Positions 1-64,000 of a stretch of 64,000 bases of DNA are shown here, one piece after another. Source of the stretch: Bilabrum cf. latius (taxonomy: Eukaryota); NCBI GenBank assembly GCA_965178125.1, contig OZ237743.1, forward strand, positions 806,001-870,000. The letters run 5' to 3'. Both the position numbers and the translations under genes were made by a program. Every line of letters begins with the position of its first letter. Within the stretch, counting starts at the first letter, position 1. The notes beneath the pieces were generated by a model. The model had not been told where the DNA came from. It was given only the letters and a program-made list of their open reading frames with translations, and did not search any database.

Positions 1-1
1 G

Positions 2-2083
2 GCCATCACTCGAAGCGTATGCATCCTGCCGAGGCCAGTCAGAGACTTCGCTGCAACGCACAGCTGGCCCTACTTGCATTATGTGAGCTATGATGCCATG
101 GGCGAACTGTACGCACTGGTCCCGTTTGCAGTGTTGATCGCTGCATCGAGCTGCCTATCTCTCGTGTTGACGGACGACCCCCTGAGTCGATTCGCGCCCC
201 CAGTCTGGTGCGACCACCTGTCTGTCATGCCGTACATCGCATGCATACTACCAGTGCTGGGCCATGTCATCGTGGCGCGACCATGGGACTGGATGCTGAG
301 TCAGCTGGTGGACGACCGCGGCTGCGTGCTGAACTTTGGGGATGAGAGGTCGAGCGTAGTAGCGTACATGGCAGGCGGCGAGTGGTTGTCAGTGAAGTCT
401 CGATGGCTATACACGGGCGAAGTGGAGCAAGGGCACAATGACGGTGTGCCTCGTGTGTACTCGCGCTTCGGGGAGTCTGCTCGGACCGGCTTGATCGCAG
501 TCGCCTGCCTCATTTTAGTTTCGCTTTTTGACATCCTCTTTGTCCTGGCCGATCAGTATGGATGCTTTGACGTGGAAACACTGTAGAGTATCACAAGCAT
601 GCAATACAAGGTGGTGAGCAAGTTTACAGTCGCTGTTGTATTCTGCGTGTTTTTGTAGAGGCGCGTCGGCAAGACTCTCTAGGTTCGTCTCTACGACATA
701 CCCCTAGCCAATGCGAGCTCGCGCAGTGCTGATGTTTGGCGCTGGTGCGAGCGGTAGGTCTCAATCGTGTATGCATTCGGTACGGACATTTTGACTCAGG
801 GACACTTTGCCGCCGGTTTATTGGAACTGCCCATTTAGGCTTGCTTTTTAGAAACGAATGCAAATACGGTCATGCAGACCGTTTTCATGTGGTTGATTGT
901 CTACTATGTCCTCGTGCTGTGCTCTGCTTGGATGCACCCGATTAATCTCTCCCCCAAGAGAACAAGTAGGCCTCCAATAGGACTCATATCAGGTAGTTGG
1001 GCTCATCAAGAGGCGAGACAGATTGTGGACAAGGCTGCAGCAGGCTCTCACAGCATAAACGGAGTCCATTGCCAACGTAAAACACGGTTTACATGCCAGC
1101 GCCCCGACAACGACATATACCTTGTCTAGCAGGGTGTTGCTGCGTCTATCGGGCGCATGCAGTTGCTGCGAGCCACCCGGCTCTAGGCGATGGTGGCAAG
1201 TGCTGGCCGGGCTCTGGTGCAGGCCGCAAGCGCAGCGGCAGTGCCTCTTTCCGACATATCGAACGCTGCAAACTTGGCGTTCAATTCTGTTGGTGCGAGC
1301 CAATCGGACGTTTGCTCGTTGAGTCGGCAGTTTGAGCTGTCGTTGTTTTGGCAAGCAGAGCACCGGAGACTCTCCAGATAGGCCGCTAGTTCCGATCGAC
1401 CGCTGACAGCGGACGAGAGGGACATTTTGCGCACCTGCGACCGTCCAATGTCCGACAAACTCATTTCCTATAGAGCGATACAGACGCAGCGTGCAGTATA
1501 CTGGCTGTGGGACCATTGCAGGGGTCACGAATAGGCACCCTATCTTGGCAGTGCTGGAGAGGCGTCGAGCGAAGACATGGTCGACCGAGCTGCTGATCTC
1601 TTGCTCGGCATGGTGACTTTGCTTGATTGCGAAATCAGGCGGAGGGCACCCACACGCGTGTATGCAGGTGCTTTGACAAGCGAGGCATCAGCGCAGGCCC
1701 TGTCCAGTCCAAGCGGAGACAACAGTGTGACGCAGCGTGCCGCTCGGAAGCGCGCCGCGCTGGCCCACGCCTTGCGCTGCATCCCTCGATCGAAGCTCCT
1801 CCTGCTCGAGGCTGTGGACAACCAGGACAGCCTGAGCAGCATGCTGCAGCTGTGGACCCGGACTGTATCTGACAAGGAGATCGGGCCTCTCGGGCTACGA
1901 GACGTCGAGGTGGCGAGCCCGCAGGTGCATGTGCTCCGTAAGCTGTACAGCAGGGCAGTGAGCGCTGCTTGCTAGAGGATTACGCGCGAAGGTGATGAAA
2001 TGGAGCGACATGCTGAGGAGGAGCTGGCGCCAGAAGCGAAGGGTGGGAGTGGTGCGGCGGCGGCAGCGGGCGGCGTGGCGTGA
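2..2083 (+). CDS. Hypothetical multi-pass membrane protein, 5'-truncated by the window edge (TAG read as Gln)
   Basis: Frame +2 is open from position 2 to TGA at 2081-2083 except for 10 TAGs (584, 656, 680, 755, 836, 1127, 1184, 1379, 1532, 1973). This joins track ORFs 74-586, 872-1129, 1190-1381 and 1577-1975. Several hydrophobic segments; no recognised domain. Confidence 0.7.
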
Positions 2084-2455
2084 GTCATTGCACGTTTGTT
2101 GCGGCTTGTGGACTTCATTTGGCACCAAGACAGGCTGCCATCAATAGTTGTGTCGATATGTTTGGGTTTAGTTGGTTGATCCTAGTCCGTGCAGCACACC
2201 ACTGCCAGGCCATCAAGAAGCGCACGAGTGCGTGCGGTTTCGTTGCTTACTATTTGGTGTCGCTGCTATGCTCCACGCCACGGAACCCCGATTGGAGCGA
2301 GGTCCATGAGTCCTGGGGGCTGTATTCTCGCGCTCGGGCCACACTGGCAGCTCCGATCGGATTGAACTCGAGGCAGTGAGGCACGTACCCAGATGACGAG
2401 GCAACCTCCACCTGGAGATTCCCAATTTGAAATCGACAAGTTAATTTAGGTCTGC

Positions 2456-4145
2456 ATGCACTACCTTTTTGCGGTCCTTTCGCTTGCCATTGTGGCAGTC
2501 CCCGCTTCGCTTGGCTAGGAGGCCAAAGTGTTTGATGTCACCAGCTTCGGAGCTGTCCCAGACGGACGAGCATTGAACACAAAGGCTTTTGCCTCGGCTA
2601 TTGAGGCAGGAGTATCATACGTCAATGGCGCCCCACATCCTGGAGCCTATCAAGGAATTATCAGCGTTCCAAAGGCTGCAGGGCCAGGTTTCCTGATTGG
2701 ATCCTTGAACTTTTCCTCGTACCTCACGCTGCGTGTAGATTCCGGCGCTAAATTACTGGCTAGCACGGATCCAAACGATTATGTTGTGAGTCTTGCATGT
2801 GCCTGCATGCTGTATGCATTCGATTGCTCATCAGTACTCGAGCATGAAACCTTGCAAAACCATCACTGTGACGCAGGCCATTCCACCACTGCCTTCGTAC
2901 GGCACCTGTCGCGACACTGGGGGCCCTTTCCGATACGGATCTATCATTGACTGCTTCGGGTGCACCCGCTTCCAGGTGACTGGAGCTGGCACGATTGACG
3001 GGCAGGGCTGGCCATGGTACAGCCGCTTCGCAAACCATACGCTGCAGGCTGGGCGGCCCCATGTCCTGGAGTGCATGGATTGCACGGACTTTAGCATTTT
3101 GGGCGACGGGCCTCAGTCGGACCAGATGCTTCGCATCGTGGACAGCCCGTTCTGGACCGTGCATCCATATGCCACGGACGGCGTCACCATCCGCTACCTG
3201 AACATCTCCAACGATCCAAGGACGGACGCACTGGGAGGTAGAGTCGCCCCCAACACGTGAGTGTCTGAGTGCTTCTGACAACAGCTTGATCTGAGGGGAT
3301 TCGCGAGGTTTAATTGGATCTGTGGACTTTCTTGGCCTTTTGGTGCCGGCCGTCATCAGTATACTGGTAGTGTGCAGCACTCGCAAACCGCCAGGGGTTC
3401 TGCGCTTTCCAGCGAGACTTCGTTGCTGCTCTTGCAACTGCTTCATCATTCTATGTTTTTGCCGTTCTTGATTCGTCGCAGCGACGGCCTGGACCCCGAT
3501 TCCAGCCAGAACGTGCTGATCGACAGCTGCGTGCTCACCACGGGCGACGACGGGGTGGCCATCAAGTCAGGCTTCAACAACGCAGGTCTCAAGTTCAACA
3601 GGCCTACAAAGAACGTGCTGGTGCATAACGTGACCGTCAACAACGACTGCTGCAACGGTTTCTGCATCGGTTCGGAGACATCTGGCGGCATCGAGAACAT
3701 CGTGTTCGACAGCTGCACCTCCCTCGGTTCGCCTGGCAGCGCGTTCAACATCAAGTCTGCAGCAGGCAGGGGGGCATACGTCCGCAACGTGACCTTTGTG
3801 AACAGCTTCGTGGGCGGGGCGAGCAACGGCATCAGCATCGACGAGCATTACGGGGGCGGCTGCGTGGAGCCCGCCTGCAACTCGAGCGCAATCCCCGAAG
3901 TATCCGGCATCACCTTCCGCAACATCTAGATGGTGGACAACCAGACGCAACTGAGCCGCACCGCTGGCACGTTCCTTGGAATTTCAGGCGTGGGATCGCC
4001 TGGATTCATCCGCGACCTCAAGGTGGAGCAAGTGAGCCTCAGGGCCAGGGACGGAAGCGCGTGGCAGTGTCAGGACACACAGGGCGTGTCCGTGCATGAC
4101 GTGACCCCCGGTGGGCTCACCAGCGCGTGCAATGGTCATGATTGA
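2456..4145 (+). CDS. Secreted glycoside hydrolase family 28 (polygalacturonase-like)
   Basis: Exons 2456-2785, 2877-3256, 3482-4145; both introns are GTGAGT...GCAG. Signal peptide MHYLFAVLSLAIVAVPASLG is followed by TAG (2516) and then VFDVTSFGAVPDG. Splicing recreates the catalytic NTDG motif; GDDGVAIKSG, IGSETSGG and IKS are present. Second TAG at 3927; ends TGA. Confidence 0.92.
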
Positions 4146-4299
4146 TGCAGGTGGCGATTAAGTGTTTGAGAGGGGCTTGTTTATTGCGCTGGAGGGTCAC
4201 GCGACGCGATTTTGAACGAAGCAGTGAAGAAACGTGTATTTTGAGCCGTAAACCACACTGACGAATGGTGGAGCGCACGCGACAACTTCACCTGATACT

Positions 4300-6378
4300 A
4301 TGAAGACTGTAGCTTGTGTGGTTGCAGCACTGGCTGCTAGCTGTAGCGCGTATGATAATGGAGCTACTGGGGGCAAGCTGCCAAGTCTTGGGTGGTCCTC
4401 GTAAGCAGAGTTGCAGTTGCTCTTCGTGCGATCTACTGCCAGTTTGTCTAGAGTCTTGCGTACCATGGCCTCATGTTTGTGTTTCGAACGCAGCTGGGTC
4501 GGATTAGCACCTCCTTCGACCCCCAGCCAGCCCCAGTTTGACTTTTGCTCCGAGGATACGGTCAAGGCAGCTGCGGACGCGATGGAGCAGCTCAACCTGT
4601 TTTCCTCCGGCCCTTCCAGCAAGGATGGGCCGCAGCTGCACCTACGGTGAGGTGCATCAAATGTGTACATTTACCTTTTTTGTTGTGGCCCAAGCGAAAC
4701 TTATTCGCTGACTCGTCTGCTTTTCCTATACAGGTTGGACGACTGCTGGGCCGGTCCGCGCGACAAGAACGGGATGCTTACCGCAGACCCAACGAGGTTC
4801 CCGAACGGGATGAAGGTAGTGGCGGACTATGTGCACTCCAAAACTGTGAACGGCAAGAAGCTCCTTCTGGGCGTGTACACCTGCATGGGTGAGTCTCACC
4901 AAGTGCAACTGCACCCGCAACAGATGACGCGCCGCATTGCGGTCACACCCTTCGCTCTACCGCTACACCTAAAACATTGTTGCAGGCTCTCAAACATGCG
5001 TGGGTGGTCGCCCGGGCAGCCTGGGGCACTACGAGCAGGACGCCGAGTACTTCGCTCAGAACGGCATCGATGCCGTCAAGGCCGACTGGTGAGCAGCACT
5101 GCGCGATACATCTACCGTTTAACTGTTAAGATCGCCGTCGTTGAGTCAATTCTATTTATGAATTTACATTCCGGTTGCGTCGTCATGAGCATCCGGACAC
5201 GCCTCCTCCGACTTCCCCCCCCCCCCCACCATCTCGCAGGTGCCACACGAGCGGGCTGGACCCCAAGGTGCAGTACCCCATCCTGTCAAAGGCACTCAAT
5301 GCCAGCGCCAAGGAGAATCCTATCCTCTTTAACTCGTGCGAGTGGGGCGTTGAGAACCCCTGGGAATGGGCTGACGAGTGGATGCAGAGCTGGAGAGCGA
5401 CGGGGGACCACACAGCCACCTGGCCCTCAACCAAGAGCATCATCCAGCAGAGTGCTAACATCCCCACCAAGTACAGCGGCCGCCCCTACGGCTGGAATGA
5501 CCTGGACATGCTTGAGACAGGCAACTACGGGCAGGTAGCACACGCCAACGGCAAGACGCCCAACATGACCGCCACAGAGTACAAGACCGAGTTCTCCATG
5601 TGAGCGAAGTTTCACTGTATTGCAATGCATCTCAGCGTATGGCAGCCCGGCAGCCTGCGATCAGAGGTAGACTCTTTGAGCTCTGATCTACACCTGGTGC
5701 ATTTTCCCTCGCAACTCGTTGCATTCGTTCGTTTTCCTTCCGCACTTCCCCCGCAGGTGGGCCATCTCTGCCAGTCCTCTGGTCGTAACCACCAAGATCA
5801 CCAACTGCACGGCGACACCCCCGCCGGCTCCCCACGGGCAGTGCAACGTGACTCTCAGGGATCGGCACTCGCACGATTCCTGCACCGCGGGGGAGAGCTT
5901 CGGGTGCTACTCCAACGGGTCCATGTGGACGGACCAGGGGTGCCGTGGGGAGTTCATGTGCAACGGATACGACACGACCTGCGACGTGGACGGCGATGGC
6001 AGGCACGTCTGCTCCTGCGGCGGGAGCGTCAAGTGCTTCCCCTGGATCAGCGACCTGCAGAAGGAGATCCTATACAACACCGAGGTGATTGCAGTCAACC
6101 AGGACGTGACTCTCCAGGGCAGCCCTGTGAACGGCCCTGCAGACCTCACGGTGTGGTCCCGCAACCTATCCGACGGCTCAATCGCCGTAGCCCTTTACAA
6201 CCAGGAGGATGACCCCGTGGACATCACTGCCAAGTTCAGCTCGCTCGGGTGGTCAGACACGACCGCGGCCAACGTGCGAGACCTGTGGGCGCACAAGGAC
6301 CTGGGCAAGGTCACGGGCCAGTACGGCCGGACGGTCCAAGCCCACGAGACCGTGATGCTGCGGCTGACCAAGGCTTGA
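4300..6378 (+). CDS. Secreted alpha-galactosidase (GH27) with a Cys-rich insert
   Basis: Exons 4300-4400, 4494-4646, 4734-4888, 4986-5088, 5240-5599, 5757-6378. Signal peptide, then DNG..P.LGWSSW, LDDCW, D..RFPNGMK, VKADWC (nucleophile), SWRATGD, WNDLDML, FSMWAI.ASPL, IAVNQD and a C-terminal VRDLW beta-sandwich. No in-frame TAG; ends TGA. Confidence 0.95.
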
Positions 6379-6758
6379 GCATCCATTGGATCTAAGTAGC
6401 GGGAGTATGTGGGGCCGGCAATGGCACTGCGTTGCCGTGTGCTAGTGCTTCACTTGACTTGGGATGGGTCTCTTTCTGGTCGTGGGGGTGGGGTTGTATT
6501 CTGATCCGGTGCTCTAGCTGGCACTATCATCCTGGATAGGCACATTCGTCCCACAGATTAGGGGTAACAGGTCTTTACACATGAATTCAACGTTCGCCCC
6601 CAAACATCCAACTTAAAGTATGCACAACAAAAGATCCACACTAACTATTTGGGGCTGGTTCAAGCCAGGTAGGCCACACTGCTGCAAAGGCACACGCCAC
6701 AGCGCTCCGAGTAGTGCCAATATAGAAGAACGGGAGTCATTCAACCCTGCAAGTTTCC

Positions 6759-9700
6759 TCACCGCGCTCGGAGGACAACCCTCATAGCAATAGACTCGTT
6801 TGGGACGTGGACCACACCATGCCCAAACCTTACCACGTGTGCATGCCAGTCCGAGGCCAGGTCGATGAGCGACGGTGCTCGCTGCAGAGCGGGACCCGCA
6901 GTCCGAACAGGGGTGCTTGAGCCGTTTGGCGCACCACCATCTCTCTCAGCGGTGCCCCCTTTATCAGTTTCTCTGGCACCACTCGCTTTGCTATCGCCTG
7001 CTGCTGCGCCATCCTGCCCCGATTGCTCACTCGATTCTGCACCTGGGCCGTTCTCAGTCCCTGGCTGTTCTGCCGGTTCCGCATCGCTATTAGCAGCAGA
7101 AGCAGCAGCATTGGATCTTCGGTTCATCAAAGCGTTCAGTTCGCTCGCCCTCAGATCCATGAGCTGCTCTAAAGCACGCCTGCCAAGCGGCCCGGACGCA
7201 AGGGCGGGCCACAGCCTCGGCTTGAGACCCACAACTATGCACGACACGACGGCTGGAATGCCTCCGAGGCTCTCTTCAGCATTGCCAGGGGCCTCCGTAC
7301 TCTGCACATCGCTACCATTGAATTTTCTGGCGCCATTGCCTTCGTCACCACCCTCATCAGCTGCATCACTATCGCTAGATCCATCACCCCTGCTGCCGCC
7401 TGCACTAGGCGTAGTCTCCTCTGCATCGGCCGATGCACCTCCCGCCCACGGGTTGTGCGATCCACCCAGCCAGTGCACCGCGCTATCTAGGCGGCTCTGT
7501 TCCCATGCAGGACCCGCGGCGCACATGGCGGCAGCACGCAGCAAAACAGCTCCTGCATCATCCACCGCAGTGACTTCGCTGCACTCCAGCACTAGCACCT
7601 CGACAGATTGCCTGGCTGCACCGACCCGCGCAACAGATACATTCGGTTCTGCATCAGTGCCAACTCCCGGTGATCCACCACCGGGCCGACTCGATTCTGC
7701 AGGTCCTGCGAAGGCACCATCCGCCTGGACCTTCTCTTCGCTGCCAAACGCGCCATTTTTGCTTGCGACACCGCGCTTTGTGCTACGTGCTGAACAGTGC
7801 GACCTCAGCTTGTGCAGCACCTGGCTCGCCTCCTTGAAACCAACCACGCCTCGCAGCTTAATGAAGAGCACGCCAGCGAGCGCTGCACGACTTGACTAGG
7901 CACTTGCAGGGCCACCAAGCAGCGCTACCGGCAACGATGACCCGCTGTTGCTCGTACCTGCCTCCGCTGCTTGTAGTTGCTTTCTCTCCATCTACTGCCT
8001 CCATGCCGCGCCACCCAATGAGGCCATAACGCTGCCCTGCGACTGATACCCACAGCAAGTTGCCACCCAATGCACAACGAATCCTAGAATGGCGCCGGGC
8101 ACAAGACCCACCATCACGCACGCGATGCAGGTGATCCAAATCACCCAAGCGCTCGCCCAATCGTCCTTGCTGGCATGCACCTATCTCTTCACGACCAGCC
8201 AATCCAGCACCAAATGTAATCCAACGTAGGCCAAAAGCCCCCCCATGACCGGGATAGGCACCCAGCGCATCAGCGGGCGTGCAAACAGCAAGATACCGGT
8301 CAGGCCTGCAGCAGCCGACAACCCCACAAGCCGAGTGCTGCCCCCGGCCTGCACCGCGAAGGCACTCAGCGCAAACTCGAGCAGGCCAGGCGGACCACCC
8401 ACCGCTGCCGCCGCTGCGCAGGAGGCACCAGCTGCCTCCAGCTCAGTGTCAAATACCTTGAGAGCCCGGTCGATGCTTCTGACCTGTGCACGCGCCAAGG
8501 CACCGTCCTCTTTGGTGGAGATCTTAAGCCCCTGCCTCAGGCCGTCAAATGACCCGCTGTTGCGCGAGGACACACCGCCCGATCCAGAGCCTAGCAGGTG
8601 CCTGTGCGCGAATGCTTCGAAGCACGCTCGATTTAGTCCACATATGCCGCAGCAGCTGCAACAAATCGTGTCTAGGCAGCCATTGCAGACTGCGCTTTGG
8701 CCCATCGCGGCGGCACTGTGCGTGCCGTTGGGTGCATCACTTGCCGGAATCCCACTCCCTTTTCCTAGTCTGTCCTACCGCCCGCTGCCATCCCTCCTCG
8801 TTTTCCTTCGAGTGCCGTACATGGAGCCGCTGCTCCCTGCCGTGGTACTGCAGGCCTGTGTTGGTGGAGCCGCAACCCCTCTCAGCTCACGACTGGATAC
8901 CCACCTCGGTGCACGGCGACTTTCTGCCCCTGCCCCTGCACCCGCGCTTGCACCTCCAGGCCCTCGCACAGCTCCACTAACCTGATCGAGCCCTGCATTA
9001 TCGCCACCTGCGACATCTCGCTTGCGCAAGCTACCGCCCGAGCTTGACCGAAGGGAAGGCCGGACCAGCAGAGGCTTCCGCTCCTGCATACGAAGCTGGA
9101 GCTTGTCCCCGCCCGCTCTATCACCGAGCTACGTACCCCCGCAAGGCATGCCACAGCAGTAGAGCACGCTGCCGTCTTCGCATGCCTGGCCGCCATTTGC
9201 ATCCTTCTTGCTGTTGTAGCTGCCATCTGAATCCCAGCCCATGCAGCACCGGCAAGGGCTAGACAGCCGCACAGGGGGGTCTTCAGGAAGCGGACCCAGC
9301 CCCGCCCTCGCTCTCAGCCTGTCGACACCTGCCGTGCGAAAGGCCACGAGAAGGATCGCGAGCACGGGGGCGGCGAGCAAGATGTCAGGCAGGGCCCGCA
9401 GCAGGCCCATCTGCTCGGCCACGTTGCCCCCTAGCACGATCTGCGAGGGAGCGCTGACTGCCTCTAGCATGAACCACAGCACGTGGGGGGTCGATGTGGG
9501 CCCCTGCGGCCGCCTGGGAAGCCACACTCCTCGACCAGAGAGTGCCTGTCCCACCCCGGCCGCCTGAGACAGCGAGCTCTGGTCCTGGGTTCTGAGGGCC
9601 AGGAGCAGGAGGAGAACCCCGCAGGTGCTGGCAAGCACGGTGGCTGGCAGCACCACGGGGAACGTTCGCGAAGCTGCTTCCTGTACGTACGCCAGAAACG

Positions 9701-10376
9701 CGGCGATGGCGGCCCCGACGGCCAGCACCGGCACCATTTTGAGCTGCAGCACGGCCGATTCTCCTCCGGGTGACGGCCTGAGGCTCACCCACCGGAGTGG
9801 CCTCCAGCCAGCCGTCATCATCCCGACCGCCTCGTCCAGGATTACCAGGCCGCAGCCGGCGAGGAAGCCGGCGATGACTGTTCGCGGTACCCGGTAGAAT
9901 ATGGCGCCCTGGCCGATGCATCCCACGAGGAGGAGACAGACCGAGCAGGCAGCCGAGGCGAGCACAAACACTGCGAGCGCGACGCGCAGCCCAGGGGACG
10001 TCGAGTGACTGGCAATCGGCAGCGCGTCAAACGCCGTAGCATTCGAGGCTCTAGGGTCAAATGGCGCTGATGTCTCCAGCGTGGGGAGTTGCAGGCTGCT
10101 GGCTGCGTCAATGGCGGCCGCATGAAGCACTGCTGCCAACAATGGGTCGGGCCCTGCAATCGCTGGCGGGAGGGAGCTGCCCAATGAAGTAACCAAACAG
10201 GTCACAACAGCTGTCAATAGAAAAGCTGTTCCAAACTTTGGTACTTCGCGGCCCTCTGGGTCCAGTCCTCCAGTTGCCAGCAAGGACGCTAAGCTAGAGG
10301 AGAATGCCGCGGTCAGGAAAGCGACTAGCAGGCCAGCAACACAGTTTCTGGATATATTTGTCCAACTGAAACTCAT
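6759..10376 (-). CDS. SulP/SLC26-like anion transporter with a divergent C-terminal STAS-like domain (~1,205 aa)
   Basis: One frame joins ORFs 9129-10457, 8775-9089, 8181-8705, 7992-8180 and 6759-7871 across TAGs at 9129, 8775, 8181, 7992 and 7896; ends TGA at 6759. SulP-like motifs AIAGPD, VPRTVIAGFLAGCG and VPIPVMGGLLAYVGL; STAS-like FIKLRGVVGF and VLVLECSEVTAVDDAG. Start ATG inferred. Confidence 0.8.
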
Positions 10377-10586
10377 AATTGGTAACTTTATGACACCATA
10401 TCTCAGATTGGGCAGTGAAAATGCCGTGCACAATGTTGAGAGCCAGCCAAATCTCAACGAACGTTCTAGTGGGTTCGATTCTTGAGAGTTCCGGTTTGGC
10501 CCGGTTCAACCAAACTCTTTTTTCGTGCAGTTTTCTGGTACAGCATCGCCTGTCAGGGGTCTAGAACTTATTCATTCTCGATTGAA

Positions 10587-11318
10587 ATGATGCCATTGAA
10601 CGCGATTTGCCGGTTTTGGCGCTGCACGACTCGTATATCAACACGAGGTCCCTTTGGCAGATTATCCCGATTAGCTTCAAGCAGAGCCTCGATGCAAGAC
10701 CAGCAACCCCCCAAGGTCCACCTCAACGATGGAAGCGCCTCATGGTCATCTGCTCTATCGATGGGCGCAACCGCGTTGTGCTTTGCTCATTGCACACTGC
10801 TTCCGATCGCGTTGGCAGGCTTACCTTTGCTGACTGCAGCAGTCCCAGCGGATGCCCAGGCTTTGGTTCACGACGTTTTGCACGCAACAAGCGTCCTGTT
10901 TGTTGTACCTGTCGGATCATACGCCGTTTATCACCATTATTAGAGCCATGGGCGGGTCGAGGTATCCTCTCTTGGGTTCGGCGGGCTGACGACGATCGCA
11001 GCCACGTACGGGCCGTGCGTGTTTTCGTCCTTGCCGCACATGGTACCCCATGAGTATCACCAGATTATAGCAGGAGCGGGGTGCCTCGCGTTACTAGGGT
11101 CTTAGTTCTGGAGCAGGAGAATCATCCGCTTGTCATCGACGATTCCGGACAGTGCTGCCACGTGCTGCTCGACAGCAGCCCAGGGAGTAAGTGGCGCCGA
11201 TGCTGGCACGACCGAGTTAAAGTCGAGCGGGGAGCCGGGTTTTAATGAAACGGACGCGCAAAGCGACGCTCGGAAGCAGCGGGAAGGTGCTGCAGCCGAG
11301 TCGTGCTGCAGACAATGA
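10587..11318 (+). CDS. MerC-like membrane protein with an Arg/Ser-rich N-terminal extension (~243 aa)
   Basis: Frame is open through TAGs at 10941 and 11103 to TGA at 11316. ATALCFAHCTLLP resembles the MerC (PF03203) LCxxHC..P motif, followed by further TM helices and YHHY(Q)SHGR; C-terminal CC pairs. Alternative start ATG at 10692. Confidence 0.65.
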
Positions 11319-11983
11319 TCCGGCCGAGCGGCAAGCCAGGCTTGCCTCACCCTCTGATGTTTTGGTAGGGCCTGGTAGAAGTGGCAAAATGGTAGTGCGG
11401 CATCTACCAGCAACTGATAACCACGATGGCGTACTACTGGTCCGCATAGCCGCATTAATGCTCCTTGGGGAAAGGAGTGGCCCAGTTGGCTGCCGAGTCG
11501 TCGATGCCAGTGGTCCTGCAGGGTCGATGAAAAGGTGCAGGTCTTGCACGGTTGCTCCAGGACGAGGCAAGCGCACCCACTCACGAATCACTAGTGGGTC
11601 TAATGGCGACGAATTTCGCTGATCAACTTCCTGGATGGCTCATTGACCCTGCTCTAGGCCTGATATGTGCAGGTTTGATGTGCCCCTCTGGATGGCGTAA
11701 GGCCTTTGGAGAGGGGGCGAGTTTTGCTCGAGGGGAGCACCGATACCAAAGTCAGTACGTGCCTTGATATTTGCACAGAAATATTATTATGGAAATCTAG
11801 TGCATAGACAGCCACAGTACATCGAATGGGTGCATTAGCCCCTGGAAATGAGGTGTCTCACTCCAATATCTAGCGAACCCAATGGCCGGGCGAACCTGCA
11901 TGGAACCTCGAAATGGACTGGCGATTTCAGATTGCGATTGCTGTGACCCAGACATAGGCCACCCACGACATTTACCGTGCAGT

Positions 11984-14614
11984 ATGTCTGCAGAAGCATT
12001 GGGCATCAAGGGGGATGGCCCTGACGGCAAGCTTTCGCTGCCGCAAATGATCGAATATGCGTCTAAATTGAAATCTGCCAAAATGCAGACATTGCGCCGT
12101 CGTTTCGAGGAATGGCCAGCATATCTTCAACATACGCTGTTTCCAAGACCCGACGATCCGATTTAGGAGATGCGAGCTGCCGCAAGTCTTGTGGAGCGGT
12201 TGGAGTACGCGCAAGAATTGAAGGAGGAAGGAAACACGTGTTTTCGAAATAAGGATTACGTAAATGCTTTCTTGCGGTACCAGCGAGCCGCTGAGCTATT
12301 TGTTTGGGTCGATAACAAGAATATCGAAGACCTGAGACACCGAGGGGTGCTTGACGAGGACATCAGTTTGAAGGCGGTAGTTTCGCTTGCGATTTCAGAC
12401 AAGCTGCGGCTGGAGGTTGTTGAAGGGGCAGTGCCGTCACATGGCGCTGGTGGCGGAGAAAACCCCGTACTAGTTCCAGAGGGCGACTGGTAGGACCCGC
12501 AAGTGGTCGTCGACAGTTCCATACCTCTGAATTTGAGCGGTGCCGATGTCGCTGCCAGCCTGGACGACGACGACGGCGTTGCCGGCGCGGAGGGCGACAG
12601 CGGCAAGCAAGCAGCAGCTTCGGCCAGTTCAAGCAAAGCTAGCTCTGCAGTGAAGGAGGAGGAGGATCCCGAGGAGAGGCGGGCCCTCCTGCGGCAGATT
12701 AGGCAGCAGCTGAGTGCAGTCTACTGCAACATGAGCACCTGCTCCCTTCAGCTGAGCGAGCGAGCACTCACCCGCCTCACCGGCATCCCCAGCGCCAAGC
12801 CCCAGAAGGTTGCCAAAGACGCGGCGCAGGACGCACTTAGGGTCAACCCCCTAAGCGCTAAGGGCTGGTTCCGCAGGGCACAGGTGAGGCTGCACGGCGG
12901 CGCCGCGGGGACCATGGAGCTGGAGGAGTCGCTTGACGAGCTGGAGCTCGCCTCGAGGATCGCTCCAGGGAACAAGGCCATCGTCGCGGAGAGGGACCGG
13001 GTCAGGGCTCTACTGGCCAAGACCCGCACCAAGGCCACCAAATCCATGGGCGGTTTCCTGCGCAAGAAGGGGGTTCGACTGGGAGGCGACGACGATGACG
13101 ACGACGACGATGCCACAATTGGGGAGGATGGAGGGCCCGCCGGCTCTACAACTGCCAAGGGTGGGTCACCGGCAGCCGATGAGGAAGGGGAAGAAGACCC
13201 TGAGGTAGCACTCGCCAAGGCACAGTATGAAGATGCGCAGCAGAGGACCCAGTTGAGGCGCCTGGCGCCACTGGTGCAGTCGCTTCAGAAGGAGAAAAAA
13301 TACGCCGAGGCGGAAGAGCTGACGCAGTACATCAACGAGACATTGCGGCGCCTGGACCTCAGGATGAACGCAGTAAAGGCGGCGCAGTAGCAGGCAAAAA
13401 CTGGCGGTGCTTCGGGTGCGGCTGGGAACCAGGACGATAGCTCTGCGGCACAGGCGGCTGAATCTGCGGGTGCAGCAGGCCGAGAAGCGGCTAGACTAGT
13501 GAGGGACCGCATGAAGAAAAGGCAAGAAAGGCGCTCCAGGAAAGGAGGGGCTCGGGAAGCACTTGAGGAGATCCTTGGTGGTGCCAAGGGCAAGGATAAG
13601 GACCATGGGCCGGCAGATGCGCCCAGCAGTTCGCTCTTTGATAGACTAGATGAAATCGATGGGTCTATGGGGGCGGGCGGAAAGGGATCTGGGTCTGGGT
13701 CTGGTGCGGCAAGTGCGGCATCAGCTGCCAGCGGGCAAGGGCAAGGCGGCCTCGCAGCCGGCCTGCGAGCGATCGACATCGAGCACCCGTCGGATCAGAT
13801 GAGGGAGATCGCCAGGCAGCAGGGCATCGACCTTGACGATCCCAGGGTGAAACAACTGCTCAGGGAACAAATCGCCAAGCACACAGGGGGACAGCCGGGC
13901 GACCAAGCTGAAGGTGAGTTCCCCAGCGGTGAGGCCCAGGCTAGGGCTGGGGGCAGCGACGCCGGTGACGAAGGCCCAGAGGATACCGATGAGTCGGGGC
14001 AAGAGCCGCCCAAGCTGGATGAACTGCTCGATCGGATTCGCACCGGTGATTTCGACCGCCTCAAGCGATTGCTCCTCGAGCTGGACGAGACCGCGAGCAG
14101 CGAGGCAGTGGCGAGGATGGACGTGAAGGCCGTGCGGGAGAGGCTTGAGGAGCTGGTGCGCCGCGACTACGAGAGGCAAGAGAACGAGGCGGCCGGAACT
14201 GGAGACAAGCTGATCTTCGGTCTGAGCCAGACGCAGGTGCTGGTCTATGCGGCAGGTTTTCTCTTCATGCTTTGGAGGCTGTACTCGCTTGGGGTGTTCC
14301 ACTGGGTCTTCGGGATCGAGCCCGGCGAGGACAGCGAGATGCCGTTCGCGATGGGAGCCGAGGCACTTGCCCGTAGACGAGCAGAGAAATCCGTCCGCGC
14401 TGCGAGCGCCGCAGCGGGCGCGTTTGGCGGGGGGCACGGCGGGTTTGGGCGAGGGTCCGGCGCTGGTGCTGGTGCTGGTGCTGTTGACGGGGACGGGGAC
14501 GACGAGTTCAGCATGGGCTCGAGCAGCAGCGACTGGCTGGAGGATGGCGATGAGGTGGCGACTGCAGAGGTACTGCCGGATGGTACGGCGCGAGGACTCG
14601 GCGGCGGGATGTGA
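11984..14614 (+). CDS. TPR-repeat protein with a C-terminal transmembrane segment (~876 aa)
   Basis: Joins ORFs 11882-12166, 12170-12493, 12503-13390 and 13499-14614 in one frame across TAGs at 12164, 12491 and 13388; ends TGA. TPR motifs AQELKEEGNTCFRNKDYVNA, AVYCNMSTC and ALRVNPLSAKGWFRRAQ; TM VLVYAAGFLFMLWRLYSLG. Start may be 11882. Confidence 0.8.
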
Positions 14615-14714
14615 GGCAGCAAGGCGGCCACCGGGGACCTGTCCTCCCGGCTGGCCGGTTGCAACTGGAAATTGAAACCTGCCTCAAGCAACAACGCCGG
14701 TATTTGCGAACACC

Positions 14715-16583
14715 ATGACACTTCATGCACTGTGGGCCGCAACAGGATCGTTCGCATTGTTGGTATAGTCAGCAATGTCGCTAAATTGCTCTTCAGCCGC
14801 CATCTACGGGGTGCAAATGTCATCAAGTGTACGGCACCCGTCCAACGTGGATTTACCGAGCACTGGACTCTGCAGGCAGTTCTCTCACAATACTTGCTGT
14901 TCTCCGGAAGATTCGTCTCTGCTGATGGGTCTGTACGGTGGGTGTCAGCGTGGCGGCACAAGCCAGTCGTGCTGCGACGCACTCGCTCGGATATCCTGCG
15001 GGGTCTGCGATTCAAGAGTACGTGCGAAGGGGTGGCCTGTTTGTTAGAGCACGTGTGAATCGGCGTATGAAGCTTGCAAGGACGACTGGTTCCGGTCGAG
15101 TGTTGGATCTACCGGGCCGTGCAATGCCGATTCGCTTGTTTGCACCAAAGCGCTAGATGCTGCGAAGAATGCCGGCGAATTCTGCAACCTTATAGGATTT
15201 AAGGTACAGAAAGTCCTTAGTGAAGATGATTCAGAATAGCATCTCTTGGAACAGATTTTGGGGTCGCCCGGGCCGAGCCCGTTAGAAGCATCGTCCCAGT
15301 GCTTCAATGGCAATCCACCGCGATCAAAGGCGAAGCGTAGGGTCATCCCCGCGGGACACCAAGCGGATGACTAGGGTCTGGACCTGTTCGGCGGCGAGAC
15401 CGCGAAATGGCTCTCCGATCTCGTGCTGAGCAGCATGCCCAACGAGCCTCGCTCGTGGGTGCAAGTCCACGGGGCCCTATGGCAGGGACACGCTGCCACG
15501 TGGTTTACCGTGCTTGCGTGGGCAGGCACGGTGCTTGGAGCTACCATATGGATAGGAATGATGCTGATGAACTGCGCGTACCCTGCTAAATCTCGGGGCA
15601 TGAGGGTGGGAGGGCCATCCAGAGCCGATCCCAGCCAGCTGTCCAAGCGATTCCAGCACGACATGGACACGAGCATCTACATGTCAGAGAGCGAGGATGA
15701 TGAAGGTCAAGATGACGATGAAGACGGCGGCATCGATACGTCTGCTATGCGGTCGTCTGCGAGCAAGCCTAGTCCCAAGCCAGACCCCGTCAGGTGGGCA
15801 GGCTCCGGCTATCCATCCTCGCCCCGGGAAGGCGAGCATCATGCAAGTAAACGCAGCGAGAATCCCGACACAGGTGCTGGAGGAGGCTTGCATGTCCGCG
15901 CCGGCGGCCGCCTTGTCGGCGGCTCGGGTGCGGCTAGCGTGGCGGGAAGGAGCAGGCTGCTTCAGGGGAGGGACTCCCCTGTCGACGTGCAGCGGTCAAG
16001 GGTGCGGCACGACGGCGCCGCGGAGATCGGATCACCGGAGGTTGCAGCCGAAAGCGAACGTAACTTGAGGATTGGCATTCCTCTGGAGCCGGGCAGCGAG
16101 GAGGGCGCGAGCCCAAGCCCGCGCGTGGGCTCCGCGCCCGTCCCCTTAGTGAGGGTGGTGGCGAGCACAGGGGCTAGCCCTGAGGGAACAAGCCCCAGGG
16201 GCGGGGGCGGACCGCCTGCAGACGCACGGGGACTTAGGACTCCGAGTCCACTCGCGCAGGGAGAGGCCCAGCACCAGCAGCAGCACCAGCAGCACCTAAC
16301 AACGCACGGGGGTGCCAGTATGCAAGGCGGTGCTGCTCTTTCGGGAGTGGGATCAGCCAGTGCACCTTCTGATTCTGGCAGTCGGATAGCCGTCCACTCG
16401 TCGGCGGGCGTGGGCAGCCAAGTGCGTCTTCAGTCGATCTCCGGGACTCCGATGGTGGGACGGGCCACGAGCCGTGGAGTGGAGACGGACGATGGCCTAC
16501 GGACGCCAGCTGCGAGTTCGGTGCCGCTACCTGGATCGCCACCACCCGAGGATGGCATGGAATCAGATGGTAGTGACCAATAA
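14715..16583 (+). CDS. Type I membrane protein with a folate-receptor-family Cys-rich ectodomain (~622 aa)
   Basis: Signal peptide MTLHALWAATGSFALLV(Q)SAMS; Cys pattern CRQFSHNTCC...C..ISCGVCD...PVC(Q)STCESAYEACKDDWF resembles PF03024. A TM near 15500-15580 is followed by a low-complexity tail. TAGs at 14766, 15045, 15237, 15372; ends TAA. Confidence 0.75.
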
Positions 16584-16678
16584 TTGTGAGTTTGACTTCT
16601 TGTGCACGGTTTGAAATTCGTTCTCACTCTCATTTTGAGTTCGGATAGGCCAGGCCTACTTTCACCGGTAGAAGATTG

Positions 16679-19156
16679 ATGGAGGTCACAGATGATAGCG
16701 GACACATGTTATTTGTAGTATCTAAGCGGAGGATGGGCTCGATGGAGGCGTTGTGCAACCCCGGTACATGCTAGTTGCGCCTTGATTTCGGTCACATCCC
16801 AAAAGCGAGGCGTGCCCACGCTATCGAAGCCATAAAGCATCTATCAGTAATTTCGAGCCTGAATGTAACGATCACTGAAGCGTCCCATCATGCCATGATT
16901 CTGGCCATGAACCAAGTGGCAGGGTTGGACCTCAGCAGGCTAAAAACGTTTGAAATTTCTGGCATGTCGGTTGTTTACATGCACTCAGAGCTGCTCGAGT
17001 CGTTCATGCAGGTACTTGACTCAAGTAAAGATGCATTGGAATCGATTAAGTTTGATGTTGATGCTGCCACCCCGGTGCATGCGAGTATGGCCGTCAAGTT
17101 CTCAAGAGGGCTAGAGGCTTTGGCGAGAGTATCTTCAGTTCGACTTGCTTGCTCCAGTATTGAATGGCACGAAGAAAAATCGCTGGTTGAATCCATTGGG
17201 AGGATGCCAAACGTAAAGGAACTCTCTGCGCCACTCAATGTGAGCTCGCACGCAGTGTCCAAGATCGTCGTCGAGAACAATAAGTCTCCCTAGCCAAGCT
17301 TGTTGAAAATACACGACAGCTCCTTCATGCGCTCGCCATACGCCGGGTCAGACACAGACGACTCGAGACTCTGGACGGCGGTCGGCGAGAGCCCCAGCAT
17401 CTAGGTAGTGTCGTGGGCATGGCCGGCACAAGCAGGCGAGCAAGAGGCCCTGCAGCGCGCCATCGCCAGCTCCACCAGCCTGCGGGAACTCAATCTTTCG
17501 GTTACCGACGACTATGCCACCCATGTTCGATGCGGTCCGATACTAGACGGGGCGATGCGCCATACCGCCGGCGGATCGAGACTCAGGAAGCTGGAGATGG
17601 TCACCCGAGCTCCCATTGCAGACACGGAGCGGCTGCCCGAGCTGCTGCACCGCATCCCGAGCTTGCGATCCCTGGCTTACCCCATTGGCGTGGTTGTAGA
17701 TGACGCAAGCAGCTTGATTGAAGGATTCGCTAGCCCGTCCTGCGGCCTCCGGTCGCTCAGCATGCAGTGGTGGACACTGCCGAAAGCCGAAACGGTTTCA
17801 GTCTGCAAGGCCATTGCCGCAAACGAGTCCCTGAAGACGCTCGACGCTAGGGGATCAGCCCTAGATGAAGGTGAATTCGAAGGAATCTCGGCCATCCTGC
17901 GAGGCAACGCCTCCATTGAGCACCTCGAGGCGCACGACGGATACTCGCCGCTGCACCCGCCAGCGCACGTGTTTGAAGCCCTGGCCGTCAACGACACTCT
18001 TCGGAGGATGGGAAACCTGCACTTCGACCTGCCCCGTATCGGAGCCGATGCGGTACCCGCCATGTGTAGTGCATTGCGGCACAATTGCTCGCTGCAGCAG
18101 CTGACGGTTCGGCTATCGACCCAGAGCCGAAAGCTGCCGGAGCTGATAGACGCTATGCAATAGAATCGGAGCGTGACATCGCTCGTGATACTTGATCGCG
18201 ACCCCACAAGGCTAGACATTCCGGGGTTGGTATCGGTGATTCGTAGCAACGTCTGCTTGAGGTCTGTGTCGCTGAGCTGCCTTGCCGAGCACATGTCAGT
18301 GGAGTCCTTGACCATGCTCCGTGATGTCGCTGCCGAAGCAGCGCCAGGGCTGCTGCACCTCAGCGTACCTGGTGGGGGTAATGGAGGTGACGGTGATGAG
18401 ATTTCTTGGAGCGAGAAGATTGCAAATGCCGCGCGATCGGACAAGACTCACGTAGTGCGCGAATGGATGGCCGAACTAGAGTCTGCCGATACAATGCCCA
18501 AGGGCCAAGAGGCGATCAAGGGCCTCGCAGGACGCGCGTCATGCGCCCTTCGCATGCTTCGCGGAGAGCACAGGGCATCGCTAGATGCAGGAAAGGTAGT
18601 TGAATTTGCTGCGGTCGCAGCAGAACAAGCCCTCAACGCGGGATACCCAGGCGGGTGCATCCTGGTGTCCCAGGCCGTGCTGGACGTGCTGGTCGAGGGG
18701 ATTGATCTGGGCATGCCTGTGGGTACGGAGCCAGTGCCGATGGACTGCTTGGAGGGGCACGGCCTGTTTGAGGTGTTTCAGCGCGTGTGCATCGGAAGGG
18801 TGGGTAGGAAGCGCGGGGGGGAGGGAGGGGAATGGGTGGGCGCGGTGAAGCGGTGCGTGGAGGTGTTGTCGATTCGAGATGGCAGGAGGAGACGGCGCAT
18901 GGTGCGGTGGAGGCGTGCGGCAGCTGCGCGCAGAGATGCTGCCAGGATGTTTCGAGCAGCGGCGGAAGGCAGGCCGCTAGAGCTGGCGAAGCGAATGCGG
19001 CTGGGCGTGCTGGCGGGCGGGCTGGAGGCGAAGGGCGAGGTGGGGGACGAGTCTGCCGCGGGTGGGACCAGGCTGGCGAGGCCCCTGGAGGCAGCGAGGA
19101 TCGGGGGCCACGAGGAGTGTGTCAGGCTTCTAGCTGAAGTGTCGCGATTGGATTGA
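16679..19156 (+). CDS. RNI-like leucine-rich repeat protein with a C-terminal ankyrin-like motif (~825 aa)
   Basis: Joins ORFs 16775-17293, 17408-18163 and 18173-19156 across TAGs at 16772, 17291, 17402 and 18161; ends TGA. LRR units NESLKTLD, NASIEHLE, NDTLRRM, NCSLQQL and (Q)NRSVTSL; ankyrin-like PLEAARIGGHEECVRLL. Start uncertain. Confidence 0.78.
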
Positions 19157-19286
19157 CCGCGGAGGGGCACTGGCATGGACCCAACATAGCAACAGGACTC
19201 GCTGGCCGCACCACCGTTCACACGCGACCGTGCGCTGCAGGCATGCGGGTCTTTTGCAATGCATGCTTGCAGTCACATTCAACAGG

Positions 19287-21040
19287 ATGCAAGCGGGCAT
19301 ATTCAGTGTGATACTAACTTTTAGTTTGGCTTATTGTCGTACAGTTCATGTGCACCCTGGGGACGACGTGCAAAGTGTGCTTGATGAGAACCCAGCCGGA
19401 ACAGTGTTCCTGTTTGCTTCTGGCTCGTATGAGCGTTGCAGCCTTCGTGTTAAGGATAACGTTTAGCTAATAGGCCCAAAGCCAGCAATGCCGGCGGTTC
19501 CTTCCAATGCTTTGCCAGTCGCTGGATTGGCCAGCCTGAACTTTTCGAATGATCGCATGCTTAGGCACACTTTGGAGACGATTGAGGCGCCAATATGGCG
19601 GGCAATTTCCGAGACTGGGTCCAGGCAACTAGATTTAGCGTCTGGAGCAGCAGTATTTCGGGGCTCAGTCAGGCTGTCGAACTTCTCCACTCCGGCGGCA
19701 TCTCCTTGCGCGGGGGTCGAAGGAAAGGCCTTTCAAGTTGTGGACGGACTCGTCGCACAGCCTACGTGGGCACATGGTAAGTGCCAGCCACAGTACCCAG
19801 CGTGCAACATGGACCAGCACCTCTTGTTCAATCAGAGCTGGCTCGGCTGGCATTCTCCGAATATGTCCGTTTTTGCGATGCAGCTCGCGGAGCGCGGATC
19901 CGCAGCGGCAACGCCCAGGGTATCCCATACCTCGTGCAGTACGCGGACCCCTCAAGTCCACACAGTAATGCCACTGTATGGGTTGCACTCCCTGCAGCAG
20001 CGCTAGCGTCGTACGAGCTTGACCTGGCAGTGGACCGGGCTGCCATCCGTGGAGACGCCAGCGGAGTGGTCGTCGAAAACCTTCTTATCGATGGGTACGC
20101 CAACCCCGCCCAAGCAGGCGCGATTATACCCGGAAATAATGCCTCGAGGCCTGGTCCAGGGAACTGGTCCATCCGCGGCGTGGAGGTCAGAAACTGCCAC
20201 GGAGCCGGGCTCTCCATTGCGAGTGGCTCGACTGCCGCTGGGTGTTTCCTCCACCACAACGGCCAGCAAGGCGCCCACGGGGGCAACGGAAGCATCTTTA
20301 GCACCGAAATAGCCTTCAACAACATGGCTGGATTTAAGCTGGGCTGGGAGGCCGGAGGAGGCAAGTTCGGCTCCGATTGCACGTACACCACAGTGAGCGG
20401 GTGCTTCAGTCACAGCAACGATGGCGACGGGCTGTGGACAGACGTGGGCGGGCGGGGGATACAGTACACTGACAACATCATAGTCAACAACACCGGCGCC
20501 GGCATCTCTCATGAGATTTCATACCCCGCCCTCGTCGCCAACAACACCATATTTGGGAATGGGCGGGCCATGCCGGTGTGGCTGTGGGACGCCCAGGTCC
20601 AGGTGCAGAACTCGTTCGGCGTGAACGTGCTGGACAACGTCGTGAAATCCAATGCATCTACCGGCGCCCGCAACTGGCTCGCAATCATCAACCAGAACAG
20701 GACGTACGCGGGGAAGCAGTTCCATGCCCTGAATAACTCGTTTGCCGGCAACGTAGTGGAGACGCAGACGCCGTGCAAGGGTAACGGCGGCATGGCGGCG
20801 GACCATTTCCTGAGCCTAGTGGCAGGACACGCAAACAAATTCGATGGAAATACGTACCTCATGGCAGGTGCAAAACAGCAGTTCTGCAGGAATTGGGACT
20901 GGGTGCTGCCTGCGAGCGGGTCCTAGCCAGCGAAAGGGGCCTCCCTCTCGTGGGCTGACTTCCGCGCGAAGGCTGGGCAGGAGCTTGGGGGCAGGTTGGT
21001 GCCTGCTCCTTCCGGCGCGCCTCAGTGCAATTGCTCGTGA
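19287..21040 (+). CDS. Secreted right-handed parallel beta-helix (pectin-lyase fold) protein; one frame discontinuity near 19845-19940
   Basis: Signal peptide MQAGIFSVILTFSLAYC, then VHPGDDVQSVLDENPAGTVF and KDNV(TAG 19464)LIG. After a frame change: YANPAQAGAI, WEAGGGKF, HSNDGDGLWTD, NTGAGISHEISY. TAG at 20924 continues to SWADFRAKAGQE and TGA at 21038. Confidence 0.75.
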
Positions 21041-21197
21041 GGCTGCAGCCCGGCTTGGTCGGAGTTTGAAGCAGTATCTGGCAGGTGTGGAGTACAGCAC
21101 AAGTGGCTTCTTGCGGGCCGTGTGAAGGGACTCACCAGTGTACGCTGCAGCACACTGCTTTCTGTTATTCTTCGGGTATTCTTTGCAGCGCATGGAA

Positions 21198-23243
21198 TTA
21201 GAACGCAACGTCTTCGGACCAAATGTCCTTGACCACATCATCCTTGCCTTCGGGATTTCCTGGAACAGCCGCCCCAGGCACATCGGTCGTGGAATCGGTC
21301 ACCCTAGTGGCCTCCTCACCAGCAGCTGCCAGGATCTAGTCAAGGGTGGCCATCGGCCTATCACTCGGCGCTGCTTCTGGAGCACCCGTCTCATCGTATG
21401 CTTCTGACTGAATCGACGGTGGTGGCTGCTGCTCTCCCGCCCTGTCGGCTCGGGGTTCCAGAGCCGATGCCTAGGACTGAGCTGCGAGTTGCCGCGCGGC
21501 CCGCAGCGCCGCTTCTGCTTCTTCTCGCTTCCTGGACGCGCGCTGGACAGCGGCCGCGTGTGCGTCCGCGCAGCTTTGCGTGCAGAAATCCTTCCCCTCT
21601 GACCTGACGAACTTGCCGTCTTCCTTGTAGAACTGCTGGTAGCACTTGTAGCAGCTGCCTCTGGGTACGCCGTTCCTTGCAGCTGAAGAAGAGGACGAGC
21701 CCAACGACTGGGTTGCGGAGGTTGCGGTTGTTTTGGGAGCCGATGCTCCTTCTTGGCTGCTTTCAGGTTTCTAGCTCGCCCGCCACTCCATCAGCGCCTC
21801 CTGAAATCGCCGCTGCTCGGCAGCCTCATCGTATTGCCCATCAAGCAGTGAAGCGGTGCCTGTAGCAGTAGCAGTGCCAGTGCCCGCGCTTGCAGCTGCA
21901 CCCACGCTTGCTGCTGCTGGGTGGGGCTCTGCACCTGGTGGTTTAGGCGTGCTCAGGCTCAGCAACGCAGACATGGTCCCAGTCTTCGCTTTCGCGGGTG
22001 CACCATCGTCCCCACCAGTCAGGCCGTACATGAGCGCTGCCTTGCCGGCGTCTGCAGGGTTCTGCCACATCGCACCACCCCCTGCCTGACCCCCTTTTGA
22101 GTCCTCCGCCGACTCTCCTGCGTACTCGCGGACCAGCCGGATGGGCCCTTTCTTGCCCCTCCACTCCCGCAGGGCGGCTTTGAACTCCTCGTGTTCCTTG
22201 GCCTCATCCAGCATGCCGTCGGCATTTGAGGCTCCGGATTGCGAGGCACCACTGGCAGGCTTGGGCCCCTGCGCCTGCGACCAATGCACGCGTGTAGTGG
22301 CAGGCCCCCTTGCCTCGCCGCTGGCCTGGGTGGAAGCGCCTGCTTGCACTGCGGATGTTACAGTTTCAGATGATGCCGGTGCTGGTGCGGGTGCAGGGGC
22401 TGCACCACCGATGGGAGCGAGCCCCGCTTGTTCCCTGAGGTTCGCCACCCCTTTCAGCAGCATTTTCCTGTGCCCCAGCGGCTTAATCTCCATGTAGTCC
22501 AAATCCTCCTTGCCCAGCTCTAGGAGGACCTCACCGCTCACCTCGTTCTCGCGGAACTTGTCCTGGTAACGCGCGAGGCCGAGAACGTCCAGCCACTTGC
22601 AGGCCGCTTCGACGTTCCATGCCTCTGGCTTCTCCAAAGTGGCGGGCTTTCGGCGACCGCTGGCGGGGCGGCGGCGTCCCGACGCAGCGGAGTTGCTCGC
22701 GTTCAAGTTGGACTAGCTGGGGTGCTGGATGCGAGCACGGAGCGCCGGCCCGAAACCACCAATGCCACTGCTTTTATCTGGTGATCCAGTAGCTCGCATA
22801 GGCTGTTTTGGCTTTCTTCTACCTGCCACAGGGGCAGAGAAAGTTGGCTTCGCTTGTCCGAGGCCAGCCGCTGCCAGCGTTGCACCTGAGGGAGGTTTAG
22901 CCAGGCTATGGTCCGATGCTCTTCCTAAGACGACACCCTTCGGGGTTCCACCACCCCCTCTACGATCTCGCGGGGGTCTCGGTGACGTTTTGCTTGAGGG
23001 AGTACTTCGTTTCGAAGTCTTGATCTTGGCAACCGTGCTTGCAGGAGCCGCATTCTCCCAAACCGGCTTGCCTTTCTTCAACGGGGATGACGCTGTTTTA
23101 CCTGCACTAGACTGCATGACTTCTCGGACTTTCTGGAGCTCTCGCTGCATTTCCAGAACGTCGCGTGCGAGGCGATCAGACTTCTTCCTGCGCTTTCGAA
23201 AACATCTGGTCCCAGAAATCAACCTGATTGGAAACACTCGCAT
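21198..23243 (-). CDS. SAM-domain protein with a C-terminal Cys4 zinc-finger-like motif (~681 aa)
   Basis: Joins ORFs 22713-23243, 21771-22706 and 21471-21704 across TAGs at 22713, 21771, 21471 and 21336; ends TAA at 21198. SAM signature WNVEAACKWL..LGLARYQDKFRENEVSGEVLLEL..LGHRKMLL; CYKC...FCTQSC motif. Start uncertain. Confidence 0.8.
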
Positions 23244-23415
23244 GATGCCACGACTTAGACAAAATATAACTTACTACGGTTGCTAGTAGCTCATGACCTC
23301 AAGAATAGCGACAGTATGTTGTCGTTCAACGTCTCTTACGGCCACTCATCACATGTCCACAAAGTGCAAATTGGGTCTGCGATCATTGTGAAGCCTTTAC
23401 CGAAATGTTATAACT

Positions 23416-25031
23416 ATGAGGTTGTCCTATGCTGGCATAGTGTCGTGGTTTCCAGGCCATATGCTTAAAGCATCGCGACAGCTGGCTGCAGTGCTGCCGC
23501 AGTGCAGCGTCGTTGTTGAAATGCGTGACGCCCGCATTCCCGCCACATCTGCCAATCCGGATCTTATTCGCGCATGTGTAGAGTCCGGAACGAACATCAT
23601 AACCGTACTGAACAAGTTTGATCTAGCAGATCGTCCAGTACTGCAGGTCAGTACGCTTCGACCTGCAGTTTGTCCGCACCCCTCCGATGGCCACGAGTCT
23701 GGGATGATTGAATATTCGTGTTTGACATCTCGCAGAAATTGCTGTCAAATAATTCGTACGATCATGGTGTGTTGCTTCTGAGCAGCCACAAAGCTGCTTC
23801 TGTCCGGACGGTAAGTTCAGTTGAAGCACACCATTTGCTGCACCGTACATTTTTCAGGCAACAGCCAAAGGCATCACATTGATTTGGATCGCAGATGCGT
23901 CAGTCGGTTCTCACTTCAATATCAGGCGCACCTGGTCGCGCCCCAGCCCGAAGCTCCGAGCCTGTGCGGGCGCCCGGGGAGGCGCGAAAGAGCGAGCTAG
24001 TCGCCGTGGTGGGCATGCCAAACGTCGGAAAGTCCACTGCAATCAACGCGCTGCGCACATAGGCCCAATACGACGAACTGCAGGCAGCAAGGAGGAAGAA
24101 CAGGGGTGGTGGGCGACGAAGGAGCAAAGGGGGCAGGGGGTCTAGCACAAGCCATAGCAGTGACAATGACATGATGAGCATGCTCGCTTCGGGAGGGCTC
24201 GAATTCAGCGCCGGGGGGGCATCCAGCGGAATGGAGCGTAGGGGCAGCCGCAAGGGGGAAAAGACAGGCCCCACGCCTGGTGTCACCAGGCACCTGAAGC
24301 GCGTGCCGCTGGGGGGTGACCCCCCCGCAATGCTCCTGGACTCCCCGGGAGTGATGGTCCCCCAAGTTGGGGATGCCATGCAGGGGTGCAAGCTCGCGCT
24401 GTGCGGCCTCGTTCGGGACGCAGACGTCCCCGCAGCTGCGATGGTGGAGTCTTTGCTCTTGTCAACGTCGCCCCGGGGCCGGGCCCGTGTGCTCCGGGGC
24501 ATCATTTTGGGCGCCGGGGCGGCGGGAGAGGGCTAGACGAGCAGAAAATTCGAGGCATAGGCGGGCGAGAATTTAATTCATACTCTGGAGGGGATGGCGC
24601 AAGAGATGCGGCGGATGGGGTTGGAGGTAGAGAGTGTGCGGCTGTGTGGTGCCAGCGGGCAGGATGACACTAGGTCCGACACATCGAGTCAAATAGACCC
24701 CCCTCATGATTTTGGCGAGGGTGAGACCAGCGCGAAATCAGGGGGCAGTGTTCCACCCGAGACGGGCTTGCCCGCCACGGAGGCGCTATGCCTGGGTGCT
24801 GCGAGGCGATGGGGGATGCTGGGCTCGGGGGGCGAGGGAAGCCTGGAACAAGCAGCTGATGCGATTGTTGATCGTTTCAGGAGAGGGATGCTCGGCTGCC
24901 ACACGCTGGATTCGGCAGAAGACGTCGATAGGATGATGAGGGCTCGACGAGCGAGCACGGACGAGGAAGGGTATGAAGAGGAGCAGCGCAGTGGTGATCA
25001 TGATTAGTCTTAGGCCGAAAAAAGATTGTAA
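23416..25031 (+). CDS. MTG1: Circularly permuted GTPase, RbgA/YlqF/MTG1 family (probably mitochondrial ribosome assembly)
   Basis: Exons 23416-23646, 23736-23810, 23895-25031. Motifs WFPGHMLKA, EMRDARIP..SANP, VLNKFDL (G4), VVGMPNVGKST.IN (G1), PGVTR (G2), LLDSPGV (G3) and RFRRGMLG. TAGs at 24060, 24534, 24558, 25005, 25011; ends TAA at 25029. Confidence 0.88.
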
Positions 25032-25228
25032 TACATTAGTTCGCTTAGATGCCACTAGGAACTTGCCAAGGCCGAGCCTCCTGAGGTGCGCGCGCTTGCT
25101 CGGGCGGCCCCGGGCTGTGGTGGCTCAGAATCTGTGACGATACTCTCAACGTCTGAGTTTCATTCATCTGCTCGGTTGCCTGCGCTGGACAGGTGGCAGC
25201 CGTCTGAATTGTTCAGCACCAAAACATT

Positions 25229-27949
25229 ATGTCTCTACTATTTCAAGTTGCGGCAAGCAGCATCGTAGCTTGCGCTGCCCTGGGCTGTTCGACGCAGCAA
25301 GATTACAGCACCAAATCGCCGGCTCGACTGGGGCGTTTCGATAGCTCCGGCGCACGTGGAGTGAGCTACAATGTGTTAAATGAGCTGAAGGGCGTGCTGG
25401 TGCGGGAGATATCCAGGCTGCACTTGAACGCGACGTTTTCTGTGCAACTGCAACTCGACTGCGGCAAGGATATCGGTTCATGCCAACGCCTGGTGCCCGA
25501 GCACTAGGGATAGCTTTGGTATGTAAATGCATCCTTTGCTAACCCGCACAATATCGGCGTGTCTCTCGCGGCCTATGGAAAGCTTGGTCTCGGGTACGGT
25601 ATCCACGCAGTCGCGCGATGGATCCGTTCTACTTTTGGCGATATACTTGGTACTCGAATCATTCAAAGCAGATCCACGCATGCAGGTCCAACATATCCGC
25701 TGCATTCTTTGGGTCAATCGTTTTTGCAAGCAAAGCCGTGGTTGCAGGCGTTCGCGGCTGTACACAGCTCCGTTGATCTAAACGGCTTGCCGCCGGCGTT
25801 CCTGGCAGGAGTCGCACGCAACGCCAATGATGAAAATGGGTCCTTGGTCCTGGTAGGTCCCCCACCAAGAGCCCTTCAGCAGGCGCGGGCGATGAGCGAA
25901 GAGGGGCAGCTGCTTGACTTTCCCGATCCCGGCTACTACACGACCACGCCGCCATTTCTGGACGAGAAGGGCATTCGGCAAGAGTGCCAGCTGCTATCCC
26001 AGGAATACGGCCCCAAGGCGCACGAACTCATGATGAACCAAGTGGTTATTCTCCATCACGACGTGGAAGACTACATCGACTACGACCTGCTCGATACAAG
26101 TGCCCCCGTGTGGCCCGAGGGAAGCGAGCACAGGTCCAGATCCAAAGCACTCGCTTCTCTCATGCAGGAGTGCTTCTCGAAGCTGCAACAGGACTATGGC
26201 CTTAAGGTCATGATACAGCCGTATGAATTCGCCTTCCCACCGCAGCTGTGCGCGGCCGATCTTTCTGAGCACGTGCTGAAGCCCAGAGCACGGTGGGAGG
26301 GGGAGAACGCGACAAACCAGCATGCGATGCCCGCACCAGAGGCTTCCATGCGCAGCACCAATGGCAGCCTCCAGCTGCCTCTCAATTGCAGCAACGGCTC
26401 GCCCTAGCTGCAGACCATCCTCCATGCCAGGTACAGGGAGCTCTTCCAGCGGGTGCCCGGCATCGACGGCATCGTCGCTACGGTCACCGACTCCTGGCAG
26501 CCGAGAGCGAACTACTCCTTCCGGGTTCTGTGGCACGACGCCGCAACCCTCGCGTGGGAGGGCACCGCGCTGCACAACGCGATCACATCGCAGGGCAAGG
26601 AGTTCATCCTGAGGCTGTGGTCACTGGGCGAGTCGCTCGACCTCGACGAGCTCCTGGCAGGCACTCCCACTGACCTTCGGCTCTCGATCAAGGTCACGAG
26701 GGGGGACTACCTTTTGCCCGAGCCGATCAACCCAGTGCTGACAAACAGCACGCTACTAAAGAGCAGACGATTCGAGGTGCTTGTGGACGCCTTCCGCGAG
26801 TACGATGGCTGGGGCGCTGCGGCTTGCTATATGCAGCAGTGGGAAGAAAGGCTGCGGGAGGGCTTCCGCAACGGTCTGGTTGACCTGAACGTGTGGGGCG
26901 CCTGGAGTCCTGCATGCACCTGGCCGAACACTAACGGGAATGCAGAGCTCCTCAACGTAACATCGGCTTCCCAAGTTGTTCCCTGGCGCGGCCGGTGGAA
27001 CCAGCTCAGGGTGCTTGGGAACACCGTTCCTGCCTCCCAGGACGCAGTGCCCGTGCCGAGCGTGTCTGGCCTGCTCAATACCATGCTCGCCATGCAGCTG
27101 GCAGTGGATCCCGAGAATACCACTGCCGAGGGCGTGGCTCAAGATGCGTGCAGCGACCAACTCGGTGCTGGTTCTCTCGACTCGCCTGCGGTCGAGGCGT
27201 GCGTGAACGCCTTGATGGCATCGCAGGATGCGTGGCTTCCCCTTCGTCAGTTCGGCGGCGAGTTCGGCACGACGTGGACGGTCCTACTGAATGCGGACTG
27301 GGACAACTGGCTCGGTGCCGCGAAGGACACCTCCGGCAAGGCCTTGGACCAGGCAGCCATGCCGGCAATGCGCCTAGCGCTTGACGCCACCACGAACGCG
27401 ACTGCAGTCCTCCGAGCCCTGCCCGGCTCCAACTTCGCCGAGGGCCTGTCTCTCTCCATGAACAGGACACAAGCAGTCGTCGGTTCCTTCGTGTGTATCT
27501 ACGAGGCGGCATGGTACGCGACGTCCATCGCTACTGGGAGGCAAGCGGATAGGGCGACAGTGTGCAGCCAGTGGTAGTGGCCCTGGCCCGTGCACCAGCT
27601 AGACGGCTCTGCTGCAGCCAGAAATATCACGACTTCTACTAAAGGTTCGTCGCATAGTCCCATCCGCGATAGCGGTGGCGCCCCTGTCGGCTCTGTCCCT
27701 GCTGCGTGCGAATGGCTCGCGTCAGCTCTCGAAACGCTCCAGGAGGTGTACCTGGCCTGGGGCATGCACGACACGGTGTTGGGCCAGTTCTTCCAGATTC
27801 ATGTACCTGACACGAACTTAAACCAGAGGCCTAGTTTCTGGCGCGATGCGGGGCTTGGGCCCGCGTACCCACGATCGCACAAGCAGTGGGCTGCCTTCTT
27901 CGCGAGCCAGACTGCGTCTTAGTGCAAGTGGGGCCATTTCCAGCAGTGA
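25229..27949 (+). CDS. Secreted hypothetical protein, possibly glycoside-hydrolase-like (~906 aa)
   Basis: Joins ORFs 25229-25507, 25559-26407, 26453-27577 and 27590-27922 across TAGs at 25505, 25511, 26405, 27575 and 27920; ends TGA at 27947. Signal peptide and multiple N-glycosylation sequons. YRELFQRVPGIDGIV, FILRLWSLG and SIKVTRGDY are only suggestive of a TIM-barrel hydrolase. Confidence 0.65.
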
Positions 27950-28040
27950 GAAGCCGAAGCCGAGACGGCGGAGCTCCCTTTTGTCCTTCAGGCGAGGCTA
28001 TTCGATTAGCCTGCCTTCATTTCGGGTCCGTGGATGCAGG

Positions 28041-28981
28041 TCAAGCTGGCTTGCCGGCGGTTGCACTCTCACGGCCTGCACTGGCACTCTCGCGGACTGC
28101 ACTGGCACTCTCGCGACCTGCACTGGCACTCTCACGGCCTGCACTGGCACTCTCGCGGACTGCACTGGCACTCTCGCGGACTGCACTGGCACTGGCACCG
28201 TGACTGCTGGCAGGCGCTGCTGCGGCGCTGGGCTGCATGGAGGCATGCATGGCCTCACTCGCCTCTTGGATTGATTTCTCCACAGATGATTGCAAGTCCT
28301 CCATGCTCAGCAGTGCAGACGCTCCCCCGTATTCGCCAGCGGCTTTCAAGTTGCTCTCATCAGAATCGCCAGAATCGAGTGCCTCTGCAGCTCTAGCAGC
28401 AATGCGCGCCTCTCCAGCACAGCTGGCCCGAATTCTAGAATAGCGTTCCAGAATCTGTGACGCACAAATAATATACAATGGTGTTGTTTAGAAGCAGTAG
28501 ACTGCAATTGATGACGCAAAAAACTGTGCACACCGTGACGTGAACTCACCTGCTGCGTTTGCTCCTCAATCGTGCCCGCCGCTCGTCTCGCTAGCAGCTC
28601 AATTTCATCGGCTGCACTTCTAGCCCGAGCAAAACGTTCAAAAGCTTCATCTGAGGCTGCCGAAATGCTGCCTTGGATTCGCTCGATCGGGCCAATGACC
28701 ACATCGCTAACTGCGATTCCGAGCCCGCCGATATTGTGGTCAATATTCTGCTGCACAGCTCCTGCTAGGCTATTCTTTGCAACTTTGCTCGCTGATTGTG
28801 CCTGTATGAGCCTACTACCATCTACTAGTTCACCAGACGGCTGGCCAGCGGCAGATTCTCTTCGGATTCCTTCTCGAAGTCCCTCCCTATCTGCGAAGTG
28901 AGCTCTCAGTTCTCTAGCTTTTCCTTCGATGTCTTCGACCTGCTTGCATAAAGCATCAAGTTTATTGGCTGTATCATCCAT
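28041..28981 (-). CDS. Hypothetical coiled-coil protein with a C-terminal heptapeptide repeat
   Basis: Exons 28981-28550 and 28454-28041; phase-0 intron GTGAGT...TCACAG at 28549-28455; ends TGA. Alpha-helical composition and six ASA(V/G)RES repeats. Confidence 0.65.
28063..28188. repeat. Coding minisatellite, 6 x 21 bp (GCACTCTC[A/G]CG[G/A][A/C]CTGCACTG)
   Basis: Direct tandem units start at 28063, 28084, 28105, 28126, 28147 and 28168 with no spacers. They encode ASA(V/G)RES on the minus strand. Confidence 0.95.
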
Positions 28982-29140
28982 GTTCGCCTTTCAGAGGCCC
29001 AGTATTGTTTGTGACCTGGGTTGCGAGCCGTTGCAAGCAAACCGGAATATTATAGCAGGGAGCTGGGCATAGTGGCAGCTTCGAGCTAAATACAGACCAA
29101 GCATCAATAAAGCAATAGTCCCATATCCCTTTAAGCACCC

Positions 29141-32100
29141 TCACAGCCCCCGGACGAGCGCTTCAAGGTCGGCCCTTCCGACAGGCTTCACCAGCACGGT
29201 CTCAGTCCCAGCCTCGAGGAACACCTCAATGTCTTCGGACTCGCGGTTGCCTGTGAGGCCGACCATCCTGACGGACTGGCCAGCAGCAGCGGCCAGCTTG
29301 CGGATCTCCCGAGCCACTTCAGGCCCATTCATGCCAGGCATGTGATAGTCCAGCAGCACCAAGTCAAGCCCAGGCCCCGCCTCACCTCGTTCGCCTCCAC
29401 CAGCGGCGCTAGACCCAGAACCAGAGCCAGAACTAGAGCCAGAGCCAGGCGCAGCAGAGGCCTTCCCCCAAATCAATGACCTAGCAATCTCAATCGCCTC
29501 ACTACCGCAAGTAGCCGACGCCACCTCACTCGTCACACCACTCCTACTCAGCAGCCGCTCCAGTGTGCGCTGCACCAGTCGCCGTGAAGACGCATCGTCA
29601 TCCACGACGAGGACCCGCACTGGCACTAGCCGAGACGGTGCTGCGGAACGTTGCCCCCCTTGTTTCTGATGCCGCAACTCGCTCCCATTCCCATTCCCAC
29701 TCCCACTTCCACTCCCACTCTCCTGCAAAGATGCCTTTTCGTTGGGTGAGAGCCACGCAGCGGTGGGTGAAGCAACACTTTCACCGCCATTGTCAGCGAC
29801 TCCACCGCTAGGATCGGCTGAATGAGACTCGTCCACATGCACCGTGGCCGCCGCCCTGAAAGTGCTTTCCTTGGGCTGAGTCCGGCCTGCCGATCTAGCT
29901 GAATCATGCATCGATGCTTTCGCCTCCTCGTCCCCGTCGTGGGTGCTTGGTCCAGCCCCTGACTCCTTGCTCGAGTCAGAAGCCTGCGTGCTGCTTGCAG
30001 TTGCTCGCGATCCGCTGGGTTCCTTCTATGAGGTCCCCAGATCCATTGCATGCCCAGCTGGAACGCCGGTAATGGAACCATGCTGCTCATCGTGCACGTA
30101 TCCCACTTCCTGCAGTAGGCTGTTCACGCGTGCATCCATCTGCGCAACCCGCGGCTGCAACCCCTTTTTCGACTCGTCTACACTCAAGCTGCTCGGCCTG
30201 GCCAGGCCTTCCCTGCAGCGCACCTCAAGCCACGCGTAAAAAATGCTGCCACTGCCAAGGTAGGATGAAAAACCGACGCAGCCGCCGTGCAGCCGCAGCA
30301 CTGTTGCCGTGATGGCCAGCCCCAGCCCTGACCCCTGCCCCTCAGCGGTGAGGATGCCCGAGTGCAGCGTCTCGAAGGGGGTGAACACTTTGCCCCAGTC
30401 CTTGCGCCGAATGCCAGGACCCTGATCGTACACCCACAGACATACTTGCGTCTTGCTCACGCTCCGGCTGCTGCTGTTCATCGGGTGTACCGAAGCGCTC
30501 GTTGAACGACTTGCCACGGATCCAGCGTCATTCACGTCCATCTTCTGCAGCAGCCGCTGGTGATTCTTGAAGGTGTCGGGTGCGGCAAACGCCTCAGACA
30601 CAGCAGCGGTACTCTGCCGACTCGCTGTCCCTGCAGCTGTTTCGTTCCTGCGGGAATCGTGCACGACCACGAACGGCAGCGCTGTCGCATCGATCACGCT
30701 GTCCGACAGCCGTCTGACCTGGAGACGAGCGGGGGCAACGGCGCTGCGCTTGACGTGCTTGCTAGCCACTGTCTCAGCCTCGGAACCACGATCAGTGGCA
30801 GGATCGCTGTTTGGGGCGTCTGTCTTTCCTGATCCCGAAGTGGACGCACTAAACGAGGCCTTGGAGACCGTCTCTAGGGCCCGTTGGGTCTTAGCAACGT
30901 CCGACGCGGAGCGTGGCGACCTCGAGTTGGCCTGCGCAATGCTTCTGCACCCCCTTCCTTCATGCAGCACCTTTTCCAGCGCATCGCACGTTGGTCCAGG
31001 CAAAGCAGCGCGTGCAGCTTTCCAGTCGTCTGCATCCCAAAGAAATGGGGGCCTAATTGATGTGCCCACAACAATTGAACTGCTTCGTTGTCTATTGCGG
31101 GAATCCCGCTACGGTGTGTCAGACATCCGAATCCACTTGAATGCGTTGGACGTGAAGTTGTAGAGTGCGCTGCGAAGTCGATTAAAATCGCATTTCATCT
31201 CCATCCCGCTCATGGGATGTGTGTCGCATAGCTGCACGCGGATGCCTCCGCCGCGCGCCTGCGACTGGAACGTCCTTCGAGTGTCCTCCAGCACGTTTGG
31301 CAGCAGCCTGTTCCACCGCTTGTCGATGTGGAACCGACCAGACTCGATGTGCTGCAGGTCAAGGATGTCATTCAGCGTGGTCTGCATGGACTCAGCCGCT
31401 GCCTCCAGTGCCGGCAGGGTGTCGTCAAATATTTCAGCAGAGCGCGTAAGCTTCTCAATGAAAGTCGATGCGGAGAAAGCCGCGGTTTTGATGCCATTGG
31501 CCTCGCCTTTAGGCTGGATCGAAGCTTGCCTGCGTCTGCGCAGCTGCTGCGCAGCGCCCGCTATACTTGCTGCTGCCTGCTCGCAGAAATCCAGGCCCAG
31601 TACGAGCGAGTTCAGAGGCACCCTGCACTCGTGCGACACGAATCGGATGGACGCCTGCAGTGCTGCCTTCTGCTTGCGCGTCTTTAGTACGGCCTCACGA
31701 AGCCCGTCAGATGCCGTTGCAAACGCATACATCGCGCACAAAGCAACCGTTCTTATGAATGCCATTGTGACCCTGTCTCCGAACTCATTGAATGCGAACA
31801 GCCGGATTGCTACGGCCCACTCGTCATCCACAAGCTGGTCGTTGGACAAGTCAGCCAGGCGATCCCGGCAGGGGAAGAATGCTTCGATGCCGAGCTGCCG
31901 CACATACAGGCACGAACAGATCCCATCGGCGCGATGGAAGGCAGCTTCCTGAAATGCGTCAACAATGATTGGCGCCAAGGAAATGAACAAAATGGCAAAC
32001 TTCCACCACATGCCAAGGGACCTAGCCTCGTACGACAGGGCTGCAGCACCTGACTTATCCTTGACAGCGCGGACGACGTCTGCAGATCGCCCCGTGGCCA

Positions 32101-33880
32101 CGCACAGCGCAAAGCAGTTGTCAGGACAGCAAGGCGGAGCATGGGCCTCTACCCCGATGGTGATGTGCTGGTGGCATCCTCGACCGCACGCGTGGCCGTC
32201 AAGATAGCTCGGGCGCACAGTTGCTGCTGCTACACCATCGTCACTGTTACCAACGTTTGGGGCATCTTTCGACGGGCTCATCTGCGCATACAAACCTTTC
32301 CCGTCATACGCTATCGAATCGCAGCAAACGCCACAGGGACACCCGACGGCAGAGCAGCCTTGAGAGCAGTAGCCGAGGCACTGAAAATAGCAAGAACGCG
32401 CTTCTTCAGGATGATCACCGTCTTCAGCCGCTAGACCCAACTCAGCATCGTACTGAGCCCCTGCAAAGTCCTCGGTAGCAGCCTGACCCACGACTGGAGT
32501 AACCCACAGGGCGTAGAAGCCGATCAGCACAAGCACAGTCCACAGCAATGTGAACGCAACGTAGATCAACGAGAGCTCATTTGCAGGCTTTGTGGCCATT
32601 GAATCGTCGAGCTGCCGCGTAGAGTCGGCCGCGAAGCTTTCAATGGCACTGACATTGCACGTCTAGTTCGCAGCACAGTGCAGAGCAGCCGCGTGCGCGA
32701 GACGACCCTCTGCCACAGCAGCCTACATCAAGCAACGCGAGGCAAACGGAGACGAAGTGACCGAGTTAATCACCATCCCATCGACAACTGTAGTGGCATT
32801 TCCATCATCGAGATACGCTTGCACCTGCTCTGTAGCAGCGTCGAAGTCGCCGCTGAACCCGGATCTGCCTAGCAGGAACGCAAGTCGCCGCAGCCCTAGG
32901 AAAAACTGCGGCTGGCCCTGACTGCCAACAATAGCAGGAGCAACAGTATACTCAGAAGAGCCGACGGGCTAACCCGGTGCGTCTACCCCTGTAGATGCCT
33001 CCAGTCGGCCGAGTGCATCCAGACCAGCCGCCGTGTGCTGCATCAGTCCGTAGTTGCCGATGCCCACCAGCAGGCTTCCCTGCAGAATGTACCCACCGTA
33101 GCTCACGGCAGTCAGCAGTACCATAATGAAATATCTCAAGTTCTTCGACTGAATTTCCCTGTATGGTTGCGGGGACACGCGTGCTCCCACCAGCACGAAG
33201 CCAGACGTGCCCAAGAACAGCAGCAGGGCCTGAGTCCAGGACTAGAAAGGTGATTCGATCGTATCAAAAACTAATGCGTCTCTTGCTTCGGAGTTTCGAA
33301 TGGAGCCTCCATTCGACGCCATGGATGTTAGCATCGACTGCGACAGTCCGATCACCTTGCCAGTGTTGCCCGTCTGAATCTGCAAGGTTCCCTTTCCAAA
33401 AGCACCACCACCATCGTCCGGTGGCATATAGTACATATATGAGTCAACTAATAACGTGATTGCAGCTGCAATCACGACAAGTGACCTCGCAGCATAGACG
33501 CGCTCGAAGCAAACACAGTCGCGACGACTGTACGACTGGGCACAAAAGCTCATTGTATACAAAGCCGCCACGATGGTACACACAATAGCTGCAACCACGT
33601 GGATACCGGAAATGATCCCGACGGTGTACTGCAAAGCTTCGAGCTGTGCTTGCGGTGCAACTTCACCGGTCAGCAGCGTTGCGTCAGTAGCGAAAGGCAT
33701 CTGCAGCGTAGCTTCTACCTTCTCCGCACCTCTTGTAACCGATGATGGCATAAATTCTTCTCCGATTGAGTCAATGATGAAAAAGGGAATCAGAACTATG
33801 CCCCCGAAACAAAGTGCAACGATGAAGCATGCATTGTTGATGAGCTCCCCGGGAAGCAACCAATTTCCTGATGCAGACAT
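29141..33880 (-). CDS. Multi-pass membrane hybrid histidine kinase (HisKA-HATPase-REC), copy 1 (~1,579 aa)
   Basis: Single intronless frame through TAGs at 33242, 32969, 32723, 32663, 31109 and 30026; ends TGA. H-box RFVSHECRVPLN, N-box LYNFTSNAFKW, G1 VYDQGPGI, G2 GSGLGLAI, receiver VLVVDDD..LLDYHMPGMNG..LTGN..VKP. Many N-terminal TMs. Confidence 0.9.
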
Positions 33881-34082
33881 CTTTGCAAGTCAAGAATATA
33901 GAAACGCCAGTTTACAGCACAACGGTCGTTTTCTGATGCCGAGTGACCCAAAGAGCCAAGTATGTGATGCACGTTTTCTTTCAACATTTTCCGCAAGCCC
34001 GTGGCGGTCGCAACCATTCCGTTTCAATCAAGCGCTCGGTGGTCGCACGCGCTGGTCGCCCAGCATGGGGCGCAAACACTCA

Positions 34083-37000
34083 TCAAGTGTTAGCCTGCAA
34101 CTCATTCAGACTTTCGATAAGCGCAGCGATTTGCTGCCGTCGCACTGGTTTTGTCAGCACCTTCTGCGCCCCGCAATCTACGAACCACCGCTGGTCCTCA
34201 GCAAGCGCGTTGCCTGTCACACCCACAACGGGCACGCGGGACACAGACTGCCTAGAATCAGCGCGGACGGCGGCAACCATCTCGGGGCCATTCATCCGTG
34301 GCATGGAAAAATCCAAGAGGATTAGGTCGCAAGCCAGCACCAAGCGGTCAACATTGGGGCTGCCTCTCGCACCTCCGCGCGATGCGCCCGAAAAGGAGGC
34401 TGGCGCGGCACCTGTACTGCTCTTGAGGGTGTCAGCTTCATCAGCCAAGATCTGGATGGCCCTCAAGCCGTCTTCTCCATCTTCTGCGGTTAGCACACGC
34501 ACATTGTTCACGCAAGATCGGACTAAGCGCTGCATGAATGTCCGGTTTGTGCGGCTGTCGTCCACCACCAGAACCGTGAGGGGTCTCCGTAAGCCATCAT
34601 CATGTGCAGCTACACTAGGTGTACGTGCCTGTGGTATGAACTCTATCTTGGGCTGATCAGTAGCAGCTGTTGCATGACCGGGTATAGCCTGATCGGTTGA
34701 TAAACCCGCTGCACCTCGAGCACACTGGCCAAGCTTGTTCTTTCGCTTTACCACGCGCCTTCGCTTCCTTCTTTCAGGTCTCACCCCATGTGCCTTACCG
34801 CCATGTTGCTGTGACGCACCTGCAGCCTTCTTGCTGCCTTGCTCCTACTCGACCTTGCTGCCTGCTCTTGCCTGGCCCGCACTGATTGACTTCTCACAGG
34901 CGCCTCGGTCAGCTGGCGCACCATTGGCTATCACCATGCTTGGTGCAGGCATCACCCTTGAATCAACCTTCAGCCAAGCATAAAATATACTACCAACGCC
35001 GTACTACGCCGAAAATCCGACGCAGCCCCCGTGCAGCTGCAAGACAGACGCTGTGATGGCCAGCCCCAGCCCTGACCCCTGCCCCTCAGCGGTGAGGATG
35101 CCCGAGTGCAGCGTCTCGAAGGGGGTGAACACTTTGCCCCAGTCCTTGCGCCGAATGCCAGGACCCTGATCGTACACCCACAAGCACAGCCCTTCGTGCT
35201 GTGCCGGCGACATTTCTGAATCGCCACGTATGGATGACTCGTGCAGTTCCATATGCTCCCTGACCGTATCCGTGGCACTGTATGCTTTGCATGCTTCCAC
35301 GGAGTCACCACTACGCCCTTTGGTAGTAAATACACATCTGCCATCCCCCACTTCGTCAGCGTCGCCGGCAGTGCTAGCTGTAGCTACCTAGTCCCGAACA
35401 ATGCGCTGCATGCTTAAGGAAACAGCTTCGGGCAAATTTGCAGTTGCCAAAGACCACTCTGCTGGTGACCACAGGTACGGCGGTCTGGTTGAGGCACCAA
35501 GCACAACAACTGGCTTAGACTGTTCCTACCAATCAGTGCTAGCATCGCGCAGCCTGTGTATGCTCCTCTCGTGCGGGCGAGACCACTTCAGAGCGTTGGA
35601 CGTGAAGTTGTAGAGCGCCCCACGCAGCCTAATCGCGTCGCACAGGACTTCGACTCGACCACTCGGAGAGAATCCATCTTGAACCAGGAGATCCACGCCG
35701 ACTCCATCGGCCTGCGACTGGAACGTCCTTCGAGTGTCCTCCAGCACGTTTGGCAGCAGCCTGTTCCACCGCTTGTCGATCTGGAACCGACCAGACTCGA
35801 TGTGCTGCAGGTCAAGGATGTCGTTCAGCGTGGTCTGCATGGACTCAGCCGCTGCCTCGAGGGAAGGAAGCGTCTCCGTCAACGTATCAATAGCCTTGTG
35901 CAAATCATGCTGTTCATCTACGCTGATTACACTGGCTGATGAGGCAGCAGCAGATGCTCCCACAGCTCTACCTCTACCGGAGGCCTGGACTGCTCGTGAT
36001 GCAAGCGATGCCGCCTCTGCGCAGAAGTCGAGTCCTATTGCAATCGAGTTTAGAGGCACCCTGCATTCGTGCGAGAGGAAACGCAGCCGAGACTATAGGG
36101 CTTGCCTCTATCTGGTGGCCTAAATGACCGCCATCTGCAACGAGTTCGACGTTCTGGACAACAGAAACATAAGGAAGAGCAGAGAAAAACGGAAGAATAA
36201 GTATGCGACCCGCTCGCCAATGTACACAGTCGAAAATGCCTGCACTGCCGCCGGCCAAGCTTGTGTGTACAGCTCTGCCGTGGAAATGTCCTGCACCTCC
36301 TCAGGGCACCGAATGACGTTACTTAATCCGGTCAGCCTGCCGTACGTACATGGGCACAGCCTGTTCGTGTTAGGTTCAACACCCGAGACGATTCGATTGA
36401 CCCCAATGGGGGCTACCGCAAGAGCTGTTAACAGGAACTTCCAGGCAAATGCTAGCACCTCGGACCTATCCACAATGGAGACAATGTTGTTGGCGCCGCT
36501 CGAGACAGTGCTGTCGGGAGCCGCGTCGCCTTCCGAAATTCTAAGCCACTCCTTGCCCTACCAATCCTTCGCATCACTCGCCCCAGACGTATCCATGTGG
36601 CTCCCACAAATAGCTGTGGAGATCTACTGGGGCAGAGAGCATGCCGCAGCGGCAGTGACCACCTGCTTGTGAACAGCAGCTCCCCATGTCATCGGGCGCA
36701 GCTCCACCGGGAGTGGGACCTGCACTGCGCCGTGGACAGACTTCCTCAACTGGGCTCGGCGCCTTGACTGGGATTTTTTCCCCCCCAATGGCTCGGCATC
36801 CCTGATGCAGCAGTCGTCAAGAGCCAAGAGGTTGCGAAAGTACCTTGACCTGCAAGACGACATCGACTCGGTCGGGTGGAACCCACTCGAGACAGCGTCG
36901 TACTCCTTATCTGCTGCCTCCTATATAACATCCATCCCAATAACTGGAGTAAGAACGAATGCGAGCAATCCGAAAAAGCTGGCAAACATGTGGACTACGC

Positions 37001-38468
37001 CCAGCCCAGCATACGCTGCCATTGCCCCCACGGAGGTGCTCGATACCGGTATCCTGCTCTGCGTATCCTCCACAATGTACTCAATGTCCACGTTCTACCA
37101 CTGACTGATTTTGGATTGCAAGGCTGCATTCGGGCCAATCTAGCTGCAGCTGAAGTTCTGGCTGGCCGCCCCAACCGCAATGGCCGCCTCTGCCTGCCCC
37201 ACCTCAGACAGGCAGCTAGTGGCGAGGGCAGACCCAGGCCGAACGAGGCTATTACCGATTGCCGAAAGCATGTCCACATTCATTGTGTCTTTGAAGCGTT
37301 TCAGCGTGTCTTGTGTGCGATTAGATTCGCCGAAGCTGTTCAAAAGCGTCTGCACCTCGTCGGCGGCGCGCGCCCCTGGCTCGCCTAGAATACCCTGAAG
37401 GCTTGCTGCCGCCAGTAGCCAAACGGGCTGGTCGTCCATCCCGTACACCACAGGTCTCTCGTACCCAGCTGCTGTAAGTTGACCGCTTACCATGGTAGCA
37501 TTCTGGCTGTGCAGCGAAGTGGCCTAGCACCGGTCCCACCTGTCTCGCAGCGATGCCGTAGCCTCCCTGCCGGCACTCAAAGCTGATGTAGCAGCGTCCT
37601 AGTTCATGATGTAGAGCATTGCACTGAACGGATAGAAGCCCCAGTACACGACCGCAAGGCATATTAGCCAGAAGGCCGTCCTGTGCTGCTTCGCCCTGAT
37701 CTCGGCGCTTGGGTCACGGGACAGTGCTGCGCCAACCACGACAAGTGATAGGCAGCCAACAATCAAGAAGGCCGTGAGCACCCATATCTCTCCAACGGAT
37801 ATCAGGCGCTAGTCCTTAACCACCGAGGCAATGTCGTGCACGTTAAGGTCGCTTCCTCGCCCGGTCGTGGCACGAAGGATGTAGAGTACCCCAGACCATA
37901 GCTCCAAAGGCATCACGCCGATAATTGTTGTAGAGCCGTAACCCCACGCACTAGCTTGCCACTCAGAGGCCGAAGGGGGCAGATACACAAAAAATGAGTC
38001 TGCGACCACGACCGCAGAGGCGACCAGCAGGAAAAGAGCATGAATCGATTGGTGTGACCGCAGGCCCTGTGCGACGAGCGACGTATACAAATTTAATGCC
38101 ATACTAAAGCAGACAATCACTGATATTGCCAAGTATATCCCGCCTAGGGCACCTAATCCATTCTGTGCCGCTCCAACAATCGAACGCGATTGTACTGAAT
38201 CGCCTGTTGACGGCAGGGACACAACTAATTCCCTTTGCATTTGCAAGTCAGTTCGCCCACCATGTATAGACACAATATTATTGGACAGAGCATCGATCGC
38301 AATCACACCACCAAGCAAAACAATCGATGCAATAATCATTGTTATCACTGCTGGCTGAAACAACGCATATACAGCAGTAATGGTTTGCTCGGCATCATAC
38401 TTATAGAGCTATTTCTCTTGTCCACCATCTGATGGAGCGGCAGAGGCTGCACCGACTCCTGCCGGCAT
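34083..38468 (-). CDS. Multi-pass membrane hybrid histidine kinase (HisKA-HATPase-REC), copy 2 (~1,461 aa)
   Basis: Single intronless frame through 16 TAGs (38409, 37809, 37599, 37524, 37140, 37095, 36921, 36624, 36558, 36120, 36108, 36093, 35526, 35388, 35004, 34845); ends TGA at 34083. H-box RFLSHECRVPLN, NFTSNALKW, VYDQGPGI, GLGLAI, receiver VLVVDDS..LLDFSMPRMNG..VTGN..TKP. Start inferred. Confidence 0.88.
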
Positions 38469-38752
38469 GGTTCCTCTTGAAATGCTATTTCCGCCATGCC
38501 AATCGACGTGTCGCGCGCGGTGTTCCGGTATGCCGCGTGAGACGGTGCCGCGAGTAGAGCGAGATTATGGAAGTTATTGGTAAGCATAACGTATAAATGA
38601 GGCCGCACATAAGTAGCCAAGCTCTTCTCCACCTAATCCGAAGCCGCAGTGCTACAACCGACACAGACAGCAGTGTCCGTGAGGTGCACGACAGCATCGA
38701 GGAGAGAGCAAGCGCAATTCAAGCGGCGCTCATTTCAAGATATCAAGCATAA

Positions 38753-41700
38753 TCATGAAGTAGTCTAATCCTCTTGCTGCTCAGACTCCCCAGCAGAAAG
38801 CCTCCTATTCGATTTGATGCCAGCTCGCAGGGTGCCGATAGAGCTTGGTAGCCCGCTGGCGGCAGTCCTGGCTGTGCTCGCCGCTGCTGCACTCGCCGAC
38901 TGCTGCCCGAAGGCCTTCCTCTTCCTGCCACTAGTAGCCAATCGTCCTCTTCGCTGCGCAGGATTTCGCATGGATGCGAGTGCGGCAGCAGTGCTGGGCG
39001 ACTGCCCCTGGCCACCAGCAGATCCGGCAGCAGCGGCAGCATCCATCTCCGCATCACGCACTCTGACCCGCAGCTCCTTCACCTGACCTGCCATAGCAAG
39101 GTACTGCTCTCGTAATACGGTCCAGACTCCCTGGTCGGGCGCATCGAGCATGGCCCGGACAGTGCCCTCGCCGACCACGTCAGATTCCAGGTCACCACCG
39201 GGCTGAGTGGATCCCGCGGTGCCATCACCCGCAGACTGTTGCTGCATTTTGAGGAACATTGGGTTCATCTGCTGGTTGCCTGGATCAATCCTGTCGCCCT
39301 TGCGGTAGGCAGAGGCCGTGTCTTGCACAACACCCCCTGCGGCAGGCCCGTGGGTAGGAGCGCTCGCACCTCCCAGCGGCTTGCCACCTTTCTTGAAGAC
39401 ATTCAGCTTGCCCTCCAGCGCGGCCTCTTTGGCGTTCCTCACGGAGATGATGTTGTACACCTCCGCACACACGACGACGAAGAAGTAGATGATGCTGGAC
39501 GCGATGATCACCACCACCAGGATGGCCAGCCCCTCCCTCTCCGTCTCCCTGCTGTCCTCCTCGGCGAGAGCCTCAAACATCACGCCGGACAGCATCACCA
39601 GCAGGGCACACGCAAGCAGAGTCGACTCAAGCGTGTTGTAGTCGAAAGCACCCTGCACCAGCATCTCGCCGGCCCGCTCCAGCGTCAGCTCCTTGGGCGC
39701 TCCAGCCACCATCGTGTTGCTGTGCCCAGACTTGCGCCATTGCCGCATCATGCCTCGGATGTCGTCGCGCAGCTTCTGATGCACCGGGTGGCCCTCCTTG
39801 GCTAGCCTCTCGTGCTCTTTGAGCTCGTTGGGGAAGCGGGCGGGAGACATGAACGGGTTGTAGATGACCTGCATGGTGTACGCGAAGAAGACCACGAGGA
39901 GAGCAGAGGCCATCTGCAGGGAGGGCGTGCGCACGTACAGCAGCGAGGTGATGGCCAGCACGAACTTGCGGGCCAGCAGCACGAAGATCCAATGCACGTA
40001 GTCGGGCCTGAGCTGGTAGTAGGTCCGCGAGTACATCTTGCGCACGTCGAAGGCAAGGCGGTTCTCCTCCCTGGTCTCGCCACGGCCCATGGCGCGCAGC
40101 AGCTGGTCAATCATGAACAGCCTCCGGTTGTAGTAGTGCGCGTAGGCCATGAAGCCAGGGTAGATCACGGCGTAAGCAATCATGGCAATGATGGCCCACG
40201 GCAGCAAGGTCTGGTGCACGCCGCCCTTGAGATCGCAGGGCTCGTGCACGGCCTGCAGGTACATGATCGGGTCGCCGTTCCGGTCCCTCTCCACGGGATT
40301 GCCGCTGGCGCTGCAGTTCAGTGCGTCGAATATAATCCGGACCATCGGGTAGAACGAGAAGTAAAGAAGTAGAAGGGACATCTGCACGAGCATCCCAGTG
40401 TGAGTAAAGGCCTTCTTCTTGTCGGAGCCCCTGCAGCACACTTTGTACGCCGAGTAGCCGTAGTTGACGGCCAGCAGCATCAGGAAGATGGCTGGGATCA
40501 GCAGCACGAAAGCAGTCCATTTCTCGACAAAGTCCACGTCAGGCACGATACATTCGGGCGCCGTCAGCTCGATGTTCAGGTTGAAGGCAGACAGCACGTG
40601 GAAGAGCTCCTCTAGCATCTCCGGCCAGCGCACCCGACTCGAAGCCAGAGTGGCCACCACCTGGAAGTAGTCAGTGCCGATCGAGATGAAGGCGATGTTC
40701 ACCTGGGCCCGGTTGAGCGCGAACGCGGCGAACGCACCCGCCATGGCAGCGATGATGAACAGCACGATGAACACCTCCGGGTTGTCGGGGCACTCCACGC
40801 ACAGCCCAGACCTCTTGTAGTACCCCTCGGCGCACTGCGAGCACCGGAAGGGCCACCGCTCCGCGCTGTACCCCACGGCGCACTCGTTGTTGCCCAGACA
40901 GGCCTCCGAGGGCTCGCAGGGCGCCATCGTGTTGCAGTTGGGGGGGTCTCGAGTGGGCACACGGGCGGCCGTGCAGTAGCTCTCGCTGCGGCCATCGGGA
41001 TCCTCGAGGCCGAGGAGGTTGAAGTACCCGGGGATGGAGCGGGGCTCGGACTGGCACGCGAGGCACCCGGTGCGCTGGGCAGCCAGCTCGGGGTTGGGCT
41101 GCCCGTCCTGGTACATGAGTGGAACTGTGAAGTTGGTGAACCCGATGAACCCGTCGTTGTAGCCGTCACACTGTGCCCCCAGCGGGCAGGAGATGCAGTG
41201 TTCCCCAGGCTGGCCGTAGTAACCCGCCGCGCACACCGTCTCGAATGCGAACCCGGGCGTGGCTGCCGATGTCTGTCCCGCCACGGTGATGTTGATGGGC
41301 TTGTATCCGACCTCGAGCCACTCCAGGGAACAAGTGACGATCTGCTGCTCCTCGGGTGTGCCGGCGTTGTCGAGCAGCGACCCGCGCGTGTCGATGGACC
41401 GGATGGGGTTGCGGCAGGGGCGGCCGTCCACCCACACCTGCAGCACACGCTCTTCGTCCGTCCATCCGCGCGTATCCAGCGGGCCAAAGTTCCTGCCGAC
41501 GATCGTTAGTGCTGAGCTGCGCTCACGAAGGGAATCCTCGTCGTCTTCTAGCAGAGCACCGGGTGGTGGCACGATAGTAGCAGTGTCATCGTCCAGCCAC
41601 GGGTGGCGTTTCATCCGCAGGATGTTCGGCCGGATGTCGGTGATGACGGGGGGATCATAGCTCCACATGATCGGATCACTCTGCGCGATAATGTCGCCAT

Positions 41701-44700
41701 CGGAGCCGGCGATAGTCACCCGCACCTCCTTGTTCATGCCTATGCCTGGCAGAGACACGAACCGAAGCTCTCTATCAGTGTGAATCGTCACGCCAAAGCC
41801 GTCCCGCTCACGACTGCAGCTCTCCAACTGCCCGAAAGAAAGCGGAAGCGATGCCGAAAGCGGAGTGACAGCGCTGCTCACGCATCCCTGCGCAAAATCA
41901 ACGCGGACCATGTACGGCGGTGGGAACTCCAGTGGCAAGTCGGTCGAGTCGCCGGGCCGCAGGGGCGCTGGAGGCAGTGGCAAGGTCGGGCCGCCCTGCC
42001 CGTACGGGTCGAAACCTTGCAGCCTGCGCCCAAGCGGCAGCTCCTCTGTAGTGTTGCGCATGCCATTCAACACTGAGGTTGAACCCCAGCCGAACCCATA
42101 CCCTTCCAAAGACACGATCGAGCCGCCTGCCGTGCTTCCCGTCCCTGGTGAAATCGCTTGGATCACGGGGCGATCGTAGCTCAATAGAGCAGACCCCAAG
42201 TTGTCCTCCATCGCGCGCGGCTGTCCAGCCGCATTGGTGCCTAGGCTGCTGGCCAGCAGGTCAACTTCGTGCCCTCCAATGTACAGCACGAAGCGCCGGT
42301 TGCCCATACCTGGAGGCATCTCCACAATCACGCGCCCATGTGAGTGCACCCGGATGCGGCCGCTCCACACTTCGCCTTCCCACGGGTTATTCATGCGGCC
42401 GTCACACGTCAATGCAATGTCTCTTCTTGCAGGCAAGAACACGCACAAACCGCGCTCAGTCCCAGCGGCCCCGGCGATGGATGGATCGCCAAAGTCAGTA
42501 CCAGTTAGCGTGATGTTAAAGCCACCCGATGCCGGTCCACCGAAATCGAAGCTGCCCTCCGGCCTGGGACCCTGGAACGAGGGCGTCTCTGATACCACGG
42601 CCGCAGAGATGGTCGGAGGGTTGTACGAGTACATCCCAATGCCAACACCTGTCTGGCCACTGATTTCGACCTCGATGTCAATACCCATACCGATACCAGC
42701 GGGTGCAGTACACGTGATCCTTGAATGGGACGCGATACGGATCGCTGAAACACACACCCTGCCTCCGATGCGAACGACTGGCACCTCTGACTCGAGCAGA
42801 GTGCCGAAATCGTTGCCATCGATGATCACCAAATTGCCTCCGAGGGTAGGACGGTCTGTCGTTTGAATGGATTGAACGCTTGGCAGCCTGTACCAGACGC
42901 GAGGCGAGATGGCCGTGGGCTGGTCGCCAACCATGATGTCAAGGACGTACCCGTCGGCAGACCCGGTCTCGGCCACGCCGTTGCCCACGCCCTCGCCCAG
43001 CCCAACCACAATCTCAGTGTGGCTGCGACTGATTGCCGTGGCACCACCCGACTGGCGGATGCTGGTCATGTTGCCAAGCAGAACCCACGAGGCCTCGGCA
43101 CCGTTACGACCGTGCACCAGTTGAGGAGCGATCCCGAGGTTCTCACCCACGATTCGAACCTAGCCGCCTCGGGTGGGGATGCGCGCTGGCGCGTTATCGA
43201 GAGCAGGACTTGAGCTTTGCAGTTCCCATGCACTTGTGGAGCTCGGGCGGGCGTAGATCGCCGTTATAGTTGGAATGGCGTAGGCAATGCGGATCGCATC
43301 CGACTGTCCTGGAGTCTGCCCACGGTACACCACTAGCGGATTGTCGCTACCCTGGCCCTCGGGCAACCGGCAGTAGATGTCTAGCTGCGCGGTGGAAGGG
43401 TCGGCAGACGCATCAAGCTAGGACTAGATATCAAGGGCCACCTGCGCTGGTGTCCTGGCGTTGCCGTTTGAGTCTGTTATGGGGCAGATGCCCCCCTGTA
43501 GCCCCACCTCGATGCGCAGGGTCTCGGCTGCCTGCAGGTTCCCGATCCTGACGTGCAGGATCTCCCCACCCTGGGTGAGGAAACCGTCCTGCTTCCCCAC
43601 CAGACCAAACACACGGGGACTCTCCTGGCGGTATTCCCGCTCGGGGCTCATCTGCCAGTGCTGCTGCGGCACGTTGCTGGCCGGGCGAGTGACGACCCGG
43701 AGGCGGCCTTGCGTGACAGAGGTCACCAGTTCGATCCGGTCGTCCCGCCATTGCCTCCAGCGAGTCGTCATGTTGCGTGAGAGGGCCACGAATGTCGGGA
43801 GTTCCGCATCTTGGTCCGTGTTGATGGTTAGCCCCGCACCGCCGATTTCCGTCAGCTCCACGTAGCTCGCTCCGGTGCTCGGCCCGAGGTTCGCACCGAC
43901 GATCTCGACGATCCGCAGTTGCTCCAGCACTGCTAGGGATGGACCACTTGATGTGCCGTTGGACCCTGCACCTGTGCCATCCACCACGTCGTCGCCGAGA
44001 GCACGCCTTGCCGCGTAGACGTCCTGCGGGCTCGTCGGTTCAAGCCTCCGCAAAGTCACGAAGCTGATGAAAGGCGGGTCGTACGAGAAGCGGGCCGCGG
44101 CAACGTCCTCGGAGCGCCGTCCAGTCCACCAGTTCGGCGGGCGGTACGAGATGACCCTCACCGGGATGTCCTTGCCCACACCGGCGGGGATGGGCACGGT
44201 GATGGACTGGGCGGCTGCTGCAGGCAGGTTGTTGTACCACGTGGGGCTGCCAGTGCTCACGGCCGCCTGCACCTGGTCGATGCTCGGGATTCGGGCGGAA
44301 GCTTGCAAGAAGCTCGTGCCCTGCCCCCAGTCGTTCACTCCCATCACCACACGCACGTCTGCATTCGGATCACGCAGTCCCAGGTTCGAGCCCCGGATCG
44401 TCAACGAGGCCCCATTGGGGCTTGAAGGCGCACGCGCTGGCGCGATCGATGACACCACCGGCGCGGCAAAATCGAAGCAGCGGTCTTCAGGCTGAGTCGT
44501 AGTGTCATCGGTGGCTTCCTGGTCCGCGATGAGCATGCCGAAGCACAGGCCTTCGCCGATGCCTGGCGGCAGCGTGACGTCGATGCGCTGGTGGGACACG
44601 ACAGCGAAATCGACCGGGTCATAGAAGTTCTAGTCTTGCGTCTGGCTGCCATTTCGAGAGATTCCAGACAGGGTCACGCCACCTACGGAATACGCGATGC

Positions 44701-47700
44701 GCTGCACAAGGCCGGCGTCACCGTTGAATCCGGTCCCACTGGGGCCAAAGTACCTTCCAGCGATGCTGAGTCTCACGCCACCTTCAGTAGAGATGCCGTT
44801 GACATTCACTGGGGAGGACATTGCACCGACTGGGTGGATTGAGGTGATCACCGGGGCGGAGTAAGAAGTTACTGGGTTGCTGCTGTTCTGTCCGTCCACG
44901 CGAACGATCCAGTCGAGCGCACTCCCGGCACCCTGACCCATGATGCAGCTGATCTGCCTGTCTGGCACTGTCACCTCACACGAACCTGTGGCTGGAAGGA
45001 AGCGCAGGCGGGTCACACTGTCGTCGCCTGCACTGCCGGACGCATCCCCGGCGAGCGGCCGGCCGATCTCCTTGAAGTACTGCACGTGAATCCGGCCGTT
45101 CCATCTGCCAAAGTTCCTGCCGTTGATCATGATCTCCTCAGATCCGGCCGTATCAGCAGCACCCACAACATCAGACCCAGTCGGTGCGCTGGGACTAGCT
45201 TGGAAAGAGGCAAGTACGGGCGGGCCGTAGCTCATGCCTTCTGGAGGGGCGTTGAACGGCACCTCGCTCCTCTGGCCCGACACCTCAACGACGAGGGCAT
45301 GGCCGCGGCCTGTGCCCGGGGCAGTCTCGCAGGTGATGTGCGTCTCAAGCAGCGCCGCTCCGGAGGTACCCGCTGCCACCATACGGCACCCAACTGCCTC
45401 GTAGAGGTCAGCATCGGCACCACCATAGTACACTCGAACAGGCACAGTGAATCTACCGTTTACTGGTAGAGTAGCAGGACCCAAGGAAGAACCATCGATC
45501 CGGATGATCTGTCCGCCTTCAGTGTTTGCATCTGTTGCACCAGCACCCCCCACTGCTACAACAGACGGCTTGGCGTACCCGAAAGGACTCCCGTTCCTTG
45601 GCATCGAAAGCTGTGCGCTTTGACCACCCACAGTGACCCGAAGCCGGAATCCGGATCCAGACCCCGCAGGATACTCGCAGAACAAGCGAGTATGCGGCCT
45701 CGACCCGTCGTGCACGCAAGGGCCAAACGGCAGCAGGATGTCCTGCTCCACAGTTGCATTGGACCAATCCGCGTCCCTGGTGTTCAATACAAAGACAGCC
45801 TCTACAGGCGCTGATGCGGGTCCGAACTGGTCTCCTTCAACCAAGAAAAAGTTGCCGCCTGAGGTTGACAAGGAGCTTGCACCATTCCCACCGAAGCCGA
45901 CCCGGCCATCAAAGACGACTGGCGGCAGGTACGATGTCCCGTCAAGACCATCAGCACCGGCTGGGATCAGCCCACTCTAGTTTGCCACGGACACCATCCA
46001 GGCGTGAGGCCCGCCAGATCCAGGGGCACTAAGGACCTGAATGCTGCCGTGATCCACCGAGAGTACGCGCGCCGCATAAGTAGTTTCTGCTCCTGTAGGC
46101 CCGTACGATACAGTGACAGCACCTGGACGGGAGGTATATGAGGGCGGACCAAAGTTTGCCCCGTTGATCACAAATGTGTCTCCGCCAGTTGTGTTCATCA
46201 GCCTGCGGCCGACCGCGTCTCGTACGCTCACAGGCGCGGGAGCAGCAAACGTTGACACGAGCGGGATGTTGCTGGAGGCATTTCGGCCCGGGGCGATATA
46301 CAGCTGCCAGCGCCACCCGGTGCCTGCCCCCTCAGGAGTCAAACAGGCGATGTAGGATACCGACGATCCCACGGGCCGGCCCACAGGGGCAACTGCTGTG
46401 GAGTTGCCCTCGTCGTCTGGTGCGCTGGCCACGTCATCGTCCCCACCGACATCATCAGAGCCAGTGTCCCCATCGGGAGAGGAGCCATCATCATCGATAC
46501 CTAACAGCTGGGACTCGTTCACGCCTTGAAACCTGCATTCAACGGTGTACTCCAGACCCGAGGACACGCCAGCACCATCTTCAGCCCTGGCAGTCACCAC
46601 GGCCCACGGGTCATTGCCACGTACGAAAATGTTCGTCCCGTAGAACTGCACTACCTGTCCGCCTTCCGTGTTGAGCGCGAACGAGCTGAACGGCTCACCC
46701 TAGATGCCACCCCCTTCTTCTCCGCTAGACCCGCCTGGCACATCGCCCCCTGCGAGCAATACGCCGCTGATGATCGGATCGTCGGTAGTAATGTTGGCAA
46801 GCACATAGAGTGTCAGCACGGACTAGCTGGTCCGTCCGCCCAGATCTCTTGCAGTGATTGTCAGCGTGTCCTTGGCCTTGATACGCCTGCCGTCCTGCTC
46901 GAAGGCATCCATGGACTCGAAGTTCGCAGAAGCAGCTGTTGCAACAGCATACACTCTCCCGCCCGCATCGACGTCAAACAGGCCCAGCGCAGACGGACTC
47001 GTCGAGAACGTCGCGGAGTCGCCTGCATCGGGGTCAGCCACCCTCACATTGGCGCCCAGAGTGACATCCTCCGCATACTGCGTCTCGTCGATAGCGTACT
47101 CAGTCTCAGAGGCCAAGACTGGTGGCTCATTCACGTTGGATAGGACAATCGTAAGAAACCCATCGCTGAACACGGTGGAGTCATCCGAGTCCTCAGCGCG
47201 GTAGAGGATGCTGAAGCGGTTCTCGGGCCCTTCAAAGTCAAGAGCAAGCGCATCCACAACGACGCGCACTGACCCATCGGGGTCGATCTTGAACCTCCTG
47301 CTGTCCCCGAACTGCATCGAGTATGTAAGCTCGTCGTCCTCGGGGTCCTGGGCCACCAACCGGCCGACGAGCGTGTTGGCCACAGAGTTCTCGGGCACGG
47401 TCATCTGGGCATCCCCAGCGATGGGAGGGTCGTTCGAGTCAATAACGTTGACGTACACGGTCTTCGTGGAGTTGGCCTGCTGCGGGCTGCCCACGATGTA
47501 GGCGTTGATGAGCAGCGTAAAGTAGTTGCGCTGCGGGTTCTCGAAATCGAGCCCTCCATCAACGGCCAGCTTCAGCAGCCCGGAGCACCCGTCGATCTCG
47601 AAGATGCCCAGGTCGTTGCCCGCGAGGATCTCATAGATGATGGTCAGTCCGCTGCCTTCATCCACGGTGGCATTGAGCGTGCTACCGACGGCATCGCCCC

Positions 47701-50700
47701 TCTGCAGGTTTTCAGGGGCATCCAGCTCGATCACACCGGCGGGGAACTCGGGAGCCTTGAGTATGCACCCGATGCTGGTTCCGTCGAACGCAACTGCGCT
47801 GGGGCCGGTGCGCTGACACATGCGCTTCGTGCTTCCAGTGGCATCGTACCCTGCATCACACTGCAGTTCGCAAGCCCGCCCCGGCGTGAGGTCGTAGCAC
47901 ACCCTGTCCTTACTGCCGCCGCAGCTGGGGTCTACGCGGCTCACCGAGAAATCGCGGAATGCGGCCGAGGGGATAGCTCCAGACACCCACATGCCGGCGG
48001 AACCGAACCTGTAGCGTGAATCCTTGGCGGTGCACACGACCCTGTCGTTGAAGCTGCCCATCAGCATGCCGTCCTCTGTGACCTCCAGCGACAGCATGAC
48101 CCAGCTGTTGGCAGACAGGCCGGTCAGAGAGGCCTCGCCCACGCCGCCAGCTCCACCTGCGCTTGATGGCACTGGGTCTGCGCTGGAGCAGAGCGTCTAG
48201 TTGCTCCACACCCCGTTGGTGACCGTGTAGATCGCTGCGGTGCCCATATCCGCACTCACCGCGAAAATGTAGTAGCCTTGCCCTCCGCCGCTGATGCGGC
48301 TAGCGACTCCAGCCAGCTCACCTGACGGTATCCGCACCCTAGCGCCAACAGTCACTGCATCTGTGGTAGCTTGCCACGGCGAATCCGCCACAAAAACAAG
48401 CTGGATCTCCTTGGCATCTCCGCAGTCGGATGCATCGTCAAAATTGAAGCTGAGCGCGTCATCCATAGCCGCGGTGACGCCCCACCGGAATCCATTGAAT
48501 ACAGGGTAGACGCTCAAGGCTGCAAACGGGCCATCACGTCCAGCCGACAGGCTCCGCCCCGTTCGACTGGCATCCGTTGCAAAGCTCATAGCGAAGAGAT
48601 CTCGCTTGCAGCCCTCACGAAGTGCAAAGTCGTCGTCTGCCGGCGTGTCTGGGGCGGGGTCCCACTCGCATGCTGGCTCGCACACCAGGGGCGCACCGGA
48701 CCAGAAACCGCCGCCTCCGCACTGCCGATTGTACGTGCCTGTCACCCGTACGAAGCCGCTGCTGCACTCGTGCCTGCAAACGTCCCCGTTGCCGGCCGAC
48801 GAGCACGTCCCGTTGATGTACGCTGCGTTGGTGGGCGGGCTCAGGTCCTCGCAGGAACCCACGCCGTAGCGGTCGCGTAAGAAGGCGTGCACCGAGCTCA
48901 GCTCAGCATCAGTGATGGCACCCTTGAATATCCCAGCCTCAAAGAAGTTGCCTCTCAGCCGGTCGTTGCCGAAGGAGGTCCACCCGAACCTGACTCTGTC
49001 CTTCTCGAACGAATCTGTGAACCCTGTGACGGTGGAGAGCCCGCCCCCAAGTGTTCCAACCGGCAGCGGCTCGCCGTCTTTGAAAGCATCAATCTACCAT
49101 TCCAGGCTATCGTAGTCGCCGTACACGGACGAAGAAGCCGGCCGGATGCGGATCGTGAAGATGGAGGGTTGCGTAAAGTCGGTGGATTGCAGCGTGTACA
49201 GCCCCGCCCTTCGCCTGAAAGTATGGCTTGAAACACCCACGCGGACTTGCCCGTCCAGGGATCGGATGCCCCACCCCACCCTAGTGTCTGTTACATAGCC
49301 AGCGCACAAGTAGCAGGCTGACCTGCCGTCGGCTGGCTACACCACCACGTATGCCGTCAGTCCAGACCAGCCGGGACTGACCATGGGGTGCTGCATCACT
49401 TCGGCGTAGTCGTTCACGTCATCGAAGAACAGAGAATCAATGGAGTTGCGCCAGGAGTTTCGCTCAATGGTCGGCCCGCTGAACACGTTGATGTTCCTGC
49501 GGACGGCGCTCTGGTCAAATAGATGGCTGTTCACGACGAGTTCGTCGGCAGGGCTAGCGTGCACGACTAGGCCTTGTGACACGGGCAGCTTACTAGAAGC
49601 GCACACCGTCTCGCCGAAAGGCTTGTATGCAGTCACTTGCATCCAATCAACTCGGAGACCATCGTTCCAATCCGTGCCAAACCCAAAAGCACCGGGCCCC
49701 AGGGGGTAGTTGTCTACAGCCGAGATCACCTCCACCCCGTCACGGTAGACCTTGATCGTGCGCCTGTCCCTCGCGAAATCGTACCGGCTCTCTACCTTCC
49801 ACACGTGCCAGGACCGCTACACGTACGTCTGACTGGTAGTTGCGGCTATGTCAGCGAGATCAGACGTGGATCCCCTCCGCCTCTTCCGGATGGCCACACA
49901 GCGGGTCTGCGCTCCCATCTGCACGTAGTAGAAATTGTTCTAATCTTCGAAGTTGAACAGAAGCATGATTCGGTCGTCGTCGTCGTTGCGGATTCGCGCT
50001 TCGAAGTCGTAGTCGGGCCAGAACTCCCTCCCCCACGGCTCGTAGGTCGCAGAGGCGGAAAAGGCGCGCGAGCGGCAGATGCTGGTCACGTCCGTCCCTG
50101 CGGTGCCAAAGTTTGACCCGCCTGTATTCCTAGTCTGTCTCAGCTCGCCAGAAGTTACTACCCAGTTGGCCACGCCACCATTGTCAGTTCTTGCCACCGG
50201 AGACCAGCCCCTCCTCTCAGCACCACTACTGAAGTCCTAGCGCATGACCACAGTGTCGTTGCACGGCTAGCAAGGGCCCCCGCAGTCGATGAAGCGCTCG
50301 TCACCATCGAGGACACCGTTCGAGCACGAAGCAGACCGCTCCCATACGTGCAAGTTATCGAACTGCAGGTCCGTGCAGGCAGCCGTCATGAGGCCGGGCG
50401 TGTAGCTGCCTGGGATGGCGTTATAATCGGTCACGTCCACGAGGAGAGTGGTGCCGGATAGGAGCTGCAACCTGACGGCCGTGGCGTTGATTCGGTCGAA
50501 GCGAAGGTTGTGCCTAAAACTCCCACCACTCGTAGAGTACATGGCAGGGCACGGACGGACCAGCCCGCCCTCGAACTCGACGTGGTTGCCGCCGTGCACC
50601 TTGAAGATTCCGCATGCGTTCTCCTGCTCCGAGAGCACGTGGCCGTAGAAGTTGTCCTTGTCCTGAAACCACGTCATTCCCATGGCATCGTCGTCAGTGG

Positions 50701-51301
50701 TGCGCGTATCGACCTGCTGCTCGGCTCCTTCGTAGTATGTCCCCATGTGGTCGGCGATTAGGGCGGTGCCGATCGAGTTGCCCCTGGTGAAGTGGCAGTT
50801 GCCGCTGCAGCCTGGTGTACTGGTGGCACCTGAGAATCGCGTCTGGTACCAGTTAGAATTCTGCGGTGGTATCCAGACTAAAAAAGGGACCGGCGCGGAT
50901 TGCCTGCCTGCTGGAGGCCGGAAAGCACGTGAGAAATTAGAGAAACTGCGGGTAAACCGAGTGTAGAAATCAGGCTCACCTCGGTGATGATGTTCCCAGA
51001 CATTGCCCATTCCGTGACACCGCTTGTCGAAGTGACATCCTCCTGGGTGTACTAACCTGCGACGAGAAGGAGCACCAAGGGAGAACGCGCGGGGCAGACT
51101 GGATGGGTGCGCGGCCAAACCTTCCGTGCAGGAAAGTGTGCGCTCTGGCATGCGCTCGGGCTGTCACTCACCCAAATTGTCGTGGCCCCGTGGAAAATAC
51201 ACGCCAAAATCATCCATTTGCCACGACTTGCGAATAGCATAGGACTGAACCGACAGCAAAGCCACGGACACCACCGTACGGGTTACAGATTGGAACCTCA
51301 T
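38753..51301 (-). CDS. Giant (~4,104 aa) multi-domain cell-surface protein: signal peptide, ConA/LamG-like sandwiches, sushi, cadherin repeats, many IPT/TIG repeats, Cys-rich region, multi-pass C-terminal TM domain
   Basis: Exons 51301-51172, 51056-50980, 50860-38753 give 4,105 codons with 16 internal TAGs and no TAA/TGA until TGA at 38753. Signal MRFQSVTRTVVSVALLSVQSYA; sushi CRHECSSGF..C..GFWSGAPLVC; cadherin PEN..LDFE..DSNDPP and NVNEPP; IPT units T.GG....I.G.NFG; TM region with GTDYFQV and W.FVLLARK. Confidence 0.85.
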
Positions 51302-51741
51302 TCAATCTGTTACCTACGATACTGGAAGCAATCAACCGTAATTATATCATACACATCTGTTTATTCGATGCAAGCATCCTATATGTAAGTCAGTGCACGA
51401 AAATCGCAGCTGTGACTGGCGACTGTGCTCGACACACAAAGTGCATCTCATGAATTTCGGATTTAGGCACCAGCAAAGCGTACTCTCGGAATACAGGACA
51501 ATGTGGCAAGAAAAATATAAATTACGATGGTACTCCACCTTACGTTTCACCAAATTTACAAGAAAACGGCTACTGTAGCACGCGGTGACGCTCCGTTGTC
51601 GGCTGCGCTTGCGCACGTTTTAACTGCAACTGCTGGTTGCAACCGCTGCGACCAACGATGATACTTAAAGGTCGCAGCGAAAGCCGGCTACTTTGAGGTG
51701 AAATCTGTCTTTCTTCGAGCTCGCGGCAATATTTTCAAACT

Positions 51742-54321
51742 ATGAAGAGATATAGATTGCTGAGCAAGAAAGGTATGATGCGTTTCCATCCACGAACTGG
51801 CAGTATTCGTGAATTCTTGGTATATCCGTTTCGCTGCGTTCTGTGTGACTGAGATCTAACTCTTGCAGGCGAAGGCACATTCAGCGAGGTCTTAAAGGCC
51901 CAGAGTATCAAAACCGGACGATATGGTGAGCGAGACTTGCTTTGGGTCTCGATTTAAGTAGCGCTCACTGCATCACGCGCCCAACGATTGCCTTGCGACT
52001 GTTTTGTCCCCCCGCAGTTGCTGTAAAATGCATGAAGGCAAAATTCACGTCCTTAGAATAGGTCAACAACCTGCGAGAAATTTAGGCCCTCAGAAGGCTT
52101 TCTCCGCATCCAAACGTCGGTAAGACTTGACAATCATAGTTGAATCTGAATGCAACGAGCTTGCTGCCTTTCAATCTGAACAATAGGACTCATCATACTC
52201 CTTAAATTTGCAGTTGGGTTAATCGAAGTGCTGTTTGATAAGACGGGCGGGCGGCTTGCGCTGGTTTTCGAGCTCATGTCTCTGAATTTGTACGAGCTGA
52301 TTCGGGGCCGACGGCGCCACCTCGCAAGCGGTCTCGTGAAAGTGTACATGTTCCAGACCCTGCGGGCCCTCGCTCATATGCATGAAAAAGGCGTCATGCA
52401 CCGCGACATCAAGCCGGAGAACGTCCTCGTAGAGTCGAGCTACGACGTGTACAGCGGGCTGAAGCTGGCAGATTTCGGCAGCTGCAGGGGCATCTACTCC
52501 CGGCAGCCGTACACCGAATACATATCCACGCGATGGTACCGTGCCCCCGAGTGCCTCCTGACGGACGGCTACTATGGACGGGAAATGGACGTGTGGGGCG
52601 TGGGCTCAGTGTTCTACGAGCTCTGCGCCCTGAGGCCCCTGTTCCCAGGTGAGAACGAGAAGGACATGGTCAGGAGGATCCATGAGGTGCTGGGCACTCC
52701 AACCGACAAGACCCTTCAGTTCCTAAAGAGGCACGCCTCGAGGCACATGGACCTAAACTTTGCCCCGGTGAGGGGGAAAGGCCTCGCCAGCATGATCCCG
52801 GGGCACGTCCCCGTGCAGATGGTGGACCTTCTTCTCAAGATGCTCCAGTATGACCCACGCCGGAGGATCACTGCCAAGGAGGCGCTCATGCATCCATACT
52901 TCGCGGACCTGAGGCGCACGGAGGTGCCAGCGGAGCTGAAGAGCAAGTATCCACAGGCCTTTGATTCGCCGGAGGTGCAGCCCGCGAGCGCGCAGAGCAG
53001 CAAGCGGGGGACCAGCGGCAAGAAGGCCAGCGGCGGGGGGAGCAAGTCGGGCGCTGCGGCCTCCAGCACTGCCACAGTGGAGGGCAAGGAAAGCGAGTCG
53101 AGCAAAAAGCGCGGCGCCGATCCCAGCAGCGGAACCAAACACCATAGCCACACGTCCTCTACGACCTCTAGCGGCTCCGGCACGGGGTCTACCCACCACG
53201 GATCCACGACGGCGCAGAAATAGAAGCTCGAGGAGCAGGCCAGGCGACGTGCCAAGGCGGCTTCGGACAAGCTTGCCAGAGATCTCGCGCGTGCAGAAGC
53301 AGCGAAAGCCGCCAAGGCAGCGAAGGAAGCGGACGAAGCCGTGGCCGCAGTGGCCGCCGCGGTCAAGCCGAAGCACTCGTCACACGTATTGGAAGAAGAG
53401 GGAGTCGATTCCGGGTCCCCGAACGACCGGAAGAAGCGCTCGAAGCGCCTGTACGACGGCAAAGGGACAGTCCAGCCCCAGACCCTCAAGTCAACTGGGC
53501 AGACCTCTCTGTTTGCAGCGGCGCGGGCCAGGCGCGGCTCCGTGGGGGACGCTGACGAGGTCGTGGACGAGGTGAACGATGGAGGGGGGAGGCAGGGCTC
53601 AGACAAGCATGGCGGTGGAGGGCACGGTGCATCGCACGGTGGTGCGACCCACGGGCAGCAGTTCGGAAGGTCGCACCACCACCAGTCAGCCGCTCGCATG
53701 GGAGCTGTGGGTGGCCAGCAGCCCGCCGTCACGCGAAGGCCCAGGGGTCTGCGACGAAGGTTCGGCCCGGGTTCGTCGGGAGCTGGCGGGACGGGGACTT
53801 CAGTGGGAGGGGCGGGTGGCGGCGTGACGGGCGCGAGCGTGGCGCTGTCGCCGTCCACTACCCGCACTGTGGCCGGCGGCTCCTCGCTGAGGCACGGGGC
53901 CCACGGTGCTGGGCAGCTGTCCAGCTCCACGTCGAGGATAGCCCAGGGGGCTCGTCCCCTGTATGGGGTGGGTGCCACGGGGGCGGCACCCGGGGCCTCC
54001 GGTACGGCAGGCATGTCGGTGATGGGGTCTGGCGGTGCCGGGGGAGGCGCGAGCTCGGGTCTGAGGTCAGGGGCAGGCGCAGCGCGGCGCGCGGTGGGTA
54101 GGCCTTATCTCGGCGGTGGGGCTGGAGGCGGGGTGAGCGGATATGGTGGAGGCTCTACCGCTGCCAGGAGAGCCGCGAGGTATGGCGGCGGGGGTGCGGT
54201 GAGTGCGGCGAGGCGCAGGCAGGGGGGTGTCACCGGCGGCGGCTACGGGGCATCTTCCGGTGGTGGTTTCTCGTACGGGGGTGCTGGCAGGGCCGCTGGG
54301 GCGGGCTGGAGAAGGCGATGA
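51742..54321 (+). CDS. MOK: MOK/RAGE (LF4-like) serine/threonine kinase with a long Gly/Ser/Arg-rich tail
   Basis: Exons 51742-51772, 51869-51925, 52018-52119, 52214-54321 give MKRYRLLSKKGEGTFSEVLKA..VAVKCMK..SLE(TAG)VNNLREI(TAG)ALRRLSPHPN, HRDIKPEN, DFGSCRGIYSRQPYTEYISTRWYRAPECLLTDGYY. Third TAG at 53221; ends TGA. Confidence 0.95.
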
Positions 54322-54532
54322 TGGCATCTGAGCCTTCTTGTTGGAGTGAAAGAATATTACTATGCTGCGATTAGTGCGATCAACAGGGTCAAGCTCGAAA
54401 CTCGTGCGCGACCAAGCCACGAATGTAGCGTGTTAAATTGTGCTTAGTTGGGATCGTTGGGTCCCTCAAGCGCAATACAGCTGCGAATACTCGAGCGATT
54501 CAACTCTTGATCAACAGGACAGTCTAAATATA

Positions 54533-57500
54533 ATGGCTCGCCACTAGTAGGGCCCAGCTATTGCGCCTGGGGGTCCCCCTAGGAACGGAATGCGGCAGGC
54601 CTCTTCGGTTAGCTCAATGCAACGAAGTTCATCCTTCTTTGGTGCGGATAGTACGTACAAGCCAGACTGTGGCACGGAATCGTACTAGTATTTGAGCACA
54701 GAGCGTGTAAGTGGTTCCAAGCTGCCCGAACACAAGCAATGTAGCACTACGGCCGACCAAATTGAACGAAACCGCAAAAGGTGTGTTGTTCTGCAATTCG
54801 CAGGCCAAGGAATACGTGGACAGGACGCACCCGCGCGTGCAGGCTAGTTTCAATTTAGATGGAACGGTACGGTCTTACGAGTATTGGGAGTTTTGCGGCG
54901 TAAGTGCGGTTGCTATGTGACAGTGCGTTGACTGGAGCTGGAGCCGGTGCTCTCGCTAGCCGCGTCGCCCTCCTTCATTTGCTCCTCTCTATTCGTATTG
55001 CAGACTGCTACTGGGCGCCATTCATGTTGCGGTGAGTTATTGTCGCGGTAAACAGCGGGAATCACCAAAGCAAGCCTGCGATCGTGACCTGCCTGCCAAG
55101 TGGAAACTGCCAAGGCTCTTGACCAGATATACCAGCGTGCCACTTGTGCCGGCATGTGGCTTGACATCGTAAACATTTGCATTGGACTGAAATGCTCCTG
55201 TTTGCCTTGCGCTTTCTCCGCAGGCTGTAACACACCCTCCGACTGGAGCGAGGTAAGGAGACGATGTAGCCGTTCGTTTCGTCGCTTTGCAGCTTATACT
55301 TTGATATGGGCAAGCTTAGGATCAAATAATGACGATTAACACTTTCGATCGCAGTTCGGTAGCGGACTCGTGATGTATTTCAAGGGTCTCAAGGCAGTCT
55401 CGACACTGCTATTCGTGATGTCCTTGCTCAGTCTCCCCGCCCTGGTTGTGTACTACAATGGAGGGGCGCTGAACGAGCAGATCGTGTCTGAAGCAGAACG
55501 TCTTGCGCTCATCACGCTCGGCAACATCGGCGAGGGATCGACCGTGTGCACCTCGGCGCTGGAGGGGGAGAGGCTTGGCATCGCGTGCCCAGCGGGGGCC
55601 AGGATCGGCTCCATTGAGGCCTACTACGGGAATCCACAAGGGTGAGATATTAATAATAGGGCACATGGGTGCCCCGTGCATTGCTTGGGGTCCGGCACGC
55701 CTCCGGATTGAGCCACCCAGGTATCGTCCCCACCGACCTCAACCCCGAACTTGCATCACTCCGCCTAATGCCTTCCCCCTCGCAGCCAGTGCCTGTGCCC
55801 CGCGGCCCGGACTCCCGACCCCGACTGTCCAGGTAGCGTAGACGGAGACCTGTGCGAGCCTTCGAGCAACCCCGACGATGCCTACTGCCACCTGGACCAA
55901 GAGAGGGAGGTGAACCTTCCCTCGGGTTCGAAATTCGACGCAGGGCCGTGCTGTGCCGCAGAGCTAGACAGCGGGAGCCCCGTGTTCCCTGACCTCGATG
56001 TAGCGGTGGATCCGGAGTGCAATTCCCTTACGGCTCAGCGGATCGTGAGGGGCAGGTGCATCGGACAGGGCGTGTGCAACATCACCGTATCGGGGAGCGC
56101 GCTGCAGGCGTGGGTCAGCGACGAGGGCTACGGTACCGAGTGTGACCCCGACTTTGACCGCAGCAGGACTAACAGAGACGGCGTCAAGCAGTGCTTTCAG
56201 TCCTTTGATGGAGCAGCAGAGGGTGTAGCGGAGCCCCTGCAGAACTGCCCCGCTCGTGTCAGCAATCCCGCCTCTGACAATAGCGGGGCCGGCCGCAAAC
56301 GCCTCCTCGTTGTCGCCGTGTGCTACCAGACGGAAGTGGACCTTGGCAATGGCACGGTTTGGACCAAGGAGGAAGTGGCCGTGTATGTGGCCCTGTTTGA
56401 CGTCGTGTCGACAGTCATCTTTATTTTCTTTGCTTGCTGGCTGGAGAACGCCGAGCACACCGAGGAGAAGCACATCAAGTACAGCGCCAACAAGCGCTTC
56501 GGCGTGGCGGACTACACCGTGTACCTTCCCAGCCTCCCCGACCACGACTCAATCTCCCAGCTGGAGCGCGACATCCGCAGCAAGTTCGAGCACGTCCTCT
56601 CCGACGAGAACTTCAGGGTGCGCCGGCCGCTGCAGGGCGACCCCCAGAACCCCGAGGCGCCCTCAGGCGTCCGGGTGGCAGACATCAACTTCGGCACCAC
56701 AGAGTCCGGCATGCTCGATCTGTTCCTCCAGCGCGGGTCCATCCTCAACGAGCTGGACCGGGCCATCCGCAGGAGGCACATCGCAAGCATGGAGCTGGCT
56801 GACTTCCGGGGGACCGCAAGGCCGACCGTGCGCGAGAACATGGAGCAAGCAGGCAAGATGTCTTCGAACGAGGTGGCGTGCTGCAGCCGGTACATGGGCT
56901 GCTGTCCCTACGACGACGACGCTCTCCGGTTGATCGACGAGGAAATCCGCAAGATCAAGGACAAGATCAAGGACAAGGACGACGAGATCGATCAGGCCAT
57001 CGGCATGCGGCAGATGGGCGGCGAGATCATGGCAACGTGCGCCTACGTGACGTTTGAAGAGGAGGAGGGCAAGGACAGGGCGCTGGCGACGTACCCTCCC
57101 ACCTTCTGCATGTGGCTATGCCAGCCCAACTCGATGCGGATCAACGGATACCGTGTCTCGGTCGAAAACGCGCCGCAGCCGTCTGACGTGATTTGGGAGA
57201 ACCTGGGGGTGCCTACCATCGAGCGTTTCTGCAGGCAGGTGTTCACCACGACCGTCACGTTTGCTGCCCTTGCCCTTTCCGGTATCGTGCTGTTCCTGGT
57301 CGAGGATCAGAAGCGCCAGGCTCTCCGCACCTACGTCTCGACCGACTGCTCCCTTGTGGAGGACGTCGGCAACAGGGACCTGGTCGTGCAAGACACGTTC
57401 TGGAGAGATTTCAACCAGACCACCGGCAACACGGGCAGGCTGGAGTGCTACTGCCTGGACCGATTCGATATCAACGATCCTACAGCAGTCCTGGAGGAGA

Positions 57501-60500
57501 AGTTTGCGGTCCCTGATGGGAACAGTCTGACTGGTGGCACTGCCGAGCTCTGCCGGGACTGGGCCGACACCTACTTCACCGTGCAAGGCCTCGTGTACGG
57601 TGGCGCTCTGCTGGTCCTGTTCACAAACTTCCTGCTTCGTTTCCTCCTCCGCGGCCTCGTGAGCTTTGAGAGGCTTCGGTCGAGGACTGCTGAATTGGTC
57701 TCCGGTGCTCTCAAGCTCTTCGCGATTACGTTCCTGAATACTGCTGCGCTGGTGGTGCTCGTGAACGCGTCCATTGACACCGATTTCGTCTTCCTAAGGC
57801 AAGGTGAGCAACCTGAGTGCAATGGCTAGTGGGTTTTGATTTGGGCTTGCCTTGAAGTGCGAACCGTGTTTGCTCTAGTTGACCGTTCCTCCGGTTTTTC
57901 GCAGGCGAGCATGAGGATTTTGGTACTGACTGGTACCGCTCAGTGGGAGTCAGGTGAGCAGCGCTGGACGTCGTCTTCATCCGTTCATCCTTTGGTCTGT
58001 GCGGTACAACCCTCCATCGTATTATCTGCTAGTGTATTCCCCTAGAATACTCGGCATCGCAGTCTGACGATCACGATGATCCTCAATATCTTCGTCCCCC
58101 ATGCTACCCCTCTCGGCGACATGACCCTCATCAACATTGCCAGGTGCCGGGACAGGAGCTGCTCGTGCGACGAGCACCTCACTTCTACCTTGTCCCAAGC
58201 AGAACTCAACTAGCTGTGGATGGGCCCGCAGCTCCTCCTAGACGAGAGGTTTGCGCAGCTCTACTCCATCCTATTCGTCTGCTTGGCTTTCTCGACAGGC
58301 ATGCCTGGCCTGGTCCCCATTGCGTTCCTTACGTTCTTCCTGTGCTACTGGGTCGATAAGTCCCTCTTCGTGTGGGTGTACCAGACTCCTCCCAGCTACG
58401 ATAGCTCCCTGAGCCACTCGTTCACGAAGCTTCTGCCGCTGGCTGCCTTCCTGCATCTGATCATGGGCATCTGGATGCTGAGCAACCCGCTGATCCTCCC
58501 CGACAGCTAGGCCGTTCAGGACGCGTCGGCAGTCACCGCCACCGTATCGCAGGCATCCACCGTTGGTTCCGGGTCTGACACTGGCTCTACTTCGGAGGTG
58601 ATCAGTGGGGCTCTGGGAGACCTGGATGCCATCGGCTACGACGTGGCCGCCAGGCTATCGAGGTCTGCGGTAATCCCGCTGGTGATCATCCTGGTGCTCC
58701 TGGTCGCCTGGCTAGTCCTTCGCTACATCATCTACTCCAACCTGAAGCTGCTGCTCTCGTGCGTGTGCCCCTGTCTGTTCGAAGGCGACGAGTTCGACGA
58801 AGAGGACTATGGGTATGGCACGAAGGATGACACCGAGACGACCCGTATGCAGCTGCCCAACTACTGGATGGCCCTCCCCACCGAGGTGCTGCAGGAAGTG
58901 CACCACGGGCTGCGCGTGCCCAAGAGTGCCGAGGCCAGGTCCAAGATGGAGAAGGCGTACCACAAGCGGCGCAAGCTCATTGAGCAGCGATCGCAGGCCC
59001 AGGTGCAGCTGCGCCAGGCGATCGAGCAGGAGCGCAAGCACCTTGAGGAGGCCAGGCTGCGGCACAGGCAGCAAGATCAGGCAGAGCAGGTCCGCGAGAT
59101 GACTGAGGCTCAGCTGGCAGAAGAGCGCCGCAAGCGCGAAGAAGAGGAGGAGAGGTCGAGGCAGCTTGAGGCCATGCAGGCCGCGCTGGCTGCTGCGCAG
59201 GAATCCGCCAAGGTCGCAGTCCGGACCGAGAGCACTTGGCAGGATGCCGCGAGGGAGGAGATCCGGCAGTCTATGCGGATGGGCAACCAGCCCGGTGGGG
59301 TGTCTTCGGCGGCCATGGCAGCAAGAGACGCTCCTAACTACGACCACCGCCCGCAGAGCGCGTCGGACAAGGCCCTTCAAGAGATCGACAATGACGACGG
59401 CGTGGTGCACATCCCCGATGAAGAGGACGGTTACGCAGCCGGTACTGCCGCTGATTCCGCCCTTGCTTCCCCCGCCAAGGTGCACGGGGATGGCGAGGGC
59501 GAGGGCAAGGAGGAGGACGGCGCCCTCGTGGCCGCTGGTGCAAATGCAGCGGGCGTCGCCACTGGCTCCATGACTGGAGAAGGCAGCGCCGCGACGTCCG
59601 GAATGCAGCGGACGGCAACATACCTGGTCCGGCAGCAGATCGGCTACACGACGGAGGAGGCCGCCGCGATGGCTATGGAAGCGGAGCGTGCTGCTGAGGA
59701 GCAGCGTCAGCGAGCGTTCCAGCTGATCCAGTCGTACGGCTTGGACATGGACGACAAGGAGCTGAGCGGCGACTTCAAAAAGTTCACGGAGAGCATCATG
59801 AGCGGACTGCACTCGTTCGACCTGCACGACTCCATCGCTTACAGTCGGATCCTTGGATTTTCGGCCAATGTGCCGGTGCACTACAAGCGGAGGCTGGCGC
59901 TCGAGGCCACGGACGCCAGGCAGAAGCGCGCTGCTTCTTTTGCGGGCAACGGGCTGGCCAGTCCCGCCCAGGCAGATGTGGTCGGCATGACACCTGGATA
60001 CGGGATGGCCTTCAACCAGAGGATGGTACATGGCCCAGCAATCCAGGTGATCGAGCCCGGGAATATCCAGAACCAGCAGCCTAGAGGGCAGGTCCCGATC
60101 CAGTCCAGTCAGGGACAGACTCCCCAGCGGCAGATGCCGCCGCAGGCCTGGGGCTCCAACTCCCAGATGCGAGAGCAGTCTATGCGCGAGACAGAAGCGG
60201 CCCTGCAGGAATCCAGGTACTTCCAAGACGATTCCAGCGCGCCCATGCCGCAGAGGTCCATGCTGCCGCCCATGCACGGCGCGTCCTACATGCACCAGCA
60301 GTCCAACGTTGCCACCCGCGCCGACGGAGCCTACTGGGCGCATCGCCCCGAAATCATGCAGGCTGCCCAGCAGTCGCCCCAGGGGTATCCGGTGATGCCA
60401 GGCGCTGGCCAGGCTGGAGGCCAGGGGATGGCCCCCCAGTTTGCCAGAATGCAGGCCCTGCAGCAAGCTGGCTTCATCGGCCAAGCCCGTGCGGGATTCG

Positions 60501-60571
60501 GGGCAGGCGGTGGAGCAGCGATGGATATGGTGGCACCTGAGGGAGCGCCTGGCAGCGTGCCGCAGGGGTGA
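54533..60571 (+). CDS. OSCA/TMEM63 (CSC1)-like or related TMC/anoctamin-superfamily channel with an extracellular SUEL-lectin-like loop and Gln-rich tail
   Basis: Exons 54533-54706, 54804-54899, 55004-55031, 55224-55252, 55355-55641, 55786-57803, 57905-57953, 58063-60571, all phases consistent. Motifs FGSGLVMYFK, ADYTVYLPSLP, AYVTFEEE, APQPSDVIWENL, DF..DWY.SVG and SQAELN(Q)LWMGP. TAGs at 54545, 54548, 54686, 58211, 58508; ends TGA. The 5' exons are less certain. Confidence 0.8.
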
Positions 60572-60833
60572 TGCATGGGACTGCCTGAGCCCCGGGCCCG
60601 CCGCAGTGCAATGGGCCATATGTTTGGGGCGTGCTGGAGCATAGTCGTATTCCAGTGCATGTGTTTGAGTATCTTGTCTCGATTCTTTCAATACCGGTAG
60701 CCTCTTTCGTCCGGTCTGGCCATTAGACGGTGCACGCAACAACCTGCAGCAAAACCAGATCTGGTAATCATCCGAATCTATCCCGGTAGGGCAGGTACCT
60801 ACTTTTTTTGCGTCAAGCAACGATTAGAGCTTG

Positions 60834-61787
60834 ATGGCTTCATGTACTAGCAGTGGGCGAGGAGGCTCGTCGAAGGAGGAGATGCCTCTTGTATCCGACC
60901 TGCGAGACGCCGTGGGTCTTGGCTCGCTGAAGCTCTTTTTGGATTCCAATGGATACTGCGCGTTTCGAGGGCTGATCGAAAGTGAAGCCGAAGTACTAGC
61001 CCTGCGGAAAGTTTATGACGAGTTGCTTGAGACGAAAAGCGATTATAAGTGCGATCTTGGTGCGAATGAATCTAGAAAGAAGAGTGGGGTGGAAAACATT
61101 ACCCAAGTTATGTGGCCAAGCGAGTTGCGAGATGACCTTAAGCCAGATAAGAGCAAATTACACTAGCGGGCTCTTCGGCTGGCAAAGGCACTAATCGGCG
61201 ACGATGCTGAGTTCGACTTTGACATGATCATCAACAAAGTTACGGATACTGCAACCCCTTTCCATGTTGATGCAGCGTATTGGCCAGACGCGCCAGACAC
61301 ACGCGCACTCTCGTTTTGGGTTGCTTTGGACCCAGTGGATGAGGACAGAGGCTGTATGTGGTACGGGCCGAGAACGCACCTTGAGCCGCTGCGCCGGCAC
61401 CGCAGCTCTGCCTCCGGTGCTGGCGCCCTTATGTGTGACGGTAGCGAGGACGAGTGCGTGCCCGTCCCAATGGAGCCAGGGGATGTCGGGATCCACTCCG
61501 GTCGGACGCTGCACTACAGCAGGGGCAACAAGACCGGACTTCCGCGCCGAGCCTACATCATGAATTTTAGGCCGAAGGCCATGATCGAACACTTCCGGGC
61601 GTTGGGATTCGACCATGGAAAAGCCGGGGGCGCGTCCGGCAACCACGTGGTCAAATGCGAGGAAGCCGAAGGGGGTGATCCTGCAGGCGATGGGTCGGGG
61701 GGTACCGCTGGTACGACAACCGCAGCTGGTGGTGCTGAGGCGAAGACAGAAGCCGATGCATGGGCTGCCACGGGCTCTGCTTCCTGA
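60834..61787 (+). CDS. Phytanoyl-CoA dioxygenase (PhyH) family Fe(II)/2-oxoglutarate dioxygenase (~317 aa)
   Basis: ORFs 60831-61166 and 61224-61787 are joined by TAG at 61164 (KLH(Q)RALRLAKALIG). HxD motif FHVDAAYW, WVALD, GCMWY and distal His in TLHYSRGN; ends TGA. Confidence 0.9.
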
Positions 61788-62048
61788 ATACATTCATTAC
61801 TGCAGAGTGTGCCTGGGTGCACTAGGTACTGGAGCGTTTGGGGTCCATGCTGCGAGGCGCAGCTCTGCCCCAAGCTAGGTTTACTTGTTGATTGTTTGCG
61901 TGTGTTTGTGACGAGAACCGAGCAAGATTGTCTTGCAAGTTTCCCGTCGTGCACAAACCAATCTAAACGGTAGTTTGCAGACATATTTGCAACCGCATCA
62001 TGAAAATAGCAGCTGGATTCCGGAATCCAGATCGACCCACAGATTACG

Positions 62049-64000
62049 TCAAGCATCATGCCTGTAATCTACCTCCTAGAACGCATTGGGGTTGAGGAGG
62101 GCAGCCCGTGTGACGTCCCCGGCGAGCATCTCACTCTTCTGCGCCTCATTCAGCATCCACTTGAGCGCCTCGCTGTGGCGACGACTAATTGGCTGACCGC
62201 TCTGCCCCTTAGGAGTCCCCTTGCCTAGCCGCTTGGAGCGCCGAGAACCAGATTTGGACCCCGCCGAGGCCAAGCCCTGCATCTCGAGCACAGAGCGCCT
62301 CACGCTTGACTTGGCTGCCGTTCGCTTTAAGACGTTCTTAAGCAGTTCCCTAGTTTCCATGTCGTGCAGTGCATTGGCTGCACCGAGCATCCCTGTGTCT
62401 CCTGTGCCTCCCGTGCCGTCCAGAGGTTCCATGACTCTGGCCTGGCTGTCATCCAGAACGCGCAGGTGGTAGATGGCAGTCGCTCGACCAAGCGAGCCAA
62501 GCATGTCCACCAGGTGCTGAGGCCACGTCTGCTCCAACACCGTGTACACCCTGTCCATACCTTCCAGAGCGTCGAACTTCGGCTCGTCGAATTCGGTCTA
62601 CGAGACCATGCTGCCCCTGCGGTGTTGGCCGTGAAGCGTCCCAGGTGAAGGCGACCTGCGACCTGAAACCGCCGTCCCGTGTGTACGAGAGCCGGGGCGC
62701 GCGGTCCGGCTGCTCGACGCAGTACCCATGCCTCCTCGATCAGCCCCAAACGAAGCACCTCTGCCCAGGGTCCGGCCACCTCCACTCCTCGATGAACCGC
62801 GTGCATCCTGTGGTAGAACTTCGATGATGCCCTCCCGCTGCCTCTGGATGTCTTCGATCAGGCCGTTCGCAAATGCCGAGCCGTTTGCTAGCTCGCTTGA
62901 AAGCACCAATCCGCCGGTTTTCTCCGCAGCGGTGCGGCGTCGATCAGGCGGAGCATGCCTCGTGACCGTGTGCTCCACATGAGCTGCAAGACGTCGCGTG
63001 AGCTTGCTCGACATGATGGGCCCCCGCTAAGCTGGCCTTTGGCGCTGGGGACGGCTGCCCTCTGCATCGCTCTCGTCATCATCGCTTCCTTTACTTGCCT
63101 GCTCCACCTATGGACCACCCCCGAATGCACCTCTGGCCTCGTCGTCGCCCTCCGCTCGCTTCTCAATCTCCACTGCACCCACCTTGTCGCCCTACATCTG
63201 CTGCTTGACCTTCCTTCTGTGCAGCGCATTCATCTCGGCCTCTGCTTCCAGCATCTCCTCTTTCTGCTTGCGCTGTGCTTGGCATCGCTTCAAGAGCAGC
63301 ACCTCGGCGAGGGACAAACCCAGCTTCTTTGCCATCACGCCTAGCCCGGCCGTGACACTCATCTGCGAAGCGCGCATCTGGTCTGAATAGCTCACGACAC
63401 CACCGGTGGATTTAGCCTTCCCGATCCGCAGTGATTCTCCTGTCTCTACTGGTGGTTCTCGTTTGAGCCTCTGCCGCTTTGCCAGCCCACGTGGGTTAAG
63501 GCTCTGCATCTGCTTGCGCAAGGCCGTCGCGCTGCTGAATGGACCACGAGCCGCATCTTCCTTCTCTTGCTCTACCAACTGCAGCATTTCGGCCGTGGCA
63601 GGATCCCTGGGATCCATGGCGGACAAGCTGCCGTGCTTCTGCATTTCGGTCTTTCGCAGTGTTGTGCTCCTCGCGTTGGCTGCTATGGTGAGGAGCACGG
63701 GCTCGCTGGCAGATTCCAGCAGCAGGAGCCGCCGGAGCGCGGGCGCAGTCTTCCCAATCATCGAATCGACTTGATGACGACTCTCGTCCTGGACGGCCTG
63801 TCGCTGCGCCTGCATTGTGCGACGGTGCGACCCTGCTGGGATCTTGCCGTACTTAGGCAGCGGCGGGGTCGTGGGCCTTGCCTCACTCTCCGGAGGCGGG
63901 GCAACGGCATGCCCCTGCGACACGCGATCTCCAGCATGCCTTGCAGGCGCACTAGTGGTGGTTCCATCCGGGTAAAACCCAGCTGCCAAAGCCTAGGCTG
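62049..64000 (-). CDS. Hypothetical low-complexity/coiled-coil protein, 5'-truncated by the window edge
   Basis: ORFs 63192-63989, 62598-63014 and 62076-62558 share a frame joined by TAGs at 63993, 63192, 63108, 63027, 62598 and 62076; ends TGA at 62049. Confidence 0.7.

What the first reader, a model, noticed from the sequence alone, without database searches (positions are those of the whole stretch)
1..64000. Non-canonical nuclear genetic code: UAG is a sense codon (Gln) while UAA and UGA remain stops
Seen: 18 of 20 reconstructed genes contain in-frame TAG (about 99 by manual count). They occur inside signal peptides, kinase subdomains and between the halves of single folded domains, and no internal TAA or TGA was found in the same frames. 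All 20 genes end in TGA (17) or TAA (3). Established: eukaryotic codes usually reassign UAA and UAG together. Split meanings are rare, e.g. UAG=Gln in the fornicate Iotanema spirale, UAG=Leu in a rhizarian, and some ciliates. This code corresponds to translation table 15. Inference: a GC-rich, intron-containing flagellate genome with this code may be an independent, possibly unreported reassignment. It would need a tRNA-Gln(CUA) and an eRF1 that reads UAA/UGA but not UAG; neither is in this window.
Basis: partly seen in the sequence, partly recalled or inferred. Interest (0 to 1): 0.97.

Follow-up and report, generated by a model that had tools for sequence, protein, structure and literature searches.

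The report
Flagellate genome reads UAG as glutamine
This stretch of a Cafeteria-like flagellate's nuclear genome uses the stop codon UAG as a glutamine codon while still ending genes at UGA and UAA, a rare split in the genetic code that no paper I could search reports for this branch of life.

Summary
With TAG read as sense, frames of 4136, 1600, 1582 and 1493 codons open. A TAA-sense control does not do this. Eighteen ORF-level genes hold 96 in-frame TAG.

TAG survives in mature mRNA. Contigs from three runs in two studies splice out the three GT..AG introns of a MOK-type kinase gene and keep its TAG codons unchanged.

TAG most likely means glutamine. Two kinase TAG columns are Q in 96/98 and 98/98 homologues. 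A near-identical strain has Q at a third. Two histidine-kinase TAG columns are Q in 5/5 relatives. Most other TAG columns are variable and say nothing.

TAA and TGA are stops. Fifteen genes (17,231 codons) hold 95 TAG throughout, while their 9 TAA all lie in the first 64 codons or at or after the codon that closes the gene. Metagenome relatives also carry in-frame TAG and end at TAA or TGA at the homologous C-terminus.

The closest named relative is Cafeteria roenbergensis. The tRNA-Gln(CUA) and eRF1 could not be examined. Nine paper searches found no stramenopile case.

The parts
51742..54321 (+). MOK/RAGE-type (CMGC/RCK) protein kinase gene. Exons are 51742-51770, 51867-51924, 52017-52118 and 52213-54321. 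It ends in TGA.
   Evidence: Pfam Pkinase, E = 4.6e-45. The best named homologue is Cafeteria roenbergensis at 72%. Contigs of runs X6, X7 and X8 join across three GT..AG introns of 96, 92 and 94 nt. The joined exons give one open frame that matches Cafeteria from the first residue.
52059..52061 (+). In-frame TAG in kinase exon 3 (motif ...SLE[TAG]VNNLREI...).
   Evidence: The homologous column is Q in 96 of the 98 hits that carry the motif, from 120 hits in all. It lies in spliced contigs of X6, X7 and X8 with 0 other letters.
52083..52085 (+). In-frame TAG in kinase exon 3 (motif ...NNLREI[TAG]ALRRL...).
   Evidence: The homologous column is Q in 98 of 98 hits. It lies in spliced contigs with 0 other letters.
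53221..53223 (+). In-frame TAG in the kinase C-terminal tail.
   Evidence: P0001, a protein from another assembly that is 99% identical in the kinase domain, has Q here. It is covered with 0 other letters by X5, X6 and X7.
34083..38564 (-). Hybrid histidine kinase 'HK2' (HisKA, HATPase_c, receiver). It has 16 in-frame TAG and ends in TGA followed by a second TGA.
   Evidence: Pfam, TAG coordinates, stop context. Twelve of its 16 TAG lie in one 2600-nt contig of X6 with 0 other letters.
36093..36122 (-). Three TAG just upstream of the H-box of HK2, at 36120, 36108 and 36093 (...AVI[TAG]ATR[TAG]RQAL[TAG]SRLRFLSHE...).
   Evidence: In the family alignment the second and third columns are Q in 5 of 5 other sequences. 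The first is K in 2 and A in 3.
29141..33889 (-). Hybrid histidine kinase 'HK1', tandem paralogue of HK2. It has 6 in-frame TAG and ends in TGA.
   Evidence: Pfam, TAG coordinates. The TAG at 33242 sits at the same alignment column as a TAG in metagenome locus L005.
38753..51163 (-). Single 4136-codon frame for an IPT/TIG + cadherin membrane protein. It has 15 in-frame TAG, no TAA and no TGA, and is bounded by TGA at both ends.
   Evidence: Homologues include a Cafeteria roenbergensis protein at 26-31% identity. Its TAG columns are variable and uninformative.
14676..16583 (+). Folate-receptor-like gene with 4 in-frame TAG. It ends in TAA, followed two codons later by TGA.
   Evidence: Pfam Folate_rec, stop context TAATTGTGA.
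21198..23270 (-). SAM-domain gene with 4 in-frame TAG. It ends in TAA.
   Evidence: Pfam SAM_1, stop.
23883..25031 (+). MTG1/YlqF-like GTPase gene with 5 in-frame TAG. It ends in TAA. Two of the TAG lie 6 and 8 codons before the stop.
   Evidence: Pfam MMR_HSR1, PDB hits to MTG1 and RbgA.
55769..60571 (+). PHM7_cyt/RSN1_7TM (OSCA/CSC1-like) gene. TAG at 58211 and 58508 are exonic. TAG at 57827 and 58043 lie in two short in-frame introns.
   Evidence: Pfam. The splice-site sequences GTGAGC...CGCAG and GTGAGC...CCCTAG were read from the DNA. These introns are not confirmed by RNA.
2..2083 (+). Gene of unknown family, open at the window's start. It has 10 in-frame TAG and ends in TGA.
   Evidence: Only 2 relatives were found among 1.84 billion representatives. 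One of them, an 80-aa ORF at 61% identity, ends exactly before the window's TAG at residue 376.
6759..10505 (-). Sulfate-permease-family gene with 5 in-frame TAG. It ends in TGA.
25208..27949 (+). Gene of unknown family with 5 in-frame TAG, the last 9 codons before the TGA.
62049..63998 (-). Gene of unknown family, running off the window. It has 6 in-frame TAG, the last 9 codons before the TGA.
60768..61787 (+). PhyH-family dioxygenase gene with 2 in-frame TAG, one inside the domain. It ends in TGA.
   Evidence: Pfam PhyH, E = 3.9e-27. PDB alignments show a variable column at the TAG.

Best explanation
This is nuclear DNA of a GC-rich heterotrophic stramenopile whose closest named relative is the bicosoecid Cafeteria roenbergensis. 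In it UAG has been reassigned from stop to glutamine, while UGA (the main terminator) and UAA still end translation. This is the NCBI table 15 pattern.

Shown here:
- UAG sits in frame inside conserved and multi-domain genes.
- It stays in spliced mRNA.
- It aligns with Gln at conserved columns.
- UAA and UGA close the genes.
- Environmental relatives share the trait.

Inferred, not seen:
- Decoding needs an efficient dedicated tRNA-Gln with anticodon CUA, which pairs with UAG but not UAA. It would most simply arise from a tRNA-Gln(CUG) gene copy by one anticodon change.
- It also needs an eRF1 that recognises UAG poorly but keeps UAA and UGA.
- Mere leaky readthrough cannot work. One gene has 16 UAG, so even 50% readthrough per site would give about 1 full-length protein in 65,000.
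For: 1. **TAG is sense.**
   - Frames of 4136, 1600, 1582 and 1493 codons open only with TAG sense.
   - The 4136-codon frame has 15 TAG, 0 TAA and 0 TGA.
   - Pfam domains of single proteins lie in one frame on both sides of TAG.
   - The GC3-GC2 coding signal continues downstream of 83 internal TAG (+0.109). It falls to +0.021 after the 15 terminal TGA and -0.007 after the 3 terminal TAA.
2. **It is not an artefact, editing or introns.**
   - Contigs of X6, X7 and X8 (studies P3 and P4) join across three GT..AG introns. They carry exon 52017-52118 and 52213-54203 (X6), 52213-54077 (X7) or 52213-52903 (X8) with 0 other letters. All three therefore hold the two exon-3 TAG, and X6 and X7 also hold the TAG at 53221.
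   - X5 (study P2) holds the unspliced genomic form.
   - Of the 34 TAG in the stretch laid, 25 (X6), 17 (X7), 9 (X8) and 11 (X5) lie in listed pieces with 0 differences.
3. **TAG means Gln.**
   - The kinase columns are Q in 96/98 and 98/98 homologues.
   - The near-identical protein P0001 has Q at the tail TAG.
   - HK2 columns 888 and 893 are Q in 5/5 relatives.
   - For the six TAG of metagenome gene L005b, its closest homologue HK1 has Q at 3, TAG at 1, E at 1 and A at 1.
   - An empirical-substitution likelihood over 21 TAG columns ranks Q first: -55.4, against K -58.9 and R -59.2.
4. **TAA and TGA are stops.**
   - In frames bounded by TGA alone, 15 genes (17,231 codons) hold 95 TAG spread throughout. 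Their 9 TAA all lie in the first 64 codons or at or after the codon that closes the gene. Nine of the genes (11,713 codons) have 56 TAG and 0 TAA.
   - With CAA/CAG = 157/534, about 28 TAA would be expected if TAA were a synonymous Gln codon.
   - HK1, HK2 and P0121 end at TGA, and L001 and L006 at TAA. All of these stops come soon after the shared last motif (KPV) of the receiver domain.
5. **The trait is shared.** JGI metagenome loci L001-L006 (31-37% identity overall, 43-50% in the best segment, GC 0.53-0.57) carry 2 to 8 in-frame TAG in frames free of TAA and TGA.
Against: - **The Gln assignment rests on few informative columns.** Those are about 8 Q among 11 well-aligned non-TAG comparisons.
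- **Many columns say nothing.**
   - The 10 aligned TAG columns of the giant protein cannot separate A, T, Q and R. Homologues there show Q at 7.6% of TAG columns, against 18.4% of CAG/CAA columns.
   - The HK1 and HK2 comparison with P0121 alone slightly favours K over Q (-20.2 against -20.8).
   - Cafeteria has K at the first kinase TAG column.
   - HK2 column 884 is K or A.
   - PDB alignments put A (GTPase) and T (GH28) opposite TAG and show no conserved residue at the PhyH site. All three are variable sites.
- **The UAA evidence is small.** It comes from 64 kb and only 3 TAA-terminated genes here, plus 2 near-related metagenome loci.
- **UAG may keep a terminator role.** Five TAG lie within the last 10 codons of genes, against 0.97 expected (P = 0.003).
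- **No tRNA, eRF1 or peptide evidence was available.**
- **The metagenome loci may not be independent.** They could be unsampled paralogues of the same species rather than separate relatives.
Confidence: 0.88

Rival explanations
1. The code is context-dependent. UAG is read as Gln inside genes but still terminates translation near the 3' end of some mRNAs, as all three stop codons do in Condylostoma and UAR does in Blastocrithidia. eRF1 would then still recognise UAG.
For: Five TAG lie in the last 10 codons before the closing TGA or TAA in 4 of 18 genes, against 0.97 expected (Poisson P = 0.003). One of them lies 4 codons before the TGA of the 4136-codon gene.
Against: Former TAG terminators that are now read through to the next stop would give the same pattern. 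Panek et al. 2017 read that pattern in Iotanema as sense (PMC5304391, passages of the 'Codon analyses' section). In the histidine-kinase family no homologous C-terminus coincides with a TAG. This rival is a refinement of the main reading, not a replacement.
Confidence: 0.1
2. Both UAG and UAA are reassigned to Gln (table 6 type), and UAA is merely rare because the genome is GC-rich.
For: TAA is the rarest stop triplet in the window, at 223 against 525 TAG and 877 TGA.
Against: About 28 internal TAA would be expected from the CAA/CAG ratio, and none is found inside 15 genes. All 9 TAA in frames bounded by TGA alone lie in the first 64 codons or at or after the codon that closes the gene. Three genes here and two metagenome relatives end at TAA. 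In the relatives the TAA sits at the homologous C-terminus. The coding signal stops after TAA (n = 3).
Confidence: 0.02
3. UAG is sense but codes another amino acid (Lys, Glu, Leu, Ser or Tyr), or a mixture.
For: K stands opposite TAG in Cafeteria at one kinase column and in 2 of 5 relatives at HK2 column 884. The comparison of HK1 and HK2 with P0121 alone slightly prefers K. Most TAG columns are variable.
Against: The only near-invariant columns are Q: 96/98, 98/98, 5/5 and 5/5. HK1 has Q at 3 of the 5 non-TAG positions opposite L005b's TAG. Over all 21 columns the likelihood favours Q by 3.5 natural-log units over K. The near-identical strain has Q.
Confidence: 0.05
4. The in-frame TAG are artefacts: base-calling or assembly errors, RNA editing of UAG to CAG, unrecognised introns, or pseudogenes.
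For: Two of the TAG first counted do lie in in-frame introns.
Against: Contigs from four further runs in three studies reproduce the TAG letters exactly. In three of those runs the contigs are spliced. Independent JGI metagenome assemblies show the same trait. Frames stay intact over thousands of codons. Of the 40 differences listed for a diverged copy, 30 fall on third codon positions, as expected under purifying selection.
Confidence: 0.01

Closest known systems
Iotanema spirale (fornicate, Metamonada): UAG = Gln, with UAA and UGA as stops (Panek et al. 2017, PMC5304391; passages read)
   Same: The codon meanings are the same: UAG only to Gln, with UAA and UGA kept as terminators. TAG near the ends of coding sequences, followed by a true stop, was seen there too. 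The predicted mechanism is the same: tRNA-Gln(CUA) plus an altered eRF1.
   Different: It belongs to an unrelated supergroup. It is known from a transcriptome, whereas this is genomic DNA with confirmed introns, about 59% GC, and a stramenopile affinity.
Ciliates with UAG-only = Gln: Protocruzia tuzeti and two phyllopharyngean lineages (McGowan et al. 2024, PMC11687900; Discussion passages read)
   Same: UAG, but not UAA, is reassigned to Gln in a nuclear genome.
   Different: Ciliates change their code often. My searches found no nuclear stop-codon reassignment in a stramenopile.
Rhizarian exLh (UAG = Leu) and Scotinosphaera (UAG = Ser), as described in PMC5304391 and PMC11687900
   Same: UAG and UAA have different meanings, and UAA and UGA are kept as stops.
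   Different: The amino acid differs. Conserved columns here are Gln, not Leu or Ser.
UAR = Gln codes (NCBI table 6: many ciliates, hexamitin diplomonads, some ulvophytes, Streblomastix, an aphelid), as listed in PMC11687900
   Same: A stop is reassigned to Gln, presumably through a mutated tRNA-Gln.
   Different: There UAA is also Gln. Here no TAA lies in the interior of any gene (all 9 are in the first 64 codons or at or after the closing codon), and TAA closes three of them.
Cafeteria roenbergensis, the closest named relative (Hackl et al. 2020, PMC6972860; passages read)
   Same: It is a GC-rich heterotrophic stramenopile with few short introns. Its MOK kinase is 72% identical and groups with the window's in a single-gene tree.
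   Different: Cafeteria is about 70% GC, against 59% here. The paper reports a non-standard code only for its mitochondrion. Its nuclear genes were annotated conventionally, and its kinase has K and Q where the window has TAG. That Cafeteria's nuclear code is standard is my inference.

Membership tests
Nuclear code with UAG = Gln and UAA/UGA = stop (NCBI table 15 pattern) | UAG occurs in frame inside protein-coding sequence and is kept in mature mRNA | tested here: met
   There are 96 TAG in 18 genes. Spliced contigs of three runs keep the kinase TAG with 0 differences.
Nuclear code with UAG = Gln and UAA/UGA = stop (NCBI table 15 pattern) | UAG positions correspond to Gln in homologues | tested here: met
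   Q in 96/98 and 98/98 homologues. Q in a near-identical strain. Q in 5/5 relatives at two HK2 columns. Q at 3 of 5 positions opposite L005b's TAG. Q ranks first over 21 columns. The informative columns are few, and the 10 columns of the giant protein are uninformative.
Nuclear code with UAG = Gln and UAA/UGA = stop (NCBI table 15 pattern) | UAA is not a sense codon and terminates genes | tested here: met
   No TAA lies in the interior of 15 genes, where about 28 would be expected. Three genes end in TAA. Relatives L001 and L006 end in TAA at the homologous C-terminus. This was tested on 64 kb only.
Nuclear code with UAG = Gln and UAA/UGA = stop (NCBI table 15 pattern) | UGA terminates genes | tested here: met
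   Fifteen of 18 genes end in TGA. HK1, HK2 and P0121 end at TGA soon after the shared last motif of the receiver domain. HK2 has TGA TGA.
Nuclear code with UAG = Gln and UAA/UGA = stop (NCBI table 15 pattern) | UAG no longer serves as a terminator | tested here: inconclusive
   No gene need end in TAG. However, 5 TAG lie within the last 10 codons, against 0.97 expected. mRNA 3' ends and peptides are not available.
Nuclear code with UAG = Gln and UAA/UGA = stop (NCBI table 15 pattern) | A tRNA-Gln with anticodon CUA, and none with UUA | not testable with these tools
   No tRNA was found in the window (ARAGORN; Rfam) or in L001-L006. No whole genome is held.
Nuclear code with UAG = Gln and UAA/UGA = stop (NCBI table 15 pattern) | An eRF1 N-domain altered so that UAG is not recognised | not testable with these tools
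   eRF1 is not in the window, and no sequence of it was available to search with.
UAR = Gln code (NCBI table 6) | In-frame UAA used as a Gln codon alongside UAG | tested here: not met
   all 9 TAA in frames bounded by TGA alone lie in the first 64 codons or at or after the codon that closes the gene. Nine genes with 11,713 codons have 56 TAG and 0 TAA.
Ambiguous stop/sense codes (Condylostoma, Blastocrithidia type) | The same codon is sense internally and a terminator at the end of coding sequences | tested here: inconclusive
   TAG is enriched near gene ends. There is no direct evidence that translation ends there.
Bicosoecid-related stramenopile (organism placement) | Genes group with Cafeteria rather than with ochrophytes or oomycetes | tested here: met
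   In a single-gene MOK tree of 35 chosen rows (23 hits with a source name or label, 11 unnamed top hits, the window), the window plus P0001 is sister to Cafeteria plus P0047 (SH-aLRT 94), inside a 6-row clade (SH-aLRT 100). The giant protein also hits Cafeteria. This is one gene, with no 18S and no phylogenomics.

The most novel reading that the evidence does not exclude
This is the first nuclear stop-codon reassignment in Stramenopiles. It would be an independent origin of the rare split in which UAG means Gln while UAA remains a stop. It arose after the split from Cafeteria and is shared by a clade of environmental flagellates, to judge from the metagenome loci with in-frame TAG. Several public data sets under other organism labels already hold the organism, with spliced transcripts. 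It may therefore be cultured or co-cultured, and could become a tractable system for asking how eRF1 tells UAG from UAA, and whether TAG near gene ends still terminates.
Probability: 0.55. Interest if true: 0.88.

Novelty: new member of a known kind. Interest (0 to 1): 0.8.

Why it matters
UAA and UAG almost always change meaning together. Nuclear codes that split them are known from only a handful of lineages: Iotanema, a rhizarian, Scotinosphaera and a few ciliates (PMC11687900 and PMC5304391).

A further independent case in a new supergroup-level lineage adds a data point on two questions. One is how repeatable the route through tRNA-Gln(CUA) is. The other is what eRF1 changes it needs. Here the case comes with genomic DNA, introns, transcripts and environmental relatives.

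There is also a practical consequence. Standard-code gene calling breaks this organism's genes at every TAG. The database proteins P0001 (which starts inside exon 4) and P0184 (an 80-aa piece that ends at a TAG) look like such fragments. Annotations, BUSCO scores and metagenome binning for this clade will be wrong until the code is set.

Tried and rejected
- **Whole genome.** None is held for this window, so there was no genome-wide codon inference, tRNA scan or eRF1 search.
- **tRNA and RNA families.** ARAGORN and Rfam found nothing in the window, and ARAGORN found nothing in L001-L006.
- **The look-up of sequencing runs.** No RNA holder is listed on record. The spliced contigs seen are what I rely on.
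- **Parts of the laid stretch without cover in some runs** are not used as evidence.
- **HK1/HK2 paralogue alignment alone.** It was not decisive, because most TAG fall in poorly aligned parts.
- **Homologues of the giant protein** (26-31% identity). Their TAG columns are variable and uninformative.
- **Representative search with ORF 2-2080.** It gave only 2 hits.
- **First metagenome scan, with the giant protein.** It found no relative. The second scan, with the histidine-kinase C-terminal half, found 8 loci, of which I used 6. L007 and L008 are weak matches at 33-38% identity and I did not examine them.
- **PDB alignments.**
   - The OSCA-like gene had no hit.
   - The PhyH, GH28 and GTPase genes had variable residues at the TAG columns.
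- **The listing of cluster members.** It gave no organism names for the closest unnamed proteins.
- **Readthrough context.** The bases after sense TAG show no special motif. The +4 base is G 35, A 27, C 19, T 15, and the next codons are diverse.
- **ORF-length sums.** I rejected these as a test, because TGA-sense inflates them even more.
- **Paper supplements.** These were closed. Lists of code variants in the supplements of the papers cited could name cases I did not see.

Full report
**What is in the window.** The 64 kb is 56-62% GC throughout. It is densely packed with eukaryotic genes on both strands:
- a MOK/RAGE-type CMGC kinase;
- two tandem hybrid histidine kinases;
- a 4136-codon IPT/TIG-cadherin membrane protein;
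- a sulfate-permease-family protein;
- an OSCA/CSC1-like protein;
- a SAM-domain protein;
- an MTG1-like GTPase;
- PhyH, GH28, alpha-galactosidase, folate-receptor-like and MerC-like genes;
- several genes of no known family.

No tRNA gene and no Rfam family is present.

**Checking the observation.** Under the standard code the longest stop-to-stop frame is 1464 codons. With TAG read as sense the longest frames are 4136, 1600, 1582, 1493 and 1248 codons. With TAA read as sense instead, the longest stays at 1464. Reading TGA as sense opens even more frames in total. That reflects TGA being the commonest stop triplet here (877 against 525 and 223), and it does not lengthen the longest frame. I therefore do not use ORF length sums as the test.

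My first list of 20 ORFs held 99 in-frame TAG and ended in TGA 17 times and TAA 3 times. A stricter list of 18 ORF-level genes has 96 TAG in 17,869 codons, and all 18 carry at least one. Two of the four TAG in ORF 55769-60571 lie in two short in-frame introns. Two more TAG lie in a kinase exon outside the long ORF.

**TAG is read through in real, spliced mRNA.** I laid contigs of four further public runs on 34350-54349.
- Contigs of X6, X7 and X8 (two studies) join 51770 to 51867, 51924 to 52017 and 52118 to 52213. All three skipped pieces are GT..AG, of 96, 92 and 94 nt.
- X5 (a third study) holds the unspliced form across 52009-52426.
- Joining the exons gives one open frame that matches the Cafeteria kinase from its first residues.
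- The spliced records cover exon 52017-52118 with 0 other letters. They also cover 52213-54203 (X6), 52213-54077 (X7) and 52213-52903 (X8). All three therefore contain the TAG at 52059 and 52083, and X6 and X7 also contain the one at 53221.
- Over the whole stretch, 25 (X6), 17 (X7), 9 (X8) and 11 (X5) of the 34 TAG lie in listed pieces with 0 differences.

This removes base-calling error, UAG-to-CAG editing and hidden introns as explanations for those sites. The runs also hold a diverged copy of part of the giant gene. Of its 40 listed differences (310 more were not shown), 30 fall on third codon positions, as expected for a selected coding frame.

**Which amino acid.** The informative sites are few but agree.
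- The kinase exon reads ...SLE[TAG]VNNLREI[TAG]ALRRL.... Of 120 homologues found, 98 carry the motif, and the two columns are Q in 96/98 and 98/98. The other 22 lacked the motif and were not counted.
- P0001 comes from another assembly and is 99% identical in the kinase domain. It has Q at the tail TAG.
- In the histidine-kinase family, two of the three TAG before the H-box of HK2 are Q in all 5 other sequences. The third is K in 2 and A in 3.
- A metagenome gene, L005b, has six TAG. Its closest homologue, HK1 (34% identity), has Q at three of those positions, a TAG at one, E at one and A at one.
- A likelihood built on substitution frequencies from the same alignments ranks Q first over 21 TAG columns. 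The scores are -55.4 for Q, -58.9 for K and -59.2 for R.

The evidence against must be stated as fully.
- The ten aligned TAG columns of the giant protein cannot separate A, T, Q and R.
- The comparison of HK1 and HK2 with P0121 alone slightly prefers K.
- Cafeteria has K at one kinase column.
- PDB alignments put A and T opposite TAG in the GTPase and GH28 genes and show no conserved residue at the PhyH site. All three are variable sites.

New TAG codons are expected mostly at tolerant sites, so this is not surprising. It does mean that the Gln call rests on about a dozen comparisons plus the strong prior that UAG-to-Gln needs only one anticodon change.

**UAA and UGA remain stops.** To avoid circularity I delimited frames by TGA alone. 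The 15 gene frames (17,231 codons) hold 95 TAG spread along their length. Their 9 TAA all lie in the first 64 codons or at or after the codon that closes the gene. Nine of the genes (11,713 codons) have 56 TAG and 0 TAA. Given CAA/CAG = 157/534 in these genes, about 28 TAA would be expected if TAA were a synonymous Gln codon.

The GC3-GC2 coding signal continues after internal TAG (+0.109; n = 83). It collapses after terminal TGA (+0.021; n = 15) and after terminal TAA (-0.007; n = 3).

In the histidine-kinase family the stops come soon after the shared last motif (KPV) of the receiver domain. They are TGA in HK1, TGA TGA in HK2, TGA in P0121/L005a, and TAA in L001 and L006.

**Relatives share the trait.** A metagenome scan with the C-terminal half of HK2 returned 8 loci. 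Six of them (L001-L006, GC 0.53-0.57) encode family members at 43-50% identity in the best segment and 31-37% overall.
- All but one of their gene frames contain in-frame TAG and no TAA or TGA: 8 TAG in 1182 codons of L002, 8 in L003, 5 in L006, 2 in L001, and 6 in 344 codons of L005b. The 463-codon frame L005a has none.
- On L004 a frameshift splits the gene into two frames, of 284 and 778 codons, with 3 TAG each. The first of them ends at a TGA at the shift.
- One TAG is at the same column in HK1 and L005b.

These are independent assemblies, so they also argue against an artefact. I cannot exclude that they are unsampled paralogues of the same species rather than separate species.

An 80-residue database ORF, 61% identical to part of ORF 2-2080, ends exactly where the window has a TAG. 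That is what standard-code gene calling would produce if that relative also has an in-frame TAG there.

**Who it is.**
- The kinase's best named hit is Cafeteria roenbergensis at 72%. Other stramenopiles are at about 60-63%.
- I built a single-gene tree of 35 chosen rows: 23 hits with a source name or label, 11 unnamed top hits, and the window. In it the window plus P0001 is sister to Cafeteria plus an unnamed JGI protein (SH-aLRT 94). They sit inside a 6-row clade (SH-aLRT 100), apart from oomycetes and ochrophytes.
- The giant protein also finds a Cafeteria protein among its few homologues.
- Cafeteria itself is about 70% GC. Its genome paper reports only a mitochondrial code change (PMC6972860; passages).

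So this is a different, Cafeteria-related stramenopile. One gene is thin support for any finer placement.

**How it most likely works.**
- UAG makes up about 12% of the codons read as Gln here (96 TAG against 534 CAG and 157 CAA), and one gene holds 16 TAG. Decoding must therefore be efficient.
- Because UAA is still a stop, the decoder must be a tRNA with anticodon CUA. That anticodon pairs with UAG and mismatches UAA. Panek et al. set out this reasoning for Iotanema (PMC5304391; passages). The simplest origin is a duplicated tRNA-Gln(CUG) gene with one anticodon change.
- eRF1 must have lost most of its affinity for UAG while keeping UAA and UGA.

None of these three steps could be seen here.

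**An unexplained detail.** Five TAG lie within the last 10 codons of four genes, against 0.97 expected (P = 0.003). They may be old TAG terminators that are now read through to the next stop, which is the Iotanema reading. Or UAG may keep a terminator role near mRNA 3' ends. The bases following sense TAG show no readthrough motif.

**Is it known?**
- UAG-only = Gln is an established code variant. It is reported for Iotanema, Protocruzia tuzeti and two phyllopharyngean lineages (PMC11687900; Discussion passages).
- Nine full-text searches combined stramenopile, bicosoecid, Cafeteria, Bigyra, Opalozoa, Placididea, marine stramenopile and flagellate with UAG and genetic-code terms. They found no nuclear stop-codon reassignment in a stramenopile.
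- In a 2024 overview of stramenopiles, a search for 'genetic code', 'stop codon' and 'codon' found them only in a cited paper on mitochondrial codes (PMC11412368; term search).
- The library lacks most subscription journals, and supplements were closed. 'Unreported' is therefore likely, not certain.

**Verdict.** It is a new lineage for a known, rare kind of genetic code, so I file it as a new member of a known kind. It is of high interest to people who study code evolution. It also matters directly for annotating this organism and its environmental relatives.

Noticed in passing
window 38765-38767, 25005-25013, 27920-27922, 62076-62078: TAG codons cluster just before the real stop: 5 lie within the last 10 codons of 4 genes, against 0.97 expected (P = 0.003). 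They are either relics of former TAG terminators or a sign that UAG still terminates near gene ends.
   Followed up: partly
window 29141-33889 and 34083-38564 (- strand); locus L005: Two tandem hybrid histidine kinases have a long multi-pass N-terminal region and a nearly identical core block. The same family also lies in tandem on a metagenome contig.
   Followed up: partly
window 39435-41653: Runs X6-X8 hold, besides the exact sequence, a copy of this part of the giant gene that is 90-95% identical. Of its 40 listed differences, 30 are at third codon positions. It is a paralogue or a related strain in the same samples.
   Followed up: no
window about 57804-57903 and 57953-58045: Two short introns in the OSCA/CSC1-like gene happen to be in frame and free of TAA and TGA, so the ORF reads straight through them. 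Both contain a TAG, one of which is the acceptor ...CCCTAG.
   Followed up: partly
window downstream of 27949 (about 28050 onward): The frame after the stop of gene 25208-27949 reads a repeating HGLHWHSRGLHWHSR... pattern, which points to a short tandem DNA repeat in the 3' region.
   Followed up: no
protein P0004 (database hit, not in the window): A protein filed as 'Mok, partial [Symbiodinium sp. KB8]' sits in the Cafeteria-like clade of the kinase tree. It is probably from a bicosoecid-like contaminant in that assembly.
   Followed up: no
window 2-2083, residue 376; protein P0184: An 80-residue database ORF from another assembly (61% identical) ends exactly before the window's TAG. Standard-code gene calling would produce this if that relative also has an in-frame TAG there.
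   Followed up: partly
runs X1-X8: Near-identical sequence is held by runs filed under four different coded organism labels in four studies. The flagellate may therefore travel as a co-cultured or contaminating organism in other cultures.
   Followed up: no
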